In this document: positions 1 through 48,437 of the stretch, piece by piece
Layout of the letters: every line of letters starts with the position of its first letter
How positions within the stretch are numbered: position 1 is the stretch's first letter
Assembly: GCA_943356375.1 (NCBI GenBank)
Contig: CALRET010000001.1
Location: 1 to 48,437 of the forward strand
DNA length: 48,437 bases
From: Candidatus Nomurabacteria bacterium
GTDB lineage: Bacteria > Patescibacteriota > Minisyncoccia > Phycocordibacterales > UBA9973
Direction of reading: 5' to 3'
Position numbers and translations under genes: made by a program
The notes under the pieces: model-generated
Told to the model about the DNA's origin: nothing
Databases searched by the model: none
Seen by the model: the letters and a program-made list of their open reading frames with translations, nothing else

Positions 1-1
1 A

Positions 2-541
2 AAACAAGAAACAAGCGGTTCCCGAAACTGGTATGCTATCCATACATATGCGGGGTATGAAAACGCAGTGATGCGAAATCTAAAACAGCGTATCGAATCT
101 TTGGGTATGCATGACAAAATTTTTAATGTAATTGTCCCAACTGAAAAGAAGGTTAAAATCAAAGGAGGGAAACGTGTTGAAGCAGAAGAAAAAGTATTTC
201 CCGGATATATTTTGGTAGATATGATTGTTACCGATGATTCATGGTTTGTTGTGCGAAACACCCCCCGTGTTACTGGGTTCGTCGGTGCAGGAGTAAATCC
301 TGTCCCACTACTTCAAAGCGAAGTAGATTTTCTCTTCTCTAAGATGGATAATCAGACCGCTAAACACAACATTGATCTTATTATCGACGAAACAGTACTC
401 ATTACAGACGGTCCATTCCAAGGACACGAAGGTCGTGTGAGTGAAATCGATCACAATAGAGGGAAAGTCAAAATATTTGTTTCAATGTTCGGTCGCGAAA
501 CTCCAATGGAACTTGATTTCTTGCAGATAAAGAAGATCTAA
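2..541 (+). CDS. nusG: Transcription termination/antitermination factor NusG (5' end runs off the window)
   Basis: The frame stays open back to nt 2. Upstream residues read ...NWYAIHTYAGYENAV, the canonical NusG N-terminal start. KOW-like C-terminus ITDGPFQGHEGRVSEID...GKVKIFVSMFGRETPMELDF. Conserved nusG-rplK order. Confidence 0.9.
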   Translation, partial: KQETSGSRNWYAIHTYAGYENAVMRNLKQRIESLGMHDKIFNVIVPTEKKVKIKGGKRVEAEEKVFPGYILVDMIVTDDSWFVVRNTPRVTGFVGAGVNPVPLLQSEVDFLFSKMDNQTAKHNIDLIIDETVLITDGPFQGHEGRVSEIDHNRGKVKIFVSMFGRETPMELDFLQIKKI

Positions 542-550
542 TGTAATCGT

Positions 551-579
551 TTGACCTTAGGTTGAAAATCTGTTAATGT
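551..579 (+). promoter_or_regulatory. Candidate sigma70-type promoter for rplK
   Basis: TTGACC (551-556), 17-nt spacer, TAATGT (574-579), in the nusG-rplK spacer. Confidence 0.3.
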
Positions 580-620
580 ACTCACGTTACGCTTTTGCTT
601 CAAACAGTAGTACTAATTTA

Positions 621-648
621 CTACTTTCTACTAACTACTTACTAAATA
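621..648 (+). repeat. Degenerate heptamer array x4
   Basis: CTACTTT CTACTAA CTACTTA CTAAATA, ending 1 nt before the rplK ATG. No Shine-Dalgarno sequence. Confidence 0.6.
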
Positions 649-649
649 T

Positions 650-1075
650 ATGGCTAAAAAAATTATCAAGAAGGTAAAACTAAATGTGCCAGCAGGAAAA
701 GCTACTCCTGCACCACCACTTGGACCTGCACTCGGTCAAGCTGGTGTTAACATTGGAGATTTCGTTCAGAAATTCAATGCACAGACTCAGAGTATGATGG
801 GTGAGACTGTCGGTGTTGCGCTCACTGTCTACGAAGACCGAACATATGACTTTATTGTCAAAACTCCACCAGTAGCAGGACTTATATTCAAAGCTGCAGG
901 TGTTGAGAAAGGTTCAGGAAAACCAAATACCGCAAAAGTTGGAAGCATTACTAAAGCCCAACTTCAGGCGATTGCAGAAAAGAAAATGCCGGACCTTAAT
1001 GCGAATGATATCGAAGCAGCAATGAAAATTGTTGCAGGATCAGCAAGACAGGCAGGTATTGAAATCAAAGGATAA
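650..1075 (+). CDS. rplK: 50S ribosomal protein L11
   Basis: [43 protein letters not shown] is the classic L11 N-terminus. 141 aa. Confidence 0.95.
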
Positions 1076-1093
1076 TACATAATTATCAAAATG

Positions 1094-1119
1094 AAAACCC
1101 CTCGACTGAGGGGTTTTTG
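1094..1119. terminator. Intrinsic terminator hairpin, likely bidirectional (rplK / convergent dcd-like gene)
   Basis: AAAACCCCTC GACT GAGGGGTTTT, with a T-run on the plus strand and an A-run upstream. Confidence 0.7.
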
Positions 1120-1157
1120 TTTGTCCGAACAGTGTAAGTGTACACTGTTTTAGGATT

Positions 1158-2267
1158 TTACATCTTGAATTGTTTTCCAAGTCGTGGACCGTCTTGTACG
1201 GTGTAATTCGATGCGATCGTGTCGTAGATGATAGTAGGCGTCTTTGCCATTTTCTCATATGTTGATCGTGCAAATGGCTGGTTGTCTCTGATATACATAT
1301 CTTCAGAAGAAATAACCTCAAACACAATTGGTCTTCCTTGTACCTCGCCATGTTTTCCATACCCCCATCCTGGATCAACAAACCCGGCAAAATGGCTTCG
1401 AAATTCTCCCAATCGGTCATCCATAAAGACGATCTCCACTGCATAATCAGGTGGTACTACCATGTGCTCATGAGAACACATGATGTAAAACCTACCTTTT
1501 TTCATTAAATAGAGTTCGTCATTGGCATAAATCTCTTCCCAGAAATCATCTTTCGGATAGTGATTTATTTTTGCCACATCAATAACTTCTTTTGTTTGTT
1601 TTGCAACATATCCAAAAGGAGAAGCATTTTTCATGTCGATGGTTAGCATGACCGATGATGTCGCATCATGTGAATCCATGTTTTTGAAATTTATCTGACG
1701 CTTTTGTGTGTTGCTGATCGGTTCGTAGAGTATCCCTGTTTTTTGCATTAAAATCTCAAGCTCATCCGAATGTAATCTTGTATCTGTGTTGAGGATACGC
1801 AATTGATTCAGCGATGTTCCTGGATGCAGAAGCACATTAAATACTTTTGGCGAAACCAATGCCCACATTTCTCCACTCCATCCGGCTGGCCACAAACAAT
1901 CATATTTGGACACTCGATCTACTTGTAGTCGTGCGTGGATGCCTAGTCGCCCTGTTGATGATTTTGGGTTTGCCATACCGTAGATATTTCTTGGAAAATC
2001 AATCACCTCATTAATTTTTATGAGATATGTTTTTGATTTCAGAAACGGTTTGGTCAAACTGTGTTTTTTTGTATCAATCTTGCTCATATACGAACGTATT
2101 GTTTCTCCTGGAGGGGTTTGAAACGGTGCGCGTATTTCATAGCACTCTTCGGATAATGTGAGATCGAGTGACGATGGTTTAATATTTTCTGGGTTTAGAT
2201 TCTTAATAAATCCATTGTTTGCCAGTTCTCCTATATCAATATTGGAAAGAGCTCCAAATCCTTTCAT
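1158..2267 (-). CDS. dCTP deaminase-like protein, long (~370 aa) DCD-family form
   Basis: Motifs ANPKSSTGRLGIHARL and FAGFVDPGWGYG match the dCTP deaminase/dUTPase-fold signatures. The size fits the two-lobed 2'-deoxycytidine 5'-triphosphate deaminase family. Start chosen at MKGFGALS (2267) rather than the ORF-track extension to 2378. Confidence 0.55.
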   Translation of the reverse strand: MKGFGALSNIDIGELANNGFIKNLNPENIKPSSLDLTLSEECYEIRAPFQTPPGETIRSYMSKIDTKKHSLTKPFLKSKTYLIKINEVIDFPRNIYGMANPKSSTGRLGIHARLQVDRVSKYDCLWPAGWSGEMWALVSPKVFNVLLHPGTSLNQLRILNTDTRLHSDELEILMQKTGILYEPISNTQKRQINFKNMDSHDATSSVMLTIDMKNASPFGYVAKQTKEVIDVAKINHYPKDDFWEEIYANDELYLMKKGRFYIMCSHEHMVVPPDYAVEIVFMDDRLGEFRSHFAGFVDPGWGYGKHGEVQGRPIVFEVISSEDMYIRDNQPFARSTYEKMAKTPTIIYDTIASNYTVQDGPRLGKQFKM

Positions 2268-2324
2268 AAACAAAATTATTTTTTCTACCGTAACACTACC
2301 ATATGGAGTAAGGAGTGTCAAAAC

Positions 2325-2359
2325 TGAACAGATAGTAGTTGGTAGTGAGTAGTTTGTAG
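2325..2359 (-). repeat. Degenerate heptamer array x5
   Basis: The minus strand reads CTACAAA CTACTCA CTACCAA CTACTAT CTGTTCA, upstream of the dcd-like gene. Confidence 0.6.
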
Positions 2360-2412
2360 TAAAAATACAAATTATCAATATAATATAAGATTTTATTGAT
2401 AATTGTTGTAAA

Positions 2413-2440
2413 CTATAGTCTTTTATCTATAACCTGACTA
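2413..2440 (+). repeat. Degenerate heptamer array x4
   Basis: CTATAGT CTTTTAT CTATAAC CTGACTA. Confidence 0.55.
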
Positions 2441-2474
2441 TTAAAAAATAAAAAACCGGTCGCAATGACCGGTT
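2441..2474 (-). terminator. Intrinsic terminator of the thyX-like gene
   Basis: AACCGGTC GCAAT GACCGGTT hairpin. On the minus strand it is followed by TTTTTTATTTTTT. Confidence 0.7.
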
Positions 2475-2481
2475 TGTAAAA

Positions 2482-3930
2482 CTACGATGTAGTTTTCTTT
2501 TCTGTAATATCCTGTGTTCCACGTTTTATACTGAAGGCATCAGGATTCATGTCAACATGTAGAGCTAACTGAAATCCATTTTCAGTAAACCATTCTTTGA
2601 GGTAGGTGGCCATTTGCTGTTCGGGAATTCTAAATGTCGGATGTACAGTCTGCTGTGTGCGCAGTTCGCATACATATACATACTCAGGAAGGCATCCTGT
2701 GGTTTCAGTTTGAACTGTGTATCCCATAGGAATATAGTTTTGCGCCTCTTCTCTTGATATAGAGAGTAACAGTTTATTTAGTTTCTCTTTAAATAGCCAT
2801 AAATGTTTCTCTGCTTCTTTTCGGAGGGATTCAGGTAACTGTTCCATATACCACGGAAAGAAACCGTGTTGCGTATGAAGTAATGGCATTTTAAGTACCC
2901 AAGGACGATGACGCTGCATATCACGGAACGATCCGAAGTCTATCGGAAAAGTGACTCTAATTTGCCCACATTCATTTACAAGAGAGGGAAGTAGAGAATG
3001 CTGGGGTCTGTGTTCAAGAGGACCACGATATTTTTCCAAATCGTTCACATCCAGAGTATTTTTAAGTACTGTGAACGGTTGATACGGCAAGTCAAAGTAA
3101 GTAAACTCTTTTGCGCATTTTGCATTATATGCAACCTGGTCATGATATTCTTTGTGTCCAAAACTATCAGGATATGTTTCTTTTAAAGCAACAAGGACCT
3201 GATCCGCAATCTCTGAAATCTCCGAAACAGGATGCATGCGCAAAATATCGAGACGATTTTTTGCGTGCTGTAAACTGGTTGTCCAAGAGAGGTATGTTGT
3301 AACACCGGCCGGTAAGAACCCACGAGCAATATCAAATGCTTTTGCTTTAATCCCTTTTTCATAATTCAGATCAAATTTTGCAATTTCATCTGGTTCCGTT
3401 TTATCACATTTTGGTTTTGGAAAACGAAGCTTAAGATCAGGAACAAGTTCAGCAAGTACTTTCTCGTAAAACGCCATGCTTTCCTTTTGCAAATCTTCTC
3501 CTCTTTGAGTTCCGGCAGGATTTTTAGTCGCCTGAAGAGACATATTGAGATAGCGAGTGCTTGATTCTTGTCCATCATACAAAGCTGAGTCTTGAAAAGC
3601 TTTTGCAACAAGCATTGAAACATTTTCGAGACAAATAGTAGTATACCCGCATTGACCGATAGAACCGTGTCCATAGCCAACATAAAATGTTCCCATTATT
3701 TGTTTTGTTCCGTCTTTGCGAAGTTTCTCAAAATGCTTGAGAACGCTTTTAGGATCACGAGAATACAGTGCCTGTATCATCGCATTATCTTCAGGATTTA
3801 ATCCATCGATAACAATTACTCTTCTGTCTTCCGATAAGTATTTTACGGCAAGATTTATTGATTTTTGTCTGTGTCCCGCAATCTCTTCTTTATTGATTAC
3901 GGGGATTTCTAATCCATTTTGGGTTGTCAT
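2482..3930 (-). CDS. ThyX-like (flavin-dependent thymidylate synthase family) protein, long duplicated-lobe form
   Basis: The N-terminal half has GYGHGSIGQCG...LENVS...YDGQESSTRYL, matching the ThyX H-x-S...vS...Q-x-S-x-RY pattern. The C-terminal half has FRDMQRHRPW (RHR motif) and ELRTQQTVHPTFR. 482 aa is about twice a canonical ThyX monomer. Confidence 0.45.
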   Translation of the reverse strand: MTTQNGLEIPVINKEEIAGHRQKSINLAVKYLSEDRRVIVIDGLNPEDNAMIQALYSRDPKSVLKHFEKLRKDGTKQIMGTFYVGYGHGSIGQCGYTTICLENVSMLVAKAFQDSALYDGQESSTRYLNMSLQATKNPAGTQRGEDLQKESMAFYEKVLAELVPDLKLRFPKPKCDKTEPDEIAKFDLNYEKGIKAKAFDIARGFLPAGVTTYLSWTTSLQHAKNRLDILRMHPVSEISEIADQVLVALKETYPDSFGHKEYHDQVAYNAKCAKEFTYFDLPYQPFTVLKNTLDVNDLEKYRGPLEHRPQHSLLPSLVNECGQIRVTFPIDFGSFRDMQRHRPWVLKMPLLHTQHGFFPWYMEQLPESLRKEAEKHLWLFKEKLNKLLLSISREEAQNYIPMGYTVQTETTGCLPEYVYVCELRTQQTVHPTFRIPEQQMATYLKEWFTENGFQLALHVDMNPDAFSIKRGTQDITEKKTTS

Positions 3931-3979
3931 GGTGCAAATTATTTTTTCGTCTGACTCTAATCTATACTTAAATAAGAAT

Positions 3980-4019
3980 TTGTCAAAGCTTTGACAAGGT
4001 TATTTTTTTGTATTAATAT
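3980..4019. promoter_or_regulatory. Divergent promoter region with 18-nt perfect palindrome overlapping the -35 elements
   Basis: TTGTCAAAGCTTTGACAA (3980-3997). For the plus-strand gene: TTGACA (3991-3996), 17 nt, TAATAT (4014-4019). The mirror TTGACA/TTGTCA is available for the minus-strand thyX-like gene. Confidence 0.4.
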
Positions 4020-4047
4020 CCAATCAGATTAAAAAGTTTTTTTATGT

Positions 4048-4719
4048 ATGGAATATGAATATAAACCATTTCTTATTGGTATTGATATGGATATGGTTAG
4101 TGCTGATTATGAGACTCCGGGTGGTATTTTCTTACAGCTATGGGAAAAACGATTGCCTGGTGTTAAATATCTGGGATGTAAAGAATCTCCTCACTGGATG
4201 GTTGAAAAGAATTACCATCTATTTCATCAGCCGATCATTAATAAAATGTTTATGAAACCGCCAAAAGGGTTTTATCTCAGGCTTGAGCCAATGAAGGGTG
4301 CCATTGACGCAATCAAAGAACTTCAAAAAATAGCTGAAGTGGTCATGGTAACTACACCGGTATATGAGGCAGATGGGCACAATCTCAGTTTAAAGGAATT
4401 GGCAGAGCGCGATCAATTGTGGTCACGAGTTGTTACTGAAAAAAAAGAATGGCTTCGCAATTATTTAGGGAAAGACGCGCCACCACTCATACCACTTTCT
4501 GATAAAACTATGTTCCATGGTGATATATTGATTGATGATCGTCCGGGTAGTGGGGAAGCAAAACGGAGAAAACCATCATATATACATGTACTCTATGATG
4601 ATAATTATTTGTACAACAGAAACAGAAAGGTTAAACACAAGATGAATTGGGGAACATATACGAAAGTTATACCTCTAGTCTTGGAAGAAGTAGAAGAAAA
4701 ACGCAGAATAGCTGCATAA
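4048..4719 (+). CDS. 5'(3')-deoxyribonucleotidase, NT5C/HAD family
   Basis: HAD motif I IGIDMDMVSADYE (DxDxV), VMVTTP, EKKEWLRNYLG and DILIDDRP match the NT5C layout. Confidence 0.6.
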   Translation: MEYEYKPFLIGIDMDMVSADYETPGGIFLQLWEKRLPGVKYLGCKESPHWMVEKNYHLFHQPIINKMFMKPPKGFYLRLEPMKGAIDAIKELQKIAEVVMVTTPVYEADGHNLSLKELAERDQLWSRVVTEKKEWLRNYLGKDAPPLIPLSDKTMFHGDILIDDRPGSGEAKRRKPSYIHVLYDDNYLYNRNRKVKHKMNWGTYTKVIPLVLEEVEEKRRIAA

Positions 4720-4724
4720 TACAC

Positions 4725-4746
4725 AAAGCCGAGTAATCGGCTTTTT
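4725..4746 (+). terminator. Intrinsic terminator
   Basis: AAAGCCGA GTAA TCGGCTTT followed by TT. Confidence 0.65.
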
Positions 4747-4801
4747 ATATTGTATTTTCAGTTTTCTGTGTTAGTCTGTGCTCAGACGTTATTTATATTC
4801 T

Positions 4802-5848
4802 ATGATTCCAGTGCAGTGTAAGGCAAAGTGGGATACCACTACAAAAGGATTGTGTATTCCCAGTTCAGTACAGTACACAGAAGAACAAAAGAAGGATTTA
4901 GAATGTATTATTTCCAGCTACGCAAAAGAGTGTGGTATGTCTGAAGTGGAGGTTCTGGATGTCCTTCAGAGCGCTATAACGCAATCACATGAAATGTACC
5001 AATATCTCTCTATTGGGATACTGGTGAGCATGGGTCTATATCGGACCAAGTCACGAGCGATTGTAGCTTCGGTGTTTGCTAGAAGTGAAGATGGTGTCGT
5101 GGTCCGTTATCAAAAAACAAAAAGGATGTTATTCGTTAAACGGATTGGTCCGCGTAAATTTTTTGAACGAGTGCTTGACTATATACCTGACGGTAAAGCA
5201 CGTTGGGATAATGCTCATACTTACAAAGAGAAAAAGAGTATCAAGCAAAAGACTGCGCATCCTCAGATTGAAATCGTTAAGGTGGATACGCAAAAATTTG
5301 AAGAGTTGCGGTCTCGAGTGTATGTACAGTTAAAAACTTTTCCGGTACACCGTTCTTCTCAGATCATTCTTTCATCGATAGAATCTTTCTCGGGTATACA
5401 TAAGGAAAAATTGGTACTTGCCCAAGGGAAAAGGTCTAACGGTTCTCGTGTGAGGACTAAACGGGTGTATTCTGATTTGAGGAAAATATTTTTTTCAGCA
5501 ATGAAGGAAGTGTATGGAAATGAAATTTCATTAATTTTTCTTGCATCATTTTTTACACCCAAAGGAGAGATGCCAAATCATTCCAATGTACAACTCTCAA
5601 TCAAAGACCATAAATTCCTGATTGAAAACGACAAGTATTATATGGATACATTTTTTATTTTTCTTACCCACGTCTCATTTGTTTTGAATGCATACCTCTT
5701 GTATGAAGAAGAATTTGCACGTTTGGATAGCGATACTGTAGATCTTGAAAAGAGGAAGAAGGAAATATTCGATGGGATTATTTTGAGTGCGAGAAAAAAT
5801 CTCATACATGTACATACAGAAAATAAGAGAGAAGTAGTTATTGCTTAA
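4802..5848 (+). CDS. Hypothetical protein, paralog 1, with DnaA-domain-IV-like C-terminal HTH
   Basis: The segment ...RTKRVYSDLRKIFFSAMKEVYGNEISLIFLASFF...NHSNVQLSIK follows the DnaA C-terminal pattern (R..aRqiamyL..e.t..S...Ig..fg.rdHsTV.ha..k). The N-terminus (KAKWD..K..IP...YTEE) resembles the next gene. ATG at 4802 preferred over GTG at 4778. Confidence 0.4.
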   Translation: MIPVQCKAKWDTTTKGLCIPSSVQYTEEQKKDLECIISSYAKECGMSEVEVLDVLQSAITQSHEMYQYLSIGILVSMGLYRTKSRAIVASVFARSEDGVVVRYQKTKRMLFVKRIGPRKFFERVLDYIPDGKARWDNAHTYKEKKSIKQKTAHPQIEIVKVDTQKFEELRSRVYVQLKTFPVHRSSQIILSSIESFSGIHKEKLVLAQGKRSNGSRVRTKRVYSDLRKIFFSAMKEVYGNEISLIFLASFFTPKGEMPNHSNVQLSIKDHKFLIENDKYYMDTFFIFLTHVSFVLNAYLLYEEEFARLDSDTVDLEKRKKEIFDGIILSARKNLIHVHTENKREVVIA

Positions 5849-5851
5849 CAT

Positions 5852-5880
5852 AACCCCTCCTGATACGGAGGGGTTTTCGT
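5852..5880 (+). terminator. Intrinsic terminator
   Basis: AACCCCTCC TGATAC GGAGGGGTT followed by TTCGTTT. Confidence 0.65.
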
Positions 5881-5927
5881 TTGCTAATATAATACTTTTA
5901 TTGTAGTCTAAAGAAAAAATTTGTTCC

Positions 5928-6779
5928 ATGACAAAGAAGAAAGAATCGATCACTGCTCGTCCAAAATGGAATGCGGAAAGGAAAGTCTTTATTATCCCAA
6001 AAAAATCCGGTTACACAAAAGAAGAATCCGAGGTGATTGGATACATAGGGGAGCTCTTGGTGTGTATGGCCGAAGATATGCATATTTCGGTAGAAAAAAT
6101 TCTTGCGCTCAGGGATTATCACAGTAATCCAAACCCAGATATTAGTGCTGCGCATCGATTCCTACTCAGGTTTATATATGAACATTTTCCAACTGCGATA
6201 CACTTGTTTCTCATTGTGTTATCAAAGACAGAAGAGAAAATGAAGCGATTTATTATTCATCAAAATCGATTCTTCTCTGACCCGACACACGAGATATCGT
6301 TTGATCGATATAACGGAATGTTTAAAAAACAGCATCCGGTTATCAGAAAAATTGTCTTTCCGAAACGCACCATTGCTATTCCTGAAGAGGTACAAGAATT
6401 CAAAATTCCTGAAGCGTTTAAAAAAGTGTCTCCAGTAGATCTCATTGAAATCATTTTTGAAACAGTGAAAGAAAAATTCAATATTGATCTTACGGTGTAT
6501 ACACTGGGCACTAAAGATAAATGCATCCCATACAATCTGTATGTATCGAGGAAAATAAGCATCGGTATCATCCTATTAACCTACGGAGAAAATTTTTCCT
6601 TCGTTGAGCTCCATAGACAGTTTGCTGGACGCTTGGAATATTCACAGATAAACAGCTCTATTGATCACTATAAAAATGAACATCACAAATGCATAATGGA
6701 AGATGCGGTATATAATATTTTATATGCGATTATCTATACTGCTATTCTCCAAAAAATAGAAGTCAAAAAAAGCCCTTGA
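5928..6779 (+). CDS. Hypothetical protein, paralog 2, with DnaA-domain-IV-like C-terminal HTH
   Basis: VSRKISIGIILLTYGENFSFVELHRQFAGRLEYSQINSSIDHYK follows the DnaA domain IV pattern. The N-terminus RPKWNAERKVFIIPKKSGYTKEE parallels paralog 1. Confidence 0.4.
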   Translation: MTKKKESITARPKWNAERKVFIIPKKSGYTKEESEVIGYIGELLVCMAEDMHISVEKILALRDYHSNPNPDISAAHRFLLRFIYEHFPTAIHLFLIVLSKTEEKMKRFIIHQNRFFSDPTHEISFDRYNGMFKKQHPVIRKIVFPKRTIAIPEEVQEFKIPEAFKKVSPVDLIEIIFETVKEKFNIDLTVYTLGTKDKCIPYNLYVSRKISIGIILLTYGENFSFVELHRQFAGRLEYSQINSSIDHYKNEHHKCIMEDAVYNILYAIIYTAILQKIEVKKSP

Positions 6780-6793
6780 TATAAGGGCTTTTT
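6768..6793 (+). terminator. Intrinsic terminator overlapping the stop codon
   Basis: AAAAGCCCTT GATAT AAGGGCTTTT followed by T. Confidence 0.6.
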
Positions 6794-6811
6794 ACATGCT
6801 ACTATGACGCT

Positions 6812-8521
6812 ATGATTACTGAAACTATACAGTCTGGAGTGACAAAGGCTTTGCAATCGCTCGGTCTCGAAGGCGATATCCGCCTTGAACATCCAGCAGA
6901 TCTCTCTCATGGAGATTATTCTACTAATGTCGCTTTTGTACTTGCAAAAAAAGAAGGTGAGAATCCTCGCGCGCTTGCAGAGAAAATCTGCGTAGAACTT
7001 AATAAAAATTTACCTCCTGAAATAGAAAAAATTGAAATCGCTGGTCCAGGATTTATTAATTTTTATTTATCAAAAATTTTTTTTATTGAACGTGTTAACT
7101 ATATTACAGCAAAACCAGATGAATGGGGGACAAACAAAATGCTTGCTGGTAAAAAAATAATGGTTGAATATACGGATCCAAATCCATTCAAACCATTTCA
7201 TATTGGGCATTTAATGACTAATACAATTGGTGAATCTATTGCACGTATTACTGAGGCAAATGGTGCAACAGTCGTTCGAGCAAACTATCAAGGTGATGTC
7301 GGACTTCATGTTGCAAAGGCGATATATGGCATGTTGAAAGAGGGTGGACCAGACGGAATGCTCCCGGCATCCCTACAAGCTGAGATTATCGGTACACGTT
7401 ATTCATGGGGTTCGAACGAATATGATACAAATGAAGAAACTAAAAAAGAAATCGATGCAATAAACAAAAAGATATACGAAAAAAGTGATAGTGAAATAAA
7501 TATTTTATATGAACACGGCAGAAAAGTTACCCTTGAGGCGTTTGAAGAGATATATAAATTATTGGGAACAAAATTCGTGCACTATTTCTTTGAATCAGAT
7601 ATGGCTGTCGTTGGGGCACAGATTGTAAAGGAGCATACAGGTCCTGTATTTGAAGAATCAGATGGTGCCATTGTCTTTTATGCTGAAAGATATAATCCAA
7701 AATTAAATCCGCGCGTGTTTATTACTGGCGCAGGACTCCCGACATATGAATGCAAAGAACTCGGTCTGACAAAAACAAAATTTGAAAAAGAAAATCCAGA
7801 TCTTTCCATAGTTATAACTGCAATAGAACAAGACAACTATATGAAAGTGGTTACCACTGCGCTCTCAGTTATTGCGCCAGATTGGGCATCTCGCATGAAG
7901 CACATTACACATGGAATGATGCGTTTGACCTCTGGTAAAATGTCTTCACGCAAAGGAAATATTATTACCGGCGAATCCATAATACGTGATTCAATTGCAT
8001 TAGTTGCAGAAAAAGTCGTAGAACGTGAAATGAGTGGAGATGATAAAAAGGCGATCGCACAGATTGTCGGTGTTGCTGCGCTCAAGTACTCAATTCTCAA
8101 ATCTTCAATCGGTTCGGATATCGTGTATGATCCAGAGAAATCAATTTCATTTGAAGGAGATTCGGGACCATATCTACAGTACACAGCAGTACGTGCACAG
8201 TCTATTATTGCAAAAGCGGGGAACAGTAAAATTATACAAGAAGTAGAACCGATAGAGGGTTATGTGATTACTAATTTAGAAAAAATAATATATGGATTTG
8301 AAGAAGTGGTTATCCATGCAAAAGAAGAATTCCAGCCACACCATATTACGACTTACTTAACAAAACTCGCGAGCGAATTTAACTCATTTTATGCAAATAC
8401 TAAAATTTTAGTTGATGATAATCCTTATAAAGACTATCATCTTGTACTAGTGAGTGCATTTTATATAACTATGAGAAATGGTCTTTATTTATTAGGTATT
8501 CAAACTCCGGAAAAAATGTAG
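6812..8521 (+). CDS. argS: Arginine--tRNA ligase
   Basis: Class I HIGH motif (PFHIGHLMTN). ArgRS N-terminal add-on domain (HPADLSHGDYSTNVAF). DALR-like C-terminus ending in M. 569 aa. Confidence 0.9.
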   Translation: MITETIQSGVTKALQSLGLEGDIRLEHPADLSHGDYSTNVAFVLAKKEGENPRALAEKICVELNKNLPPEIEKIEIAGPGFINFYLSKIFFIERVNYITAKPDEWGTNKMLAGKKIMVEYTDPNPFKPFHIGHLMTNTIGESIARITEANGATVVRANYQGDVGLHVAKAIYGMLKEGGPDGMLPASLQAEIIGTRYSWGSNEYDTNEETKKEIDAINKKIYEKSDSEINILYEHGRKVTLEAFEEIYKLLGTKFVHYFFESDMAVVGAQIVKEHTGPVFEESDGAIVFYAERYNPKLNPRVFITGAGLPTYECKELGLTKTKFEKENPDLSIVITAIEQDNYMKVVTTALSVIAPDWASRMKHITHGMMRLTSGKMSSRKGNIITGESIIRDSIALVAEKVVEREMSGDDKKAIAQIVGVAALKYSILKSSIGSDIVYDPEKSISFEGDSGPYLQYTAVRAQSIIAKAGNSKIIQEVEPIEGYVITNLEKIIYGFEEVVIHAKEEFQPHHITTYLTKLASEFNSFYANTKILVDDNPYKDYHLVLVSAFYITMRNGLYLLGIQTPEKM

Positions 8522-8524
8522 AGA

Positions 8525-8552
8525 CTAGGGTATAGCGGATAGCGTCTAGGAA
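8525..8552 (+). repeat. Degenerate heptamer array x4
   Basis: CTAGGGT ATAGCGG ATAGCGT CTAGGAA, starting 4 nt after the argS stop. Confidence 0.5.
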
Positions 8553-8562
8553 ATTCAAAAGA

Positions 8563-8741
8563 AATAAAAAAATCCGGGACTAAGAAAGTCATCCCGGATA
8601 ATGGTCAAAGAGGGTAATCAATCCTCTTTTCTTTGTTTGGTCAACATAAAGAACTTAACTTAAACCTAAACCCGAAAAGGAGAAGTTCTTTTAGGTCTTA
8701 GACAATCAAATGTCTTTACCTATACCGCACAAGGAGCGACC
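8563..8741 (-). ncRNA. Candidate ~180-nt small RNA (unknown family)
   Basis: Minus-strand promoter TTGACC (8776-8771), 17 nt, TATAGT (8753-8748). Minus-strand intrinsic terminator: stem 8572-8579/8592-8599 followed by U7. No ORF longer than 9 codons. Internal hairpins AAAGAACTT/AAGTTCTTT and AAAGAGG/CCTCTTT. Confidence 0.4.
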
Positions 8742-8874
8742 AAAATAACTATATACCTCAATCTAAAATCGGTCAATTTTTTGCTAACAAAGCCGGAATA
8801 TGTCTTGATGAAATCCACTTGGACTTTCCGTAGTGAACAGGTACGATAGTGTCAGACCAAATAGTTTTTTACCA

Positions 8875-9978
8875 ATGGAAAAGCTTAAAATTTATGTTGG
8901 TTGCGCACTCAAACATGCATCCCTAGAATACAAACAGAGGATCGCTTTGTTTAAAGAACAGTTACCTAAACATCTCAATTGTGAAATTCTTGAATTTGTC
9001 ACTGAGTCAGATGCGACACCAAAAGAAGTTTACAATAATGATATTGGAGGATGTGTCAAAGAATGTCACCTGATGGTTGCCGATGTTACTCATCCATCAC
9101 TTGGTTTGGGGTATGAGACAGGAACGATAGTTGAGAAATATAAAAAACCAGTTTTGTTTTTAGCTGAGACCGGTTCATTGGTTTCGAAAGTGATTCTGGG
9201 TGTGCCAAATGCTGAAATTCATGATTATGAAAGCATTGATGAAATGATTTTGGCAGTGGTTGCGTTTGTTGAAAAACACAATATTCAAGCACCGACTCGT
9301 GGAAAGCTGATCGTCATCGAAGGTATTGATGGGTCAGGAAAAACAACACAGCAAGGACTTTTGATGGAACGACTCAAGAAAGAAGGGAAACGAGTTGAGT
9401 CACTTCATTTTCCACGTCACGGAGAAAAATTCTTTGGTGTCATGGTTGATGAATATCTGATGGGTAAGTTTGGACACGCATCTGCAGTCAATCCATATCT
9501 TGCATCAGTACTCTATGCGGGTGATCGGTGGGAGGCAAAGCCACAGATTGAGCAATGGTTGAATGATGGGGTGTATGTGGTTCTTGATCGCTACGATACT
9601 TCGAACAAAGGCCATCAAGTTGGAAAGTTAAAAACCGAGGAAGAAAAGCTTCAGTGTTTGAGATGGCTTGATGAATTGGAATACAAAACATTTAAAATTC
9701 CGGTTCCTGACAAGGTGTTATACCTTGATCTTCCACTTGAGAAGAATCTTGAACTCATTGCAAAGAGAGGAAGCAAGGGTAAGGAGTACAGCAAAGGAGG
9801 TGCTGACCAACATGAAAACAGAGAGCATTTATCAAACGCTCAGGCAGCGTATCGATTTGTCGTGAACCAGTATTCATACTGGCAGAAGATCTATTGCGCT
9901 CCGACCGGAGAACTTCGCACAGTTGAAGATATCCACGAGGAAATCTATGCAGCAGTTGCTGAAAAGGTATATGCCTAA
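8875..9978 (+). CDS. tmk: Fusion protein: nucleoside 2-deoxyribosyltransferase/DNPH1-like domain + dTMP kinase
   Basis: The N-terminal half (KIYVGCAL...MVADVTHPSLGLGYETGT...KKPVLFL) matches the deoxyribosyltransferase-like fold with a conserved Glu. The C-terminal half has LIVIEGIDGSGKTTQ (P-loop), FPRHG and DRY, as in thymidylate kinase. ATG at 8875 preferred over GTG at 8833. Confidence 0.65.
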   Translation: MEKLKIYVGCALKHASLEYKQRIALFKEQLPKHLNCEILEFVTESDATPKEVYNNDIGGCVKECHLMVADVTHPSLGLGYETGTIVEKYKKPVLFLAETGSLVSKVILGVPNAEIHDYESIDEMILAVVAFVEKHNIQAPTRGKLIVIEGIDGSGKTTQQGLLMERLKKEGKRVESLHFPRHGEKFFGVMVDEYLMGKFGHASAVNPYLASVLYAGDRWEAKPQIEQWLNDGVYVVLDRYDTSNKGHQVGKLKTEEEKLQCLRWLDELEYKTFKIPVPDKVLYLDLPLEKNLELIAKRGSKGKEYSKGGADQHENREHLSNAQAAYRFVVNQYSYWQKIYCAPTGELRTVEDIHEEIYAAVAEKVYA

Positions 9979-9981
9979 AAC

Positions 9982-10007
9982 AAAACCCGCACATGTGCGG
10001 GTTTTTT
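9982..10007. terminator. Bidirectional intrinsic terminator
   Basis: AAAACCCGCACATGTGCGGGTTTTTT lies between convergent genes. Confidence 0.7.
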
Positions 10008-10010
10008 AAT

Positions 10011-10463
10011 TTATAGAGGTAAACGATTGAAACGAGAAATTGCTTTTTGTTTTAGTTCCTCTTGTTCTTTAAGTTTTTTTACCTCGGTATCTTTTTCTGC
10101 TTCTCCTAAACCAAGAGTCCAGAAGAATATAGTTAAAACACATGAAGCAAAAAATATTTCAATAACGATGTTTTGTGAAAAAACAGTAGTTAATTCTTTC
10201 CCAAAATAACCGAGAATAAAATCTATTAACAGAAAGATATACATAATAATTCTGTATTTTTTAGATACAACAGTGTCTGCGGTATAAAGAGCCGATCCTG
10301 GTTGTTGTGCCTCAGTTTTAGTGACACCTTCTTCTTCAACAGGTATTTCTCCTTCTCCGAAGCAGGTAGGGCAGGTGTATTGAGAAGTAATGATTGAAGA
10401 ATGATTACCTCTTTTGTATTTTTTACCTTCACCGTGACAGCTGGGGCAAATCTTTGTTTTCAT
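10011..10463 (-). CDS. Membrane protein with DnaJ-type CxxCxGxG zinc-finger pair
   Basis: CPSCHGEG and CPTCFGEG near the N-terminus. Two hydrophobic segments. Coiled C-terminus. Confidence 0.5.
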   Translation of the reverse strand: MKTKICPSCHGEGKKYKRGNHSSIITSQYTCPTCFGEGEIPVEEEGVTKTEAQQPGSALYTADTVVSKKYRIIMYIFLLIDFILGYFGKELTTVFSQNIVIEIFFASCVLTIFFWTLGLGEAEKDTEVKKLKEQEELKQKAISRFNRLPL

Positions 10464-10530
10464 GTTGTGTAAGAATATTCTGTGTGGAATTTAACATATA
10501 AAAATAACATCGTCAATATCTATATTAGTA

Positions 10531-10554
10531 ATATAAAAACCCGCTCAAGCGGGT
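10531..10554 (-). terminator. Intrinsic terminator
   Basis: ACCCGC TCAA GCGGGT. On the minus strand it is followed by TTTTATATT. Confidence 0.55.
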
Positions 10555-10577
10555 CTGATGAAATTTTAAATCCGTAC

Positions 10578-10766
10578 TCATCCTCCAAAGACCATAGTTC
10601 TGGGTGGTTTTCCGCATTTACTGCATGCGTAATTTATTGAACCTTTTTTGAGACTGATAGGGGTATATTTTTTGCAGGTGCAATATCCTGGACCGGTGGG
10701 TCTTTCGGTTCGAATTTTGTTTTTCTTTCTAATAAGTCTTTGCGCAAGCCAGGTTAGTAAACTCAT
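10578..10766 (-). CDS. Small basic Cys-rich (zinc-ribbon-like) protein
   Basis: 62 aa from MSLLTW. CTC...C..C arrangement (YCTCKK...YACSKCGK). Has its own terminator. Confidence 0.35.
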   Translation of the reverse strand: MSLLTWLAQRLIRKKNKIRTERPTGPGYCTCKKYTPISLKKGSINYACSKCGKPPRTMVFGG

Positions 10767-10825
10767 TATAATAGGGTATCTCTGTTCGCAGTATAGCGAT
10801 ATATTGAATTTTAGCAAGCAGTGGG

Positions 10826-10875
10826 GTATACCCTAGCACTTACTTCTTTGCAAAGAAGTAAGTGCTAGGGTATAC
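10826..10875. repeat. 50-nt perfect palindrome
   Basis: GTATACCCTAGCACTTACTTCTTTG / CAAAGAAGTAAGTGCTAGGGTATAC. The arms contain the CTAGCAC and CTAGGGT units also seen in the heptamer arrays. Confidence 0.8.
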
Positions 10876-10876
10876 T

Positions 10877-11040
10877 CGAAGTATAGACGGTGAAGGAGCT
10901 ATCACTCTGGAGTCTTGGGAAGAAATCCTTGCAAAAGGGGAATAGAACCCACTAATTAAGAAGCAACTAAGGTGGTACCACGAGTAGAAACTCGTCCTTG
11001 GATTATGATTATTCATAGTTCGTGGACGAGTTTTTTATTT
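10877..11040 (+). promoter_or_regulatory. T-box leader (tRNA-sensing) with antiterminator/terminator switch upstream of ileS
   Basis: T-box sequence AACTAAGGTGGTACCACGAG at 10965-10984. CCACGA (10978-83) can pair with TCGTGG (11020-25) to form the antiterminator. The competing terminator is AAACTCGTCC (10988-97) / GGACGAGTTT (11024-33) plus a T-run. Ile codons ATC at 10901 (followed by A) and 10925. Confidence 0.7.
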
Positions 11041-11057
11041 TTAATTAATCTAAAACA

Positions 11058-14000
11058 ATGGAAGAAAACAATCAAAACAAATCAACCGTAGCTCTCGAAC
11101 CTAAACACACCAAGTCTAGTGCATCGGTCAGGGAGGAAGCAGTTTTGCAATTCTGGAAAGAAAATAATGTATTTGAAAAAACATTAGAAAAAGAATCTCC
11201 AAAAGGTGATTTCGTTTTCTATGATGGTCCACCAACAGCAAACGGAAAGCCGGGAATTCACCATCTCGAACCGCGCGCATTCAAGGATGCGATTCCTCGC
11301 TATAAAACAATGCAGGGATTTCATGTGCGCCGTAAAGGGGGATGGGATACACATGGATTGCCAGTGGAACTTCAAGTGGAAAAAGCGCTCGGACTCAAAT
11401 CAAAAAAAGAAATTGAACAATACGGTATTGAGAAATTTAATGCCGAATGTCGAAAAAGTGTCTGGACTTATATTGACGAATGGGAGAGATTTACCGATCG
11501 CATGGGGTATTGGATCGATCATGAGAATCCATATCGAACGTATGACAATTCATATATTCAATCGCTCTGGAATGTCGTCAAAAAAATAGACGATCAAAAC
11601 TTGCTATATAAAGATTACAAAGTTGTCCCATATTGTCCACGCTGTGGAACCGCTCTTTCTTCTCACGAACTTGCACAAGGATATCAAGATGATACAGATC
11701 TTTCAGTTACAGCAAAATTTAAAATCGTTGGTGTTGAAAATGGATATTTTTTAGCTTGGACAACAACACCATGGACACTTCCAGGTAATGTTGGATTGGC
11801 TGTAGGTAGTGATATTACGTATGTTGAAGCAAAAGTTGGTAATCAAATTTTAGTACTTGCAAAAGACCGCCTTTCAATAATTACTGAACCTTACGAAGTT
11901 GTTGCGGAACATAAGGGTTCAGAAATGGTTGGCATGCAATACGAACCACTGTATCCATATCTTGCAGAGCTTGATAAAGGAGATGAGAAATTAAATAACG
12001 CATACAAGGTGTACGCGGCAGATTTTGTGACCACAACTGATGGTACTGGAATTGTTCACACTGCTGTTATGTATGGACAAGAAGACTTTGAACTCGGAAC
12101 AAAAGTTGGATTACCAAAATTCCACCTCGTAAATCCAGACGGAACATTCATTACTGGCACTGGTATCTTTGAAGGAAGATTTGTAAAAGACGAAGCAGTT
12201 GCAGTGGACGTCATCAAAGACCTTGCACACAGAGGATTACTATTCAAAAAAGAAAAATATACGCACAGTTATCCGCATTGCTGGCGCTGTTCGACTCCGC
12301 TCATCTATTACGCACGTGATTCATGGTATATCGGCATGTCAAAACTCCGCGATAAACTTGTTGCAGAAAACGAAGGTATTAATTGGGAACCATCTCATGT
12401 AAAAGAGGGTCGCTTTGGCGAATGGATTCGCGAAGTGAAAGATTGGGCGATTTCCCGTGAACGATATTGGGGAACGCCACTTCCTATTTGGGTTGCGGAA
12501 GACGGAGAAAAATTTGTCGTTGATTCGTTTGAAACATTGAAGAAATATACCAAGAAATCAGGAAACAAATATGTTGTCATGCGACATGGTGAATCGACTC
12601 ACAATGTGGATTGGTTATGTAGTTCTGTTGCGGGTTATCCTCATCATCTTACTGATAGTGGTAAGGCAACAGTTCTAGAGACGGCACAAGAATTTAAAAG
12701 TAAAAATATTACAGCAATATACTGTTCTCCCTTTCTCCGTACAAAAGAAACAGCAGAGATTGTCGCTGATGCGATCGGCTTCGACAAGTCAAAAATAATC
12801 TATGATGATCGGATTGCTGAATTTAAATTCGGTGATTTTCATCTGAAACCATTTCCAGAATATATAGCATGGAGAAAAGAAACAGGAGACTCTATTGATT
12901 TACAAGCACCAAATGGAGAGAGTATCTCAGATGCGCGTCATCGTTTTGCATCATTCTTTTATGATATTGATCAGCAACATAAGAATGAAACTGTTTTAGT
13001 TGTTACTCATGGCATCGGACTTGAAACACTTCCGGCCGTTGAGTGTGGATATGATAAAAAACAGATGTGGGAGAAGTGGCACATGAATCTGGTTGCTCCA
13101 GGAAAATTTCAAGATTTCAATTTTATTCCATTACCACACAATGAGATCTATGAACTTGATGTACATCGACCATTTATAGATAAGATTGTCCTTGAGAAAA
13201 ACGGTAAGCAATTTACGCGTGTTAAAGAAGTCATGGATGTCTGGTTTGATTCTGGTGCGATGCCGTTTGCACAGGATGGGTATCCGTTTCTCACTGACAA
13301 GATGTATTATCCAGCAGACTTCATTGCCGAAGGGCTCGACCAAACACGCGGTTGGTTCTATACACTCCATGCTGTGGGTGCACTCATGGGTACAGGGAAG
13401 GCATATAAAAATGTAATCTGCCTTGGGCTTATTCTTGATAAAGATGGTAAGAAAATGTCGAAATCAAAAGGAAATGTCGTTGATCCGTGGATGATGATGG
13501 ATAAATATGGCGCCGACACTCTCCGCTTGTGGATGTATGCGGTGAACCAGCCAGGGGATTCAAAAAACTTCGACGAGAAAACTGTTGCAGAACTTCATAA
13601 CAAAGTATTTAACCTGCTCTATAACGTACTCGCATTCTACGAGCTGTATCGTGATAGAGAACTTGAACGTGATATTGATGCTGATCCTGCAACTTCCACT
13701 AATCCTCTGGATCAATGGATATTTGTTCGACTGGCAGAATTGACAGAAACTATGACGGCAAATCTAGAAAGTTATAAATTGCTTGAACCGGTTCGTGCGA
13801 TGCGTGAATTCATCGACGATCTTTCGACGTGGTATGTTCGCCGATCACGTGATCGATTAAAAGAAGGATCTCTCGTTTCTAAAAAAACTTTGTACGTAGT
13901 CTTAAAAACTGTTGCAAAGTTACTTGCACCATTCGCACCTTTTGCTGCAGAGGATATTTGGCAACGACTCCGTCAGTCATCAGATGAACTTTCAGTTCAC

Positions 14001-14528
14001 CTCGTATCTTGGCCGGAGTCGCAGGTTCTAGTTTCTAGTGGCGAGGTTCTAGAAAAAATGCGAATTGTACGAGAAATTGTATCTTTAGGATTAGAAGCAA
14101 GACAGAAAGCGGGAATTAAAGTTAAACAACCACTTAGTAAATTAAAAGTTAAAAATGAAGAGTTAAAAAGCGAATACCTAGAACTTATAAAAGAAGAATT
14201 GAATATAAAAGAAGTTGTTTTTGGTGATGAATTTGAACTCAATACTGAAATAACTGAAGAATTAAAGAAAGAAGGGCAGATAAGAGAACTTATTAGAGGC
14301 TTTCAAGATGAACGTAAACGATTAGGCCTAAACCCAGCTGATGTGATTAATCTCTTGGTTGAAACTGATAATAAGGGAAATGAAATTATAGAATTATTTA
14401 AAGACGAAATTAAAAAAATAGTAAATATTAGGGAACTTTCATTGCAAAAAAATGAAGGGGATATAATTTCCATTGATGATATGAATTTCAAGTTTTCTAT
14501 AAAAATGCTCTATACTAAAGAGGTATGA
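11058..14528 (+). CDS. ileS: Isoleucine--tRNA ligase with an inserted histidine-phosphatase domain
   Basis: HIGH-type motif (GKPGIHHLEP), WGTPLPIW, DVWFDSGAMPF, DQTRGWFYT and KMSKSKGN. 1156 aa. Residues ~505-700 form an extra RHG...SPFLRTKET...VTHG domain. Confidence 0.9.
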   Translation: MEENNQNKSTVALEPKHTKSSASVREEAVLQFWKENNVFEKTLEKESPKGDFVFYDGPPTANGKPGIHHLEPRAFKDAIPRYKTMQGFHVRRKGGWDTHGLPVELQVEKALGLKSKKEIEQYGIEKFNAECRKSVWTYIDEWERFTDRMGYWIDHENPYRTYDNSYIQSLWNVVKKIDDQNLLYKDYKVVPYCPRCGTALSSHELAQGYQDDTDLSVTAKFKIVGVENGYFLAWTTTPWTLPGNVGLAVGSDITYVEAKVGNQILVLAKDRLSIITEPYEVVAEHKGSEMVGMQYEPLYPYLAELDKGDEKLNNAYKVYAADFVTTTDGTGIVHTAVMYGQEDFELGTKVGLPKFHLVNPDGTFITGTGIFEGRFVKDEAVAVDVIKDLAHRGLLFKKEKYTHSYPHCWRCSTPLIYYARDSWYIGMSKLRDKLVAENEGINWEPSHVKEGRFGEWIREVKDWAISRERYWGTPLPIWVAEDGEKFVVDSFETLKKYTKKSGNKYVVMRHGESTHNVDWLCSSVAGYPHHLTDSGKATVLETAQEFKSKNITAIYCSPFLRTKETAEIVADAIGFDKSKIIYDDRIAEFKFGDFHLKPFPEYIAWRKETGDSIDLQAPNGESISDARHRFASFFYDIDQQHKNETVLVVTHGIGLETLPAVECGYDKKQMWEKWHMNLVAPGKFQDFNFIPLPHNEIYELDVHRPFIDKIVLEKNGKQFTRVKEVMDVWFDSGAMPFAQDGYPFLTDKMYYPADFIAEGLDQTRGWFYTLHAVGALMGTGKAYKNVICLGLILDKDGKKMSKSKGNVVDPWMMMDKYGADTLRLWMYAVNQPGDSKNFDEKTVAELHNKVFNLLYNVLAFYELYRDRELERDIDADPATSTNPLDQWIFVRLAELTETMTANLESYKLLEPVRAMREFIDDLSTWYVRRSRDRLKEGSLVSKKTLYVVLKTVAKLLAPFAPFAAEDIWQRLRQSSDELSVHLVSWPESQVLVSSGEVLEKMRIVREIVSLGLEARQKAGIKVKQPLSKLKVKNEELKSEYLELIKEELNIKEVVFGDEFELNTEITEELKKEGQIRELIRGFQDERKRLGLNPADVINLLVETDNKGNEIIELFKDEIKKIVNIRELSLQKNEGDIISIDDMNFKFSIKMLYTKEV
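12570..13026 (+). other. Histidine phosphatase (phosphoglycerate-mutase-like) domain embedded in IleRS
   Basis: YVVMRHGESTHN (RHG motif), CSPFLRTKETAE, AEFKFGDF, NGESISDARHR and LVVTHGIGLE. All canonical catalytic positions of the His_Phos_1 fold are readable. Confidence 0.75.
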
Positions 14529-15268
14529 AATTAGTCACACTTAACACATGGGGAGGGAAGATAAAAGAACCGCTTATTAAATTTATTCAGAATAAATCAA
14601 AAGAAATAGATATCTTCTGTTTTCAAGAGGTGTATTCTGATGCAAAAGGGAAGATTAGTGAAGTTGATTTTCCAGGAAGAGTGTTAGATCTTTTTCAAAA
14701 TGTTCAATCAGTATTAACTACACATACTGGTTTCTTTAAACCAAACACCTTTGACCATTACGGAGTTGCTGTTTTTATACAAAGAGATATTAAAATTCTT
14801 GAAGAGGGTGATATTTTTATTTACAAAAAAAGTGCAGAAGATTATGTTGATGAAGACGGTTCTAATCATCCACGTAATCTACAGTATGTTCTTCTGGAAA
14901 AGGAGAGTAAAAAGTTTGTTGTGGTAAATGTGCATGGACTTTGGACTGGTACCGGAAAGAAAGATACAGTAGAAAGAATTGAACAGTCAAATAAAATAAA
15001 AGAGTTCTTATCTCGATTTGATTGCCCAATTATTCTTGCTGGTGATTTCAATCTTGAACCAGAGACTGAAAGTGTCAGGATTCTCGAAAGTGGTATGAAG
15101 AATCTTATTAAGGAATATAATATTAAAAATACACGAACTTCGCATTATACAAAAGAAGGACGTTTTGCTGATTATATATTCACGAAAGATATGCACGTTA
15201 CTGATTTTAAGGTATTACCAGATGAAGTATCTGATCATGCACCGCTCTATTTAGATTTTGATATATGA
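14525..15268 (+). CDS. Endonuclease/exonuclease/phosphatase (EEP) family protein
   Basis: LVTLNTWGG, FCFQEV, VVNVHG, LAGDFN and SDHAPL motifs. ATGA overlap with the ileS stop. Confidence 0.7.
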   Translation: MKLVTLNTWGGKIKEPLIKFIQNKSKEIDIFCFQEVYSDAKGKISEVDFPGRVLDLFQNVQSVLTTHTGFFKPNTFDHYGVAVFIQRDIKILEEGDIFIYKKSAEDYVDEDGSNHPRNLQYVLLEKESKKFVVVNVHGLWTGTGKKDTVERIEQSNKIKEFLSRFDCPIILAGDFNLEPETESVRILESGMKNLIKEYNIKNTRTSHYTKEGRFADYIFTKDMHVTDFKVLPDEVSDHAPLYLDFDI

Positions 15269-15807
15269 AAACACTGATTATAGATAATGGTTCAAAATGG
15301 ATTACCCAGCTCTGCGAATTGATTGTTGATGAAAAAGTTATTATTGGTATGAAGGATATTTCTTCTGTTGATACTGAATCATTTGATTTAATAGTTCTGT
15401 CCGGATCCCGTAACGGACCATCTGTCCTCACTAATGATCTTTTGGGTGAGGAGTTCGATCTGGTTAAGAAATCCCAAATTCCAATTATTGGCGTGTGCTA
15501 TGGAGCGGAGGTTATCGTCTATAGTTATGGTGGACTACTCGAACGAATGGATGGAGATCACAGAGGGGTAACGACTCTTCATCTCATAGAAGGAAAAGAT
15601 GTAAAAGTATACGAAGCTCATCATTTCAGAATCAAAAAACTTCCGGAAGATTTTATTGTATTAGGGAGAACAGAGCATGCAATTGAATTCTTCAAGCATG
15701 TACATAAACCAATTTACGGACTTCAGTTTCATCCGGAAGCTTTTGTGGATAGTACGGAAGGGAAGGAAATCCTTATGGGAATTATTAGTGATATAATGAA
15801 AAAGTGA
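15265..15807 (+). CDS. Class I glutamine amidotransferase (GuaA-N-like, stand-alone)
   Basis: IIGVCYGAEV (nucleophile Cys) and GLQFHPE (His-Glu). ATGA overlap with the upstream gene. Confidence 0.65.
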   Translation: MKTLIIDNGSKWITQLCELIVDEKVIIGMKDISSVDTESFDLIVLSGSRNGPSVLTNDLLGEEFDLVKKSQIPIIGVCYGAEVIVYSYGGLLERMDGDHRGVTTLHLIEGKDVKVYEAHHFRIKKLPEDFIVLGRTEHAIEFFKHVHKPIYGLQFHPEAFVDSTEGKEILMGIISDIMKK

Positions 15808-16427
15808 AAAAAGTAATTATTGTACATGGCTGGGGATTTACACCAGAAGATAATTGGTATCCATGGTTAAAAGGTGAACTTATCGAGCGAGGTTTTGACG
15901 TAGTCGTTCCGGAAATGTCAGAAACATTGGTACCACATATTACTGTGTGGGTGGATAATCTCAGGGAAGCAGTCGAAAATTCTTCGGAAGATATGATACT
16001 TATTGGGCACAGTATTGGATGTCAGACCATTATTCGCTATCTCGCAGAGACAGATAGACTAAACCATTTTGATAAAAATGGTCGTCCGATCAGCAAAGCT
16101 GATTTAGGAAAAGTTATTTTAGTTGCTGGATGGTTTCAGTTGGACAGGGGAGTTATTGATGAGGAAATTAAAAAATATGGACAGATAGTTAGAGAGGTGG
16201 CAGATGAATGGGAGCAGACGCCAATTGATTTTGAAAAAGCGAAAAGTAATTGCGCAGATATTTCAGTGTTACTTTCTTCAAATGAACCATATGGTTGTGT
16301 TTCAGAGAACAAGAAAGTATTTGAAGAAAAACTCGGGGCAACTGTTACAGTTCTTGAAAACAGCGGACATTTCACTACTGATGATGGTATAACTGAAATT
16401 CCTGAAATTTTGGAATATATAAAATAA
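15804..16427 (+). CDS. Alpha/beta serine hydrolase (YdeN/RBBP9-like)
   Basis: VIIVHGWGFTPEDNWYPWL and the nucleophile elbow LIGHSIGC. GTGA overlap with the upstream gene. Confidence 0.6.
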   Translation: MKKVIIVHGWGFTPEDNWYPWLKGELIERGFDVVVPEMSETLVPHITVWVDNLREAVENSSEDMILIGHSIGCQTIIRYLAETDRLNHFDKNGRPISKADLGKVILVAGWFQLDRGVIDEEIKKYGQIVREVADEWEQTPIDFEKAKSNCADISVLLSSNEPYGCVSENKKVFEEKLGATVTVLENSGHFTTDDGITEIPEILEYIK

Positions 16428-16428
16428 A

Positions 16429-16457
16429 ACAGCCGCGTGGTGCGGCTGTGTTTTGTT
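16429..16457 (+). terminator. Intrinsic terminator
   Basis: ACAGCCGC GTGGT GCGGCTGT followed by GTTTTGTTT. Confidence 0.65.
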
Positions 16458-16996
16458 TACAATTCCATTGCAAATTTGTATTCAACTTTCTGCAACTCTT
16501 TTGCTTGGTCAAGGAAATATTTTTTCCCCATGATATCTTCTGCACGTTCAGCAATTAAATAATAGTTTGCTAAAATTCTCATCTTCTGCACAATTTTGAA
16601 TTTCTTGTCCCATAATACATTTTCAGCAAAAATATCTTCTGCAATTTTGAAAGCTTTGGGTAGTCCAGCAATCTCATACTGTCCTTCTTTAAAATGCCAT
16701 GTAATTAAACCTGTTTCTTTCATGTACCCTTCAAATATGATACTCCCGGGACCTGTGTGGCTTCCAGGTATAGATCCATCGAGAACTAGTATATCGCATA
16801 GTGTTAAATAGAGATCTTTGTTCCCCTCAAATACACGCAGGTATTCAGATGCTGGTATTGATAAAAGTTTTATTACTTCAGTATCCAGGGTAATTGGAGA
16901 GTCTTTTGTGTTTTTTATTAGATTAGAAAGGGTCGCCAGCTGGAAATTACTCAAGACATGTTTTTTAAGTATGTCGCTTAAAATGGGTTTTTTCAT
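16457..16996 (-). CDS. Hypothetical protein
   Basis: 179-aa ORF with clean boundaries. No motif recognised. Confidence 0.4.
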   Translation of the reverse strand: MKKPILSDILKKHVLSNFQLATLSNLIKNTKDSPITLDTEVIKLLSIPASEYLRVFEGNKDLYLTLCDILVLDGSIPGSHTGPGSIIFEGYMKETGLITWHFKEGQYEIAGLPKAFKIAEDIFAENVLWDKKFKIVQKMRILANYYLIAERAEDIMGKKYFLDQAKELQKVEYKFAMEL

Positions 16997-17096
16997 TTAT
17001 ATAAAAACATATATCTATATTCAAAATACTCAAAAAACTTGAAACTGTCAATGTCGTGTTGCCTGCTAGAGGTTGATAGAATGCGTACCTAGAGAT

Positions 17097-17528
17097 ATGC
17101 TAAAAACACTCGAAAAAATTCCTGTTCGGGTAGTTGCATGGATGTGTCGGATAAATCCTGCTATTCAAACATGGCATATAGAACTCGTGTTCGTTGTTAT
17201 TGTTTTAGTTGCGGTCGGAATTATTTCCGGCAAGGGACTTGTTGAATGGATTGGTATTATTGCAGTCCTCTTTAATTTTGCTTATGTGCAAATCGCGGAC
17301 CGGCTCGAAGAGCGGGAAGCGAAGCGCTATCATATAGATAAAAAAGTAGAAGTGCATTGCTATTGGAAACTCAAATATTATTTCTACGCAAAAGAGATTT
17401 CATTTTTCGCCTATTTCTTTTTGCTCCACGCATGGGCAGCATTAGTCGGAGTATTCATCTTTCTCTTGTATCCGATCTGGCGCAAAGCATGGAGAAAATA
17501 TCATCCGCTTGATAGGGATAAAATATAA
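17097..17528 (+). CDS. Hypothetical membrane protein
   Basis: Several hydrophobic helices (VFVVIVLVAVGIISG, IGIIAVLFNFAYV, AALVGVFIFLLYPIW). ATG at 17097 preferred over TTG at 17073. Confidence 0.4.
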   Translation: MLKTLEKIPVRVVAWMCRINPAIQTWHIELVFVVIVLVAVGIISGKGLVEWIGIIAVLFNFAYVQIADRLEEREAKRYHIDKKVEVHCYWKLKYYFYAKEISFFAYFFLLHAWAALVGVFIFLLYPIWRKAWRKYHPLDRDKI

Positions 17529-17537
17529 AAACCCCGA

Positions 17538-17864
17538 TCACTCAGGGTTTTGTTTAAGGTCTATTTCTTCATATATACAATATCTATTACGGACAAATTC
17601 TTCACTTGGGGAATTTTCTGTGATAGGGGAGCAGAAGTATTGCACAGATATATCACCAACTATCATACCGACACAGATGAATATTTTTTTCACCCCAGCT
17701 TCACGAAGAAGGGCTATAAATTCATTCCAGTATGGATTGTCTCGATATCCTTTTTTATAAGAATATTTTTGACTGAAGATGGCGATCGATAACTGTAGAT
17801 ACTTTCTAAAATATTTCTCAGCGTAGAGTGGGTGCAAACTGTTATCGATGCAAGAAAACTTCAT
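17538..17864 (-). CDS. Hypothetical protein (downstream member of an overlapping orphan pair)
   Basis: 108-aa ORF. Its start overlaps the upstream ORF by 23 nt in another frame. Confidence 0.35.
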   Translation of the reverse strand: MKFSCIDNSLHPLYAEKYFRKYLQLSIAIFSQKYSYKKGYRDNPYWNEFIALLREAGVKKIFICVGMIVGDISVQYFCSPITENSPSEEFVRNRYCIYEEIDLKQNPE

Positions 17865-18414
17865 CTCTAAATATTTCAGTCATACTCACACTCCCTTCCA
17901 AGATTGTTTTAATTTCTCTCTGAAGGTCTGCTACCGGCATATTGAACCACGCTTTTTCACTCGAGATTCCATATTTTCTTGAACCTTTGTAGCTCTGGTT
18001 GAATATAAGAGATATGGAATGTGTTCCATATCTGCTTACTGTTTCTTTAATCAAAACATTGAAATTTTTATAGGACACTTTCGTTTGTTCATCTAATGTT
18101 TTTCGTATCATTAAAAAATCAAACTCGTTTCTTTTTGTTGATAGTGTGGCACCAGCTACATCTCGTACAAATTTACCATCAAATTCAAACTCCCAGTTAT
18201 TGTTGGTGAATTGTATAAAATTTCTACCTTTTGTATTTGCACGAAATAGTGGAATTGATCCAAGCCAGTAAATTTGTTCTTCTGATTTGTTAATACCATC
18301 ATCTTTGAAACTTCTTAAATGTTTACAAGTTTCATATGCCCAATCATGAAATTTCTGGTCAGTTCTCAAGAAATTTGCTGCAACCAATTCCTCTATGGCT
18401 ATCAATGTTCCCAT
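17842..18414 (-). CDS. Hypothetical protein (upstream member of an overlapping orphan pair)
   Basis: 190-aa ORF. No motif recognised. Confidence 0.4.
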   Translation of the reverse strand: MGTLIAIEELVAANFLRTDQKFHDWAYETCKHLRSFKDDGINKSEEQIYWLGSIPLFRANTKGRNFIQFTNNNWEFEFDGKFVRDVAGATLSTKRNEFDFLMIRKTLDEQTKVSYKNFNVLIKETVSRYGTHSISLIFNQSYKGSRKYGISSEKAWFNMPVADLQREIKTILEGSVSMTEIFRDEVFLHR

Positions 18415-18470
18415 GTATCTAAAGATTTGTCTGAGCTAAAACTACATGAAAATGCAGTATTTGTCAAGCC

Positions 18471-18499
18471 ATCCAGAGCGACTTACGGTCGCTCTGGAT
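18471..18499. repeat. 12-bp-stem G+C-rich hairpin between divergent promoters
   Basis: ATCCAGAGCGAC TTACG GTCGCTCTGGAT. Confidence 0.6.
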
Positions 18500-18507
18500 T
18501 CTGTATT

Positions 18508-18516
18508 TGGTATAAT
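18508..18516 (+). promoter_or_regulatory. Extended -10 promoter (TGgTATAAT) for recO
   Basis: TG at 18508-09 and TATAAT at 18511-16, ~50 nt upstream of the recO ATG. Confidence 0.45.
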
Positions 18517-18530
18517 ATATCTGTATTTCT

Positions 18531-18565
18531 TAAACCCTAAACCCTAAACCCTAAACCCTAGCCCC
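18531..18565 (+). repeat. Tandem heptamer (TAAACCC)x4 + TAGCCCC, i.e. CCCTAAA telomere-like repeat
   Basis: Four perfect units plus one variant unit fill the whole stretch up to the recO ATG at 18566. Confidence 0.95.
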
Positions 18566-19153
18566 ATGCACCACATCTATCACACAGAAGCCATCATCAT
18601 ATATCACGGCAACATCGGCGAAGCAAACCGGCTTTTTACTATTTTCACCCGCGACCTCGGTATGATCAAGGCGACCGCGCAATCCGTCCGTCTTGCTAAA
18701 TCAAAACTTCGCCCGTCGCTCCAAGATTACAATCTCATCTCACTTGATGTCGTGCAGGGGAAGGGCGGTGTATGGAGAATCGTAAATGCGCGCAAGAAAG
18801 ATACGCTCGAATTTTTGACGACCAATAAGAAAAAATACAGCGCATGGATAAAAACATTGTATCTATTGAGAGAACTGTATCATGGAGAAGACCCACACCC
18901 AGAACTGTTTGATGATTTAGTAAGCGAGTATACTCATTTTTCTCAGCCAGTATTCGCTGAAGATTGGATTGAACTTTTTGAAACGATCATGGCTTTCCGT
19001 GTTGTATCAGCACTTGGCTATGGTGAGGCCCATGAGACACTCACACCAGCCCTCTATGGCCCTGTTGATCTTCCACTCCTCGTCTCGCTTTCCAAAGAAA
19101 AAAAACTGATCATCAGTTCCGTAAATAATGCTCTTCGCGAGGCATCGGTATAA
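18566..19153 (+). CDS. recO: DNA repair protein RecO
   Basis: The N-terminal OB-fold region (HTEAIIIYHGNIGEANRLFTIFTRDLGMIKATAQSVR..KSKL) is typical of RecO. 195 aa. Confidence 0.7.
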   Translation: MHHIYHTEAIIIYHGNIGEANRLFTIFTRDLGMIKATAQSVRLAKSKLRPSLQDYNLISLDVVQGKGGVWRIVNARKKDTLEFLTTNKKKYSAWIKTLYLLRELYHGEDPHPELFDDLVSEYTHFSQPVFAEDWIELFETIMAFRVVSALGYGEAHETLTPALYGPVDLPLLVSLSKEKKLIISSVNNALREASV

Positions 19154-19201
19154 TATTTTCACTGAGTTATAAAATCTTGTTTGTCTTGGATTTCGCATTT
19201 T

Positions 19202-19236
19202 CTATAACCTACAAGCTTTAACCTATCACCTGTCTC
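19202..19236 (+). repeat. Degenerate heptamer array x5
   Basis: CTATAAC CTACAAG CTTTAAC CTATCAC CTGTCTC. Preceded by TTCGCATTTTCTA, which is shared with the array at 41914. Confidence 0.65.
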
Positions 19237-19237
19237 A

Positions 19238-19246
19238 TGGTATAAT
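19238..19246 (+). promoter_or_regulatory. Extended -10 promoter (TGgTATAAT); predicted leaderless mRNA
   Basis: TATAAT at 19241-46 ends 9 nt before the ATG at 19256. Confidence 0.45.
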
Positions 19247-19255
19247 GCAACCAAT

Positions 19256-21163
19256 ATGGAGGATCACCGAGATAGAATTGAAGAAGCGAAAGAAAAACTC
19301 TACAGTCGAAACGTAGATGCTATTCGTGTAAGAAAAGATCGTGTTCTCAAATCTATTGAACATATTGTTCCTGAGTCTTGGCAAGTTACTCCCGAGAAAA
19401 AAATGAAAGTACAAAAACTACTTCTTGATACATCAGTATTTAAAAAGTTCTTCCTATTCTGCCTTGCCATTCTAGGACTTTCGATTGTCGTCGCAGGGTT
19501 TGTTTTCTTGAAAGGGACGGGAACAGTCTCAACTGATAATGTTGAAATAGAAATCCTTGGTAATGCATTTACCGAAGGTGGCGCTGAACTTCCAATTCAA
19601 ATACAAGTTATTAATAAAAATGCCACACCACTTGAGCTCACTGACCTTTTTGTGGAATATCCACGTGGGTCTGATGGTATGACCAACCAGGATTTTGAAA
19701 GAAAACGTATTTCCATTGGTACTATTGGTGCCGGGAAAAGTGCACAGGAAATTATTCCACTCACTCTATACGGTGAAGAAGGTGTTGTGCAGACTATCCG
19801 CGCTCGTCTCGAATATCGCATCAAAGGATCAAATGCAATATTCGTAAAAGAAAAAACATATGATGTATCTATTTCGAGTGCTCCACTTGAATTGGCAGTT
19901 ACTGCACCTGCAAGCGCAAGTTCTGGAGAAGAAATTACTTTCAAGGTTGTTTTGAGATCACATGCAGCAAAAGTTTCTCCGCGCATGCGATTGGTTTTTG
20001 AATTTCCTCCAGGATTCGAACCGACTACATCTATTCCCGAAGCATCTTCTGGTGATACCATCTTTGATCTTGGAGATCTTCCACCTGATGCAGAAAAAAC
20101 AATAATTGTTAAAGGTGTCCTTCAGGGTATTGATGGAGATGAAAAAATGTTCCGTGTGTATAGTGGTGAAGGTGATCCGAAAGACGATTCTAAAATTGAT
20201 GTGGTCTACAATTCAACACTGCATACCATGGTGATCGATCGTCCATTTATTGAAGCACGACTACTGATCGGTAACAAAGATTCAGATGTGTATGCCGCAC
20301 GAACAGGGTCTCCGATTAACGCGAAGGTAAAATGGCAGAACAATCTCCCAGAAAAAGTTATTGACGCTGAAATATCTGTTTCTATAGATGGTAATGTATA
20401 CAAAGAAGACACACTGAAGACTGATGGATTCTATAACGCAGTAACTAATACAATTAGTTGGAACAAAAATATTGATAGCAAATTCGCATCTGTTGAACAA
20501 GGTGAAGGTGGTACCCTCGATCTATCATTTAATACACTTCCTTTGGTAACAGGACAGGGGACAGTGATTTCAGATCCACATGTCACTATTACCGTTTCTA
20601 TTCGCGGCAAGACCGCGAGCAGTGGATCTATTTCAGAAATCAATAATTCATCAACCAAAACAATTAAAATCATCACTGATACACAATTTACTTCTGTTGC
20701 ATCATTTACCAGTGGTCCATTTGTAAACAGTGGCCCACTTCCTCCATCGGTTGATGATAAGACAACCTATACAATAACCTGGAGTATCAAGAATACTGCA
20801 AGTCCACTCGGTAGTGGTGTTGTTCGGGCGGTGCTTCCACTCTTTGTTTCTTGGGAAAATACAACAAGCCCTACGAATGAACAAATAACCTTTGATGAGG
20901 CAACTCGCGAAGTAACTTGGAACACTGGAACTGTTCAGCAAGGGTCAGGATTCAGTGCTCCACTCAAAACCGTGTCATTCAAAGTTGGACTAACACCAAC
21001 ACAAAATGAATTGGGCCTCGTGCCTGAACTTATTGGTGAATCGGTATTAACCATCCGAGACTTGTATACGGGTGTTGATATATCACTCAAGAGAAATCCA
21101 CTCTTAACACGTATTACCAGTGATGGAACCTTTGTCTTCGGAAAAGAAACAGTGGTTGAATAG
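19256..21163 (+). CDS. Membrane-anchored, beta-rich extracytoplasmic protein (hypothetical)
   Basis: 635 aa. One N-terminal TM helix (FFLFCLAILGLSIVVAGFVFL), then a long Thr/Ser/Val-rich region. Confidence 0.5.
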   Translation: MEDHRDRIEEAKEKLYSRNVDAIRVRKDRVLKSIEHIVPESWQVTPEKKMKVQKLLLDTSVFKKFFLFCLAILGLSIVVAGFVFLKGTGTVSTDNVEIEILGNAFTEGGAELPIQIQVINKNATPLELTDLFVEYPRGSDGMTNQDFERKRISIGTIGAGKSAQEIIPLTLYGEEGVVQTIRARLEYRIKGSNAIFVKEKTYDVSISSAPLELAVTAPASASSGEEITFKVVLRSHAAKVSPRMRLVFEFPPGFEPTTSIPEASSGDTIFDLGDLPPDAEKTIIVKGVLQGIDGDEKMFRVYSGEGDPKDDSKIDVVYNSTLHTMVIDRPFIEARLLIGNKDSDVYAARTGSPINAKVKWQNNLPEKVIDAEISVSIDGNVYKEDTLKTDGFYNAVTNTISWNKNIDSKFASVEQGEGGTLDLSFNTLPLVTGQGTVISDPHVTITVSIRGKTASSGSISEINNSSTKTIKIITDTQFTSVASFTSGPFVNSGPLPPSVDDKTTYTITWSIKNTASPLGSGVVRAVLPLFVSWENTTSPTNEQITFDEATREVTWNTGTVQQGSGFSAPLKTVSFKVGLTPTQNELGLVPELIGESVLTIRDLYTGVDISLKRNPLLTRITSDGTFVFGKETVVE

Positions 21164-21207
21164 CCTTATTTGAAAAAAACCCTAAAAAAAGGTAAGGTAG
21201 AGGAATA

Positions 21208-21242
21208 CATACAGATAGTAGCTCGTAGCTTACAGCTTGTAG
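21208..21242 (-). repeat. Degenerate heptamer array x5
   Basis: The minus strand reads CTACAAG CTGTAAG CTACGAG CTACTAT CTGTATG. Confidence 0.65.
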
Positions 21243-21295
21243 GTAAAAAATACAAACAATATATGAACGAAGGAAAAAGTAAAAATTCTAATGTG

Positions 21296-22651
21296 ATGGA
21301 AAAATTGATCTCACTCTGCAAGCGCCGAGGGTTTATTTTTCAGGGTTCTGAAATATATGGTGGACTCGCTGGTATTTATGATTACGGACCACTGGGAGTT
21401 GAATTTCGCAACAATATAAAAAATTATTTCTGGAAAGCTTTTATTACAGACAGAGAAGATACCTACGGTATGAGTGCTGCAATCCTCATGCCTGAAAAAG
21501 TATGGCAAGCATCAGGACATACAGAACTTTTTACTGATCCGTTGGTTGAATGTAAGATTTGTAATGAACGTGTTCGCGCTGATCAACCTGAAGCGATTCG
21601 TGACCATGAGTCAACTCATGCAAAAGATGGAGCAAAAATGGCATGGTCTGAACCGCGTGTATTCAATTTGCTTGTTGAAACTAAACTTGGCGCATCTGAG
21701 AAAACTGCAACATCAGTGTATTTGCGTGGAGAGATAACTCAGGGTGTGCATGTTAATTTTAAAAATGTGTTGGATTCAATGCATCCTAAAATTCCATTCG
21801 GTATCGGACAAATTGGTAAGGCATTTCGCAATGAAATTACGCCGCGCGATTTTCTATTCCGCCAGAGAGAATTCGAACAGATGGAAATTCAATACTATAT
21901 AAAACCTGAAGAAGCAGAAGGGGAGAGACTCTTTGAATACTGGAAGCAATTTGCCCTTGAGTGGTATTATGGACTCGGATTTAAAAAAGAAAGTCTTCGT
22001 TTGCGACAACATGCACTTGATGAACGGGCTCACTATGCGAAAGATGCGTGGGATATTGAATACAATATGCCGGATGTCGGCTGGAAGGAAGCATGGGGAA
22101 TTCATCATCGAGGAGATTGGGATTTGCGTCGTCACTCTGAATTTTCAAAAGTAGATCTCTCATATTTTGACGAGACAACCAAAGAACGATTTATTCCATG
22201 GGACATAGAATGTTCTGGCGGTGTTGATCGTGCAGTATTGTTTACATTACTCGAAGCATACACCGAAGATGAACTGGGCGGTGAACCACGAGCGTATCTC
22301 AAATTAAAGCCTGGAATGGCCCCGATTCTTGCTGCCGTTTCTCCGCTTCTCAAAAACAAACCAGAACTTCAAACAAAGGCACGAGAAGTATTCGTCATGC
22401 TCAAGAAAGAATTTGGCAGTATTGCATATGATGACAATGGAAACATTGGCAAGCGCTATCGCAGACAAGATGAGATAGGTACACCATGGTGTATCGTTAT
22501 TGATTTCGATACCATTGGGGACCCTTCGAATGCTTCAGGGCAGGAAAAAACGGAACTACTCGATACGGTTACTATCCGTGATCGTGATACGGGAGCTCAA
22601 GAGCGAATTGCCATCAGTGAATTAATTTCTTATATTAAAGGAAGATTATAA
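21296..22651 (+). CDS. glyQS: Glycine--tRNA ligase (class II, GlyQS type)
   Basis: MEKLISLCKRRGFIFQGSEIYGGLAGIYDYGPLG is the canonical GlyQS N-terminus. FRNEITPR and FRQREFEQMEIQYY are class II motif 2. The start could instead be 21263; the track extension to 21170 crosses a repeat array. Confidence 0.85.
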   Translation: MEKLISLCKRRGFIFQGSEIYGGLAGIYDYGPLGVEFRNNIKNYFWKAFITDREDTYGMSAAILMPEKVWQASGHTELFTDPLVECKICNERVRADQPEAIRDHESTHAKDGAKMAWSEPRVFNLLVETKLGASEKTATSVYLRGEITQGVHVNFKNVLDSMHPKIPFGIGQIGKAFRNEITPRDFLFRQREFEQMEIQYYIKPEEAEGERLFEYWKQFALEWYYGLGFKKESLRLRQHALDERAHYAKDAWDIEYNMPDVGWKEAWGIHHRGDWDLRRHSEFSKVDLSYFDETTKERFIPWDIECSGGVDRAVLFTLLEAYTEDELGGEPRAYLKLKPGMAPILAAVSPLLKNKPELQTKAREVFVMLKKEFGSIAYDDNGNIGKRYRRQDEIGTPWCIVIDFDTIGDPSNASGQEKTELLDTVTIRDRDTGAQERIAISELISYIKGRL

Positions 22652-22655
22652 AATA

Positions 22656-22679
22656 AAAACCCGCAATTGCGGGTTTTTT
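22656..22679. terminator. Bidirectional intrinsic terminator
   Basis: AAAACCCGC AATT GCGGGTTTTTT. Confidence 0.7.
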
Positions 22680-22686
22680 GTCTGAT

Positions 22687-23574
22687 TTAAAATTTCTTAT
22701 TTACTTTCTTGAATTCACGGAACCAGTCTATAACATCAGGAACATTTTTTTCATGGACAACAATATGTTCGTCCATCTCGATCATCTCCATAGAGATATC
22801 TGGATTGAATACAATGAAGTCATCTTTTTTTCGAGATAAAAATTGGAATCCAAGTTTTTTAGATATACCTATAATAGGGGTTCTATCCCAAGGGGTGGCT
22901 TTTCCTTCTTGAAGTATCAATGCTCCAACCTCTCCTTTCCAAAGTCTCCCGAACATTGTTCCAATAGAACCGCTATCAATATTGATATCTTTGAAAAGTT
23001 CTCCTGGAAGAGTCATTCGTTCAATCACTTTCGAATAATTTCTTGGATGAGTTCTGAGTACCACAACTTGATTTTTCAATGGTTTCTTAACCAGAATCCC
23101 AAGTCTCTGTGGAAACTTGTAATTAATTAACCTGTGAACTTTATCTGATTTTGGTCTGTAATAATACAGTTCTTTTGTAAATACATCACCGATCCATACT
23201 CCAATAATCTCTTTATTTTTTACTAGTGCAACCATTGTGGCAACACCGTGAGATTGTTTTCGAATGAATGCTTTTGTTCCATCAAGTGGATCAACAGTAA
23301 ACCAGAGACCTAATTCACCTGGTTCTTTTCTTAGGTTGTCTTCTTCTCCGATGATTCCATAATCAGGAAAACTCTCTTTGAATATTTGTGTGTAGATGTG
23401 TTGAGCAGATATATCTGCAGAAGTTACAAAATCCTCTTCTTTCTTATAATCAACCACTTTCTGTTTAGCTTCGAAATCAAATCTTTTTTGGTTGATTTCT
23501 TCTATTGCACGTATTACAGCTTCTTTGACTTGTCTGCTTACAGTATCAGCCGTCATATATCCAAATTCATCCAT
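22687..23574 (-). CDS. Inositol monophosphatase/CysQ family phosphatase
   Basis: GEED...WFTVDPLDGTKAF is the IMPase motif. A WDxxP-type second motif is also present (TPWDRTPIIG). Confidence 0.65.
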   Translation of the reverse strand: MDEFGYMTADTVSRQVKEAVIRAIEEINQKRFDFEAKQKVVDYKKEEDFVTSADISAQHIYTQIFKESFPDYGIIGEEDNLRKEPGELGLWFTVDPLDGTKAFIRKQSHGVATMVALVKNKEIIGVWIGDVFTKELYYYRPKSDKVHRLINYKFPQRLGILVKKPLKNQVVVLRTHPRNYSKVIERMTLPGELFKDINIDSGSIGTMFGRLWKGEVGALILQEGKATPWDRTPIIGISKKLGFQFLSRKKDDFIVFNPDISMEMIEMDEHIVVHEKNVPDVIDWFREFKKVNKKF

Positions 23575-23667
23575 GTTTTATTGTTTAATTACGTCTATTT
23601 TTACTATACTAATTTCCACAGTATTGTCAATTTTCTTTATTTGGTACGTTCTGGTATTCTCTCGTAT

Positions 23668-24936
23668 ATGCGTATACACAAGAAAATTCTTAAAAACGGC
23701 TTGCGATTGATTACGGTACCTATGAAAGATACTGGAACAGTAACAGTACTTGCCTTGGTTGAAGCTGGATCAAAATATGAATCCAAAAAAGAGAGCGGAT
23801 TGTCACACTTCCTTGAACATATGTGTTTCAAGGGGACAATCAAGCGTCCACAAGCGATTGATATCTCACGAGAGCTCGATAGTCTCGGTGCACAGTCAAA
23901 TGCATTTACCTCACATGAATATACTGGTTACTATGCAAAAGGTGCAGCGAAACATTTCCCAAAACTGTTTGACGTGGTATCTGATATTTATCTAAACTCA
24001 ACACTCCCAGCAGTCGAACTCGAAAAAGAAAAAGGAGTCATTGTTGAAGAGATTAATATGTATGAAGATATGCCACAACGTCATGTGCAGGATTTATTTA
24101 TGGAACTTCTGTATGGGGATCAACCGGCAGGGTGGAGTATTGCCGGAACCAAAGAGTCTGTTCGAAGTTTCGTACAAGAAGATTTTATTGCTTATAAAAA
24201 GAATCACTATGTACCAAAGGCAACAGCAATCATTGTCGCAGGGAATATTGATGAAAAGAAAGTAAAAAATATTGCGGAGAAAATATTTGGTAGTGTTGTG
24301 TCAGGAAAAAAGAAGTCAAAATTAAAAGTTATTGACGTACAAACAAAACCTAAAATATTTCTTAAAGAAAAGAAGACAGATCAGATACATTTTGTGCTCG
24401 GTGTTCGTAGTTTTAATGTTCACAATAAAAAATCTCCCGCAACAGCACTTCTCGCTTCGATTCTTGCTGGAGGTATGTCTTCACGGCTATTTCAAAAACT
24501 TCGAGAAGAGATGGGTGTTTGTTATTATGTCAGATCATTTAATGATACATATACCGATCATGGGTTTTTTGAAATCTCTGCCGGTGTTGATACGAAGAGA
24601 TTTCAGGAAGTTATCTCAGTTATTCTTACTGAATGTAAAAAGTTGAAAGACACACCGGTAACCGATGAAGAACTTACAAAAGTAAAAGAGTATGTTATTG
24701 GGCATCAGAAGATTGAATTGGAATCTTCAGATGCGGTGGCATATTATTTTGGAGGACAGGAGATACTTAATAGACCTCTAAAGACTCCAGAGCAAGTAGA
24801 AAAAGAGATTCGCGCAGTGACCAAGGCTCAGATCCAAAAAATCGCTCAAGAGATATTTATTCAAAAAAACCTTAATCTGGCAGCAATTGGACCTAAACAA
24901 GATGAGAAAAAACTTCTCTCATTGCTCAAGTTTTAA
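23668..24936 (+). CDS. M16 family (pitrilysin/insulinase-like) zinc peptidase
   Basis: Inverted zinc motif HFLEH in GLSHFLEHMCFKGT. Start at MRIHKKILKNGLRLITV. The track extension to 23386 overlaps the divergent gene. Confidence 0.75.
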   Translation: MRIHKKILKNGLRLITVPMKDTGTVTVLALVEAGSKYESKKESGLSHFLEHMCFKGTIKRPQAIDISRELDSLGAQSNAFTSHEYTGYYAKGAAKHFPKLFDVVSDIYLNSTLPAVELEKEKGVIVEEINMYEDMPQRHVQDLFMELLYGDQPAGWSIAGTKESVRSFVQEDFIAYKKNHYVPKATAIIVAGNIDEKKVKNIAEKIFGSVVSGKKKSKLKVIDVQTKPKIFLKEKKTDQIHFVLGVRSFNVHNKKSPATALLASILAGGMSSRLFQKLREEMGVCYYVRSFNDTYTDHGFFEISAGVDTKRFQEVISVILTECKKLKDTPVTDEELTKVKEYVIGHQKIELESSDAVAYYFGGQEILNRPLKTPEQVEKEIRAVTKAQIQKIAQEIFIQKNLNLAAIGPKQDEKKLLSLLKF

Positions 24937-24957
24937 AAAGTGCTAGGATTGAAGTAT

Positions 24958-26016
24958 ATGAAGGGGGAACCACAAAAAGTCATCGTCAATATAAGTACTC
25001 GGACAATCATTAACATACTATTATTAGTGTTGCTCATTGTTGCGCTTTTTGTGTTGCGAGATGTAGTACTGGTTCTCCTTACGGCTATTGTTATTGCATC
25101 ATTTGTTGAAGCGGGAGTAAAAAAACTTAAAGAATATAGATTTTCTAGAACACTTGCGGTTATTTGTATTTACTTTGTGAGTATCCTCGTTACTACTGGG
25201 GTTTTCTATCTTGTTGTTCCAATAGTAGTTAATGAATCATCCGGACTTGTTGCGTTAGTTTCAAAATACAGTTCCTCTGGACTTATTAATGAAGTTTCTA
25301 CAGATATTTCCGGTGTTCAATCTTTTGTTTCATCATTCTCAGACGGGGGCACTTCAGTGTCAGCTGATGCGCAGTCTTTTATATCAAACATCTCAGAAGG
25401 ATTCATTGGGGTTTTTAGTGCTGCATTCGGAGGAGTTATAAATTTTTTACTCATTGTGGTTATTTCCTTTTATCTTTCTACCCAAGAAAATGGGATTCCA
25501 AATTTTCTCCGTATTATTCTTCCTCCAAAACAAGAAGAATATGCTATTGATTTGTGGCAGCGAACAGAGCGAAAGCTGGGTCATTGGATCCAAGGGCAAT
25601 TACTTCTTTCGGTTATTATTGGCACACTGACATATATAGGGTTACTTATTTTTGGTGTTAAGTATGCATTCGTCCTTGCGCTTATCACAGCATTTTTCGA
25701 ACTCATTCCGTTTGGACTTATTCTTGCTATTATTCCATCAGTTATTATTGCATATGTTGATGGGGGTATTTCACTTGGATTTATCACTCTCGCACTCTAT
25801 CTGGTTATTCAGCAATTTGAAACATACCTGATTCAACCATATGTAGTTAAAAAAATAGTAGGCATTTCTCCTCTTATGGTTATTATTTCGATCGTCATTG
25901 GCTCTCAGCTTGCTGGTTTTTGGGGAGTTATTCTTGCGGTCCCTGTAGCCGTGTGTGTTCTCGAATTCATGGATGATATAGAAAAAAGAAAAAGAAGTGT
26001 TCCGCAGGTTGAGTAA
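24958..26016 (+). CDS. AI-2E family (PerM/UPF0118) transporter
   Basis: ~8 TM helices. Signature region GQLLLSVIIGTLTYIGLLIFGVKYAFVLALITAFFELIPFGL. Confidence 0.6.
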   Translation: MKGEPQKVIVNISTRTIINILLLVLLIVALFVLRDVVLVLLTAIVIASFVEAGVKKLKEYRFSRTLAVICIYFVSILVTTGVFYLVVPIVVNESSGLVALVSKYSSSGLINEVSTDISGVQSFVSSFSDGGTSVSADAQSFISNISEGFIGVFSAAFGGVINFLLIVVISFYLSTQENGIPNFLRIILPPKQEEYAIDLWQRTERKLGHWIQGQLLLSVIIGTLTYIGLLIFGVKYAFVLALITAFFELIPFGLILAIIPSVIIAYVDGGISLGFITLALYLVIQQFETYLIQPYVVKKIVGISPLMVIISIVIGSQLAGFWGVILAVPVAVCVLEFMDDIEKRKRSVPQVE

Positions 26017-26027
26017 TTATTACAGTA

Positions 26028-27470
26028 ATGAGTACTAAAAATTTTTATATTACAACTACGCTTCCGTATGTGAATGCAGAGCCGCATGTTGGTTTTGCTA
26101 TGGAGCTTATCCGAGCAGATGTCATTGCCCGTGCAAAGATCCTTCAGGGGTATGATGTTTTTTTCAATACTGGTACCGATGAGCATGGTTCAAAACTTTA
26201 TTTATCTGCACAAAAAGAGGGGATTCCTGTCCAAGAATACGTAGATAGATATGCACAGGAATTTCGTGGATTGAAAGATTTGCTCAACATTTCAGATGAC
26301 GTGCATTTTATTCGCACGACAGACAAAAATCACGAATCTGCTGCACAAGAATTTTGGAAATTGTGTGACGAAAATGGGTATATTTATAAAAAGTCATATC
26401 AGATCAAATATTGTGTTGGTTGTGAACTCGAGAAAACTGATTCAGAGCTCGTAGATGGAAAATGCCCGATTCACCCGACTTATACCATTGAATCAATCGA
26501 TGAAGAAAATTATTTCTTTAAGTTTTCAGTATTTCAAAAACAACTATTAGAATTTTATGAAAGACGACCAGATTTTGTTATACCTGATTTTCGCTTCAAT
26601 GAAATCAAAGCGTTCGTTGAGCGAGGTCTTGAAGACTTTTCTATTTCACGATTGAAATCAAAAATGCCGTGGGGAGTACCTGTTCCAGGAGATGATACAC
26701 AGGTGATGTATGTCTGGTTTGATGCATTGGTGAATTATATTTCAACTCTCGGTTGGTCAGACAACAAAGAACAGTTTGAAAAATTCTGGGTAAACGGCAC
26801 CCCTCTTCAATATTGTGGTAAAGATAATTTACGCCAACAATCGGCGATGTGGCAAGCAATGCTTATGGCGGCGAGATTGCCCAATTCTCACCAGATCGTT
26901 ATCAATGGATTTTTTACTGCTCCTGGTGGACTCAAAATGTCTAAATCTATTGGTAACGTAGTAAATCCATATGATGTGGTGAATGAATTTGGTACCGACG
27001 CACTTCGTTATTATGTTCTTGGAGAAGTCTCGATGTTCGAGGACAGTCCGTGTTCAATGGAACTTATTAAAGCGACATATAATGCAAAACTCGCGAATGG
27101 TCTTGGTAACCTTACCTCCCGTATTATGAAAATGGCGGGGACGCATTTGAGTGGTTGCCCTGAAGTAGACGAGAAATCAATTCCAGAAGAATATTTTGCT
27201 TTTCTCGACGAATACGAAATAGGGAAAGCGGTGCATTTTGTATGGGCTGAAATAACAGCACTCGATACATTGATCCAAGACAAACAACCGTTTAAATTGG
27301 TTAAAACAGACCTTGAGGCAGGGAAGGCTGTTGTAGAGGAGCTGGTAAAGAGATTGTATACTGTTGCGCGGATGTTGCATCCAATTCTCCCTGAAACATC
27401 CAATAAAATTAAAGCTCTAGTCAAAGAAAATAAGTCTCCAGAAACGCCATTATTTTTAAGGAAAGAATAA
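26028..27470 (+). CDS. metG: Methionine--tRNA ligase (short form)
   Basis: FYITTTLPYVNAEPHVGFAME (HIGH region), CxxC knuckle CVGCE...CPIH, and KMSKSIGN. Confidence 0.9.
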   Translation: MSTKNFYITTTLPYVNAEPHVGFAMELIRADVIARAKILQGYDVFFNTGTDEHGSKLYLSAQKEGIPVQEYVDRYAQEFRGLKDLLNISDDVHFIRTTDKNHESAAQEFWKLCDENGYIYKKSYQIKYCVGCELEKTDSELVDGKCPIHPTYTIESIDEENYFFKFSVFQKQLLEFYERRPDFVIPDFRFNEIKAFVERGLEDFSISRLKSKMPWGVPVPGDDTQVMYVWFDALVNYISTLGWSDNKEQFEKFWVNGTPLQYCGKDNLRQQSAMWQAMLMAARLPNSHQIVINGFFTAPGGLKMSKSIGNVVNPYDVVNEFGTDALRYYVLGEVSMFEDSPCSMELIKATYNAKLANGLGNLTSRIMKMAGTHLSGCPEVDEKSIPEEYFAFLDEYEIGKAVHFVWAEITALDTLIQDKQPFKLVKTDLEAGKAVVEELVKRLYTVARMLHPILPETSNKIKALVKENKSPETPLFLRKE

Positions 27471-27471
27471 T

Positions 27472-28251
27472 ATGTCCATCGAGAAGAAAATTAAGATTGA
27501 TGTAGTAGAGAAAACCCAAAAGATTGTAACAGAGACTGAGGGGCTTGTAGTAGAAAAAGAGAAGAGTGTTGAACAAAAAGAATTAATTTCCACTTTTCAA
27601 AAATTTGAAGAGATTGCTATTGAGGGAGAAATAACAAAGCCATATGAGTTAATAGAGGGGAATATGTTCTATGGGGTTTTTAGACGAGAAGGTTTTCCGG
27701 ATCCATTTGTTGAGTTCGATGATTATATTAGAAAATCAATTGGTATGGGGATTTATAAAAATGCAGAATTCTCAAAACCAAACCCAAGCGAAATCGTTCC
27801 ACTACTCGGAAGATACAAACAGATTGTGGACACACTGACAAATACAGTGCTTTTTGATCGTGAAAAATTAGAAGTGCTCGATGTATGGCTCGCGGAGTTT
27901 TTAGAAGATAGGATAAAGCATTTTATGAAGACTCTCAATATCCGTATACATGACATCTCCGCGTCTCGTGCTCATGGTGATGAGAAAGCACTTGTTCAAA
28001 TTGAAGAACAATTAAAACTTAAGATGCCGACAGAATTTTTACAAGAAAAACAAGAGGAGATAGAATTAATTCTCAGCGGAGATGATATTCATGAAATAGA
28101 AATTGATGAAAACCTTGTTGAGTATAGAAAATATGAATTCAAAGCATATCGTCTTGCGAAGATTTCTAGGGAAATTGCAGACAGTGTGGATGAAATCTTT
28201 AAAGATAGCAATCACGCAGATCCACTTATACCAGATAATTATCATGAATAA
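27472..28251 (+). CDS. Hypothetical acidic protein, tightly coupled to metG
   Basis: 259-aa ORF that starts 2 nt after the metG stop. No motif recognised. Confidence 0.4.
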   Translation: MSIEKKIKIDVVEKTQKIVTETEGLVVEKEKSVEQKELISTFQKFEEIAIEGEITKPYELIEGNMFYGVFRREGFPDPFVEFDDYIRKSIGMGIYKNAEFSKPNPSEIVPLLGRYKQIVDTLTNTVLFDREKLEVLDVWLAEFLEDRIKHFMKTLNIRIHDISASRAHGDEKALVQIEEQLKLKMPTEFLQEKQEEIELILSGDDIHEIEIDENLVEYRKYEFKAYRLAKISREIADSVDEIFKDSNHADPLIPDNYHE

Positions 28252-28256
28252 ATTTA

Positions 28257-28280
28257 AAACCCCGCTATCTGCGGGGTTTG
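28257..28280. terminator. Bidirectional intrinsic terminator
   Basis: AAAACCCCGC TATCT GCGGGGTTTG. Confidence 0.65.
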
Positions 28281-29362
28281 TTAGTTGCAATAATTGAATT
28301 TGAATAATCTTTCTCTCCAGTTACTTCCCGTATTATGGGAATAAAAGGTGGAAACGATATACTGTCATCTATACTCATCACTTCAAGTTCGAGAAGGTTT
28401 AGTTGTATAGGGCTGCAAATAAAATCCATCTCAAAATACTGATTCTTCCATAGAAAACAGACGCGAATTTTATTTACTGGGAAACGTTCGCGATCTTGTC
28501 TTTCAAGAAATTCAACGTATTCGGATTGAGATATAAACCGCTCTATTTCTATGTTCACACCTTTTTTGATTGTTTTTTTAATCGTGTGGATGAATATAGG
28601 GGAGTTGTACTGAACTCTTTTTCTGACTCGTTCAATGGTGTTTTCCTCTGTCTGTTCCAAATAGTGCTGTGTGATATATATCTTTGCATGGGGGACAGTA
28701 ATCCCACTGATATCAAACATTGGATCAACCAAAAACTTCCTCTCTATTTCGAGTGGTTCGGGTATTCCTAAAACTCGACAGATTTCTGCAAGCGCTCGTC
28801 TCTTTTTTGTTTCAAAATCAGTAGAATTGTCGATGACGCGCAGATGCTGATGACCCAGCCATGTATGTTGTGTTTTTGTATCAAGAAGTATCGCCAGTTC
28901 AGGACTCTCATCACGCGCTGTATTATTTTCAAGAGTGTAAAATTCTCGTGCACCATCCGCAGCAGTTATCATATGTATGACAGCGTTGTAACGCAGATCA
29001 CGAAGTTCTGGGATCGAATAATTATACTTTTGTACCATTTTGTGAAAATATTCCTCATCACAATACGCCAATCCATCCATAGTGCCTCGGTTGCATATAA
29101 TTACAGGGTTTGTATATCCCTCTGAAATTGCTGCTTTCAAAAAACTGTCTTCTAAATGTATAATCGTCTCAAGAATACGATTTTGAAAATCCGGTCGCAT
29201 CTTATCTATACCACCGTTAATGAGAAGCGCCGCTGCTTCAGGAACGATATATGGTTTATATCCTCTATTGGACAAATACTCGACCGCATATGGTTGCAGG
29301 GAATCTTTTCCTCCACAGGGTCCACCAGTAGTGGCAATTTTTATTATTTTTTCAGTTGACAT
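28265..29362 (-). CDS. P-loop NTPase (AAA_28/NadR-like) fused to a CYTH (triphosphate tunnel) domain
   Basis: N-terminal IATTGGPCGGKDS P-loop. The C-terminal domain opens with LEIERKFLV (the EXEXK signature of CYTH). ATG at 29362 (MSTEK). Confidence 0.55.
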   Translation of the reverse strand: MSTEKIIKIATTGGPCGGKDSLQPYAVEYLSNRGYKPYIVPEAAALLINGGIDKMRPDFQNRILETIIHLEDSFLKAAISEGYTNPVIICNRGTMDGLAYCDEEYFHKMVQKYNYSIPELRDLRYNAVIHMITAADGAREFYTLENNTARDESPELAILLDTKTQHTWLGHQHLRVIDNSTDFETKKRRALAEICRVLGIPEPLEIERKFLVDPMFDISGITVPHAKIYITQHYLEQTEENTIERVRKRVQYNSPIFIHTIKKTIKKGVNIEIERFISQSEYVEFLERQDRERFPVNKIRVCFLWKNQYFEMDFICSPIQLNLLELEVMSIDDSISFPPFIPIIREVTGEKDYSNSIIATNKPRR

Positions 29363-29529
29363 AGAACAAGTTTGTTTTTCTTTATTATACATTTAAATCT
29401 CGTACAGTCAAATCACTGCAAAATGACGAATACTATTTGGTATAGTACAATTACAATATGAAAAATAACCATTACTAATCAAAATTCTGGGCAAAGTACT
29501 ACTCAAACAATTCCAATAACAGTGAACTA

Positions 29530-30336
29530 ATGCAATTCAACTATTTTGACATCCATTCTCATTTAAATCTAAAACCGCTCTATGAATCGCGCGCGGGTGT
29601 TCTCGCGCGTATGAAGGAGCAGGGGGTGGGGACGATTACGGTTGGAGTTGATTATGGGACATCGAAGATTGCGATTGATCTTGCAGAAGAAAATCCTGAC
29701 CTGTTGTGGGCAACGGTAGGATTGCATCCGAATGATAATGTAGACGAAATTTTTGAATATGAAAAATATCTCGAACTTGCAAAACATCCAAAAGTTGTGG
29801 CAATTGGCGAATGTGGACTCGACTATTTTCGAGATCAGTCTGAAGAAACAAAAATACAACAGAAAGAAATTTTTAAAAAACAAATTGAATTAGCGATTGA
29901 AGTTGGAAAACCACTCATGATCCACGCTCGACCAAGCAAGGGAAGTATGGACGCATATAAAGACGTATTAAATATTCTGGAATCCTACTGTAACCTACAA
30001 CCTGCAACCTTTAACCTGCTCTGCAATTTTCACTTCTTCGTCGGTGACCTATCTATTGCAAACCGAATCGCTATAAACGGTTGGACAATGTCATATGATG
30101 GACCGATTACATTCTCAACGGATTACGATGAAGTAATTCGCTCCACACCTATTGAAAACATTATGGCCGAGACTGATGCACCTTATGCCGCACCTGTGCC
30201 ATATCGAGGAAAAACCTGTGAATCATGGATGGTTACAGAAGTAATTAAAAAGATCGCAGAATTAAAGGGAATGACTGAAGAAGAATGCAAACAGGCAATG
30301 CTCTCCAATGTAAAACGCGTATTTGGGATAGAGTAA
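29530..30336 (+). CDS. TatD family metal-dependent hydrolase/DNase
   Basis: FDIHSHLN, GECGLDYF, MIHAR and ETDAPY motifs. Confidence 0.8.
   Translation: MQFNYFDIHSHLNLKPLYESRAGVLARMKEQGVGTITVGVDYGTSKIAIDLAEENPDLLWATVGLHPNDNVDEIFEYEKYLELAKHPKVVAIGECGLDYFRDQSEETKIQQKEIFKKQIELAIEVGKPLMIHARPSKGSMDAYKDVLNILESYCNLQPATFNLLCNFHFFVGDLSIANRIAINGWTMSYDGPITFSTDYDEVIRSTPIENIMAETDAPYAAPVPYRGKTCESWMVTEVIKKIAELKGMTEEECKQAMLSNVKRVFGIE
29988..30022 (+). repeat. Heptamer-array-like stretch inside the tatD-family CDS
   Basis: CTGTAAC CTACAAC CTGCAAC CTTTAAC CTGCTCT encodes ..CNLQPATFNLLC.., in the loop preceding the conserved His of the HxF motif. Confidence 0.45.
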
Positions 30337-30378
30337 TAATTGATTTACTATTAGGAGGTTTGTTGCTATCCTGTATAT

Positions 30379-30864
30379 ATGACTTCTCAATCATCGGAAA
30401 ACCAAGTAAGAAAAGGAGCAATTCACCACGTACTCGCACAATCCTATAGTGTTTTTTTTGTCGGATTTTTATTGGGAGTAATCTATGATCTCATCTGGCC
30501 TAATATGTTTTTTACAGGAGAGTGGACTTTGTGGATTGGCGGAGTACTTATTGTTTTAGGATCTATCTTTGTGCAATGGGCGCAAAAAACTTCTAAATCA
30601 TTTAATAAGCGTGTTGCTGGGCGAACACCAGAACTTCTCGACTTTCTAGACGGACCATATCGATTCACTCGAGGCCCGACACATTTTGGATTACTCTGTA
30701 TGTTGTTCGGATTTGGCGTACTAGTGAATTCACTCGGAATGGTTATTTTCTCTATTGTTTCATATGTTTTATCAAAGATATTTTTTCTTAATAAAGAAGA
30801 AGAGTTACTTGAAAAAAAATACGGGGAAGTGTATCGAGAATACAAAAAAAGAGTTACAAGATAA
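30379..30864 (+). CDS. Isoprenylcysteine carboxyl methyltransferase/phospholipid methyltransferase family membrane protein
   Basis: The GPYRFTRGPTHFG motif and 4 TM helices are typical of the ICMT/PEMT family. Confidence 0.6.
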   Translation: MTSQSSENQVRKGAIHHVLAQSYSVFFVGFLLGVIYDLIWPNMFFTGEWTLWIGGVLIVLGSIFVQWAQKTSKSFNKRVAGRTPELLDFLDGPYRFTRGPTHFGLLCMLFGFGVLVNSLGMVIFSIVSYVLSKIFFLNKEEELLEKKYGEVYREYKKRVTR

Positions 30865-30873
30865 TTATTTTAT

Positions 30874-31596
30874 ATGCTATCTTTTTTTTACGGTACAGAT
30901 TATAGGGCACGATTAGAAGCGGTGACTCTATATATCAAGACACTTCAAAATCCTCATGTTGAGCGTCTCACCGCGGATACGTTTTCAGAAAGAGTGTTTA
31001 ATGCCTCACTCGAACGAAATTCTTTGTTTGGAGATGCACAAGTAGTGATACTTGAAGATTGCGCAACAAGCAATGGAGATGTATTACAATTTTTAAAGAA
31101 TAATATCGATGCTATTGTTGTTTCACCAACAGTTGTTATTGCAACACAAGATTCATTCTTAAAGAAAGATCAGAAATATTTTACACATCCCGATATATCT
31201 ATAGAACATACCGGAGATGAAAAGAGAGAAGGAATCAGATCAAAAACATTATTTGCATTGACTGATGCTTTGGCTGCGAATTCAAAAAAAGATGTCTGGG
31301 TGCTTTATCTCAAGGAGTGTGAACAGGGAACACGACCAGAAGAAATATTCGGTGTATTGTTTTGGATGTTGAAGATTCTGCGGCTGCGCCACGAAAAGGA
31401 TATCAGAGAAACTGAACTTTCAAAATTGGGCATTCATCCGTTTGTCTGGCAGAAAGCCGGACATGGAGCTAAGAATTTTACTAAGGAAAAATTGGATGGA
31501 ATGATCGTATCACTCACGATTATTTTTCATGAAGCGAGAAAGAAGGGAATTGATTTAGAGATATTGTTGGAAGAATGGATTTTGAGGGAGATATAA
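30874..31596 (+). CDS. holA: DNA polymerase III delta subunit-like protein
   Basis: Pattern FYGTDY...SLFGDAQVVILED...FALTDAL...IHPFVWQKAGHGAKNFTKEKL matches the HolA layout. Short (240 aa). Confidence 0.45.
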   Translation: MLSFFYGTDYRARLEAVTLYIKTLQNPHVERLTADTFSERVFNASLERNSLFGDAQVVILEDCATSNGDVLQFLKNNIDAIVVSPTVVIATQDSFLKKDQKYFTHPDISIEHTGDEKREGIRSKTLFALTDALAANSKKDVWVLYLKECEQGTRPEEIFGVLFWMLKILRLRHEKDIRETELSKLGIHPFVWQKAGHGAKNFTKEKLDGMIVSLTIIFHEARKKGIDLEILLEEWILREI

Positions 31597-31606
31597 AACA
31601 CAGGTT

Positions 31607-31634
31607 CTAGTTTCTAGGGACTAGGTGCTAGTTC
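31607..31634 (+). repeat. Degenerate heptamer array x4 (CTAG-rich)
   Basis: CTAGTTT CTAGGGA CTAGGTG CTAGTTC. Confidence 0.6.
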
Positions 31635-31654
31635 CTTTTTTATTTAAAAAGACA

Positions 31655-31866
31655 AATAAAAAAGGGTCTCATGTTTGGCATCTAAAAATAAATGACATAC
31701 ATGAGACCCTTTAATAAGTCTTAAAGAACAGGTTGATTTCAAAACAATGAACAAGTCTGCAAAAAATAATAATGTTTGCAGGAGAGAATGCTAATTTTAG
31801 CAACTTCATTTTTATGTCCTATGCGGAACCACATAAGTTCTTAAATTTGATTCTCTCAAAGACCTG
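31655..31866 (-). ncRNA. Candidate ~210-nt small RNA (unknown family; may contain a 31-codon sORF)
   Basis: Minus-strand promoter TTGCCA (31899-31894), 16 nt, TACAAT (31877-31872). Minus-strand terminator: 14-bp stem 31661-74/31699-712 followed by TTTTTTATTT. A perfect DnaA box sits just upstream. Flanked by heptamer arrays. Confidence 0.4.
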
Positions 31867-31937
31867 GATACATTGTACCTTAGAAAGCACATATGGCAAT
31901 ATCTAGCTGTGGATAACTCTGGAACAGGTGGTAGGTT

Positions 31938-31958
31938 CTAGGTGCTAGTTTCTAGTAA
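31938..31958 (+). repeat. Degenerate heptamer array x3 (CTAG-rich)
   Basis: CTAGGTG CTAGTTT CTAGTAA. Confidence 0.55.
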
Positions 31959-31979
31959 ATACCCATAAGATTTAAGTTA

Positions 31980-32492
31980 CTAGTTATTCTCTCGGAGGCG
32001 GATTATTAAGATAAGTGTGATAAGCGCAGCAATCGTAAGGGACATAACAGGTATCGTGACATATCCAAATTCCCGTACATATTCAAGGAGACATGAGGTA
32101 CCCGTGCCACACGGAGAGGTACTCGCATTAAACCAAAATAGTGCATTGTGCCAAAACGCAATAATCACTCCTATTGAAGATAGGATAATTCCTGGTATAA
32201 GAAATAGGTCTGTTTTTTTAATGTAACCATATCCGAAAATAATAACCAATGGGTATAGTGCAATTCGTTGATACCAACAAAGATCACATGGAGGGAAGGA
32301 AAGAACTAGAGAATATAACAGACTTCCAATGATAGATCCTAAAGACAAAAGGCATACAAAAAGATCTCCATGTTTTTTTATATATTCTATGATAGGACGA
32401 ATATTAATGATCCATGTAAATAAAATACCAACGAATACTATTTGAAGAAATATTGTCCCTACTGCGGTTCCTTGTACTATGAGTGATTGCAT
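31980..32492 (-). CDS. DsbB/BdbC family disulfide bond formation protein
   Basis: The CDLCWYQRIALYP motif, a second Cys pair (SPCGTGTSC) and 4 TM helices. Start at MQSL (32492), abutting the upstream stop. Confidence 0.7.
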   Translation of the reverse strand: MQSLIVQGTAVGTIFLQIVFVGILFTWIINIRPIIEYIKKHGDLFVCLLSLGSIIGSLLYSLVLSFPPCDLCWYQRIALYPLVIIFGYGYIKKTDLFLIPGIILSSIGVIIAFWHNALFWFNASTSPCGTGTSCLLEYVREFGYVTIPVMSLTIAALITLILIIRLRENN

Positions 32493-32493
32493 A

Positions 32494-32877
32494 TTATTGT
32501 TTTTCAGGTAATAGACAACTTGTTTTTTCAGCAAGTGTTTCTAGTGGGATTTCTCCAGAGAGACGAGATCCATCAGGAAATTCCCATGTTGGATAGCCGG
32601 TAATATTTGCGTCTTTACAGATCTGTAGAGTTCCTTGTCCGTTTGCTGTTGAGCATTCAATATAAGGAAGGAGTTTCATTGATTTACCAAATAATGCTTT
32701 TTGGTTCCTGCAATGTGGACACCAGAAAGTACCAAAAAATTTTGTTCCGCTGTCTTTAAGACAAGTCGCAAATTCATCATAAATTGTCGGTTGTTTTTTT
32801 TGAACACCAAACCAAATTCCTAAGCCGATAAAACCAAGTGCACAGATTCCGATAACAATGTATGTAAGTTTGCTCAT
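32494..32877 (-). CDS. Membrane-anchored thioredoxin-like protein (VKOR-associated Trx-domain type)
   Basis: An N-terminal TM helix, FGTFWCPHCRNQKALFG...YIECS...ITGYPTW. It closely follows the Trx-like domain fused to bacterial VKOR homologs. Confidence 0.7.
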   Translation of the reverse strand: MSKLTYIVIGICALGFIGLGIWFGVQKKQPTIYDEFATCLKDSGTKFFGTFWCPHCRNQKALFGKSMKLLPYIECSTANGQGTLQICKDANITGYPTWEFPDGSRLSGEIPLETLAEKTSCLLPEKQ

Positions 32878-32963
32878 ATTTGTTAAATATATATTATTTT
32901 TTGAATACAGTCTACCTTCTTGTCCATAGATCTTAATGATGATAGTCTATACTAATCTCACAT

Positions 32964-33629
32964 ATGCTTACTTCTCTAGTTAAGAATCAAACAAAAAATA
33001 TTACCTCGTTAGGAGTTGGATTTTTGGTTGTGCTTATTATTACCTCGTTCTTTCATGAATTGTCTGAATCTTCCTACGAACTGAGTGTCATTCTCTATGG
33101 AGCACTTGCAATTGCTTTAGGTATCGCAGTTGGGAGATTTCTTGCTGTACATGTGAGTGTGTGTGATCATGTGCATTTGGACAACTCAAAGGATCTTTCA
33201 TTTCTTTTAGTCGTCTGTCTAACTAGTTTCGGGCACACGATTATTGATGGGTCAGTTCTTGATAGTGCATGGTCGCTCTCGACCAGTGCTGGGATATTCG
33301 CACTGCTTGCAATCGTGGGACATGAGATATTCAGAACAGGAGTTTTGTTTAGTGTGCTTCGAGCGATGGGATTTCCAAAGTGGGTGAGTGGACTTTCTGT
33401 ATTTGGAATTTCTATTGCTGGTCTCCTTATTGGATTTATTCTCGGCGGATTTCTTGATCTTGGATCATACGAAGGATTTGTACACATCATCTCAATCTTT
33501 TTCTATACGATCGTCGTTACCGATGTTTTTCTTTTCTTAAAAAAACATTACGAAGGGATTGCATACGTATTCCTTTTCATTGGAGCAATTATCGGATTGA
33601 TTGTTGAAGTGGTGATATCGATACATTAG
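32964..33629 (+). CDS. Polytopic membrane protein, possibly ZIP-like metal transporter
   Basis: His-containing TM motifs FGHTIIDG and VGHEIFRTGVLFSVL are reminiscent of the ZIP HExxxExGDF helix. Weak call. Confidence 0.3.
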   Translation: MLTSLVKNQTKNITSLGVGFLVVLIITSFFHELSESSYELSVILYGALAIALGIAVGRFLAVHVSVCDHVHLDNSKDLSFLLVVCLTSFGHTIIDGSVLDSAWSLSTSAGIFALLAIVGHEIFRTGVLFSVLRAMGFPKWVSGLSVFGISIAGLLIGFILGGFLDLGSYEGFVHIISIFFYTIVVTDVFLFLKKHYEGIAYVFLFIGAIIGLIVEVVISIH

Positions 33630-33636
33630 AGATAGT

Positions 33637-33959
33637 GTGGTCAGGAATAATTTTGTTTTCGTCAAAACAAAATTTTCACGACCCTGGGTATGGAATTGCC
33701 CCTCGTTTCACTCGGAATCCTCAATTTTATAACTGTGGTCAGGGATATTTTTTCTGTCGTCACAGAAAAAATTCCACGACCCTGGCTCGCGGTTTTATCT
33801 GCTGATAAAACATCACTCCGCCTCGCACAAGCTAAAAATCTCCCGCAGGGGAGATTTTTTAATTTAGCTGTGGTCACACATAAAATTCTGCTGAATTTTT
33901 GCGCGACCCCGCCTCGGCACCGTCGTGCCTGTGGCTCGCACAAAGTGTCCCACACTTTG
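33637..33959. repeat. G+C-rich hairpin-dense repeat block adjoining tRNA-Lys (three box-hairpin-box modules plus extra tetraloop hairpins)
   Basis: Modules at 33637-33687, 33734-33785 and 33869-33913 have the layout TGTGGTCA, AT-rich hairpin, CRCGACCC. Further hairpins at 33792-33811, 33833-33860 (terminator-like), 33916-33929 and 33937-33963. Confidence 0.8.
33833..33860. terminator. Bidirectional intrinsic-terminator-like hairpin inside the repeat block
   Basis: AAAAATCTCCC GCAG GGGAGATTTTTT. Confidence 0.6.
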
Positions 33960-34032
33960 TGCGCCCGGTAGGAATTGAACCTACGACCATCTCCTTAAAA
34001 GGGAGCTGCTCTACCAACTGAGCTACGGGCGC
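33960..34032 (-). tRNA. tRNA-Lys (anticodon UUU)
   Basis: The reverse complement folds as a cloverleaf: GCGCCCG TA GCTC AGTTGGTA GAGC A GCTCC CTTTTAA GGAGA TGGTC GTAGG TTCAATT CCTAC CGGGCGC A. CCA is not encoded. Confidence 0.9.
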
Positions 34033-34111
34033 ATATATAAATTAAAGATAAAAAACAACTTCTCTTGTTTACAATAAGAGAAAAATACCATATTCTTAGC
34101 TCAAAAGCAAT

Positions 34112-34585
34112 ATGAAAAATAAATCCGTTGCCATTTTATATAACACTCGAAGCACACATAACGTGGGCTCAATCTTTCGCACTGCAGATGCGGTTGGGAT
34201 TTCGCACATCTATTTGATTGGCTATACGCCGGCTCCGATTGATCGATTTGGTCGAGAACGGAAAGATATTGCAAAGGTCTCATTAGGAGCAGAAGTGTCT
34301 ATTCCATGGTCGCACCATGAGACTATTGATGCAGTCTTCTCGGAACTGAAAGAGAAAGAGTACCAATTGGTTGCCATTGAACAATCGCCACAAAGTGTTG
34401 ATTATAAAGATGTGAAGGTTGGTGAATTAATCGCCTTTATTGTTGGAGAAGAAGTTGAAGGTCTACCTGAAAAAATATTGGAGATGGTAGATGTAGTGGC
34501 AGAAATACCTATGGCCGGAACAAAAGAATCCCTCAATGTTTCAGTCGCCTTTGGTATCGCTGTCTTTAGGATCCTAGGGTTATAA
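34112..34585 (+). CDS. SpoU/TrmH family RNA 2'-O-methyltransferase
   Basis: HNVGSIFRTADAVGI, FIVGEEVEGL and ESLNVSVAFGIAVF are SPOUT motifs 1-3. Confidence 0.75.
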   Translation: MKNKSVAILYNTRSTHNVGSIFRTADAVGISHIYLIGYTPAPIDRFGRERKDIAKVSLGAEVSIPWSHHETIDAVFSELKEKEYQLVAIEQSPQSVDYKDVKVGELIAFIVGEEVEGLPEKILEMVDVVAEIPMAGTKESLNVSVAFGIAVFRILGL

Positions 34586-34602
34586 CTGGGTATCCGAATT
34601 TA

Positions 34603-34637
34603 CTAAAACCTAGTCCTTAGAACCTAGCACCTAGTTT
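34603..34637 (+). repeat. Degenerate heptamer array x5 (CTAG-rich)
   Basis: CTAAAAC CTAGTCC TTAGAAC CTAGCAC CTAGTTT, upstream of rpsF. Confidence 0.6.
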
Positions 34638-34674
34638 TTTGACAAATCGCTCCTTTCTTGCTAATGTATGACCC

Positions 34675-35166
34675 ATGGAAAAAGAAACGATTGAGGGAGC
34701 AGTAACAGCTCGAGTTTACGAACTCGGGTATCTCCTTGTCCCAACTCTCGCCGAAGAGAAGGTACGAGACGCTGCACAAAAAATTAAAGACACATTATCA
34801 CAGTTCGGCGCTACTCTATTATCAGAGGATTCACCGATATCGATCGATCTTGCGTATACAATGGCAAAAACCATTGAAAACAAGAAAGAGAAATTCGATG
34901 AAGCATATTTTGGTTGGATTAAGTTCGAGGTGCTTCCGGAAGGACTTGCATCTATTAAGAACTGGTGCGACAATGAAGTGGACATTATTCGATTTATTAT
35001 TATAAAAACGGTTCGTGAAAACACCGTATCGTCGAAAAGATCACTTGCAAAAGATAGTACCAAGAAAAAACAACCTGTTCTTGTCGAAGAAACCGAAGCC
35101 TCAAAACAAGTCATTGATGAAAAAGTTATCGATGAGCAGATTGAAGAATTGGTTACCCCAAAATAA
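34675..35166 (+). CDS. rpsF: 30S ribosomal protein S6 (with C-terminal extension)
   Basis: YELGYLLVP... core, and its position at the head of the conserved rpsF-ssb-rpsR operon. Confidence 0.75.
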   Translation: MEKETIEGAVTARVYELGYLLVPTLAEEKVRDAAQKIKDTLSQFGATLLSEDSPISIDLAYTMAKTIENKKEKFDEAYFGWIKFEVLPEGLASIKNWCDNEVDIIRFIIIKTVRENTVSSKRSLAKDSTKKKQPVLVEETEASKQVIDEKVIDEQIEELVTPK

Positions 35167-35169
35167 TAT

Positions 35170-35631
35170 ATGTATCTCAATAAAGCGATTATCATAGGAA
35201 ATCTAACCCGAGACCCGGAGCTCAAGTCGCTCCCGTCTGGTATTAAAGTGGCGAGTTTCGGTGTTGCTACTAACCGCACATGGAAAGATCAAACAGGTGC
35301 TAAAAAAGAAGCAGTTGAATATCACAATGTGGTCGCATTCGGTAAACAAGCGGAACTCATCGCTCAGTACTGCAAGAAAGGTAATTCTATTTATGTTGAA
35401 GGCCGAATGCAGACTCGAAGTTGGGATGCACAAGATGGATCTAAAAAATATCGCTCAGAGATCATTATTGAAAACTTCCAGTTCGGTCCAAAAGGATCAG
35501 GAGGAGGAAGTGATTCACCATATAGTCAATCAAGTGCTCCAGTGCCGAAAAGTGCAAAGAAAGAAGAAGATTCACTCGAATCGATAGAATATCCAGAAGA
35601 AGACATTAATGCTGAAGATATACCATTCTAG
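35170..35631 (+). CDS. ssb: Single-stranded DNA-binding protein
   Basis: MYLNKAIIIGNLTRDPELKSLPSG..VASFGVATNR.W OB fold. Gly/Ser-rich linker. Acidic tail ending in DIPF. Confidence 0.9.
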   Translation: MYLNKAIIIGNLTRDPELKSLPSGIKVASFGVATNRTWKDQTGAKKEAVEYHNVVAFGKQAELIAQYCKKGNSIYVEGRMQTRSWDAQDGSKKYRSEIIIENFQFGPKGSGGGSDSPYSQSSAPVPKSAKKEEDSLESIEYPEEDINAEDIPF

Positions 35632-35750
35632 ATAAATTTTCAATTATGATTTACAAAGTACAAATGAATTTAAAATTATTAAATTAAAAAATTGATTTGT
35701 AACTTATACTTTTAAATTAGAAATTTATTTTTATTAATATAAAAATACTT

Positions 35751-35951
35751 ATGAAACAAGATTATTTCTCATCAAATAATATCAAATACATCGATTATAA
35801 AGATGTTGATATTCTAAAGAAATTCCTAAATCCAAACGGACGTATCACAGGAAAGCGCCGAAGTGGTCTTACTGCAAAAAATCAACGCAAGCTCGCGACC
35901 GCAGTTAAGCACTCACGATTTATGGGACTTCTACCATTTATCGCAAAATAA
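35751..35951 (+). CDS. rpsR: 30S ribosomal protein S18
   Basis: IDYKDVDILKKFLNPNGRITGKRRSGLTAKNQRKLATAVKHSRFMGLLPF. Confidence 0.9.
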   Translation: MKQDYFSSNNIKYIDYKDVDILKKFLNPNGRITGKRRSGLTAKNQRKLATAVKHSRFMGLLPFIAK

Positions 35952-35962
35952 ACGGATAAATA

Positions 35963-35990
35963 AAAATCCCCGCTTTATGCGGGGTTTTTT
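35963..35990. terminator. Bidirectional intrinsic terminator
   Basis: AAAAATCCCCGC TTTAT GCGGGGTTTTTT. Confidence 0.7.
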
Positions 35991-36531
35991 AGTTCGTTAA
36001 AATATTTTCTTGTAATTCTTTTGAACCAATTATTTGGTAGGGAATATCCATACCACTTAGAATCTCTTCAGGTATATCAGAAACAGATAATACAATAAAT
36101 ATATCATAGGCGCCTGTACCAGACCGTACAATCTTTTCCAGGGATTCTTTTAGGGTTGTTGTTTTTGATTTGATGTTATTCCTACTGTATCTGATATCTT
36201 TTGTTTGTTGATATGGTGGATCAAGTGTTGGATCCAACAACTCTAACTGCCTCACTGCTAAACCTCTGGTTATTTTTGCTTTTGACAAAAATTCAGTAAT
36301 TTCATTTAGAGTGAATTCCAGCGCTTCACTGGTATTACCTGTTATACATAATGGATGTAATAATTTGCCACCCAGTGATTTGTCTTGCAGATGTGGAAAC
36401 ATATCCAGTAAATAGGTTTTCAACATAGTATTGAATCCTGAATAGTCACTTCTTTGTTGCGGAATAGTTGCAATCAAGATTTTTTCGTTAACCATATAAC
36501 GTACATTTCGTCTGAATATACTATACATCAT
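35989..36531 (-). CDS. Hypothetical protein
   Basis: 180-aa ORF. No motif recognised. Confidence 0.4.
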   Translation of the reverse strand: MMYSIFRRNVRYMVNEKILIATIPQQRSDYSGFNTMLKTYLLDMFPHLQDKSLGGKLLHPLCITGNTSEALEFTLNEITEFLSKAKITRGLAVRQLELLDPTLDPPYQQTKDIRYSRNNIKSKTTTLKESLEKIVRSGTGAYDIFIVLSVSDIPEEILSGMDIPYQIIGSKELQENILTN

Positions 36532-36559
36532 TAGTTGTAAAAAGGCAAGAGTTGTATAT

Positions 36560-36602
36560 ACAAAATCTCCTAGTGAACCGACGGTTCACTAGGAGATTTT
36601 GT
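36560..36602. terminator. 20-bp perfect hairpin downstream of efp
   Basis: ACAAAATCTCCTAGTGAACC GAC GGTTCACTAGGAGATTTTGT. The A/U-rich outer stem can act as the U-tract in either direction. Confidence 0.5.
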
Positions 36603-36667
36603 CTGATGTTTATTTATTATGCCCACCTTTGCACACTCGGTTTAGTTATCTCAGTATTTTCATGTGT

Positions 36668-37243
36668 CTATGCACGTTCGACATATTCACCGGATTCAGT
36701 GTTCACAATGATTCTTTGTCCTGCTTCGAGGAATAGTGGCCCGTTGAGTGTTGTTCCGTTTTCAAGAACAATAACTTTATTTCCTCCTGCTGCAGTATTT
36801 CCTTTCATTGATGGGGGAGCTTCTTTAATAGTGAATTCTATTTTTATTGGTAATTGAATCCCAATGACTATTTCTTCTTCGTCGTCATCTTCAAAAGTCA
36901 TAAGATCAACAATGACATCTTGTTTAAGGAATTTTGCAGGAGTACCAATTTTATCTTTTGGTATTGAAAATCTTTTTGCTGGGTCTGATTCTTCACAAAA
37001 CCAATAGTCGCCTTTTGCTTCGTATAAGAATTTTATTTTCCGTTTTCCGAGTTCTGCTTCTTCAACTTTTTCTGAGACATGGAAAGAAACTTCTGCTACG
37101 CGTCCAGTAAGGAGGTTTTTTAGTTTTGTCGCATTGACCGGTTTTCGCTGTTGTTTACGGAAAACATGACTTGAGAGGACCTCATAAGGTTCTCCTTCCC
37201 AGATGATCATTTTTCGTTCTCGGATTTCGCTATATTCCAACAT
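36668..37243 (-). CDS. efp: Elongation factor P (non-canonical beta3-beta4 loop)
   Basis: WEGEPYEVLSSHV...ATKLKNLLTGRV, KGNTAAGGNK and the C-terminal NTESGEYVERA match EF-P. Start at MLEYSEI (37243). Confidence 0.8.
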   Translation of the reverse strand: MLEYSEIRERKMIIWEGEPYEVLSSHVFRKQQRKPVNATKLKNLLTGRVAEVSFHVSEKVEEAELGKRKIKFLYEAKGDYWFCEESDPAKRFSIPKDKIGTPAKFLKQDVIVDLMTFEDDDEEEIVIGIQLPIKIEFTIKEAPPSMKGNTAAGGNKVIVLENGTTLNGPLFLEAGQRIIVNTESGEYVERA

Positions 37244-37388
37244 AGATGTAGATGATAAGTCATATATAATTATAGTAAACAATATGACCCAATCGAAGGG
37301 GAGTATAACAGAATAGAGCTCGATCGACAACCCATCTTGCTTGAGAAGTTGTTTTATTGTATTATCTGAAACAGATATATATGAGCAC

Positions 37389-37652
37389 ATGGGTCTTGAA
37401 AAAAACATTTCTTCATCACTCCCACTTAAAAATTACTGTATTGCGATCGAACGGTGCTTTGGATCTGGCACAAAAAACAATCACCTTTTTTCTGTAGGTC
37501 CCATTGAGCTTGATGATAAAAAGCGACTCAGTAAAAAGTATTTAAAAAAGATCAAGATCGAATCAAAGAAAAAATTACGAAATTTGGAAAAAGGGAGTTC
37601 CCAATATAAAAAAATGGAATCATTGAAAAAATACTTATCCAAGCATACCTAA
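37389..37652 (+). CDS. Small lysine-rich hypothetical protein
   Basis: 87-aa ORF followed directly by a terminator. No homology recognised. Confidence 0.3.
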   Translation: MGLEKNISSSLPLKNYCIAIERCFGSGTKNNHLFSVGPIELDDKKRLSKKYLKKIKIESKKKLRNLEKGSSQYKKMESLKKYLSKHT

Positions 37653-37657
37653 TACGG

Positions 37658-37684
37658 AAACCCCTGATTTTGCCAGGGGTTTTT
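37658..37684. terminator. Bidirectional intrinsic terminator
   Basis: AAACCCCTG ATTTTGC CAGGGGTTTTT. Confidence 0.65.
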
Positions 37685-37698
37685 ATATTTCGTATAGA

Positions 37699-38763
37699 TT
37701 ATTCAGTTCCGCTCTCCATCACTACTTCTTTCATGCGTTTCCTGACATCCTTCATAATCTGGTCGCGTAGCTTTGTATTTTCTTTCATAAAGGTTCGAGT
37801 TGCATCATATCCGCGTCCCAATTTTACTTCTTCACCTTTTTTTCCTTCCTTGTCGATAGGGGTGTAACTGTAACTAGTTCCTGATTTAGTCATGATGCCG
37901 AGTTTTTCTCCGAGAGCGATGAGTTCGCCTTCGAGCGAGATCCCTTCGCCATAAATGATATCGAATTCAGTTTGTTTGAATGGGGCAGCGACCTTATTCT
38001 TCACCACTTTGACACGTGTGCGAGAACCAACCACTTCCTCACCTTTTTTTATCTGTGCGATGCGTCTGATGTCGAGGCGGATTGAAGTATAGAATTTGAG
38101 GGCCTTTCCACCTGGAGTTGTTTCTGGGTTACCGAACATAACACCGATCTGCATGCGAATCTGGTTAATAAAGATAACCACTGTATTTGATTTAGAGACG
38201 ATTGCGGTTAATTTGCGGAGTGCTTGAGACATGAGACGTGCTTGTTTACCCATGTGTTGAGCGCCCATATCACCCTCAATTTCATCTTTTGGAGTCAATG
38301 CTGCTACTGAGTCGATAACAACGACAGCAATTTTACCTGAGCGAACCAGTGATTCACAGATTTCCAATCCTTGTTCTCCTGTGTCAGGTTGGGAGATGAG
38401 TAGATTATCAATATCAACACCGAGGGCTTTTGCATAATCAGGGTCCATTGCGTGTTCTGCATCAATGTATGCGCAGACACCGCCTTGTTTTTGAGCTTCT
38501 GCGACAATATGTGAAGCAAGCGTTGTCTTTCCAGATGATTCCGGACCAAAAATTTCAATGATACGGCCACAGGGAACACCGCCAATACCGAGTGCAATAT
38601 CAAGACCGATCGATCCAGTTGGGATAACTTTAACATCAACCTTTGGTGCCTCGCCAAATTTCATGATTGATCCTTCACCAAATTTTGTTTGAATTGAACG
38701 AATAGTATCTTCAATTCCAGCACCTACCACCTTTTTTTCTTTTTCCGCTTTCTTTTTCATCAT
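37699..38763 (-). CDS. recA: Recombinase RecA
   Basis: [34 protein letters not shown] (Walker A), [10 protein letters not shown] and [22 protein letters not shown]. Confidence 0.95.
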
Positions 38764-38765
38764 AT

Positions 38766-38800
38766 GTATTAGATAGTAGCTTACAGCTTGTAGCTGATAG
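38766..38800 (-). repeat. Degenerate heptamer array x5
   Basis: The minus strand reads CTATCAG CTACAAG CTGTAAG CTACTAT CTAATAC. It overlaps the last codons of the four-helix-bundle gene and abuts the recA start. Confidence 0.65.
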
Positions 38801-39167
38801 GACCACTGTCTTGTTGAAATTTCTTTATAATAGTTGCTAACATTTTTTGTACCTCAATAACGAGACCTAGAGGTTTTTCAGTATCAATTGTAGCATATAA
38901 TTCTTTTGCAATAAGTAGTTGTGTTTCAAGTTCTGCGGCTGATCCACTTGCAATTCTTAAAAATTGTGAAAAATCTTTTTTTGTACCTCGCTTCTTACCC
39001 TCTGCTATATTTGAAGGAATTGATACAGCGGAACGTTCCATTTGAGAGCGTAAATTAAATATCTCAGATTTTGGGAGTTTTTCACATAACATATAGATTT
39101 CTTTAACTAATTGCATGGATCTTTGCCAAACAAGTAAATCTTTAAATGATGTTATTTGTGTACTCAT
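38781..39167 (-). CDS. Four-helix-bundle protein (23S rRNA intervening-sequence protein / Avd-like family)
   Basis: [18 protein letters not shown]...[44 protein letters not shown] is the characteristic family signature. Confidence 0.8.
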
Positions 39168-39181
39168 CTTTTTGATTTCTC

Positions 39182-39216
39182 CTACAAGCTACAAGCTTTA
39201 ACCTATTATCTAGTCT
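39182..39216 (+). repeat. Degenerate heptamer array x5
   Basis: CTACAAG CTACAAG CTTTAAC CTATTAT CTAGTCT, immediately upstream (in gene sense) of the four-helix-bundle gene. Confidence 0.65.
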
Positions 39217-39551
39217 TAGCTATTAAAAAATTCTATCGTCTTAACCACTTCTCTTCCTATCCTATCTTCTGCCTTTAGTGTTACCACAGAATATCCTTTT
39301 TGAAGGAGTATTGTATCGGTAAACGTTTCGTCACGATCAATAAGGACAAGTCGGTCATTGATAGTCAATTCCTTTGCATGAAGGGCGTGTCCACTGAATT
39401 CAACCAATCGAGCATTTACTGAGTCTTGAGTAAATGAATATGAGAGAGTGAGTCGTTTCGAAGACCATATCATAAAGATAATATAAACCAGGAGAGCTAC
39501 TCCTAATAAAATAAATATTTTGTATTTTATTTTTTGCTTATCAGTGCTCAT
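39216..39551 (-). CDS. Hypothetical single-pass membrane protein
   Basis: 111 aa. N-terminal TM helix IFILLGVALLVYIIFMIW. Confidence 0.4.
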   Translation of the reverse strand: MSTDKQKIKYKIFILLGVALLVYIIFMIWSSKRLTLSYSFTQDSVNARLVEFSGHALHAKELTINDRLVLIDRDETFTDTILLQKGYSVVTLKAEDRIGREVVKTIEFFNS

Positions 39552-39584
39552 AATAACTAGATTATAGTAAAAGACAATTTATTA

Positions 39585-41777
39585 TTAATTCATTTCATCA
39601 CCGGATCCAGCTTGTTCCTGTGTCATCGTTTTCTCTAGAACATCTCGCGCTTTCGAACCGTTTCCTGGACCCACTACTCCACGTTCTTCCAGTATATCAA
39701 TAAGTCGTGCTGCGCGTGCGTAACCGACACCTAGTTTCCTTTGAAGGTATGATGTCGACGCCTTTCCACTTTCAATGACGATTTGTCGGGCTTGTTCGTA
39801 TAGTTCATCGTCTGCATCTTGCCCACCGTCAACCATTGAAGAGAAAATTGAATTTACTGCTTCGACAGGTCCTGAAAGTTCGATTGTATCAGGTACTTCA
39901 TCTTTAAATGCTTGTACGAGGTATTTTACCACATTTTTTACTTCTTCTTCAGAGATGAATGCAGACTGTAAACGTCTTGGTTGTCCTTCACCATCAGCAT
40001 AGAGCATATCTCCGGCACCCAAGAGTTTTTCAGCTCCTGCAGAGTCCAAGATAGTACGTGAGTCGACTTGCGTTGGTACACGAAGCGCGATACGGGTTGG
40101 GACGTTTGCTTTGATAAGTCCAGTAATGACATTCACTTCTGGACGCTGGGTTGAGAGAATAAGGTGAATACCAACCGCACGAGACATTTGTGCAAGGCGA
40201 ACGATCGCTGCTTCGAGCTCTCGAGGATATGTTTGCATAATGTCGGCAAGTTCATCGATGATAATGACGATATAGGGTAGTGGGTCGATCCCTTCAATAG
40301 CTTCTTCATCTTTCGCTTTTGATTTTTCATTTTTAATTTGATTGTGATACGACTCGATGTCACGCACAGATTCAGCTTGGAGGATGTCATATCGACGATC
40401 CATTTCTTTTGCAGCCCATTTGAGAGCCAAGATACATTTCTTCGCATCAGTGATTACTGGGGTAAGGAGGTGAGGGATTTTGTTGTAGAGAGTCAATTCG
40501 ACACGTTTTGGGTCGACGAAAATAAGCTTGAGATCATCTGGACTATTGCGGTAGAGGAGTGAGGTAATAATCGTGTGAATGGTTACGGATTTTCCGGAAC
40601 CAGTTGTTCCTGCAATAAGAGCATGAGGCATTTTTGCCATATTTGCAAAATGTGCACGACCGGAAATATCTCGTCCGATTGCAACAGTAAGTGCTTTTGA
40701 CGCATTTTTGAATTTTTCGTCTGCGAGCAAGGTCCCTAGTCCGACTGTTGATTTTGTTTTATTTGGTATTTCAATACCCACAAGCGATTTCCCGGGAATT
40801 GGAGCTTCTATACGGATCGGGTGTGCAGCGAGAGCCATAGCCATATCATTCTGGAGACCGACAATACGAGAGAGTTTAACGCCGACCGCGGGTTTGAGTG
40901 CATAGCGAGTTACTGTTGGACCAATAGTAACTTCATCCATTTCGACTTCGATGCCAAAGTTAAGGAGTGTTCGTTTAATAATATTTGCATTTGCTTTGAT
41001 ATCTCCAACATTTGCTTTTCCACGATCTTGCTCAAGAAGAGAAAGGGGAGGGGGAACATAGTTACCATGGAATTTAAATCCTGAATGAGATTTAGAAACA
41101 GGCTCAAATTCATCATCAGTATCTTTTTCTTCTTTGGTACTTTTCCTACTCTCTTCTTGTAGAGGTTTTTCGTCTTCAGTATCTGCAACACTTTCTTCTT
41201 CAGATGTCTCTGTGTAGTCTGCAGTATCAGAAATAGAAACAACAGCTACAGAAGTGCTTTTTTTAAATTTATTTTTAAACCATTCAGATAGTTGTGAGAA
41301 ATCAGGTTTTACATCAAAAAGAACCAACAGAGAAATGACAAGTATTGCAGTCAAAAATATAACCCCTGCAAAAGTCTCAAAGAGTGCAACAAAAGGGAAA
41401 CCAACTGCATGACCAATAATTCCCCCACGTGCAGTTACTGATAATAGATCTAAAATTCCCAATCCCGAAAGAAAGAAAATGAGCGCACTGATTGTATGAA
41501 TTGTTGCAAGATTTGGACGTTCGCTTTTAAGAAAAGTAATACCGAGTAACGTGAGAATAAGCGGGACTAATATATACCCAAGACCAAACAATGCGGTGAG
41601 AGAGTTGTACACAAAATCTCCCGCAACACCGCCTTTGTGGAATGCCGCAATAACAAAAAAGAAAGCAAAGAGGAGACATACAATAGCGTATATTCCATGT
41701 TTTGTTTCTTGGCGAATTATTTTAAGCGGACTTTCAGTTTCCTTTTTCTTTGTTGGTTTGGTGTCGGTTTTTTTCAT
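39585..41777 (-). CDS. ftsK: DNA translocase FtsK
   Basis: N-terminal TM helices, acidic linker, motor domain with GTTGSGKS (Walker A) and IIIDELADIM (Walker B), and a C-terminal gamma winged helix (YEQARQIV...STSYLQRKLGVGYARAARLIDILEERG). Confidence 0.95.
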   Translation of the reverse strand: MKKTDTKPTKKKETESPLKIIRQETKHGIYAIVCLLFAFFFVIAAFHKGGVAGDFVYNSLTALFGLGYILVPLILTLLGITFLKSERPNLATIHTISALIFFLSGLGILDLLSVTARGGIIGHAVGFPFVALFETFAGVIFLTAILVISLLVLFDVKPDFSQLSEWFKNKFKKSTSVAVVSISDTADYTETSEEESVADTEDEKPLQEESRKSTKEEKDTDDEFEPVSKSHSGFKFHGNYVPPPLSLLEQDRGKANVGDIKANANIIKRTLLNFGIEVEMDEVTIGPTVTRYALKPAVGVKLSRIVGLQNDMAMALAAHPIRIEAPIPGKSLVGIEIPNKTKSTVGLGTLLADEKFKNASKALTVAIGRDISGRAHFANMAKMPHALIAGTTGSGKSVTIHTIITSLLYRNSPDDLKLIFVDPKRVELTLYNKIPHLLTPVITDAKKCILALKWAAKEMDRRYDILQAESVRDIESYHNQIKNEKSKAKDEEAIEGIDPLPYIVIIIDELADIMQTYPRELEAAIVRLAQMSRAVGIHLILSTQRPEVNVITGLIKANVPTRIALRVPTQVDSRTILDSAGAEKLLGAGDMLYADGEGQPRRLQSAFISEEEVKNVVKYLVQAFKDEVPDTIELSGPVEAVNSIFSSMVDGGQDADDELYEQARQIVIESGKASTSYLQRKLGVGYARAARLIDILEERGVVGPGNGSKARDVLEKTMTQEQAGSGDEMN

Positions 41778-41913
41778 TACTTTTGTTGTGTAAAATGTGT
41801 GGATAACTTTTTCAGATATATATCGAAAAGATAAATGTATTTTAGCACAAACAACAGCACAATTTCTAATTTACTTACGCTTTAAATTAAGTGTTTATTT
41901 GAATTCGCATTTT

Positions 41914-41948
41914 CTACAAGCTGTCAGCTACTAGCTACTATCTGTCCA
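41914..41948 (+). repeat. Degenerate heptamer array x5
   Basis: CTACAAG CTGTCAG CTACTAG CTACTAT CTGTCCA. Preceded by TTCGCATTTTCTA, as at 19192. Confidence 0.65.
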
Positions 41949-42038
41949 TAGGCTTGCATTTCTTTTTGTCCGATATATAATCAGGCATATCAGATGTCTC
42001 TGAGAAGAATTTTTACGATAAAAGACACTTTAGAGACA

Positions 42039-42075
42039 CTCACCTGTAGCAAGAACTGTTCTTGCTACAGGTGAG
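42039..42075. repeat. REP-like palindrome, solo copy (18-bp stem)
   Basis: CTCACCTGTAGCAAGAAC T GTTCTTGCTACAGGTGAG. Same core as the hairpins flanking the RAYT-like genes. Confidence 0.8.
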
Positions 42076-42093
42076 TAATGTCTCATACAAACT

Positions 42094-42903
42094 ATGGAAA
42101 ACAAAAGGGAAAATCAAAAAGACACCGTTTCCACACTCAATGATTCAAGGGACACTTTTACTCATGCTATAGGACTTCGAACAGAAAAGATCCTCTCGGC
42201 TCTCTATATGGTAACCGACTGTATGGAAGGGGAAGATCCTATTAAACAAAAAGTCCGCACACTCGGTGTCGAAATGGTCGCAAAAGTCAGATCTCTCGCA
42301 CTTGGGTTACCTACCGAACGACACCTTCTCTTTAGGGAAGTTTTTAATACAATAACCATGATGATCGGCTATTTGAGCGTTGCTAAAACAATCGGCTTTA
42401 TATCCGAAATGAACTACTCTATTTTATGCAAAGAATTACAGTCAGTGGGCGAATCGCTAGATAAGAATATTTCGAACGGTTTTATGTCGTTGCCGATACA
42501 GGGAAAAGGGTTTAACTTACCAGAAAACTTTTTTATAGCAGAAGATTTAGACACTTCTGATTTTAGAGGGCAAATAGCTTATAAAGGACATCTTAAGGAC
42601 AATACTAATGTCCCTAAGAATGTCCAATACAACACGGCCTATATACCAAAACCACGCTTCCAGTCTATCGGACAAAATATTCAAACAAATAAGTTTCCAA
42701 AGATAAAAATTGACAGAAAAAAGATCATTATTGAAACGGTTAAACAGAAAGAAAATGTAATGATTAAAGATGTTATTCCACTTTTCACGGATTGTAGTGA
42801 AAAAACAATTCAACGAGAATTAAGTGATCTCGTTTCTCAGGGAATACTCAAAAAGACAGGGGACAAACGATGGAGTAAATACTCACTCCAAAAGTCTCAA
42901 TAA
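42094..42903 (+). CDS. Hypothetical protein with C-terminal winged-helix/DeoR-like HTH
   Basis: C-terminus VMIKDVIPLFTDCSEKTIQRELSDLVSQGILKKTGDKRWSKYSL. Confidence 0.45.
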   Translation: MENKRENQKDTVSTLNDSRDTFTHAIGLRTEKILSALYMVTDCMEGEDPIKQKVRTLGVEMVAKVRSLALGLPTERHLLFREVFNTITMMIGYLSVAKTIGFISEMNYSILCKELQSVGESLDKNISNGFMSLPIQGKGFNLPENFFIAEDLDTSDFRGQIAYKGHLKDNTNVPKNVQYNTAYIPKPRFQSIGQNIQTNKFPKIKIDRKKIIIETVKQKENVMIKDVIPLFTDCSEKTIQRELSDLVSQGILKKTGDKRWSKYSLQKSQ

Positions 42904-43524
42904 GAGACATTCCTGACAGTACTCCGAAGACTACTAAAAGCCATATTTGACAAGCTTTTTATATTATTGTATTTTAAAATCACTCATAATCAGCTATGTA
43001 ATTTTTGACCCACTTCACCGTCATAACATACGAGTCCGATATACTAGGTGTTTTGTGTACCATTCCCAAACGAGTGAGTTATGACAAGGGTTAAATGGTA
43101 TATTTATCCACAGGTATGGTTGCGACTTCTGGCTTAGGGAGATATACTTTGATCTGTATATACAGTACTGGTATATTTTTACCCCGTATGCTAGTATATA
43201 CAAGTTTCCTGGCGCTATCGGCTAGGGACGTGCACAGAGCAATCTGTGTGAAGGCATGATCGTTGAAAACTGCATAACAGATGTGTTCGCACATCACATT
43301 AGTGATTTATTGTGCTATCGAAATAAATCACTCAACGATTATTCAGTTTTCTGTCGACATGCCATGTATCGGTCTTGTCGACAAGGCAGGTGCATATTGC
43401 GTGGCAACACGCTATATCCTTTGCTTACAATAATGAACATCGAAATATATTTTGATGTTCTGTGGAAAAAACCGATCAACTGTTTGTTCAATAAAAGGAT
43501 AAATAGTTGATCAAAACATGCGCG

Positions 43525-43530
43525 TATAAT
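43525..43530 (+). promoter_or_regulatory. Candidate -10 box (TATAAT) for the surface-protein gene
   Basis: Perfect TATAAT ~50 nt upstream of the ATG at 43580. The -35 is weak. Confidence 0.3.
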
Positions 43531-43579
43531 TTGTCGAAAATTACCAATGTAAGCGCATTTTAATCACGATAATTTAATT

Positions 43580-45436
43580 ATGACTAAATTTACAAAAATT
43601 TCAGCAGTAATACTCGGTGCAGCTATGACGTTTGGTGGCTTTGCAATTACGCACGCCGCTAACTCAGCATCACCAGCAGTAAACGCTGCATTGCTCGCAG
43701 CTGGTCTTACACAAGCCCAGATCGATGCATTGTTCCCAGTTTCTACTATGACTTCTCTTGATCTTGGTCCAACAACTTTGGAACAAGGTTCAATGGGTCA
43801 GTATGTTAAAAATTTACAAACCTTCCTCGGCATTAATGCTGATGGAAACTTCGGTTCAGGCACAAAGGCTGCAGTTATGGCTAAACAAGCTATGCTCGGT
43901 CTCGTAGCTGATGGAAAAGTTGGTCCTGCTTCAAAAGCGGCTTTCGCTGCTTCAGTAGCACCAGTTACTCCTCCAGCATCTAACGGCGGATCAAATTCAT
44001 CTTCAGAACTTGAAGGTGGAGAAGGAGAAATTTCTGATGCTGACTTTATTTCATCATATAACAATGAAGAAGTTGGTGAAGATACTGAAAATCTAAAAGT
44101 TCTTGGTCTTGAAATTGAGGCCGGTGATGATTCAGATATTGCACTCACAAGCGTGAAGGTTTCTTTCGCGGAACAAGGTGCTGGTGGTTCAGTTGACTTT
44201 GATGATTACGCAGATTCAGTTTCTATCTGGTTCGGTTCAGAAAAAGTTGGTTCAGCTGACGTTGAAGACTTCAACGAAGATAATGATATTTGGTCAAAAT
44301 CAATCTCACTTGACGGTGTAGTTATTGAAGCTGAGGACACAGAAAAATTATATGTTGCAGTTTCTTCTGTAAACAACATTGATTCAGCTGATCTCGGATC
44401 AGCAAACAATGACTGGGATGCTACTGTCACAAGTATTCGTTATGAAGACGGTGATGGAGCTCTCACAACTGACACAACAACAGGAGACATTGGAGTTGCT
44501 CGTGGATTCTTCTTTGACACAGCTCTTTCTGCAAATGATGTAGAATTAACTGTTGATGACATTACTGCTTCACCTGCAGAACAATCAGTTGAAGTTGATG
44601 AAGACGGTGGTGACGAAGCTTCTCTTTTGAAGGGAGAATTCGAAGCTGATGGATCTGATGTCACAGTAACTGAACTCGTTGTTGATATTACTCCAGCGGG
44701 AACAGGAGATGCTTACGATATTGCTTCTGATTACATCCTCATGATTGATGGTGAAGAAGTTGCTTCTGAAAATTCAGATGACTGTACTTCAGGAACATGT
44801 GATGGAACAGGAGCTGCTGTTGAATACACATTCGAAGATTTCGAAGTTACTGTAGCTGATGGTGATACTCTTGAATTTGAAATCAAGGCTGTTCTTAATG
44901 AAATCAGTGCTACATTCGTAGCGGGTGACTCATTGACTGCAAGTGTTGATGCTGATGACCTATCAGCTGAAACAGACTCAGATGATCTTACAACTTCAGA
45001 ACTTAACGGTACTGCAGCTGGTGAGGCTCAGTCATTCTACGAAGATGGATTTTCAGCTATTCTTGACGAGGGTGAATCTGAAGCGGTTGCTGCTGGTCAA
45101 AACCAGGCAGAATTCCTCTTTGTTGTAGATATTACAGCGTATGGAGATGCTGATGTTGATCTTGATGAGACAGATTTCAACGAAACTGTAGTTGGTAATG
45201 GTGTTCTTAACACTGACTATTCATACAGCGTTGAGTTGATCGATGAAGATAGTAACATTGATGAAGATGTTCCAGGAACATTTACTTGGAACGATGAGAC
45301 AGGAACTATTACATTCCGTGTCACAGTAATCACCCTCACTCTAACTGGTGCGGGAGAATACAATGTTACACTTGATGATGTTGATGGACAAGATGTTGAT
45401 GAAGACCTAACAAAGGTAATTAACTTCGTTTCTTAA
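43580..45436 (+). CDS. Secreted, highly acidic surface protein with peptidoglycan-binding (PG_binding_1-like) domain
   Basis: Signal peptide MTKFTKISAVILGAAMTFGGFAITHA. GSMGQYVKNLQTFLGINADGNFGSGTKAAV...ADGKVGPASKAAF matches the PG-binding repeat. The rest is rich in D/E/T/S/G. Confidence 0.6.
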   Translation: MTKFTKISAVILGAAMTFGGFAITHAANSASPAVNAALLAAGLTQAQIDALFPVSTMTSLDLGPTTLEQGSMGQYVKNLQTFLGINADGNFGSGTKAAVMAKQAMLGLVADGKVGPASKAAFAASVAPVTPPASNGGSNSSSELEGGEGEISDADFISSYNNEEVGEDTENLKVLGLEIEAGDDSDIALTSVKVSFAEQGAGGSVDFDDYADSVSIWFGSEKVGSADVEDFNEDNDIWSKSISLDGVVIEAEDTEKLYVAVSSVNNIDSADLGSANNDWDATVTSIRYEDGDGALTTDTTTGDIGVARGFFFDTALSANDVELTVDDITASPAEQSVEVDEDGGDEASLLKGEFEADGSDVTVTELVVDITPAGTGDAYDIASDYILMIDGEEVASENSDDCTSGTCDGTGAAVEYTFEDFEVTVADGDTLEFEIKAVLNEISATFVAGDSLTASVDADDLSAETDSDDLTTSELNGTAAGEAQSFYEDGFSAILDEGESEAVAAGQNQAEFLFVVDITAYGDADVDLDETDFNETVVGNGVLNTDYSYSVELIDEDSNIDEDVPGTFTWNDETGTITFRVTVITLTLTGAGEYNVTLDDVDGQDVDEDLTKVINFVS

Positions 45437-45449
45437 TAAATTATCTAGC

Positions 45450-45470
45450 TAATAAGAACAATTCTTATTA
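45450..45470. repeat. REP-like palindrome, divergent variant
   Basis: TAATAAGAA CAA TTCTTATTA has the same 9-3-9 architecture as TAGCAAGAA CTG TTCTTGCTA, with compensated stem changes. Confidence 0.5.
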
Positions 45471-45518
45471 CTATGATTATTTAGACATAGCTGGTTAATA
45501 CGCCTTAAAAAGTATTCA

Positions 45519-45545
45519 AAAAACACCCGAGAGGGTGTTTTTTGT
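45519..45545 (+). terminator. Intrinsic terminator of the surface-protein gene
   Basis: AAAAACACCC GAGA GGGTGTTTTTT. Confidence 0.7.
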
Positions 45546-45580
45546 TTGTCTTTTTTTCAGGATTAGTGGATTAACAGGAT

Positions 45581-45601
45581 TAGCAAGAACTGTTCTTGCT
45601 A
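45581..45601. repeat. REP-like palindrome
   Basis: TAGCAAGAAC T GTTCTTGCTA. Confidence 0.8.
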
Positions 45602-45631
45602 ACAGACTGAGTTGATATATAATAAAGATAT

Positions 45632-45760
45632 ATGTTTCGAAAAGATCCATTTATAACTGGAGAATACTATCACATCTATAATAGAGGTATTGATAAGAGA
45701 GATATCTTTAAATCCACGTTTGATCACGAAAGGTTTATGATGCTTTTATATGTAGATTAG
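45632..45760 (+). pseudogene. 5' fragment (42 codons) of a RAYT/IS200-like transposase gene, cut off by the next REP module
   Basis: Encodes MFRKDPFITGEYYHIYNRGIDKRDIFKSTFDHERFMMLLYVD*. It is identical to the N-terminus of the next gene until the hairpin starts. Confidence 0.8.
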
Positions 45761-45778
45761 CAAGAACTGTTCTTGCTA
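45758..45778. repeat. REP-like palindrome
   Basis: TAGCAAGAAC T GTTCTTGCTA. Confidence 0.8.
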
Positions 45779-45808
45779 ACAGACTAAGTTGATATATAAT
45801 AAAGACAT

Positions 45809-46414
45809 ATGTTTCGAAAAGACCCATTTATAACTGGAGAATACTATCACATCTACAATAGAGGTATTGATAAGAGAGATATCTTTAAATCCACGTTTGA
45901 TCACGAAAGGTTTATGATGCTTTTATATGTTGCAAATTCTCACGAAGACTTACGACTCGATAATCTGGTTAACCGTCTTCATAAGACATTTCAAGATATC
46001 TTAGTTTTAGATAAAGGAAAACCATTAGTTTCTATTGGTGCATGGTGTCTCATGACCAATCATTTTCACTTACTGGTACGACAAGAAGTCGAAGGTGGAA
46101 TTACAAAATTTATGAGGAAACTAGGGGTTGGGTATTCAATGTATTTCAATATTAAATATCAAAGACAGGGCGCGTTGTTCGGGGGACCATTTAAATCAAA
46201 ACTTATCGGAGTAGATGACGCATATATGCAGTATCTTTTGGGGTATATTCATCTCAATCCACTTGATATAGAGTTCTATCAATGGAAACAGAATCTTGAT
46301 AGACCAACAGAAGAGATGAAGGGATTTTTGGAATCATATAGATATTCAAGTTATCAGGAAGGATTAGCAAGGACGGTCCTTGCTACAGGCTTTATATCTG
46401 ATAAAATAGACTAA
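45809..46414 (+). CDS. REP-associated tyrosine transposase (RAYT)/IS200-like Y1 HUH protein, C-terminus replaced by a REP insertion
   Basis: HUH motif CLMTNHFHLLVRQ. The catalytic Tyr lies in LLGYIHLNPLD. After ...SYRYSSY, the reading frame runs through the hairpin (QEGLARTVLATG...). Confidence 0.75.
   Translation: MFRKDPFITGEYYHIYNRGIDKRDIFKSTFDHERFMMLLYVANSHEDLRLDNLVNRLHKTFQDILVLDKGKPLVSIGAWCLMTNHFHLLVRQEVEGGITKFMRKLGVGYSMYFNIKYQRQGALFGGPFKSKLIGVDDAYMQYLLGYIHLNPLDIEFYQWKQNLDRPTEEMKGFLESYRYSSYQEGLARTVLATGFISDKID
46365..46385. repeat. REP-like palindrome (GGAC variant) inside the 3' end of the first RAYT gene
   Basis: TAGCAAGGAC G GTCCTTGCTA. Confidence 0.8.
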
Positions 46415-47154
46415 TGCTCCGTAAAGATCCATTTATAACTGGTGAATACTATCATATATACAATAGAGGTATCGACAAGCGAGATATCTTTAAATCAAAA
46501 TTTGATCACGAAAGATTTATCATGTTGTTATATGTTGCAAATTCAGATAAACAGTTACGACTTGATAATCTTATAAATCACTCTCATAAAAAATTTGAAG
46601 AAATTCTTGTATTAGATAAAGGTAATCCACTAGTTTCTATTGGTGCATGGTGTCTCATGACTAATCATTTCCACTTACTGATACGACAAGAAGTCGAAGG
46701 CGGAATAACAAAATTCATGAAGAAATTGGGTACAGGATATTCAATGTACTTTAATATTAAATACCAGAGAAAAGGCGCATTATTCGGTGGACTTTTTAAG
46801 TCAAAACTTATTGGTGTTGATGATGGGTACATGCAGTATCTTTTGGGATATATTCACCTTAATCCACTCGATATTCAATTTTCTGGGTGGGATAGTGATG
46901 ATACGGATGGTAATAATGCCGACGAAGATGAGATTATATATGATCAGAAAGATATGAAAATCTTTTTAGAATCATATAGATATTCGAGTTATATGGATTA
47001 TATAAATATAAAAGATCCAAGAGTCGAATCGAAAATTCTTAAACTTGATGTTTTTCCAGAATATTTTAAAGACGGGAAAGCATTTAAGGATTTTGTTGAA
47101 AATTATTTTATTACTGACCCAGAAACAGGGAATGGTTTTAAATTCAAATTCTAA
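46414..47154 (+). CDS. REP-associated tyrosine transposase (RAYT)/IS200-like Y1 HUH protein, full length
   Basis: CLMTNHFHLLIRQ (HUH) and LLGYIHLNPLD (Y1). Very similar by eye to the upstream paralog over the shared region. TAATG overlap with the upstream stop. Confidence 0.8.
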   Translation: MLRKDPFITGEYYHIYNRGIDKRDIFKSKFDHERFIMLLYVANSDKQLRLDNLINHSHKKFEEILVLDKGNPLVSIGAWCLMTNHFHLLIRQEVEGGITKFMKKLGTGYSMYFNIKYQRKGALFGGLFKSKLIGVDDGYMQYLLGYIHLNPLDIQFSGWDSDDTDGNNADEDEIIYDQKDMKIFLESYRYSSYMDYINIKDPRVESKILKLDVFPEYFKDGKAFKDFVENYFITDPETGNGFKFKF

Positions 47155-47157
47155 CTC

Positions 47158-47194
47158 ATAACCTATAGCAAGGACCGTCCTTGCTATAGGTTAT
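47158..47194. repeat. REP-like palindrome (18-bp stem) closing the island
   Basis: ATAACCTATAGCAAGGAC C GTCCTTGCTATAGGTTAT. Confidence 0.85.
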
Positions 47195-47260
47195 TTGACT
47201 AGATAGTTTTGATTTCATTCTAAATATCATATAATTATCTCAGACCAAAATTTCTTTACA

Positions 47261-48437
47261 ATGAAAAAAGTTATCTTTGTTTTATTCAGTATTCTCATAC
47301 TGTATACTAGTCTTTTTGCACAACAAGTCCCGCAGAAATTTTCATATCAGGGAGTGGTTCGAGATGAATCTGGTAATGTATTGGTAAATCAAGACGCAGA
47401 TTTTAGATTTACGATTTCGGGTGATGTGCTTGGTCAACAGATTTTTTATCAAGAGACACAAGCGGTGACTACTAATCAGTTTGGTTTGATCAATGTATTG
47501 ATTGGAAATGGAACCGTTGTAAATGGATTATTTAGCTTAATTCCATGGGGAAATGCACCAATCTATTTTCTCATTGATTTAGATATTGGATCCGGCTTTG
47601 TTTCAATGGGAAATCAAGAGTTGGTTTCTGTTCCATATGCACTGTATGCTTCTTCTGGTTTGCCCGGCCCGACTGGACCTGTTGGAGAAACAGGTTTACC
47701 TGGCTCAACCGGACCTATGGGAATCCAAGGCCCATCTGGTTTTACAGGAGAGATTGGACCCACAGGCCCAACAGGAATTACTGGGCAAGATGGATTATCT
47801 GGTGGTACCGGACCTACCGGTCCAGAAGGTATCCAAGGAAATACTGGAGAAACTGGAATGAATGGCTTACCTGGTCCGACAGGTGTTCAAGGTTCAACTG
47901 GTCCTACAGGTTCAACAAATAGCATCATGCCGATTATTCGGGTATATGAATCAGATACGGTTTGGGTAAAACCAATAGATCTTAAATATGTTATTGTCGA
48001 AGTCTGTGGCGGCGGAGGCGGTGGCGGGTCTTGTGTATGGACTAGTGCTGGTGGTGGAGGAGGTGGAGGTGGTGGGTATGCTAAAAAAATAATATCCACC
48101 GATGATCTCTTGTCTATGGAAACTATAACAATTGGATTAGGCGGTACCGGTGGGTCTCTTGGTAATAATTATCCAGGTTTACCAGGGGACACTTCATTTT
48201 TTGGTAATCATTGTTCTGCTTCTGGTGGTGAGGGTGGCATGGCTGGAGCGATAAATAATGGAACAGGTGCGCTTGGTGGAATCGGGTTAGGTGGTGATGT
48301 TAATATTTCTGGCGGCGGGGGTGGCGCTTGTTCTCGATCAAATGCTGACTCACAAAGCGGTACTGGTGGGAATTCTATGTTAGGTGGTGGAGCCCCAAAC
48401 GCAAAAGGCTATGCGGGTGGTGTTAATGGTGTAAATG
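47261..48437 (+). CDS. Secreted collagen-like (GXY repeat) protein with poly-Gly-punctuated C-terminal domain (3' end runs off the window)
   Basis: Manual translation from the ATG at 47261 is open to the window end. Signal peptide MKKVIFVLFSILILYTSLFA. ~28 uninterrupted G-X-Y triplets (GLPGPTGPVGETGLPGSTGPMG...). Then VIVEVCGGGGGGGS...AGGGGGGGGGYAKK... and Gly-rich beta-like repeats. Confidence 0.7.
   Translation, partial: MKKVIFVLFSILILYTSLFAQQVPQKFSYQGVVRDESGNVLVNQDADFRFTISGDVLGQQIFYQETQAVTTNQFGLINVLIGNGTVVNGLFSLIPWGNAPIYFLIDLDIGSGFVSMGNQELVSVPYALYASSGLPGPTGPVGETGLPGSTGPMGIQGPSGFTGEIGPTGPTGITGQDGLSGGTGPTGPEGIQGNTGETGMNGLPGPTGVQGSTGPTGSTNSIMPIIRVYESDTVWVKPIDLKYVIVEVCGGGGGGGSCVWTSAGGGGGGGGGYAKKIISTDDLLSMETITIGLGGTGGSLGNNYPGLPGDTSFFGNHCSASGGEGGMAGAINNGTGALGGIGLGGDVNISGGGGGACSRSNADSQSGTGGNSMLGGGAPNAKGYAGGVNGVN

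Follow-up and report, generated by a model that had tools for sequence, protein, structure and literature searches.

Heptamer arrays at gene boundaries of a Candidatus Nomurabacteria contig as probable arms of intervening-sequence-like cassettes associated with PF05635 genes

Short arrays of 7-nt units, most of which begin with CT, are scattered over a 48,437-nt contig of a Candidatus Nomurabacteria bacterium (the window, meaning the whole stretch of DNA analysed), and they raise the question of whether they are chance periodicity, conserved sites or inserted elements. A preliminary description had listed 14 arrays, all of which (14/14) we verified in letters, coordinates and strand, and a 15th that was missing from that list was found at 14018-14052 on the minus strand. 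The array listed at 8525-8552 is indeed present but is better read as five units at 8515-8549. Self-similarity at lag 7 yielded nine clusters in the window against 0-1 at lags 4, 5, 8, 10, 11 and 13, and CT-phased arrays with five of five units numbered 12 at period 7 and 0-1 at every other period from 4 to 12. Counted by strand, the 4.7 kb of intergenic DNA contained 13 CT-phased arrays of at least four units, as compared with a mean of 0.12 (maximum 2) in 1000 dinucleotide-preserving shuffles, and eight of at least five units, as compared with a mean of 0.008. The objection anticipated at the outset, that shuffled intergenic DNA might be equally rich in arrays of 4-5 units, therefore fails (13 versus 0.12), and the analysis confirms that the heptamer arrays are real and well above chance. 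The arrays and the gene that one pair of them encloses are as follows.

621-648, plus strand: solo arm, CTACTTT CTACTAA CTACTTA CTAAATA; last base 1 nt 5' of the rplK ATG (650)
2325-2440, unstranded: composite 116-nt block, with the thyX terminator on one side and the dcd -35 hexamer on the other; arm 2325-2359 (CTA phase on minus), spacer with an 11-nt inverted repeat (about 2368-2405), arm 2413-2440 (CTA phase on plus)
8515-8549, minus strand: five-unit arm, CTAGACG CTATCCG CTATACC CTAGTCT CTACATT; TAG-phased on the plus strand, where it begins with the argS stop codon TAG (8519-8521); followed by GAAATTCAAAAG, which resembles the spacer behind the left cassette arm in the relative L032
14018-14064, minus strand: five-unit arm with lead-in TTCGCATTTTTT, within the ileS coding sequence, antisense, read in frame
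18530-18565, plus strand: arm, TTAAACC CTAAACC (x3) CTAGCCC, with T-rich lead-in ctgtatttc; abuts the recO ATG (18566)
19192-19236, plus strand: TTCGCATTTT lead-in and five-unit arm, 19 nt 5' of the ATG of a 635-aa ORF; overlapped by a TTAACC-17-TGnTATAAT promoter match (consensus match only)
21208-21256, minus strand: five-unit arm with T-rich lead-in, CTACAAG CTGTAAG CTACGAG CTACTAT CTGTATG, between the stop of the 635-aa ORF (21163) and the proS ATG (21263)
29988-30022, plus strand: five-unit array inside tatD, read in frame, in a hypervariable loop where the window TatD is about 9 residues longer than its closest TatD relative (L024) in alignment
31607-31634, unstranded: CTAG-type array, 10 nt past the stop of a holA-like gene; direct-repeat partner of 31938-31958
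31938-31958, unstranded: CTAG-type array of three units that directly repeats part of 31607-31634
34603-34637, plus strand: arm, CTAAAAC CTAGTCC TTAGAAC CTAGCAC CTAGTTT, with a TTGACA hexamer directly 3' and the rpsF ATG 37 nt past the arm; near-twin (CTAGAAC CTAGTCC CTAGCAC CTAAAAC) in an unrelated contig of 56% GC (L011)
38766-38800, minus strand: right cassette arm, CTATCAG CTACAAG CTGTAAG CTACTAT CTAATAC; 2 nt short of the recA ATG (38763)
38781-39167, minus strand: PF05635 gene, 128 aa, the cassette cargo (Pfam E = 1e-34)
39182-39216, plus strand: left cassette arm, in gene sense AGACTAG ATAATAG GTTAAAG CTTGTAG CTTGTAG, then GAGAAATCAAAAAG and the ATG
41904-41948, plus strand: TTCGCATTTT lead-in and arm, CTACAAG CTGTCAG CTACTAG CTACTAT CTGTCCA, located where ftsK and a DeoR-like gene diverge

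We take one array to be one arm, which would comprise a T-rich lead-in and, after it, 4-5 CTANNNN units, about 35-50 nt in total. The lead-in TTYGNATTTY lies directly 5' of the CTA phase in about 10 of the 15 window arrays, its TTCGCATTTT form occurs in three copies (19192, 41904 and the array at 14018-14052 on the minus strand), and the true units per arm number four or five, with no array longer. Non-identical units follow one another in the same order in different copies, which also share a non-repeat flank; this bears out the earlier view that the arrays are related copies rather than low complexity. Their position at gene boundaries was likewise upheld. Single arrays are unstructured, not palindromic and G-poor on the CTA strand; as had been stated, one array alone forms neither a hairpin nor a terminator. 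The opposite-phase arms at 2325 and 2413 pair poorly (-15.2 kcal/mol, z = -1.0, no better than shuffles), and the roughly 300 nt between the arrays at 31607 and 31938, once put forward as a candidate sRNA, matched no Rfam family.

The arms at 38766-38800 and 39182-39216 are inverted with respect to each other and enclose the PF05635 gene, the right arm encoding its final residues and TAA stop codon. The product, by its Pfam match, belongs to the 23S rRNA intervening-sequence protein family, an Avd-like four-helix bundle, and the gene is one of only four window genes with an SD-like motif. The preliminary description had noted a four-helix-bundle protein next to the arrays, which proved to be their key associate; that these two arms form an inverted pair around a gene had been overlooked. 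Left and right arms pair across about 400 nt in both MFE and centroid folds and, when joined by a short linker, fold at -36.5 kcal/mol. Together, gene and arms make up an insertion of about 450 nt between a small gene and recA, a junction of only 3-22 nt that is devoid of the PF05635 gene in L024, L026, L028, L030 and L031; the close relative L032 has a PF05635 gene at this site too.

In a search of 185,579 species genomes, the exact core CTACAAGCTGTAAGCTAC...CTA (21 specified bases) matched Patescibacteria only, namely Kaiserbacteria, Saccharibacteria and two unclassified genomes, and its carriers span 41% to 55% GC, so that the distribution is patchy despite near-identical sequence. Six CPR PF05635 genes were retrieved by protein, and each of them has an upstream TAG-phased array (AAAAC-type in one) and a complementary downstream array, which abuts the next ATG in four of them, so that the layout is (NNNNTAG)n upstream and (CTANNNN)n downstream. 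Predicted folding energies of these cassette arms range from -13 to -37 kcal/mol, and all but one of the six reach -21 or stronger. In L039 a cassette precedes topA. We compared boundaries of a small sample of 16 PF05635 genes from CPR, Cyanobacteriota, Bacteroidota and Gemmatimonadota (outside CPR from plasmids only; the period is 8 in two of the 16 genes). A period-7 or period-8 array was present at 24/32 boundaries against 31/248 in controls (Fisher 3e-13), and on both sides of 9/16 genes against 1/124 (2.5e-9). In four bacterial phyla such arrays bracket PF05635 genes. On plasmid pANA02 of Anabaena sp. 90, four of the five lag-7 arrays in 50 kb cluster round the PF05635 gene, and the fifth sits between an avd gene and a reverse-transcriptase gene. 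Arms of the same flavour accompany the most similar PF05635 proteins (PCC 7120/Stanieria, 80% identical; Calothrix/Pseudanabaena, 74%). The Nostoc edaphicum heptamer GGGAGTA/TACTCCC occurs as a solo array, an empty hairpin and a gene-flanking pair, the same three states that are seen in the window. Among the roughly 15 window arrays only one pair encloses a PF05635 gene, the remainder being counted as family members on their sequence, lead-in and phase.

Comparisons with relatives indicate how fast the arrays come and go. Zero lag-7 array clusters were found in about 77 kb of L024, L026, L028 and L030 (RecA 85-93% identical), and five window junctions are array-free in these syntenic genomes; the junction between the 635-aa ORF and proS is 1-51 nt and array-free in L024, L026 and L028, and the upstream regions of rpsF and ftsK are array-free in all four. 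The near-identical relative L049 (NusG 100%, L11 99.3% and FtsK 92.6% identical; flanking coding DNA about 95%) carries an extra TAG-phased array of 41-45 nt after the nusG stop, which the window lacks, has an array of another flavour at the rplK ATG (CTAGCGC CTAGTGC CTAGCCC CTAACTA) and is missing the entire 116-nt block, with only about 13 nt between thyX terminator and dcd promoter. L033 carries another PF05635 insertion, independent of the first, between ssb and rpsR; in L024, L028 and L030 this interval measures 1-19 nt (called-gene coordinates). We infer mobility from presence and absence alone, since no transposase, recombinase or target-site duplication tied to the arrays was found. 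On these sequence comparisons, the arrays appear to be rapidly gained and lost insertion elements, not conserved regulatory sites.

The preliminary description had read the preserved phase as selection on a 7-nt contact or an unstructured leader, and such conserved cis-acting sites, whether phased CTA/UAG contacts for an oligomeric protein or SD-independent leaders kept by selection, have several observations in their favour. Out of some 35 CPR arms in CTA orientation, about 15 terminate at -5 to +6 nt relative to an ATG opening a long ORF, the same ATG-proximity rule as in the TAACTGA repeats of Beggiatoaceae (PMC4679880), and the CTA strand is G-poor and unstructured. The array upstream of ppa is 30/30 identical in three contigs whose flanks diverge (coding sequence about 85% identical), and the rplK ATG keeps an array in both the window and L049 despite changed sequence; these two cases leave room for local function. 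However, syntenic relatives, which express these housekeeping genes too, have no array at the same junctions, and near-identical genomes gain or lose whole arrays, which argues against conserved sites, and the arrays occur in both orientations, after stops, within two coding sequences and between tRNA genes. The lack of Shine-Dalgarno motifs is genome-wide and not peculiar to array-preceded genes (SD-like motifs in 4/47 window genes of this Paceibacteria-type CPR genome). Matches to consensus promoters are no more frequent than in shuffles, and no conserved distance between promoter hexamers and arrays was found, so that the supposed promoter association was not borne out either. We consider conserved cis-acting sites unlikely.

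Mrazek reportedly described long heptanucleotide SSRs in 2007. Conceivably, the arrays could be ordinary slippage-prone SSRs of this kind that arose independently at AT-rich intergenic sites and then decayed: long SSRs in many prokaryotes are most often heptanucleotide repeats (summarised in PMC4679880), arrays of L009/L020 and of the related contig L014 differ by a single unit, and cyanobacterial arrays beside PF05635 genes can be very long. Nevertheless, array length stops at 4-5 units with no tail, the order of non-identical units and the non-repeat lead-in are common to different copies, near-identical 24-mers recur in distant CPR classes of differing GC, and the arms form matched inverted pairs round one gene family, all of which makes independent slippage quite improbable.

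Stems that benefit the host, with RNase III cleavage uncoupling cistrons or maturing tRNAs and cargo mRNA, would account for the long arm-arm stems predicted and for the arrays flanking tRNA genes in L039 and L023, and rRNA intervening sequences bearing the same gene family offer a possible analogy. Most window arrays are nevertheless solo or poorly paired and relatives manage without them; cassette-arm folding gave no sense/antisense asymmetry, and G-U-compatible changes are not in excess on the sense strand, so a role at the RNA level is conjectural, and we regard host-beneficial processing as decidedly doubtful. The window also has two Y1 transposase genes (IS200-like, RAYT-like) at 45809-47154, but movement of the arrays by them as REP/REPIN-type elements is highly improbable, for although extragenic singlets and inverted doublets are similarly organised, Y1_Tnp genes occur in the window and in array-bearing L033, and the TAG strand frequently reads GTAG, which is also the conserved tetranucleotide at the 5' end of E. 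coli REPs, the window genes are flanked by another repeat (the palindrome AGCAAGRAC-N-GTYCTTGCT, five copies at 42048-47185), the homologous genes in L033 and L031 have their own flanking palindromes, L031 has a Y1_Tnp gene without arrays, and single heptamer arrays are non-palindromic.

Among known systems, the right precedent, as had been proposed, is the STRR heptanucleotide tandem repeats of heterocystous cyanobacteria, reportedly described by Mazel et al. in 1990. Both are dispersed families of tandem, intergenic 7-nt units, and STRR-type arrays in Nostocales plasmids flank PF05635 genes as in the window, a link that we did not find in the searchable literature; the window host, in contrast, is a CPR bacterium, its units are degenerate CTANNNN rather than STRR1-3, and its arrays have at most five units whereas cyanobacterial ones are often long. 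Intervening sequences encoding a PF05635 protein are found in the 23S rRNA genes of Leptospira, Coxiella and others. Like the cassette they are inserted as a whole unit, with the ORF within terminal inverted repeats capable of a long stem, whereas the cassette lies between protein-coding genes and has heptamer-periodic arms. Direct repeats of TAACTGA (CTGATAA in CT phase) are intergenic in marine Beggiatoaceae, Cyanobacteria and Bacteroidetes (MacGregor, 2015; PMC4679880). Like the window arms, most of their sets, which have 2-6 copies each, lie forward and end about 1 nt 5' of start codons without SD, some overlap ORF ends or sit within ORFs, and their patchy distribution, suggestive of horizontal spread, recalls that of the CPR arrays; unlike them, they form one nearly invariant heptamer family with inverted sets almost unreported (PMC4679880). 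That paper makes no mention of four-helix-bundle or intervening-sequence genes (MacGregor, 2015; PMC4679880). REP/REPIN elements with RAYT transposases (Bertels and Rainey, 2011; PMC3116915) resemble the arms as short extragenic repeats, singlets and inverted doublets, that are lineage-specific and evolve within genomes. A REP, however, is an imperfect palindrome flanking its own RAYT gene, whereas the heptamer arms are non-palindromic and the RAYT-like genes of the window are flanked by another repeat. In the Avd group, the cargo matches 2GSC (E = 3e-19) and, weakly, bAvd (PDB 4DWL); unlike the DGR accessory protein Avd, its gene has no adjacent reverse transcriptase, template or variable repeat. 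The PDB homologues 2GSC and 2RLD have five chains each, in agreement with bAvd being described as a pentamer. Oligomeric RNA-binding proteins are able to read phased triplets (HutP, UAG-N4-UAG-N4-UAG; TRAP, GAG/UAG repeats), and the antisense strand (NNNNTAG)n has the spacing of HutP sites, which by analogy might suit a ring protein reading 7-nt units, although the arrays, unlike those sites, occur in both orientations.

The explanation we favour, at a probability of roughly 0.6, is that the arrays are the CPR counterpart of STRR repeats, serving as arms of a family of mobile or unstable cassettes that resemble intervening sequences. It draws on the non-random periodicity, copy relationships, insertion status, cassette architecture and cross-phylum recurrence; we know of no catalytic activity of PF05635 proteins, which we count against it. 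The earlier interpretation thus retains its related copies, gene boundaries, STRR precedent and four-helix-bundle link, and loses conserved-site selection, the sRNA and its SD and promoter points. An arm would exist singly, as an opposite-phase pair round a short spacer, or as a complementary inverted pair round a PF05635 gene, this last being built like a 23S rRNA intervening sequence but placed between the protein-coding genes of an operon. Such elements would be quickly gained and lost, landing at gene boundaries with the TAG-phased arm on or just past the upstream stop codon and the CTA-phased arm flush with the next ATG. They are probably co-transcribed with their neighbours, and complementary arms may then form a stem of about 30 bp, possibly processed by RNase III like rRNA intervening sequences. 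The G-poor CTA arm beside an ATG would be harmless to translation in a nearly SD-free genome, and the elements may be essentially selfish or neutral. In essence, the long-unexplained STRR-type repeats of cyanobacteria are now linked to one gene family, PF05635.

From our analysis of the window, all 14 arrays of the preliminary description were confirmed with their sequences exactly as quoted, and three independent tests set period 7 apart. Lag-7 self-similarity gave nine clusters against none or one at lags 4, 5, 8, 10, 11, and 13, and CT-start arrays with five out of five units numbered 12 at period 7 against none or one at any of the remaining periods between 4 and 12. The comparison with shuffled intergenic DNA proposed in that description upheld the arrays as well: 4.7 kb of intergenic DNA held 13 strand-counted arrays of at least four units and eight of at least five, against means of 0.12 (maximum 2) and 0.008 in 1,000 dinucleotide-preserving shuffles. 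Coding sequence holds two window arrays. An array placed at 8525 is real but had been given the wrong extent, and a fifteenth was added:

8515-8549, plus strand: TAG-phased array, properly of five units, whose start is the argS stop codon
14018-14052, antisense within ileS: fifteenth array, with the third copy of the TTCGCATTTT flank

A T-rich lead-in, TTYGNATTTY, precedes the CTA phase in about 10 of the 15 arrays, and longer flanks are common to sub-groups: ttcgcatttt (arrays at 19202, 41914, and 14018), tttgtattttt (2325 and 21208), and tttgaatttc or tttgatttctc (8515 and 39182). True units (CTACAAG, CTGTAAG, CTAGNNC, CTAAACC) number four or five per array and never more. Single arrays are unstructured (minimum free energy 0 to -5 kcal/mol, close to the values of shuffles), no terminator-like site fell inside any array in a scan of positions 1-20,000 for intrinsic-terminator features, and genes in that interval have separate canonical terminators (e.g., 2453-2475 and 18471-18499), in agreement with the earlier statement that the arrays are not terminators. 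Near ileS, a 30-bp perfect-looking hairpin (10821-10880) lies 5' of a sub-threshold T-box leader match upstream of the gene (10881-11002; 39 bits vs. a gathering score of 93, E = 1.8e-7), and the IleRS ORF (11058-14528, 1156 aa) has a His_Phos_1 (histidine phosphatase) match between two tRNA-synt_1 segments in precomputed Pfam annotation.

The window, a contig assembled from a metagenome (ENA ERZ27280297, Logan ERR5863107), belongs to a Paceibacteria-type CPR host; the proteins nearest to its RecA are labelled Pacebacteria, Paceibacterota, Nomurabacteria, and Minisyncoccia. The array-to-ATG gap is +1 at rplK, +1 at recO, and +2 at recA, and for about 15 of some 35 CPR arms it falls between -5 and +6 nt. 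Array-preceded genes had been said to have no Shine-Dalgarno (SD) sequence; SD motifs are indeed rare, but this is a property of the whole genome and not specific to such genes, because a GGAG, GAGG, or AGGA motif occurs upstream of only 4 of 47 window genes. Many window ATGs lie 6-10 nt past a TATAAT-like hexamer (e.g., 6812, 19256, 34675, 43580, and 45809), and the sequence suggests leaderless or very short-leader mRNAs in this genome. That tandem -10-like hexamers in the arrays (TACTAT, TATAAC) give leaderless mRNAs was rejected on inconsistent ATG spacing, and consensus promoter matches showed no enrichment over shuffles. A role as three-frame backup stops (TAG each 7 nt) was also rejected, as it would hold for one orientation only and leaves the start-codon-side arms unexplained.

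We compared five syntenic loci (L024, L026, L028, L030, and L031; RecA 85-93% identical) and the locus of a much closer relative (L049/L050/L032). The PF05635 gene before recA is missing, together with both flanking arrays, in all five syntenic relatives, where ftsK, the small gene, and recA are consecutive with gaps of 3-22 nt; it is present at the same site in L032. The 635-aa ORF, whose protein is conserved among close relatives only (L024, L026, L028), lies 1-51 nt from proS in these three. No arrays were found upstream of rpsF and ftsK in L024, L026, L028, and L030, nor any lag-7 cluster across about 77 kb of the same loci. The closer relative is 100% identical in NusG, 99.3% in L11, 92.6% in FtsK, and 96.5% in the RecA N-terminus, with flanking coding DNA about 95% identical. 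It carries an additional 41-45 nt TAG-phased array right after the nusG stop, which the window does not have, and the CTA array at its rplK ATG is of another flavour, complementary to its own extra nusG-side arm. The 116-nt block 2325-2440, between the thyX terminator and the dcd promoter, is wholly missing there. Compared with the closest TatD, the window protein has a ~9-residue insertion in a hypervariable loop, and the array inside tatD coincides with it. The idea that the arrays are conserved, selected sites is thus contradicted by their absence at syntenic junctions and by whole-array differences in a near-identical relative; given this presence and absence, they behave as insertions or deletions with a turnover much faster than that of their surroundings. 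Next to the 99-100% identical NusG and L11, dcd is only 70% and the ThyX-like protein only 35% identical to L049 (1158-3930), which suggests on sequence grounds that this block may have been replaced by recombination or horizontal transfer. rplK (650-1157) is followed not by rplA but by a dCTP deaminase gene in convergent orientation, an order shared with L049.

The gene at the recA junction lies within an inverted pair of arrays, a layout which we call a cassette:

38781-39167, minus strand: PF05635 gene (23S rRNA intervening-sequence protein/four-helix bundle; Pfam 1.2e-34)
Upstream part, gene sense: (NNNNTAG)5, then a 14-nt spacer with a rare SD-like motif (one of the window's four), then the ORF
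Downstream part, gene sense: (CTANNNN)5, then 2 nt, then the recA ATG; the last residues and TAA of the ORF lie inside this array

The protein matches bAvd weakly and 2GSC at 2.6e-19; the PDB homologues 2GSC and 2RLD have five chains each. In a 471-nt fold, both the minimum-energy and the centroid structure pair one arm with the other over a distance of about 400 nt; when a short linker joins the arms, their folding energy is -36.5 kcal/mol. Sense and antisense folding of the arms, compared as a test for G-U-driven selection at the RNA level, showed no asymmetry. The layout recurs around PF05635 homologues in other CPR genomes, which were fetched by protein alone:

L033: one cassette, between ssb and rpsR
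L038 (Liptonbacteria): one cassette
L039: two cassettes, one built on another heptamer (AAAACYN and complement)

L039 holds 11 lag-7 clusters in 20 kb, mostly inverted pairs, some beside tRNA genes.

The exact core CTACAAGCTGTAAGCTACNNNCTA was scanned in 185,579 species, one genome per species, and matched four genomes, all Patescibacteria (Kaiserbacteria, Saccharibacteria, and two unclassified) of 41-55% GC. In metagenomes, 17 contigs matched, nine of which are long, eukaryotic-looking satellites and were discarded; the remaining eight carry short window-like arrays, two being near-duplicates of the CPR genome matches. Short arrays outside the window often adjoin an ATG, sometimes as hairpin pairs, and in one genome match (L023) an array lies between two tRNA genes. 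The CTAG-rich flavour of 34603 recurs nearly unit for unit in a contig of 56% GC (L011). The nine discarded contigs (L004, L005, L007, L008, L010, L012, L016, L017, and L018; 34-40% GC) have hundreds of bases of CTACAAG/CTATAAG tandem repeats and a conserved ~60-nt terminal sequence; in 12 kb of L010, the one examined, no ORF reaches 100 aa, and (GA)n and (GT)n tracts are present. All nine look like a eukaryotic satellite sharing the heptamer by chance and were set aside as a sequence coincidence. Viral contigs yielded neither the core nor PF05635 relatives, and therefore no phage vector was identified.

A tblastn search of plasmids with the window PF05635 protein returned 29 records, mostly from Nostocales, the classical STRR hosts. 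We read eleven plasmid flanks:

Short-period arrays flanking plasmid PF05635 genes
Anabaena sp. 90: upstream (GGTGACA)n; downstream (CTGTCAC)n; period 7
Nostoc edaphicum: upstream (GGAGTAG)n; downstream (CTACTCC)n; period 7
Pseudanabaena: upstream (CTAAAAG)14; downstream (CCAAAAG)n; period 7
Calothrix: upstream none; downstream CTAAAAG; period 7
PCC 7120, two plasmids: upstream none complementary; downstream (CTTCTGC)n; period 7
Stanieria: upstream GGCAGAA-type; downstream (CTTCTGC)n; period 7
Geminocystis: upstream GGGAAAA/GGGAAGA-type; downstream (CTTTTCC)n; period 7
Riemerella (Bacteroidota): upstream GGTTCAA; downstream TTGAACC; period 7
Picosynechococcus: upstream GGAGATAA-type; downstream ATCTCCTA-type; period 8
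Gemmatirosa (Gemmatimonadota): upstream CTCCTGCG/CTTCTGCC-type, with GGGAGGG-type further upstream; downstream (CTCCTGCC)n; period 8

We then tested the boundaries of 16 PF05635 genes found via protein and not via arrays, with the threshold for lag 7 or 8 set at 15 matches out of 21. The threshold was reached at 24 of 32 PF05635 boundaries (1 of 32 at control lags) against 31 of 248 for the remaining genes of these loci (Fisher 3e-13), a conservative control since a gene next to a PF05635 gene shares its arrays. Both sides were positive for 9 of 16 PF05635 genes vs. 1 of 124 control genes (2.5e-9). On pANA02, four of the five lag-7 arrays present in 50 kb surround the PF05635 gene. The fifth (4066-4094 in L047, Anabaena sp. 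90) lies between the avd and reverse-transcriptase genes of a DGR and reads TATCACC AATTACC AATTACC on the gene strand, with no partner seen upstream of avd. The Nostoc edaphicum plasmid has one flavour as a solo array, an empty hairpin, and a gene-flanking pair, three states also present in the window. PF05635 proteins are most alike where their cassettes share an arm flavour, with identities of 80% and 74% between members of different cyanobacterial orders, and therefore protein and arms travel together. In three cyanobacteria, a PF05635 cassette sits inside a CRISPR-Cas operon, twice between cas6 and cas4 and once between cas10 and cmr3 (plasmids L041, L046, and L052).

Like STRRs, the window arrays are tandem, intergenic, and built on a 7-nt unit; unlike them, they lack the canonical STRR1-3 units of Nostocales genomes (CCCCAGT, TTGGTCA, CAACAGT), and their host is a CPR bacterium. 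As in 23S rRNA intervening sequences with an ORF, the window cassette carries a PF05635 ORF, terminal inverted repeats, and a predicted stem enclosing the ORF, but its neighbours are a small protein gene and recA, and the window contains no rRNA. With TAACTGA repeats (MacGregor, 2015) the window shares forward sets ending ~1 nt before a start codon without an SD sequence, and the start-codon placement of CPR arms follows the rule described for those repeats (PMC4679880), although the window has no TAACTGA arrays.

Like the ends of a MITE or transposon, the two cassette arms match as terminal inverted repeats, imperfectly and over about 30 bp, but the sole cargo is PF05635, no known transposase; no clear target-site duplication appeared between filled and empty array sites, and no recombinase linkable to the arrays was found. 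A REP/REPIN repeat is an imperfect palindrome, which single window arrays are not, and a RAYT gene is flanked by its own repeat, whereas the Y1_Tnp genes of the window are not flanked by heptamer arrays:

45809-46414 and 46414-47154: two tandem Y1_Tnp (IS200-like, RAYT-like) genes, each bracketed by the palindrome AGCAAGRAC-N-GTYCTTGCT
42048, 45582, 45759, 46366, and 47167: the five copies of this palindrome (0 expected)

Y1_Tnp homologues in L033 and L031 also have their own palindromes on their flanks. Since the Y1 genes come with palindromes of their own, a RAYT/REP origin of the arrays was rejected, and these genes and palindromes (45437-47260 and 42048-42066) look, from their sequences, like a separate REP/RAYT-type system in CPR. 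With arrays in both orientations and no such protein found, a HutP-like UAG-N4 binding site was kept as no more than an analogy.

Other features were seen in the same part of the window and elsewhere. A 177-bp tandem duplication (45578-45930, 97% identical) repeats the palindrome, a TATATAAT box, and the first ~30 Y1_Tnp codons, and the window-end ORF (47261-48436) combines collagen triple-helix repeats with a glycine-rich domain, an unusual cargo beside Y1 transposase genes. The DnaA-box 9-mer TTATCCACA has three perfect copies against 0.64 expected, all intergenic (31908-31916, 41798-41806, and 43104-43112), two of which flank the ftsK/DeoR-like divergent region. Searched against Rfam, the 300 nt separating 31607 and 31938 gave chance-level matches only.

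The best-supported reading is that the window arrays are the arms of an intervening-sequence-like cassette family together with its gene-less derivatives, and the CPR counterpart of STRR-type repeats. Periodicity, copy relationships, insertion status, and the architecture and recurrence of the cassette are its observed part. Under this reading, the arrays would be co-transcribed with neighbouring genes, the arm stems would form and undergo RNase III-type processing, a G-poor arm against an ATG would be neutral in an SD-independent genome, and the elements would be essentially selfish. The arrays may still have a local function, for which the strict placement of CTA arms at ATGs, the invariant array upstream of ppa, and the fact that rplK keeps an array leave room.

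We put at about 0.2 the probability of a wider reading, taken as a whole, in which STRR-type repeats of Cyanobacteria, CPR, Bacteroidota, and other phyla are the footprint of one unrecognised element family carrying PF05635 only, and neither slippage debris nor host regulatory sites. From the five-chain homologues and the limit of four to five units comes the hypothesis that a pentameric PF05635 protein reads the phased units, one of 7 nt (sometimes 8 nt) per protomer, which would explain that limit in CPR. PF05635 and a host or element-associated polymerase or reverse transcriptase could then make or mobilise the arms by reiterative templated copying.

Heptamer repeats have reportedly been known since 1990, as cyanobacterial STRRs, Beggiatoaceae TAACTGA repeats, and long heptanucleotide SSRs; to our knowledge their origin and function are still unexplained. 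These repeats and PF05635-bearing intervening sequences are each already known. The searchable literature, which omits many subscription papers, contains no report of heptamer repeats in CPR or of systematic bracketing of PF05635 by short-period arrays across phyla, and either may have been described before. The window extends the heptamer-repeat phenomenon to a CPR/Patescibacteria genome and offers a concrete partner, PF05635 genes (Avd homologues) bracketed by inverted arrays in four phyla. For annotation of CPR MAGs, the arrays displace gene starts and stops, lengthen ORFs (dcd, the PF05635 stop codon), and can be in frame within conserved genes. If the bracketing holds genome-wide, an old descriptive puzzle would become a set of testable questions on binding, stem processing, and insertion at operon junctions.

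Follow-up and report, generated by a model that had tools for sequence, protein, structure and literature searches.

How does a complete histidine phosphatase come to lie inside an isoleucyl-tRNA synthetase (IleRS), and what might it do there? The question is raised by a stretch of DNA of 48,437 nucleotides from Candidatus Nomurabacteria bacterium (the window), in which an earlier note had described a phosphoglycerate-mutase-like phosphatase embedded in the body of ileS. Aminoacyl-tRNA synthetases are highly conserved and well studied, and new catalytic domains in their cores are rare. The explanation that we consider probable is that the insert is a branch-1 phosphatase cassette, genetically partnered with IleRS, which in the lineage of the window has moved into the CP3 loop of the enzyme.

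The host enzyme

11058..14528, plus strand: ileS, a type-2 isoleucyl-tRNA synthetase of 1156 aa and host of the insert (ORF list and TIGR00392)
11253..11264, plus strand: G66-I-H-H69, a GxHH variant of the class I HIGH signature (sequence)
13452..13466, plus strand: KMSKS motif of the host, intact, aa 799-803 (sequence)

The 1156-aa reading frame scores 876.5 bits against TIGR00392 (ileS; cut-off 621.4), and the host domains found by Pfam are tRNA-synt_1, Anticodon_1 and DUF5915, the last at aa 1061-1149. Its best sequence matches in the PDB are the type-2 enzymes P. megaterium IleRS2 and T. thermophilus IleRS (788 and 775 bits); the same two enzymes are the top Foldseek matches (TMt 0.81 and 0.90, respectively) of an AF2 model of the full-length protein (pLDDT 86.6). 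The isolated editing domain of the T. thermophilus enzyme (chain 1wk8) aligns at aa 208-407, which marks the CP1 editing domain. Of two types of IleRS body, A and B, type B is roughly as distant from the window as P. megaterium IleRS2, with 442-546 bits against 521 for the N-terminal half.

The signature motifs are strongly conserved among 81 homologues: around GIHH, P65 and H68 never vary, and conservation of K64 and H69 reaches at least 90%; in KMSKS, residues 799-802 (K-M-S-K) are invariant and S803 is conserved in at least 90%. Other IleRS motifs – WGTPLPIW (aa 471-478), HRPFID (703-708) and DVWFDSG (727-733) – are all in frame, and the first two flank the insert intact, just as the earlier note had it. 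Score, signature motifs, editing domain and C-terminal domain together assign the host, as far as sequence can tell, to the type-2 enzymes, and aminoacylation is predicted. The GxHH form of the signature, which was studied in type-2 IleRS enzymes, is tied to mupirocin hyper-resistance in IleRS2 (PMC10485003).

The insert is a branch-1 histidine phosphatase

12558..13130, plus strand: histidine-phosphatase cassette, aa 501-691, 191 aa (alignment to the insert-less P0009 and to PDB chains)
12573..13073, plus strand: match to His_Phos_1 (PF00300), aa 506-672 (Pfam, E=2.2e-28)
12582..12587, plus strand: R509-H510 of RHG; H510 is the predicted phospho-acceptor nucleophile (aligned to the RHG of PhoE)
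12738..12740, plus strand: R561, second phosphate-binding arginine (present in 346/346 copies)
12819..12821, plus strand: E588, predicted general acid (aligns with the Glu of 'LREIHLGDWEG' in PhoE)
13008..13010, plus strand: H651 of the THG motif, second catalytic histidine (present in 341/346 copies)

The boundaries of the insert were set by P0009, a close relative of the host that carries no insert: alignment with P0009 and with P. megaterium IleRS2 (8c8w) gives aa 501-691. The coordinates proposed at the outset, 12570-13154, had located the insert; their start lies 12 nt inside it and their end 24 nt beyond, a discrepancy that is immaterial. PF00300 scores 99.7 bits in the whole protein (cut-off 21.7) and 104.8 bits (E=6.2e-30) on the segment 12570-13154 alone. 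An AF2 model of the insert by itself (pLDDT 95.5, pTM 0.92) is matched by Foldseek, with probability 1.00 and TM 0.73-0.79, to PspA, PhoE, CobC, TIGAR and dPGM: PspA (4ij6) gives TM 0.79 with rmsd 2.4, and PhoE (1h2e/1ebb) TM 0.73-0.77. Its nearest structural relatives are small-molecule phosphatases throughout, and the modelled fold is the alpha/beta/alpha sandwich of the dPGM/PhoE type.

The four motifs read by eye as catalytic – RHGES (R509/H510), SPFLRTKETA (R561), AEFKFG (E588) and VTHG (H651) – are present, and the residues named align with the catalytic residues of PhoE. R509, H510, G511, R561, E588 and H651 are unchanged in 81/81 homologues. Among 346 domain copies, the equivalents of R509 and H510 are each found in 342, the position of E588 is E in 331 and D in 13, and the catalytic set is intact in 322, every tandem copy among them. 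With R509, H510, R561, E588 and H651 in place, the segment is not a connective-peptide variant devoid of catalytic residues, a possibility that had been raised together with the original description. By score, catalytic core and fold the insert belongs to the histidine phosphatase superfamily, branch 1.

Short PhoE/PspA/CobC-like enzymes are phosphomonoesterases that use a phospho-histidine intermediate. Conservation, together with a dN/dS of 0.06-0.10 within cassette lineages – as low as that of the synthetase body – predicts that the insert, too, would act as a phosphatase through phospho-histidine: H510 would be the nucleophile, the phosphate would be bound by R509, R561 and H651, and E588 would serve as the general acid.

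Assignment to a particular subfamily fares less well. The insert misses the cut-offs of both dPGM profiles (pgm_1, TIGR01258: 22.8 vs 81.7 bits; dPGM_arch, NF038349: 65.9 vs 225), and at ~190 aa it is of the short-lid class, the dPGMs matched in Foldseek having 230-250 aa. The top-scoring named subfamily is CobC (alpha-ribazole phosphatase, TIGR03162) at 74.1 bits, below its cut-off of 162.9; PspA (phosphoserine phosphatase, NF045917) reaches 62.7 bits against 350, even though it is the best structural match. Since every specific NCBIfam subfamily cut-off is missed, any substrate class named for the domain is a guess.

The insertion site is the tip of CP3

12438..12473, plus strand: CP2-CP3 linker KDWAISRERYWG, aa 461-472 (likeness to the S. 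cerevisiae IleRS linker)
12474..12557, plus strand: N-terminal half of CP3, beta-hairpin and helix, aa 473-500 (AF2 secondary structure)
13131..13223, plus strand: C-terminal half of CP3, LPHNEIYELDVHRPFID and beta-hairpin, aa 692-722 (alignment to insert-less IleRS restarts)

In the alignment with P. megaterium IleRS2 (8c8w), residues 18-497 of the query correspond to 6-477 of the chain and residues 699-1053 to 485-847; the gap means that ~200 residues stand in place of ~7. On either side the two halves of CP3 are recognisable in the AF2 model: strands at 477-479 and 485-487 and a helix at 491-497 before the insert (pLDDT 94-95), and strands at 711-714 and 717-721 after it (pLDDT 95-96), with pLDDT 93-96 at both junctions in the full-length model. 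The phosphatase is placed by these alignments at the tip of CP3, a surface loop of type-2 IleRS.

The CP3 subdomain is defined in PMC7191050 and PMC7955072, and in T. thermophilus IleRS it is a zinc-knuckle module; among IleRSs it varies in structure, with differing topologies and with or without zinc (PMC7191050). The host is an enzyme of the same kind as the type-2 IleRSs of P. megaterium (8C8U-W) and T. thermophilus (1ILE), with the same DUF5915 C-terminal organisation; at this site, however, those enzymes have ~7-35 residues and a CxxC...CxxC zinc knuckle, whereas the window has a 191-aa domain and no cysteines. The alignment confirms that the knuckle cysteines are gone from the CP3 of the window and that P. 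megaterium IleRS2 keeps CxxC there. The linker KDWAISRERYWG probably corresponds to S. cerevisiae IleRS 453-ARDWNVSRNRYWG-465; in the yeast enzyme this segment forms the lining of the reveromycin A pocket, at the site where tRNA(Ile) binds (PMC7955072).

Distribution and copy number

The architecture is clade-wide and not a singular oddity. A survey found it in at least 311 GTDB species genomes, belonging to Patescibacteria (Paceibacteria) wherever a taxon is named, as does the genome of the window. It forms a single ORF in ~75 of the 80 genome loci examined, PF00133 and PF00300 occur together in each of the best 120 protein matches, and the cassette recurs, 96% identical, in P0017, which comes from an independent sample. 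Misassembly and frameshift are refuted by these single ORFs and by the agreement of the 120 matches: as had been argued from the window alone, this is an internal insertion and not a terminal fusion, and hundreds of independent assemblies repeat it. In public databases such proteins are named 'isoleucine--tRNA ligase' or 'class I tRNA ligase family protein', with no comment on the domain.

The number of His_Phos copies per IleRS is 0 (as in P0009), 1, or at least 2. Related cassettes also occur in valyl-tRNA synthetase (ValRS), at three different insertion sites that are other than those in IleRS, and one ValRS holds four copies. Every known site, in either synthetase, falls within the connective-peptide or second-half Rossmann region; the termini and the anticodon-binding domain carry none. 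Further domains are embedded in or attached to some IleRSs: P0282 has a Ser_hydrolase domain (PF06821, aa 562-734) followed by His_Phos_1 (872-1017), and the enzymes of L017, L026 and L051 end in an HD domain (PF01966, 30.3 bits).

A stand-alone form beside ileS

6812..8521, plus strand: argS, synteny partner (Pfam tRNA-synt_1d, DALR_1, Arg_tRNA_synt_N)
15804..16427, plus strand: stand-alone Ser_hydrolase (PF06821), two genes downstream of ileS (Pfam, E=1.2e-19)

Fifty-five metagenome loci encode the phosphatase as an ORF of its own. Where flanks are available, it is closely preceded by argS and followed, usually after 0-100 nt, by an insert-less ileS; six of these loci have a gene of 1-2.4 kb between phosphatase and ileS. 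In L082 and L083 the phosphatase stands 5 nt upstream of an insert-less ileS of 961 aa. Of the 80 loci with an insert, none has a second His_Phos within 6 kb, and the stand-alone and inserted forms were not seen together at the loci examined. In 47 of the 80, argS is again upstream of ileS. The separate phosphatase between argS and the insert-less ileS of relatives is on this evidence the same phosphatase as the CP3 insert.

The linkage is confined to one group: ileS-linked stand-alone phosphatases belong to the P0007-type clade only, and the generic stand-alone His_Phos proteins P0013 and P0014 (31-34% identical) have neighbourhoods unrelated to the ileS region. Downstream of ileS, the Ser_hydrolase has homologues in five loci. 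Two other neighbours were considered as conserved downstream partners and rejected: an EEP nuclease/phosphatase gene that overlaps the stop codon of ileS is found again in a single locus out of 80, and a GATase gene in none. No defence-type genes are conserved near ileS; its neighbours are housekeeping genes (argS, tmk, recO, a class II synthetase).

Cassette exchange among ileS backbones

Over 206 sequences the distance between inserts bears no relation to the distance between bodies (Spearman 0.05); the editing domain, by comparison, gives 0.91, the anticodon-binding domain 0.73 and the C-terminus 0.51. The ten bodies closest to that of the window (79-96% identical) carry inserts that are 29-36% identical. 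L002 and the window have bodies 46% identical and inserts 60-68% identical; L054 and L071 have bodies 48% and inserts 86% identical, and their best DNA match is the insert (78% over 790 nt). The window and P0018 are 97-100% identical in the body and 30% identical in the insert; synonymous sites of the body are near saturation (dS ~1.3; dN/dS 0.027), so that this pair by itself proves nothing.

Rapid drift of the insert – recent divergence combined with hypervariability – was considered and rejected, given the missing correlation over the 206 sequences, the existence of pairs whose inserts are more alike than their bodies, and the low dN/dS within cassette lineages. On these comparisons we regard it as settled that the mismatch between body and insert is to be explained by cassette replacement and not by drift; differential loss from ancestral tandem arrays may contribute too. 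Across different ileS backbones the insert behaves as an exchangeable cassette, and the pattern is that expected if cassette lineages that diverged deeply, and on each of which purifying selection is strong, recombine among them.

Comparison with known systems

The closest known enzymes are PhoE/YhfR of Geobacillus (Bacillus) stearothermophilus (1H2E, 1EBB) and PspA of Hydrogenobacter thermophilus (4IJ5, 4IJ6). Like the insert, they are short-lid branch-1 enzymes of ~200 aa with the same catalytic residues (RHG, second Arg, Glu, second His), and they are its best sequence matches (E=5e-12 and 9e-11; structural TM 0.73-0.79, rmsd 2.4-2.8). They are free-standing, however, and 24-30% identical to the insert, which is nested in another enzyme; given the missed PspA cut-off (63 vs 350), a shared substrate specificity cannot be claimed.

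A fusion of comparable kind is the RNase H/acid phosphatase (NF005567; mycobacterial Rv2228c/RnhC type), likewise a CobC/PhoE-like phosphatase joined to a nucleic-acid enzyme. Among the NCBIfam profiles it ranks second for the insert (66.8 bits, below the cut-off of 326), and RNase H + His_Phos proteins (P0011, P0015) are among the insert homologues. There, the fusion is terminal and the partner a different one, whereas the insert of the window is internal; to our knowledge, the purpose of the RNase H fusion is likewise not clear. A precedent for an extra catalytic domain within the IleRS polypeptide is 'ileS_w_GNAT' (NF040702), whose domain is a GNAT and is located elsewhere: an offset of +177 in the profile, ahead of residue 319 of the window protein, would put it upstream of CP3. 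With 314.8 bits against 1999 the IleRS of the window is not a member, and Pfam finds no acetyltransferase domain in it.

Class Ia synthetases have long carried insertion domains – the CP1 editing domain and the leucine-specific domain of bacterial LeuRS – nested in Rossmann-fold loops, which add a second catalytic or tRNA-handling function and are ancient, vertically inherited and mechanistically integrated. The His_Phos insert, unlike these, is found in one clade, is exchangeable and variable in copy number, and exists also as a separate gene. The earlier note knew of no aminoacyl-tRNA synthetase with an embedded histidine phosphatase, and a full-text search of the literature agrees: it returned nothing on a synthetase with a histidine phosphatase/PGM domain, nor on such a domain for IleRS in CPR. 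In a 2026 preprint on IleRS phylogenomics the words phosphatase, Patescibacteria, CPR and CP3 do not occur.

What the cassette may do

The alternation between neighbouring gene and insertion, the invariant catalytic residues and the purifying selection point to a functional partnership with IleRS. As to its nature, the cassette may be an autonomous phosphomonoesterase of small substrates, acting outside the chemistry of aminoacylation: a tentative reading that we would place a little short of probable. Tethering, or linkage in an operon, would then provide co-localisation and stoichiometric co-expression with IleRS, and our guess at the likeliest substrate class would be a nucleotide, sugar or amino-acid phosphomonoester. 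Against an autonomous role, an operon or a terminal fusion is the usual route to co-expression alone; that internal loops of the connective-peptide region have repeatedly received in-frame insertions, in two paralogous editing synthetases, suggests that a position near the catalytic core matters; and the fixed length of the insert (187-200 aa), with junctions that are gap-free across cassette lineages merely ~30% identical, hints at a geometric constraint.

The rigid, fixed-length junctions and the clustering of the IleRS and ValRS sites also speak for a third active site serving the synthetase, at which the phosphatase would act on the acceptor end of a tRNA held by IleRS or ValRS, or on a ligand of the synthetic site. 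It might, for example, remove a 2'/3'-phosphate left by a ribotoxin or process a pyrophosphorylated CCA end, and so restore a chargeable substrate. The insert starts 29 residues past the CP2-CP3 linker (the reveromycin A pocket in yeast IleRS), the linkage of argS and ileS is conserved, and some relatives have added the C-terminal HD phosphohydrolase; in CCA-adding enzymes, domains of the HD type act as 2',3'-cyclic phosphodiesterases and as phosphatases. We nevertheless think such a site unlikely. With a mean pI of 5.7 and a net charge of -6 the domain as a whole is acidic, its closest structural relatives act on small molecules, no histidine phosphatase working on RNA ends is known to us, and there is no evident reason for such repair in IleRS and some ValRS only. 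Stand-alone forms, arrays of one to four copies and differing sites fit one precise geometry poorly; exchange, variable copy number, the separate gene and the acidic surface argue against tight geometric coupling to the tRNA end. Equally doubtful, in our judgement, is the broader proposal of a dedicated extra site of IleRS/ValRS by the acceptor-end channel, used for clean-up of tRNA 3'-end (pyro)phosphates or for destruction of phosphorylated inhibitors or adenylate mimics; on that view, an arms race over an essential translation enzyme would have left its mark in the recombining lineages, the arrays and the Ser-hydrolase and HD modules.

Self-defence we consider improbable, and more so than either of these. 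The cassette would inactivate a phosphorylated inhibitor or toxin product directed at IleRS or ValRS, or would dephosphorylate the synthetase after attack by a toxin or phage kinase, and its diversity and exchange would reflect an arms race. Many deeply diverged lineages are indeed shuffled among hosts, with polymorphism in presence and copy number; other hydrolases have been recruited to IleRS (the Ser_hydrolase of P0282 and the HD domains); a GNAT gene directly follows ileS in L081, in addition to the 'ileS_w_GNAT' family; and the GxHH signature of the host suggests a history of inhibitor pressure. Selection within cassette lineages is, however, purifying and not diversifying, the neighbourhood is one of housekeeping genes, and we know of no phosphomonoester inhibitor of IleRS.

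It is very unlikely that the insert is non-catalytic, whether as a structural or regulatory module (steric shield, ligand sensor, interaction platform) or as a neutral passenger in a permissive loop. The variability of CP3, the existence of close relatives that dispense with the insert (P0009) and its standing as the least conserved large region of the protein, C-terminus excepted, would all suit this account; a neutral passenger, however, would be expected to decay, and the five catalytic residues are retained at ~30-40% overall identity, under a dN/dS as low as that of the body.

An assembly chimera, a frameshift artefact or an intein-like element that is spliced out can be dismissed with near certainty: the likeness to an intein – in frame, in a conserved region of an essential gene, horizontally mobile, with a C-terminal junction that reads ...PHN followed by E – is superficial, since the architecture recurs across so many independent assemblies, Pfam (E<=0.01) finds no Hint, intein or LAGLIDADG/homing-endonuclease domain, the residue after 'HN' is Glu and not a splicing nucleophile, 'P-x-N-E' belongs to the host (the insert-less P0009 reads PTNE), and the His_Phos fold accounts for the entire insert and is known as an ordinary stand-alone gene.

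Implications

A clade of ultra-small, uncultivated bacteria keeps an intact phosphatase attached, genetically or physically, to IleRS and sometimes to ValRS: a probable functional partnership that present models of aminoacylation, editing or tRNA quality control do not predict. Exchange of an internal domain between synthetase backbones that are ~46% identical is an uncommon way for a housekeeping gene to evolve, and the insert, being clade-specific, is a convenient marker. Should tRNA ends or inhibitors prove to be its target, the phosphatase would represent a new accessory function of a synthetase; a dedicated site would make it a new class of repair or immunity function embedded in an aminoacyl-tRNA synthetase. 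If, on the other hand, the cassette is an independent metabolic enzyme, then reduced genomes would use essential genes as carriers for other enzymes.

A histidine phosphatase at the tip of CP3

A NCBIfam profile search identifies the host ORF as isoleucyl-tRNA synthetase (TIGR00392; score 876.5 bits, cut-off 621.4). The features concerned are:

11058-14528, + strand: ileS, a single long ORF of 1156 aa
11253-11264 (aa 66-69): class I HIGH signature in the non-canonical form G-I-H-H (GxHH), positions 1 and 3 swapped
12558-13130, + strand (aa 501-691): inserted histidine phosphatase, delimited by alignment to the insert-less relative P0009

Pfam detects tRNA-synt_1, Anticodon_1 and DUF5915, and the host motifs GIHH (a HIGH variant), WGTPLPIW, HRPFID, DVWFDSG and KMSKS are all intact. 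In the full-length AF2 model (mean pLDDT 86.6), Foldseek pairs the synthetase body with IleRS2 structures at TMt 0.81-0.90. GIHH is also the consensus at the HIGH site among 81 aligned homologues; canonical HYGH is kept in a second body type of the clade. GxHH is a natural variant in IleRS2, where it raises the mupirocin Ki by as much as ~1000-fold (PMC10485003). The window's own protein is entered in NCBI and ENA (P0294).

The earlier note had described an in-frame domain insertion, and this description holds: WGTPLPIW and HRPFID lie intact in the one 1156-aa ORF. Alignment with a type-2 enzyme, which that note had proposed for fixing the boundaries, delimits the insertion: residues 18-497 match 6-477 of P. 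megaterium IleRS2 (8c8w) and the alignment restarts at residue 699 (chain 485), so that ~200 residues stand in place of ~7. Because P0009 – a close metagenomic type-A IleRS fragment without the insert – matches the window to residue 500 and again from 692, the insert is placed at aa 501-691. In published IleRS structures, CP3 is the subdomain between CP2 and the second Rossmann half (residues 473-534 in C. albicans, 459-526 in S. cerevisiae), with a zinc motif in T. thermophilus (PMC7191050, PMC7955072). In yeast, reveromycin A occupies the tRNA(Ile) binding site, in a pocket lined by the CP2-CP3 linker ARDWNVSRNRYWG (PMC7955072). By sequence, the counterpart of this linker in the window is KDWAISRERYWG (aa 461-472), which places the insert at the tip of CP3. 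Secondary structure predicted by AF2 runs from a beta-hairpin (477-487) through a helix (491-497) and the insert to a second beta-hairpin (711-721), with pLDDT of 91-97 in the insert and 93-96 at both junctions. P. megaterium IleRS2 carries CxxC...CxxC at the insert site, whereas the window has lost these cysteines; some insert-bearing relatives retain them.

The proposed identity of the domain – a complete phosphoglycerate-mutase-like histidine phosphatase – was confirmed by profile and fold. His_Phos_1 (PF00300, gathering score 21.7 bits) matches aa 506-672 with E=2.2e-28 for the whole protein and 6.2e-30 for segment 12570-13154 alone. The four motifs singled out as catalytic do align with the catalytic residues of PhoE: R509 and H510 (RHG; predicted nucleophile H510), R561, E588 (predicted general acid) and H651. 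Modeled alone (pLDDT 95.5, pTM 0.92), the insert is predicted to be a complete short-lid branch-1 histidine phosphatase fold. Its top Foldseek matches are H. thermophilus PspA (TM 0.79, rmsd 2.4) and PhoE (0.73-0.77), and TIGAR, CobC and the riboflavin-pathway phosphatase HFP are also among the best; it falls below every specific NCBIfam subfamily cut-off (CobC 74 vs 163, PspA 63 vs 350, archaeal dPGM 66 vs 225).

The catalytic residues are shown by their conservation to be intact and maintained by purifying selection. The sole invariant insert positions in the 81-sequence alignment are R509, H510, G511, G535, S557, R561, E588 and H651. The complete R/H/R/E/H set is present in 322 of 346 collected domain copies, the others being truncated sequences or conservative E-to-D changes, and dN/dS within a cassette lineage is 0.06-0.10, equal to that of the synthetase body.

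Distribution and variants

A scan of one genome per GTDB species, with the insert plus short IleRS flanks as query, confirmed at least 311 loci. For the best 80 of these, every match spans both junctions, and those titled with a taxon belong each time to a Patescibacteria lineage (Ca. Nomurabacteria, Zambryskibacteria, Kaiserbacteria, Vogelbacteria, Wolfebacteria, Paceibacterota, Parcubacteria); in ~75 of the 80 the whole enzyme is a single uninterrupted ORF of 1100-1370 aa. With the full-length protein as query, PF00133 and PF00300 occur together in 120 of the 120 best protein matches (59-90% identical), which are named, where a name is given, 'isoleucine--tRNA ligase' or 'class I tRNA ligase family protein'. 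Misassembly is excluded by the uninterrupted ORFs, by the architecture shared among the 120 best matches and by P0017, a protein from an independent JGI sample that carries the same cassette at 96% identity.

Copy number and position vary. Two tandem phosphatase domains are found in some IleRS proteins (P0176, also found on a 1.06-Mb contig, P0227, P0246, P0204 and P0207). The domain also occurs in valyl-tRNA synthetases of Patescibacteria, where the sites differ from that in IleRS: one follows 'STLGWP', one precedes CP2 and one follows 'WWGHRIPVWY'. In the 1140-aa ValRS P0286 (P0286/P0206) it comes after 'DTWFSSGLWTFSTLGWP'; P0138 has four stretches in total, of which one precedes CP2 and at least three lie beyond 'WWGHRIPVWY'. 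P0296-P0306 and others are also ValRS with the insert, and ~15 more ValRS clusters carry the domain. Every insertion site lies in a connective-peptide or second-half Rossmann region. Copies within one protein (tandem IleRS; ValRS P0138) are just 25-35% identical, with catalytic residues kept in all.

Other hydrolases have been added too. IleRS P0282 contains an embedded PF06821 serine hydrolase (aa 562-734) followed by the phosphatase. Five related loci have a homologue downstream of ileS, and the window encodes a PF06821 protein of its own:

15804-16427: stand-alone PF06821 gene, two genes downstream of ileS

The occurrence of PF06821 in both settings suggests that the ileS reading frame can take in hydrolase genes from its neighborhood. 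At three loci (L017, to 8544; L026, to 8526; L051, to 8201) the last ~60 IleRS residues are replaced by an HD domain (PF01966, 30.3 bits, in the C-terminal ~210 aa); each of these enzymes thus bears both a His phosphatase, in CP3, and a C-terminal HD phosphohydrolase domain.

Several other genes of the window are recorded here as side observations. An endonuclease/exonuclease/phosphatase-family gene (14525-15268) starts inside the ileS stop codon (ATGA overlap) and is found downstream of ileS in just 1 of 80 related loci. L081, the locus with the closest synteny, has a GNAT acetyltransferase gene at that position instead. Between argS and ileS lies a thymidylate kinase gene (8833-9978; 381 aa) whose Tmk match covers 162-345 only; its ~160-aa N-terminal extension has no Pfam match, and L081 has the same 381-aa form. 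A 635-aa ORF without a Pfam match (19256-21163) closely precedes a class II synthetase gene (tRNA-synt_2b + HGTP_anticodon), and in L081 an ORF of the same length lies between a RecO_N gene and the class II synthetase gene.

A stand-alone phosphatase gene beside insert-less ileS

Two JGI contigs, of 325 kb and 208 kb (L082, L083), share the synteny of the window (argS ... ileS ... recO) and encode P0007, a stand-alone homologue with 39% identity to the insert. Here the phosphatase gene has argS and a 961-aa ileS as its immediate neighbors and lies 5 nt ahead of the ileS start; this ileS lacks the insert and its zinc-knuckle CP3 is intact.

L082, 5974-6543: stand-alone phosphatase; the in-frame ATG at 5974 gives MKLNNKYYIMRHGE

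Judged from the sequence, the annotated P0007 start is probably 27 nt too far downstream: the ATG at 5974, which overlaps the end of argS, restores the beta-1 strand, and the conserved 'NKY-x-x-MRHGE' is therefore phosphatase sequence and not IleRS.

A metagenome scan with the P0007 protein gave 55 loci (L086-L140; 47-63% identical). The phosphatase is a stand-alone ORF of ~190-230 aa in all 55, and argS ends a few nt upstream wherever the flank exists. Insert-less ileS follows 0-100 nt downstream in most; in six, one gene of 1-2.4 kb lies between. Conversely, a second His_Phos within 6 kb is absent from all of the best 80 loci that carry the insert. Stand-alone and inserted forms alternate – the classic gene-neighbor/gene-fusion ('Rosetta stone') signal of functional partnership – and across a large clade the phosphatase is shown to be coupled to IleRS, either genetically or physically.

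Exchange of cassettes between synthetases

Between the window and P0018, one of its closest body relatives, identity in 30-aa windows is 97-100% on either side of the insert and 22-53% across it; because synonymous sites are near saturation (dS about 1.3; body dN/dS 0.027), this pair alone is no proof of replacement, but the wider comparison supplies it. Over 206 full-length enzymes, insert distances fail to follow body distances (Spearman 0.05), unlike those of the anticodon-binding domain (0.73), the C-terminus (0.51) and the editing domain (0.91). The ten bodies nearest the window's (79-96% identical) carry inserts just 29-36% identical to its own, and the most similar inserts come from L002 (60-68%; body 46%) and L001 (55-62%; body 71%). 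There are 111 pairs whose inserts resemble each other more than their ultra-conserved bodies do: for L054 and L071, bodies are 48% and inserts 86% identical, and the best DNA match between the two loci is the insert (78% over 790 nt).

Cassettes occupy the same site in two deep body types, A ('PPTANGKPGIHH', including the window) and B ('PPFATGTPHYGH'), separated by about the distance between type A and P. megaterium IleRS2; the 346 domain copies form 67 clusters at 40% identity. Since selection within cassette lineages is purifying, the pattern is best explained by ancient cassette lineages exchanged by recombination; differential loss from tandem arrays may contribute. In L008 and P0071, identity outside the insert is 76-96% for the initial ~30 residues and for much of the last third of the protein (from about aa 990), and just 23-66% in the remainder; the ileS genes of the clade look like multi-segment mosaics, beyond cassette swaps.

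Function of the insert

The function of the insert is clearly selected. Our leading, still tentative reading, to which we give slightly less than an even chance, is that the insert would be an autonomous small-substrate phosphomonoesterase, co-localized and co-expressed with IleRS. The existence of a stand-alone form, the interchange of very different cassettes, the variation in copy number and insertion site, the acidic surface (mean pI 5.7, net charge -6) and the exclusively small-molecule phosphatases among the nearest structural relatives all speak against a need for exact placement with respect to the active sites of the synthetase, which is why we favor autonomy.

Against this, two paralogous editing synthetases (IleRS and ValRS) have repeatedly received the domain internally, close to the catalytic core; this, a fixed insert length (187-200 aa) with gap-free junctions, and the co-recruited HD domain suggest that position matters. 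These features keep alive the rather unlikely reading that the insert works at the acceptor end of the tRNA or on a ligand bound by the synthetase. The same features also keep alive a role in self-defence, an improbable one in our estimate. A non-catalytic role is very unlikely.

Full-text literature searches for aminoacyl-tRNA synthetases that contain a PGM or histidine phosphatase domain, and for IleRS in CPR, turned up nothing on this architecture; in a 2026 phylogenomic survey of ~109,000 bacterial IleRS, the words phosphatase, Patescibacteria, CPR and CP3 are all absent. The architecture is already in hundreds of database entries, uncommented. An NCBIfam family of IleRS with GNAT offers a precedent for another extra catalytic domain in this enzyme. 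The phosphatase-bearing IleRS thus belongs among synthetases with accessory domains, and its evolutionary behavior is unusual.

Follow-up and report, generated by a model that had tools for sequence, protein, structure and literature searches.

The block of approximately 330 bp that separates a tRNA-Lys(UUU) gene from a convergent membrane-protein gene in the 48,437-nucleotide stretch of Patescibacteriota DNA analysed here (the window) is made up of three tandem units of a conserved structured family, all on the minus strand, which is the sense strand of the tRNA. Some Patescibacteria carry this family, whose members, judging from sequence comparisons, are confined to the position immediately 3' of tRNA genes. 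The best reading of the block, and one to which we attach about even confidence, is that of an RNA array in the tRNA trailer which is probably cut by tRNA-processing enzymes. Only candidate roles can be offered for the function of the array, and the family matches no described RNA family.

ARAGORN calls the tRNA-Lys(UUU) at 33959/33960-34032; CCA is not encoded, CA comes after A73, and the array begins at the discriminator base. The G+C content of the block (0.48 at 33700-33999, as against about 0.32-0.42 in the surroundings) agrees with the enrichment described in an earlier, sequence-only reading of this DNA, the rise being modest. Both strands of the block fold far more stably than shuffled sequences: the plus strand reaches -120.2 kcal/mol (z -6.05), and the minus strand does better still at -134.8 kcal/mol (z -8.45). 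The pattern TGTGGTCA-N20-50-CGACCC has exactly three occurrences in the 48-kb window, all on one strand (33636-33684, 33734-33782 and 33869-33909), where 0.01 would be expected by chance. These correspond to the box-hairpin-box modules R1, R2 and R3 of the sequence-only reading, all of whose modules and hairpins are present as listed, including perfect inverted repeats at 33649-33674 (R1 stem), 33747-33772 (R2 stem), 33792-33811, 33834-33859 and 33937-33963. The stem of the last hairpin is 12 bp rather than the 11 bp proposed, and takes in tRNA nucleotides 70-73, in line with the claim that the block is fused to the 3' end of the tRNA. Direct comparison of R1 and R2 likewise recovered the four differing positions per arm, with mirrored changes, that had been taken as compensated. 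The independent contigs L003, L002 and L004 reproduce the block, thereby eliminating misassembly. The two mutually antisense ORFs noted before do exist; a decayed protein gene was nevertheless rejected, since a search of 5.8 billion proteins yielded no homolog of the tRNA-sense ORF and the hairpins account for the region.

Table 1. Positions, supporting evidence and composition of the tRNA gene and the array units in the window.
Feature	Position	Strand	Evidence	Composition
tRNA-Lys(UUU)	33960..34032	-	ARAGORN; Rfam tRNA at 74.1 bits; 3' flank statistics	
P1 of unit 1	33937..33963	-	Inverted repeat I2, 100% complementary	12-bp hairpin, loop GGG; 5' arm of tRNA nucleotides 70-73 plus trailer (CGCA-CAAAGUGU); 3' arm ending in J1 (..UUUGUGCG); without terminator-like insert
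Unit 1, short form	33867..33941	-	Covariance-model match, 49.6 bits, E 6.5e-09	J1 (GUGCGAG), P2 (GCC/GGC), H1 mini-hairpin (33916-33929, GGCAC-GACG-GUGCC), M (R3, 33870-33908)
P1/T of unit 2	33826..33872	-	Inverted repeat I5; terminator scan (plus strand); U5 past the stem on minus	R3 tail (CACAGCU) paired with AGCUUGUG around the AAAAAUCUCCC-CUGC-GGGAGAUUUUU hairpin (33834-33859)
Unit 2, full form	33732..33828	-	Covariance-model match, 105.4 bits, E 2.7e-22; pair counts, alignment A2	J1 (33815-33828, GUGCGAGGCGGAG); P2 (33820-33822 paired with 33784-33786); H3 (core hairpin 33792-33811, loop AGCA, GUG/CGC extension with AU bulge); J2; M (R2, 33735-33781)
Unit 3, degenerate	33634..33731	-	Covariance-model match at 33634-33708, 55.3 bits, E 2.8e-10; alignment A1	M (R1, 33637-33683); linker 33684-33731 without T, J1 or H3, similar to the core of 'type-2' trailer units

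A full unit comprises three parts (Table 1). The first, P1/T, is a terminator-like hairpin which base pairs tRNA nucleotides 70-73 and the trailer with the unit segment J1; the second, P2/H3, is a hairpin with a closing junction helix of 3 bp that was newly identified here; and the third, M, is the box-hairpin-box module itself, a 7-bp acceptor-like stem followed by A-CA. Unit 1 shows a single mismatch to its counterpart in L002 although the SpoU proteins are just 79% identical, and a near-identical copy of its M occurs in L107, while the divergence of unit 2 from L002 is compensatory. Unit 3 comes within 6 nt of the stop codon of the membrane-protein gene and is missing from both L002 and L004. 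The conserved loops GACG, AGCA and CUGC are not classical RNA tetraloops. A kissing interaction of the T loop (CUGC) with the H3 loop (..GCAG) was considered and set aside: CUGC is constant in T, whereas the H3 loop is also found as AUCA, AACA or AGUA. A consensus scan of the units detected no internal promoters, and no conserved -35/-10 pair was seen.

The fold was assessed in 19 distinct units from 13 metagenomic loci, a sample skewed to arrays with at least two modules bearing conserved boxes. Pairing holds in 94.7% of cells across these units, and of the 34 pairs 23 vary on both sides; the resulting 131 compensatory cells represent a level of covariation reached by none of 500 shuffles, and slid controls pair in only 37-50% of cells. 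The junction helix P2 (G-N-C with G-N'-C) is itself covarying (GC:8, CG:7, AU:4). The modules are not unique to this locus, and the compensatory changes substantiate the notion that the hairpins are under selection. G.U pairs outnumber A.C pairs by 42 to 4 on the tRNA-sense strand, one G.U pair is invariant in 19/19 units, and a single covariance model matches all three units in the window, in each case solely on the minus strand. On the evidence of these alignments the fold belongs to the tRNA-sense strand. Hairpins with G.T might equally well be read on single-stranded DNA.

The sequence-only reading had favoured a DNA-level or strand-symmetric role of the REP kind, with a possible link to Y1 transposase-like genes. 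The minus-only model matches, the excess of G.U over A.C and the co-orientation of all arrays with their tRNA speak against such a role, and REP/BIME elements were rejected as there are three copies in the window at a single locus and in a single orientation, and copies in other contigs lie in tRNA trailers only. The link to the Y1 genes found no support either: the two Y1/HUH-like genes of the window (45809-47154) are 12 kb from the array and weakly RAYT-like, reaching 23-26 bits where the RAYT family cut-off is 80, and no module-like hairpins or repeats were found around them, which also dismisses repeats flanking a RAYT gene.

The same pairing data bear on the proposal that the variable stems are guides and the block an array of guide RNAs comparable to those of TIGR-Tas, CRISPR or bridge-RNA systems. 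Tandem units with conserved boxes and variable inner sequence would fit such an array, as would the fact that TIGR systems, which include a stem-loop array variant, are common in Patescibacteria and use the boxes 'UG' and 'CCA' (PMC12045711), given that M ends UGACCA. However, the variable segments are self-complementary stems rather than unpaired dual spacers of 8-12 nt, the period is about 98-135 nt as against 36 nt, the arrays are tied to tRNAs and not to a protein gene, and no Nop-domain (Tas), Cas, IS110, TnpB or IscB gene occurs in the window or beside 12 arrays. Pfam scans of 47 ORFs in the window and 29 flanking the arrays revealed no Tas, though a very divergent one may hide among the ORFs without a Pfam match. 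A TIGR-Tas array was rejected on these grounds, and we regard the guide-array proposal in general as largely refuted and very improbable.

Linkage to tRNA genes emerged from a search pattern that held no tRNA sequence. A same-strand tRNA lies immediately upstream in 15/15 arrays having upstream sequence, and at least eight tRNA species are represented (Lys, Ala-UGC, Ala-GGC, Val, Arg-UCG, Arg-GCG, Glu, Ile and one with a CAU anticodon); away from tRNA trailers, the covariance model returned a single weak match (E 0.0017) in about 780 kb searched. In 10 of 12 arrays the first base of the first helix is exactly N70, and J1 tracks four different tRNA ends (CGCA/UGUGCG, UCCA/UGUGGA, UGCA/UGUGCA and GUCA-CU/AGUGAC). 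By sequence, then, the linkage is exclusive and J1 matches the tRNA it follows. The J1 of internal units also retains tRNA-specific bases across otherwise diverged genomes, which argues for ongoing selection rather than the footprint of an insertion. In L002 and L004 the array remains with tRNA-Lys and the membrane gene is located elsewhere, so that the array moves with the tRNA and not with neighbouring genes; the gene is not beside the array in L007 either. The earlier suggestion that R1 and R2 form part of the 3' UTR of the plus-strand gene is thereby contradicted.

The hairpin at T allows for a different explanation, namely that the several hairpins serve a highly transcribed tRNA gene as a terminator or insulator acting in both directions, with H3 and M as no more than auxiliary, stabilising hairpins. 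The T hairpin has the form of an intrinsic terminator (a G+C-containing stem followed by a U-run): the terminator scan called 33839-33852 with its T-run on the plus strand, the same stem is followed by U5 on the minus strand, and homologous A-run/stem/U-run hairpins with U5-U6 stand at the T position in all other arrays. Every full unit thus carries a hairpin typical of bidirectional intrinsic terminators, which the P1/T hairpin of unit 2 looks like from its sequence, and the array in the window sits between the convergent transcription units of tRNA-Lys and the membrane-protein gene. The terminator-like appearance attributed earlier to 33833-33860 therefore stands, while its role as a divider of R1 and R2 transcripts from those of R3 finds no support. 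As an account of the whole array we consider termination improbable, since conservation and covariation within the unit peak in H3 and M, neither of which has a U-tract, unit 1 in the window is without any terminator hairpin, and many tRNAs in the same contigs do with a plain terminator or none. It would also leave unexplained the match of J1 to nucleotides 70-73 and the acceptor shape of M.

In 18-19 of the 19 units A-CA comes directly after the stem of M (GGUCGYG/YNUGACC), such that M ends in GACC-A-CA in nearly all of them, and 27 of 33 tRNA genes in these loci have CA next to N73. M accordingly has the geometry of an acceptor minihelix, as far as sequence can define it, with a terminal stem of 7 bp, a discriminator left unpaired and the kind of 3' flank that tRNA genes have. 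The remainder of M consists of a tetraloop on a stem of roughly 20 bp with one bulged A; for want of a T-loop, M may not be recognised by RNase P or RNase Z.

In the mechanism that we propose for the trailer RNA array, the units would be transcribed from the tRNA-Lys promoter via read-through of the terminator-like T hairpins, and pairing of J1 with tRNA nucleotides 70-73 and the trailer would tie the unit to the tRNA end. The M that closes each unit, with its 7-bp stem, unpaired A and CA, would copy the acceptor stem and its genomic 3' flank, and RNase Z, perhaps together with RNase P and the CCA-adding enzyme, would cut the transcript at each M, the array being punctuated as tRNAs punctuate polycistronic precursors. 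Tandem duplication and recombination would expand and contract the arrays. We infer transcription, cleavage at M and a role of the released RNAs from these features; candidate roles are selfish persistence, a decoy for a protein or a tRNA enzyme, and control of tRNA 3' maturation. Counting against the RNA array is that full units open with a good intrinsic terminator, so that distal units would be reached by read-through only, as do the patchy distribution of the family, its non-classical loops, an M without T-loop and hairpins readable on single-stranded DNA. Since identical tandem copies occur and units shuffle between arrays, the family looks more like a selfish or mobile repeat than a housekeeping RNA.

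This appearance leads to a further explanation, in which the units are small non-autonomous mobile or recombination DNA elements that act as single-stranded hairpins or att-like sites, target tRNA 3' ends, and are spread and amplified by an enzyme whose gene lies elsewhere (a recombinase, integrase or HUH enzyme); J1 would be a target-matching guide, and the RNA-like fold would be a single-stranded DNA fold or incidental. The occurrence of the family after so many different tRNAs is consistent with this, as are contigs in which two tRNAs carry arrays (L037, L054, L098) and the shuffling of unit types among arrays. The family is missing at the tRNA-Lys ortholog in relatives with 62-67% identity in SpoU. 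Unit number differs among close relatives (three in the window, two in L002). Identical tandem copies are present in L088, L075, L078 and L118, and the locus has been rearranged by inversion between close relatives. Direct repeats of the tRNA 3' end, 14-34 bp in length, border the related type-2 trailer units; the one in L118 takes in 16 nt of non-tRNA flank and resembles an att site or target duplication. Two Y1/HUH-like genes are, moreover, encoded in the window. Strand-specific hairpins combined with a guide-like J1 are in principle compatible with miniature elements of the IS200/IS605 type (PATE), which have hairpins at the left and right ends, a TnpA or TnpB partner and insertions dispersed over a short target.

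Set against mobility, no recombinase, transposase or reverse transcriptase adjoins any of 12 arrays or lies near that of the window, confirming the earlier statement that no integrase, cas gene or transposase is adjacent; TnpA and TnpB likewise adjoin no array, and the Y1-like genes are distant, below the RAYT cut-off and devoid of module-like hairpins nearby. Type-1 units are without long direct repeats, those in the window lacking even a direct repeat of the tRNA end, and the tRNA-specific bases of internal J1 persist across diverged genomes. Viral contigs contained no copy, their single pattern match being a chance one inside high-G+C coding DNA, and blastn found no match to the block in phages or plasmids; a phage or plasmid origin was rejected accordingly. 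Weighing both sides, we judge a mobile DNA element to be rather unlikely, albeit worth serious attention. A bolder version of the RNA reading, which we put forward tentatively as a doubtful proposition, would have the family as a new kind of small non-coding element that parasitises or services tRNA genes by means of RNA alone and needs no dedicated protein gene close by. In it J1 would read the last four nucleotides of a given tRNA by base pairing, and RNase Z, RNase P or the CCA-adding enzyme would be hijacked by M, allowing expression, excision and possible re-targeting to new tRNA genes; alternatively, the same features may control 3' maturation of the host tRNA.

Comparison with known classes agreed with the earlier observation that the block matches none of them. 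At the Rfam 15 gathering threshold only tRNA passes in the window and 10 related loci, and at E up to 10 the region 33400-34200 gave scattered sub-threshold matches driven by the terminator hairpin. RNase P RNA, tmRNA, SRP RNA, 6S RNA and ribozymes were discarded because none of them gave an Rfam match, even at E up to 10, and ARAGORN finds no tmRNA. Integron attC sites and CALIN (RYYYAAC, GTTRRRY) were rejected as the boxes here are GGGTCGYG and YNTGACCAC, with hairpins rather than ORFs between modules. The genes flanking 12 arrays are unrelated housekeeping genes with no conserved neighbour; with such neighbours, and with heterogeneous units of about 75-135 nt, type III toxin-antitoxin RNA repeats (ToxI) and CRISPR were rejected, and a leader or riboswitch was rejected since downstream genes differ at every locus and that in the window is convergent. 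Literature searches found no description of such elements, and a SpoU-based scan of genome contigs returned no close relative. The fallback of the sequence-only reading, a family of structured RNAs, is thus the one that the evidence favours.

Patescibacteria have tiny genomes with little non-coding DNA, and a structured, conserved block of 330 bp is therefore unlikely to be idle. If its RNAs are cut by tRNA enzymes, this would represent a bacterial use of tRNA-style punctuation in making a new class of small RNAs, and the processed RNAs may point to control of tRNA 3' maturation where tRNA genes lack CCA. If the units are instead mobile DNA, they would constitute a protein-less, tRNA-end-guided repeat family that drives local rearrangement. 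In both cases the analysis yields a covariance model, together with a concrete structure that can be tested, for an element that Rfam lacks.

Among known systems, non-coding RNAs that are linked to tRNAs and set free by tRNA-processing enzymes include MALAT1/mascRNA, the tRNA-miRNA units of gammaherpesviruses and bacterial 3'ETS trailer RNAs. The units resemble these in lying directly 3' of a same-strand tRNA with an acceptor helix as processing site, which is here predicted, and differ in being tandem, in carrying their own acceptor-stem mimic M, in pairing with tRNA nucleotides 70-73 and in having no sequence or Rfam relationship to them. REP/BIME elements with RAYT transposases and pneumococcal BOX are mosaic extragenic repeats, REP copies being many, dispersed, intergenic and often in inverted pairs (REPINs). 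With these the units share imperfect-palindrome mosaics, variable tandem copy number, a place in non-coding DNA after genes and a selfish appearance; unlike them, the units occur only after tRNAs, at one locus in 48 kb and in one orientation rather than as inverted pairs, contain a segment matching the adjacent tRNA and flank no RAYT gene. Integrative elements and their remnants share the location at tRNA 3' ends and, in type-2 units, direct repeats of the tRNA end, whereas the units are only about 75-150 bp, have no integrase and possess strongly covarying hairpins.

In a T-box riboswitch, an RNA segment reads the tRNA acceptor end, including the discriminator, by Watson-Crick pairing and covaries with tRNA identity. 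J1 is likewise a short segment pairing with the acceptor end including the discriminator and covarying with tRNA identity, but it does so in cis, with the gene-encoded N70-N73 and CA trailer rather than the mature NCCA end, its pairing intrudes 3 bp into the acceptor stem, and no regulated downstream gene is involved. TIGR-Tas arrays, whose units consist of two unpaired 8-12-nt spacers with CCA and UG boxes in a roughly 36-nt or stem-loop unit (PMC12045711), resemble the present arrays in their tandem stem-loops, short conserved boxes, presence in Patescibacteria and proposed processing from a long precursor, and differ in their dual spacers, Tas gene, period and lack of a tRNA link. Cleavage by RNase Z has a precedent in plant dicistronic tRNA-snoRNA genes, as a passage of PMC12045711 relates (its refs 66-67). 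The family described here joins three features not previously seen together, namely exclusive placement after tRNA genes, a J1 that covaries with the acceptor end, and an acceptor mimic in each unit.

The three box-hairpin-box modules (R1, R2 and R3) that the sequence-only reading had described between a membrane-protein gene and tRNA-Lys(UUU) occur exactly three times in the window, against 0.01 expected by chance. The perfect hairpins listed with them are all present, and R1 and R2 differ by four changes, each of which is mirrored and compensated on the other arm; that observation is correct and lies beyond chance. The block was also described as G+C-rich, and G+C does reach 0.48, although the rise is modest. 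Folding yielded −134.8 kcal/mol for the minus strand (z −8.45 versus shuffles) and −120.2 kcal/mol for the plus strand (z −6.05), both well beyond their shuffles and the minus strand being the better of the two. Several independent assemblies of close relatives (contigs L001, L003, L006 and L007) break within tRNA-Lys or module R3, a pattern that would fit repeats or structural variation among strains at this locus.

Beyond the SpoU gene lies the rpsF-ssb operon; named homologs of this SpoU belong to Paceibacterota, Minisyncoccia and 'Pacebacteria', and Pfam scans identified the remaining window genes as ordinary Patescibacteria housekeeping genes. Among them, an isoleucyl-tRNA synthetase-like gene carries a histidine-phosphatase domain (His_Phos_1) inserted at residues 506-672, and recA is adjoined by a gene for a four-helix-bundle protein of the 23S rRNA intervening-sequence/bAvd-like family, no reverse transcriptase being seen in the window. 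Two adjacent genes hold weak Y1/IS200-like (RAYT-like) domains, below family cut-offs, and are directly followed by an 18-bp palindrome, perfect and with a loop of 1 nt; neither genes nor palindrome are related to the tRNA-trailer modules.

Coordinates of the features discussed (L-numbers denote metagenome contigs compared with the window)
Feature	Contig	Position	Strand or orientation	Basis or remark
Isoleucyl-tRNA synthetase-like gene	Window	11058-14528		1156 aa
Membrane-protein gene	Window	32964-33629	convergent to tRNA-Lys	221 aa; no Pfam match
Unit 3 (module R1)	Window	33634-33708	minus	covariance model, 55 bits
Unit 2 (module R2)	Window	33732-33828	minus	covariance model, 105 bits
Unit 1 (module R3)	Window	33867-33941	minus	covariance model, 50 bits
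tRNA-Lys(UUU)	Window	33960-34032	minus	tRNA gene calls
SpoU/TrmH methylase gene	Window	34112-34585	divergent from tRNA-Lys	
bAvd-like gene	Window	38781-39167		
Two Y1-like genes	Window	45809-47154		
Palindrome	Window	47158-47194		
Inversion comparison	Window	33630-34640		
Inversion comparison	L002	2280-3330		also L004, L007, L107
Degenerate tRNA-Lys 5' part	L002	2690-2780		
Degenerate tRNA-Lys 5' part	L004	1400-1490		
Partial tRNA-Ile copies	L088	9583-9880		mirror copy in L075
Type-2 trailers	L123	12693-12990, 19650-19949		
Type-2 trailer	L126	17150-17403		
Type-2 trailer	L125	480-769		
Type-2 trailers	L118	497-640, 2930-3082		
Type-2 trailers	L054	72-200, 6640-6827		

Two relatives whose SpoU is 79% (L002) and 77% (L004) identical to that of the window carry the same element 3' of tRNA-Lys. 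One base differs across the tRNA-proximal 110 nt, while the stems of hairpin H3 and module R2 are quite different in sequence with their pairing kept. In both relatives the block of array, tRNA and SpoU is inverted relative to its flanks, so that the array abuts the rpsF promoter and the membrane gene no longer adjoins it. What the array moves with is thus the tRNA, rather than the plus-strand gene to which R1 and R2 had been tied. The third unit of the window, that of R1, is without counterpart in L002 except for a degenerate trace where the inversion breaks. In the window, L001, L003 and L006, rpsF follows SpoU; in L002, L004 and L007 the membrane gene does so, and there the rpsF promoter borders the array. 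L107 has tRNA and array ahead of SpoU, all on one strand. The tRNA-Lys locus is a rearrangement hot spot, and its long palindromes may be the cause. Just upstream of their intact tRNA-Lys, L002 and L004 also hold a degenerate copy of the 5' part of this gene, its acceptor strand and D-arm, into which ~30 nt are inserted.

Scanning of metagenome contigs with a pattern built from the module boxes alone, without tRNA sequence, returned 107 loci, of which 14 (G+C 32-52%) proved to be true homologs by blastn and covariance model. A same-strand tRNA gene lies immediately 5' of the array in all 15 arrays with upstream sequence, a count that leaves out three more arrays cut by contig ends. The tRNAs concerned are Lys-UUU, Ala-UGC, Ala-GGC, Val-CAC, Arg-UCG, Arg-GCG, Glu-CUC, Ile-GAU and one with a CAU anticodon, and on three contigs (L037, L054 and L098) two different tRNAs bear arrays. 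The covariance model of the family gave 44 matches in ~780 kb, all inside these loci and all in tRNA trailers save one weak match (E 0.0017); exactly three fall in the window, every one on the minus strand. The main rival explanation is a DNA-level miniature mobile element that targets tRNA ends, which we consider possible but rather unlikely. Flanking 12 arrays are housekeeping genes with no relation to one another (ruvA, doxX, Mur ligase, rplI, methyltransferase, alr, secDF, ABC transporter, NUDIX, pgi, MPG glycosylase, clpP and spoU), with no recombinase, transposase or reverse transcriptase among them. No type-1 unit was detected at E up to 1 in the distant relatives L121, L123, L125 and L126, in which SpoU is 62-67% identical and tRNA-Lys lies near it.

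A full type-1 unit spans ~131-135 nt and consists of three hairpins linked by single nucleotides. The first, P1/T (A-run, stem, loop that is often CUGC, stem and U-run), looks like a bidirectional intrinsic terminator, and its stem is extended by pairing of the upstream end (tRNA N70-N73, then CA..) with the segment J1 (..CUUGUG-NNN); in internal units the upstream strand is the end of the previous module (..CCA-CA..). Of 12 first units, 10 start the P1 helix precisely at tRNA position 70, and J1 reads UGUGCG behind tRNAs ending in CGCA (Lys, Val, Ile), UGUGGA behind UCCA (Ala), UGUGCA behind UGCA (Arg) and AGUGAC behind GUCA-CU (Glu). Such a helix was not found at most array-free tRNAs of the same contigs. 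The second hairpin is closed by P2, a 3-bp junction helix of G-N-C with G-N'-C (middle pair G-C in 8 units, C-G in 7 and A-U in 4), and contains in order a bulged G, tandem G.A/A.G, three covarying pairs, an AU bulge, a U4/A4 helix, a variable stem and an A-N-Y-A loop. The third, module M, is a hairpin of ~20 bp with the consensus, in tRNA sense, GGGUCGYG-RAAWUUU-(variable stem)-GACG-(variable stem)-AAAWUAUY-YNUGACC-ACA; its first seven pairs join GGUCGYG with YNUGACC, one G.U being invariant, and behind them come an unpaired A and CA. That the units serve purely as terminators or insulators is improbable and leaves the most conserved parts unexplained. In the window, unit 2 has the canonical full form, unit 1 is short (P1 without terminator insert, H3 shrunk to GGCAC-GACG-GUGCC, M loop AGCA), and in unit 3 a canonical M follows a degenerate linker.

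Across 19 distinct units from 13 loci, standard pairs fill 94.7% of cells. Column shuffling lowers this share to 75.4%, and sliding the partners by 1-3 columns lowers it to 37-50%. Both-side changes occur in 23 of 34 pairs (131 cells), and the observed covariation was reached by none of 500 shuffles, a control that overstates significance because the units share ancestry; a real constraint on pairing is nevertheless indicated by the slid control and by the variety of pair types per column. On the tRNA-sense strand, G.U pairs outnumber A.C by 42 to 4, and all 19 units share one of these G.U pairs; read on the opposite strand, the G.U pairs would be C.A mismatches. This excess identifies the tRNA-sense strand as the folded strand, and the fold could be that of an RNA or, as a less simple option, of single-stranded DNA of that strand. 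The strand-symmetric, DNA-level role favoured by the sequence-only reading is not supported by so strand-specific a fold.

Among the 33 tRNA genes of the window and of 19 related loci, 27 encode N73-C-A and only two the full CCA. The end of M matches this gene end (7-bp stem, unpaired A, CA), in many cases with AAG and a terminator-like hairpin behind the CA, just as after a genuine tRNA. Since M reproduces this layout, each unit ends as a tRNA gene ends, from which we propose that tRNA enzymes treat M as a minihelix: RNase Z, perhaps with RNase P and the CCA-adding enzyme, would recognise it as tRNA-like, and a read-through transcript would be cut into units at M. Such cutting is hypothetical, and M lacks a T-loop. 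The best-supported reading, to which we give roughly even credence, is a tRNA-trailer array of structured RNA units that pair with the tRNA end and end in an acceptor-stem mimic, are probably processed by tRNA enzymes and evolve in the manner of selfish tandem repeats.

Type-1 arrays include tandem copies without any difference (3 x 131 bp in L088 and in L075; L078 and L118 have such copies too), shuffled units (the R3-type module of the window is the second unit of L107) and rearranged flanks. Between tRNA-Ile and the array of L088 lie extra partial tRNA-Ile copies, one of which resembles a second tRNA-Ile split in the anticodon loop by ~150 nt that hold a copy of the tRNA 3' end. A second, more widespread trailer family (type-2) follows tRNA-Arg, tRNA-Ser and tRNA-Lys in the distant relatives. 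It starts with a P1/T (terminator) hairpin paired with up to 8 nt of the tRNA 3' end, continues with a hairpin, a copied T-stem 5' strand and AAUCGAAAG..CUUUUC, and ends in a direct repeat (14-34 bp) of the tRNA T-stem and acceptor 3' strand, which in L118 takes in 16 nt of non-tRNA flank. The whole folds into a tRNA-like structure with a closing stem, and the linker of window unit 3 resembles the type-2 core.

No Rfam family matches type-1 or type-2 units, no phage, plasmid or viral-contig counterpart was found, and full-text literature searches revealed no description of such elements; within the databases and literature searched, the family is, as far as shown, undescribed. TIGR-Tas arrays are common in Patescibacteria and have UG/CCA boxes, but their defining features are dual spacers that stay unpaired and a Nop-domain Tas gene next to the array; the variable parts of the present units are paired stems, and Pfam scans of the window showed no Tas gene. 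A REP/BIME-RAYT system does not fit, as the units are confined to tRNA trailers, have a single orientation and are unrelated to the two weak Y1-like genes of the window. Functionally, the nearest parallels are RNAs that are linked to a tRNA and freed by RNase Z or RNase P, and the mosaic palindromic repeats BIME and BOX; T-box base-pairing to the tRNA 3' end offers a likeness by analogy alone. The family appears kin in kind to both tRNA-linked non-coding RNAs and mosaic palindromic repeats, with a real chance that it represents something more unusual.

Follow-up and report, generated by a model that had tools for sequence, protein, structure and literature searches.

A REPtron-like island of hairpin-bracketed Y1 transposase genes in a Candidatus Nomurabacteria genome

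The island at about 45551-47194 of the DNA analysed here (a Candidatus Nomurabacteria stretch of 48,437 nucleotides, called the window) is, with roughly two chances in three, an inserted REPtron-like unit which has then grown by hairpin-anchored partial tandem duplication. The system is a variation on the already known REP/RAYT type, and the unit belongs to a large family specific to Patescibacteria. The truncated modules of the island are the long tail of a stutter found throughout this family, where a stutter is a partial copy which starts few nt outside a hairpin and has a variable end point. REP/RAYT systems are known almost exclusively from Proteobacteria and a few other phyla, and the way in which RAYTs spread or remodel REPs in cells is not settled. 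No mention of Patescibacteria was found in the published TnpA-Y1 surveys consulted.

The locus links truncated modules to a hairpin-specific, polar and family-wide stutter, and the same site is seen across relatives in three states, namely empty, with a single gene and with an array. Partial copies which start just 5′ of a hairpin represent a genomic footprint of where the enzyme, from a little-studied family, probably acts, and the cut position and duplication mode of the enzyme thereby become testable predictions. The process can duplicate a promoter along with a gene fragment and is a possible route of gene birth; here a truncated paralog appears to have been retained by selection in a 0.7-Mb genome.

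The 21-nt perfect palindrome core TAGCAAGRACNGTYCTTGCTA was used as the pattern for an exact-match search of the window. Five matches were obtained (42047, 45581, 45758, 46365 and 47166), against a chance expectation of 0 in 100 shuffles. Three of the copies each lie 5′ of a promoter-like site and a copy of a Y1/HUH gene, and the fourth island copy closes the last gene. The first-pass annotation had placed the palindrome at 45581, 45758, 46365 and 47158 with a solo copy at 42039, and all five are real; 47158 is the start of an extended palindrome (47158-47194) with its core at 47166, and the solo copy is an extended palindrome (42038-42076) with its exact core at 42047. The features of the region are as follows.

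42038 to 42076, no strand: solo REP-like hairpin, core 42047-42067, GAAC/GTTC variant, 17-bp stem, GTAG...CTAC feet.
45451 to 45471, no strand: probable diverged REP-like palindrome, TAATAAGAA-CAA-TTCTTATTA, 9-bp stem.
45517 to 45544, plus strand: intrinsic terminator of the upstream gene, forming the left island flank and kept in the empty-site relative.
45559 to 45580, plus strand: short stutter with two degenerate partial copies, caGGATTAG and tGGATTA, then GGAT before hairpin 0.
45578 to 45753, plus strand: Module 0, copy 1 of a 176-nt direct repeat, with GAT, hairpin 45581-45601 and the first 41 Y1 codons.
45755 to 46360, plus strand: Module 1, with GAT, hairpin 45758-45778 (GAAC/GTTC variant), promoter-like site 45773-45800 and Y1 codons 1-184.
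46361 to 47194, plus strand: Module 2, a complete hairpin-gene-hairpin unit starting with GGAT and the LE hairpin 46365-46385 (GGAC/GTCC variant).
47195 to 47260, plus strand: right island flank, the promoter region of a collagen-like gene, partly conserved in the single-gene relative L093 and loosely alignable with the empty-site relative L216.

The Y1 ORFs lie at 45632-45760 (42 aa), 45809-46414 (201 aa) and 46414-47154 (246 aa), each with its ATG about 30 nt past the hairpin, which bears out the order of hairpin, leader and Y1 gene reported earlier for the first three copies. All three modules have promoter-like hexamers of which the -35 falls within the hairpin; in Module 0 the -35 TTGCTA is located in the 3′ arm at 45596 and the -10 TATAAT ends at 45623. 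The 42-codon frame of Module 0 terminates inside the following hairpin, as had been stated. The Module 1 codons 1-184 include the HUH and Tyr motifs, and its homology to the family ends at codon 184 (46360), after which GGAT and the next hairpin are read as a 17-aa tail up to the end of the ORF at 46414; its C-terminus is thus lost to that hairpin, again in agreement with the first reading. Module 2 was correctly described as complete and hairpin-closed (promoter-like site 46380-46407, 246-aa Y1 gene 46414-47154, RE hairpin 47158-47194 with core 47166-47186), and the hairpin-gene-hairpin arrangement is the rule across the family. The hairpin variant differs by long module, GAAC/GTTC belonging to Module 1 and GGAC/GTCC to Module 2.

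Modules 0 and 1 share a direct repeat of 176 nt (45578-45753 and 45755-45930) with 4 transitions between the copies. The first-pass annotation had called it a near-identical repeat of 177 nt; the near identity stands, and 177 nt is the period and not the length. The junction carries one unmatched A at 45754 of unexplained origin, a similar base being found in the relative L017, and this counts against the favoured explanation. What modules 0 and 1 lack at their distal ends does not turn up downstream, as had been noticed, and tblastn of the whole genome did not find it elsewhere. The long junctions of the island and of L017 show no microhomology.

The solo hairpin at 42038-42076 is placed in the divergent region of ftsK and an HTH gene, 18 nt 5′ of the ATG at 42094; a hairpin like it was not found in the matching intergenic region of the syntenic L216, where the region has diverged. 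The palindrome at 45451-45471 lies directly 3′ of the stop codon of a gene for a 618-aa protein with a PG-binding domain and apparently is missing from L216, as judged from a loose AT-rich alignment. It has in common with the others the core AAGAAC-N-RTTCTT, of which the genome has 8 occurrences against 0.65 expected, and is probably a diverged copy of the REP-like hairpin. The earlier reading of a compensated variant at 45450 therefore holds for the 9-bp-stem palindrome and its shared core, while the kinship is only probable. Outside the window the 657-kb assembly (91% complete) has just two further hairpins, one exact (C21:2731) and one variant (C16:5863), so the genome-wide census that had been proposed does find the palindrome elsewhere. 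In all, the genome has 3 solo hairpins and one diverged copy besides the 4 at the locus, and the GAAC/GTTC variant is carried by 2/3 of the solo copies. An Rfam search of 41500-48437 at E <= 1 gave no known RNA family.

The 201-aa and 246-aa ORFs match Pfam Y1_Tnp with 27.5 and 28.5 bits (cut-off 23) and both contain NHFHLL and GYIHLNP, which confirms the Y1/HUH proteins first recognised by these motifs. Across alignments of 18-49 homologs, H85, H87, Y146, N150 and P151 vary little or not at all, and the class-2 signature (HuH with Y-x-x-x-N-P) is found as NHFH and YIHLNP. The single-sequence search against PDB gave no match and the profile search gave just E 0.3-0.5 to ISDra2 and TnpA-REP, hence a fold search was needed. 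With the AF2 model of the 246-aa protein (pLDDT 90), the best PDB fold was E. coli TnpA-REP 4er8 (E 1.6e-5) and the IS608 and ISDra2 transposases ranked behind it; this and the motifs NHFH and Y-x-x-x-N-P uphold the RAYT side of the earlier placement in the RAYT/IS200 superfamily. Orthology to characterised RAYTs is not indicated by the NCBIfam equivalog REP_Tyr_transpos NF047646, the scores of 23.5 and 25.8 bits falling below its cut-off of 80, and this weighs against the favoured explanation. S191-S192 is invariant, and LFGG/LFQG, NHFH and YIHLNP are seen in the alignments A1-A3 as compared with Table 1 of PMC6006769. By these motifs and a weak pairwise similarity, the island protein appears to be a RAYT-type protein of TnpA-Y1 class 2, closest to subclass 2.1. 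Paralogs in the relatives are 36-72% identical to the query.

The unit also behaves like an insertion sequence. In the syntenic L216 the site is empty and the terminator is kept, and the closer relative L093 has a single gene at the matching site, so the island is taken as an insertion that expanded in place; in L026 there is an exact second copy of 736 nt whose limits are the outermost bases of the hairpins. The empty site and this hairpin-to-hairpin duplicate, showing a mobile or inserted unit, would suit the decay of IS200/IS605 elements as well, by which complete elements nested and later lost their distal remnants through recombination of the directly repeated right-end hairpins; truncated copies are typical of such decay, and modules 1 and 2, with a mosaic similarity and a dS of 1.3, are what two different elements meeting at one site would leave. 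We consider this decay unlikely. The motifs are those of class 2 (NHFH, YIHLNP) and not those of IS200 (DH[VI]H, Y...Q; PMC6006769), and neither the IS200 motifs DH[VI]H and Y[IV]ENQ nor its core-only protein of ~150 aa is present, the protein here having 246 aa and a C-terminal domain. None of the NCBIfam IS200 models matched, there is no tnpB-sized ORF near the island, and tblastn found no other Y1 homology in the genome beyond it. Both ends are an identical perfect palindrome, the genes are outnumbered by solo hairpins in relatives and metagenomes, the repeat shared by modules 0 and 1 amounts to a simple tandem duplication, and the truncated copy has omega 0.06-0.11 and no stops. The stutters of 8-20 nt have a common left boundary and are therefore not whole-element insertions. 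Of the earlier terms RAYT/IS200 and IS200-like, the RAYT-like class-2 motifs and the hairpin-framed unit survive and the IS200 part is dropped.

No target-site duplication is evident at the insertion. The motif (A/G)GA(T/C) 5′ of the left hairpin is common as GGAT/AGAT in one subclade only (about 10/23 gene-linked copies), and a conserved target or cleavage motif as a general rule was rejected, the flanks of 93 copies being compositionally flat.

The family was surveyed as 80 homologous GTDB loci, with a flank test that required the two sides of the gene to share at least a 10-mer. The same palindrome was found on both sides of the gene at 78/80 loci (median shared length 21 nt), and its sequence varies between the genomes of the family. 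Relatives with 1-2 genes have 43, 14, 13 and 13 core copies, against 0-3 for a reversed-pattern control; the first of them, G031, has 43 related hairpins for 2 genes, and these include doublets spaced 23-24 nt. In metagenome contigs, exact copies of the island hairpin are without a Y1 gene nearby in 84/97 cases. Dispersal of the repeat well above the gene number is thus seen in the wider family, whereas this genome has just 3 solo copies beside the 4 of the locus; these 3, compared with hundreds in proteobacterial REP systems, count against the favoured explanation, and so does the finding of long partial modules at only 1/80 other loci. The first-pass annotation had taken solo hairpins together with a clustered array as the hallmark of REP/RAYT systems. 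The solo hairpins do exist, but the array is atypical, a single gene being present at 77/80 loci.

In the flank-inclusive test on exact hairpins, polar stutters occurred at 30/93 hairpins (about 30%), with wrong-side controls of 1 and 0, and they most often end 7 nt into the stem. This test was far clearer than the first one, in which 7-mers from the perfect stem at the GTDB loci gave a modest signal (24 vs 8). The stutter at 45559-45580 consists of partial copies of the left flank and the first hairpin bases, and similar ones are present at L014, L017 and many solo copies. In L017, an independent genome, the hairpin and 66 codons are duplicated. This duplication and the family-wide polar stutter, which is missing from other palindromes, support the one-sided, hairpin-directed events that had been proposed. 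Truncation at the in-frame hairpin site that other clades have (nt 153-175) was rejected as an account of the end points, which are codons 41 and 184 here and 66 in L017.

Instability of palindromes independent of the enzyme, through slippage, template switching or unequal crossing-over with the Y1 gene as bystander, is quite unlikely to be the explanation. Palindromes are known hot spots of slippage, the mosaic pattern means that homologous recombination has acted at the locus, and there is no conserved motif at the junctions or in the flanks of the solo copies. Against this, an outer-side stutter is seen at 27/150 REP-type palindromes and at 0/194 other perfect palindromes (mostly terminators) of the same contigs, and at 2/298 other palindromes of this genome. 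The polarity is strict, as the wrong-side controls show, the duplicated unit starts outside the stem and takes in locus-specific flank bases, and the long junctions are without microhomology.

Between Module 1 and Module 2 dS is about 1.3 and omega 0.11, and between Module 1 and the L093 gene omega is 0.06; the truncated Module 1 gene has no stops. The two long modules are old and under purifying selection. They are mosaic relative to the single-copy syntenic L093, whose tail is 44/45 identical to Module 2. Homologous recombination has therefore also shaped the locus, and with the dS of about 1.3 Module 2 could stem from recombination with a diverged copy instead of duplication in place, a point against the favoured explanation. 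The earlier wording of serially truncated modules does not fit the two long ones, which do not represent a series of recent truncations. The L093 gene as a one-crossover collapse of two modules was rejected; there is no single switch point in it because the informative sites (71, 54, 28) are interspersed with merely local runs.

An artefact of assembly, with strain variants mis-joined or a repeat mis-assembled in the metagenome-assembled genome, is very improbable, though the genome is a 49-contig MAG and the related L093 contig breaks ~40 nt upstream of its own left hairpin. The copies differ (4 transitions in 176 nt; dS about 1.3 for modules 1/2), the junctions, in which codon 41 or 184 is joined to GAT/GGAT and the hairpin, are absent from any single-copy arrangement, and a similar architecture is found in the independent assembly of L017. 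The open frame of Module 1, under purifying selection, also speaks against it.

In the favoured explanation, the starting unit would be a Y1/HUH gene bracketed by its own perfect palindrome, with the upstream copy overlapping the -35 and the downstream copy at the stop codon, inserted between a pair of conserved genes, after the PG-binding-protein terminator and before the promoter of the collagen-like gene. Each extra module would begin 3-4 nt 5′ of the hairpin and continue to the right until it breaks off at no fixed place, at codon 184 in an old event and at codon 41 in a recent one, and the short stutters would be the same process ending a few nt into the stem. We infer from the sequence patterns that the duplication is enzyme-linked and hairpin-anchored. 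The Y1 enzyme would nick the single strand that folds into the hairpin, immediately outside the stem, and would remain attached to the 5′ end, a free 3′-OH or nascent 3′ end would be extended for a variable distance, and the enzyme-held 5′ end would be rejoined, giving a direct duplication of flank, hairpin and x nt. Later homologous recombination or gene conversion between the copies may have remodelled both long modules, which purifying selection would have kept.

A bolder and doubtful extension is that stutters and truncated modules are direct in-vivo nick-extend-rejoin footprints of the RAYT-like enzyme on perfect palindromes, with the cut 3-5 nt outside the stem, and that the locus is a two-enzyme, two-hairpin system. 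If so, the 201-aa promoter-bearing paralog without the C-terminal domain, stably kept with an omega of about 0.1, would be paired with the GAAC/GTTC hairpin, the full-length enzyme would serve the GGAC/GTCC variant, and the system would have been born by an enzyme copying its own gene.

Among known systems, REPtrons are TnpA-REP/RAYT genes flanked by REPs, such as E. coli YafM/RayT (PDB 4ER8) and the RAYTs of Pseudomonas and Stenotrophomonas. They are treated in Nunvar 2010, Ton-Hoang 2012 (PMC3333891) and Bertels 2017 (PMC5581495). When E. coli TnpA-REP cleaves single-stranded DNA next to REPs, a covalent intermediate is formed, and tandem BIME copies can arise from its strand transfer; the enzyme requires both GTAG and a stem mismatch (PMC3333891). 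The system here resembles REPtrons in its Y1/HUH enzyme with Y-x-x-x-N-P and 4er8 as best fold, in the cognate hairpin which brackets the gene with its own variant per paralog or genome, in the dispersed gene-less hairpins with low gene copy number and divergent paralogs, and in the tandem amplification of hairpin units, which in E. coli is attributed to strand transfer. It differs in a very low sequence similarity (NCBIfam equivalog 23-26 bits vs 80), in the host phylum Patescibacteria, in a protein of about 230-250 aa with an additional C-terminal domain, in having tens of solo copies per genome in the family and 3 here, and in an upstream hairpin which overlaps the -35 box, with a third in-frame intragenic copy in many relatives. 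The hairpins here are short perfect palindromes with no bulge and no conserved GT[AG]G foot; GTAG occurs just at the solo hairpin of 42038 and, on a single side, at the Module 2 hairpin, the others having TTAG, ATAG or TAAG. The canonical REP anatomy of a 5′ GT[AG]G foot and an imperfect hairpin is therefore not seen, which counts against the favoured explanation, and the flanks are unconserved among 93 copies.

The subclass 2.1 of Quentin et al. 2018 (PMC6006769) is identical with RAYT group 1 of Bertels 2017 and corresponds roughly to the TIRYT/TIRtrons (PMC3733652), and it is described as free of REP-like structures (PMC6006769). The comparison rests on motifs and on two plasmid homologs at 26-31% identity. 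NH[YF]H, LF-G (FQ position), Y[IV]HLNP, the conserved SS in the tail and a median length of about 238 aa are shared, and the nearest homologs of cultured bacteria (R. rubrum and Legionella plasmid 'transposases', 26-31% identity) carry these motifs. In contrast to subclass 2.1, hairpins flank nearly every gene of the Patescibacteria family, about 26 aa are inserted ahead of the HUH motif in its proteins, and no HTH tail was detected in the 246-aa protein; one of the two plasmid homologs has a Bac_DnaA_C/HTH-like tail.

With IS200/IS605 elements (IS608, ISDra2) the unit shares the HUH/Y1 catalytic fold, hairpins near both gene ends, signs that the entire hairpin-gene-hairpin unit is able to move into new sites, and the lack of an evident target-site duplication. 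It is unlike them in its class-2 motifs in place of Y...Q, in the absence of tnpB and of near-identical multiple copies in this genome (the exact duplicate in L026 is the one exception elsewhere), in its identical perfect palindromic ends as opposed to distinct imperfect left and right ends, and in having no conserved target tetranucleotide or pentanucleotide.

Clusters of REPs tandemly reiterated with flanking DNA were described by Di Nocera 2013 (PMC3733652), and there too hairpin units are re-copied in tandem with variable neighbouring DNA. The reiterated flank in the island, unlike in those clusters, comes from the gene of the enzyme itself, with its promoter and 5′ part, so that promoter-bearing truncated paralogs result. 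The tnpA-REP genes of subclass 2.4 with REP insertions (Quentin 2018) likewise tolerate in-frame hairpins within the transposase gene, in their case between HUH and Tyr; many relatives of the island have a third hairpin copy in frame within the gene (nt 153-175), which lies before the HUH motif.

The order hairpin, leader and Y1 gene, claimed in the first-pass annotation, is present in all three modules of the island, and the features are as follows.

45451-45471: palindrome with a 9-bp stem, having the AAGAAC-N-RTTCTT core in common with the hairpins
45581: hairpin of module 0, then promoter, ATG and 42-aa open frame
45758: hairpin of module 1, then promoter, ATG and 201-aa open frame
46365: hairpin of module 2, then promoter, ATG and 246-aa open frame
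47158-47194: extended palindrome, the closing hairpin of the module 2 gene

A sigma-70-like promoter is predicted after all three hairpins, with its -35 hexamer (TTGCTA) inside the 3' arm of the hairpin, 16 nt between this and TATAAT or TAAAAT, and the ATG about 8 nt further on. The near-identical direct repeat described for modules 0 and 1 measures 176 nt (45578-45753 and 45755-45930), its copies being four transitions apart with one unmatched A between them. Module 1 follows the family colinearly up to codon 184 (end 46360), where GGAT and the next hairpin take over as a 17-aa tail, in agreement with the claimed loss of its C-terminus at that hairpin. The distal parts of modules 0 and 1, claimed as missing, are truly absent, since tblastn of the entire assembly (91% complete) gave no Y1 homology outside the island.

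NHFHLL and GYIHLNP occur in both the 201-aa and the 246-aa protein, each of which scores above the cut-off of Pfam Y1_Tnp. Across the family (alignments of 18 and of 49 members), little or no variation is seen at the HuH histidines, Y146, N150 and P151, or in the YHxYNRG N-terminus, the SS pair and the C-terminal FPxYF motif. The class-2 (TnpA-REP/RAYT) signature is Y-x-x-x-N-P with N-H-u-H, and IS200 transposases have DH[VI]H and Y..NQ motifs (Quentin et al., PMC6006769); NH[YF]H, Y[IV]HLNP, about 238 aa and 'SS' together match subclass 2.1 of that classification. The AlphaFold model (49 sequences; pLDDT 90, pTM 0.88) has as its top PDB match 4er8, a complex of E. coli TnpA-REP with a REP hairpin (E 1.6e-5), followed by the IS608 and ISDra2 transposases. 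The placement in the RAYT/IS200 superfamily of HUH/Y1 proteins is thus supported by the Y1_Tnp domain, the class-2 motifs and a fold nearest to TnpA-REP. The score for the NCBIfam RAYT equivalog is far under its cut-off, which excludes orthology to E. coli RayT. Among cultured bacteria, Rhodospirillum and Legionella have the closest homologs, plasmid-borne 'transposases' with the same motifs at 26-31% identity, one of them with a Bac_DnaA_C/HTH-like tail.

The island works like a REPtron, in which a RAYT gene is framed by cognate REP hairpins, but two defining features of canonical REP/RAYT systems are lacking here: an imperfect stem with a GT[AG]G foot, and similarity at the equivalog level. 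The motif definition of subclass 2.1 applies, whereas hairpins are present in spite of the stated absence of REPs from that subclass. Patescibacteria, Parcubacteria and CPR go unmentioned in the main TnpA-Y1 survey, and no description of REP/RAYT systems in Patescibacteria was found in the literature searched, where one preprint lists a KEGG RAYT match, in an archaeon only.

The hairpin sequence TAGCAAGRACNGTYCTTGCTA occurs exactly at 42047, 45581, 45758, 46365 and 47166, against none expected from 100 shuffles of the window, which bears out the claimed repeated palindrome. The genome-wide census, done on an incomplete MAG (657 kb, 49 contigs, 38% G+C, 91% complete) of which the window makes up contig C1 in full, gave two more hairpins, both on other contigs.

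C21:2731: solo hairpin, exact, between divergent genes
C16:5863: solo hairpin, variant, after a gene end

The variant reported at 45450 is the 9-bp-stem palindrome; its AAGAAC-N-RTTCTT core has 8 genome copies against 0.65 expected. Modules 0 and 1 are preceded by the GAAC/GTTC form, which the solo copies at 42047 and on C21 also have, and the GGAC/GTCC form stands on both sides of module 2 and in the variant copy on C16. Such paralog-specific variants, among seven copies in all, would fit the REP/RAYT rule of cognate pairs. The claim of dispersed solo hairpins holds weakly in this genome (three solo copies) and clearly in the wider family.

In relatives, the core AAGGTYNRACCTT reaches 43 copies in a genome with two Y1 genes and 13-14 in three others, against 0-3 for the reversed pattern. 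The 43-copy genome has many doublets with 23-24 nt spacing and complementary loop bases, a REPIN-like arrangement. On metagenome contigs, 84 of 97 copies of the exact window hairpin lie more than 150 nt from any Y1 gene (80 loci, among the matches listed). Past the 21-nt core, the stems continue in complementary bases that are specific to the locus (93 copies, L094-L173, among the matches listed), complementarity being 70% at +/-1 and 55% at +/-2 and fading by +/-7 (controls about 26-33%). Cut-and-paste of a fixed element, in its simple form, does not explain such extension. GGAC...GTTC hairpins, with a G-T wobble on one strand, were found at L099, L112, L116, L128, L136, L147 and L150; they are intermediates between the GAAC/GTTC and GGAC/GTCC forms and suggest selection on the folded single strand.

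The site of the island was compared with a relative (L216, GCA_943349135.1) that is syntenic with the window over recA, ftsK, an HTH gene, a PG-binding gene, a collagen-like gene, tuf and rpsJ. Its PG-binding gene terminator is that of the window over CAAAAAACACCCGARAGGGTGTTTTTTGTTTG with one base different, and the collagen-like gene follows about 70 nt later without a Y1 island, which makes this an empty site (L216:6786-6915 against 45437-45580 and 47195-47260 of the window). L216 also has nothing corresponding to the palindrome at 45451-45471 or to the solo hairpin ahead of the HTH gene, in AT-rich alignments that are loose. In a closer metagenome contig (L093), which begins about 40 nt 5' of the left hairpin, one 227-aa Y1 gene with hairpins lies directly 5' of the same collagen-like gene. 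In another genome (L026) a 736-nt unit, from first left-hairpin base to last right-hairpin base, occurs twice, exactly identical and 2.2 kb apart (2462-3197 and 4724-5459), the stutters (short partial copies which start a few nt outside the hairpin stem and end at a variable point) on the right side differing between copies; by sequence this is apparently IS-like mobility of the whole unit. From the empty site, the single gene and the duplicate it follows that the hairpin-gene-hairpin unit can occupy new sites, and the island of the window is an insertion which has grown afterwards. The collagen-like gene, a neighbour of the site in L093 and L216 too, is in the window an open-ended ORF (47261-48437) for a secreted G-X-Y protein with a glycine-rich C-terminal part.

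For the truncated modules, partial duplication anchored at the hairpin is favoured over nested insertion by three lines of evidence, in keeping with the claim of one-sided, hairpin-directed events. First, modules 0 and 1 are a plain tandem duplication, the left edge being GAT plus hairpin and the right edge an arbitrary point in codon 41. Second, an independent MAG with almost the same hairpin (L017) has hairpin, leader and 66 codons duplicated ahead of the full gene, with an extra A at the junction as in the window. Third, stutters are common beside these hairpins (e.g. L014, L017, window 45559-45580, C16, C21). Among the matches listed, an upstream partial copy (3 flank bases plus TAGCA...) lies within 45 nt of 21 of the 93 exact metagenome hairpins and a downstream mirror-image copy beside 14, with wrong-side controls of 1 and 0 and 30 of 93 hairpins affected overall. 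The partial copies carry locus-specific flank and so arose in situ; they end most often 7 nt into the stem. Stutters, a phenomenon specific to these hairpins, accompany 27/150 REP-type palindromes vs 0/194 other perfect palindromes of the same contigs, and 2/298 other palindromes in this genome. With the fixed start just outside the stem and the variable end, the long modules look like rare products, of extreme length, of one and the same process. In such a process the Y1 enzyme would make a nick in the strand, 3-5 nt to the 5' side of the folded hairpin, and keep hold of the 5' end, a 3' end would be extended, and the enzyme-held end would then be rejoined to it. This scheme would agree with TnpA-REP and IS608 chemistry, where the reaction is described as requiring single-stranded substrates, passing through a 5'-phosphotyrosine intermediate and building tandem BIMEs by strand transfer (PMC3333891), and with REP clusters reported as reiterated along with flanking DNA (PMC3733652).

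The two long modules are not recent, as judged from dS of 1.28 (omega 0.11) between their genes, 0.87 (0.06) between module 1 and L093, and 1.18 (0.09) between module 2 and L093. The 184 codons of module 1 contain neither stops nor frameshifts, and its HUH and Tyr motifs are intact; the module is therefore probably still expressed and useful, a function which we infer for the 201-aa paralog. The three proteins form a clade (support 0.94), in which L093 resembles module 2 over columns 250-330 of the alignment and over the final 45 nt, with 44/45 identical, and module 1 at columns 400-690; this mosaic indicates that copies or lineages have undergone gene conversion or recombination with one another. 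Module 2 may have come from in-place duplication; alternatively, a diverged copy may have been joined on one side at the hairpin and the event resolved by homology in the conserved tail.

The first search gave more than 2,600 homologous proteins, with 586 confirmed stretches in GTDB representatives, and the named sources are nearly all Patescibacteria or Parcubacteria-type MAGs. Family copies were present in 18 of 41 related genomes (1-7 each, mostly 36-50% identity to the query). The layout is near-universal: one copy of a palindrome ends at a median of 27 nt 5' of the ATG and another overlaps the stop codon or directly follows it, the flanks sharing a 10-mer or longer at 78 of 80 loci (median shared length 21 nt). 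Its sequence varies by genome around the theme [CT]AAGG-N5-CCTT[GA]. At about 20 of the 80 loci, in more distant clades (L035, L036, L041, L044, L050, L054-L056, L058, L060, L063, L068, L070, L075, L077, L079-L081 and others), a third palindrome is found within the Y1 gene, in frame and at a fixed position (nt 153-175) before the HUH motif. It co-varies with the flanking copies of its own locus, and its region is an inserted stretch of about 26 aa, specific to Patescibacteria, which the proteobacterial homologs lack; the Y1 genes of the window have no such copy. At L016 a second, very divergent Y1 gene (1964-2323; 26% identity) lies directly 5' of a family member, a tandem pair from different Y1 subfamilies.

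Two further palindrome families were seen in this genome. One has 7 copies of TCAAGAWYTGTGACGGCCGTCACARWTCTTGA, with outer arms similar to the REP core (CAAGAACTGT), at C5:4649, C6:17619, C6:19706, C15:6637, C45:2663, C17:645 and C32:4653, and could be an orphan REP-like family lacking a Y1 gene in the 91% of the genome that was assembled. The other, unrelated to the Y1 hairpin, has about 16 copies of (G)TATACCCGCACAC-N8-TTGCAA-N8-GTGTGCGGGTATA(C), at window 10826-10875, C3:13969, C3:30807, C16:3251, C27:3554/4668/8148, C39:5600, C11:12080, C38:102, C46:1414, C47:2262 and others; it often lies shortly 5' of gene starts and looks like a common operator or promoter element.
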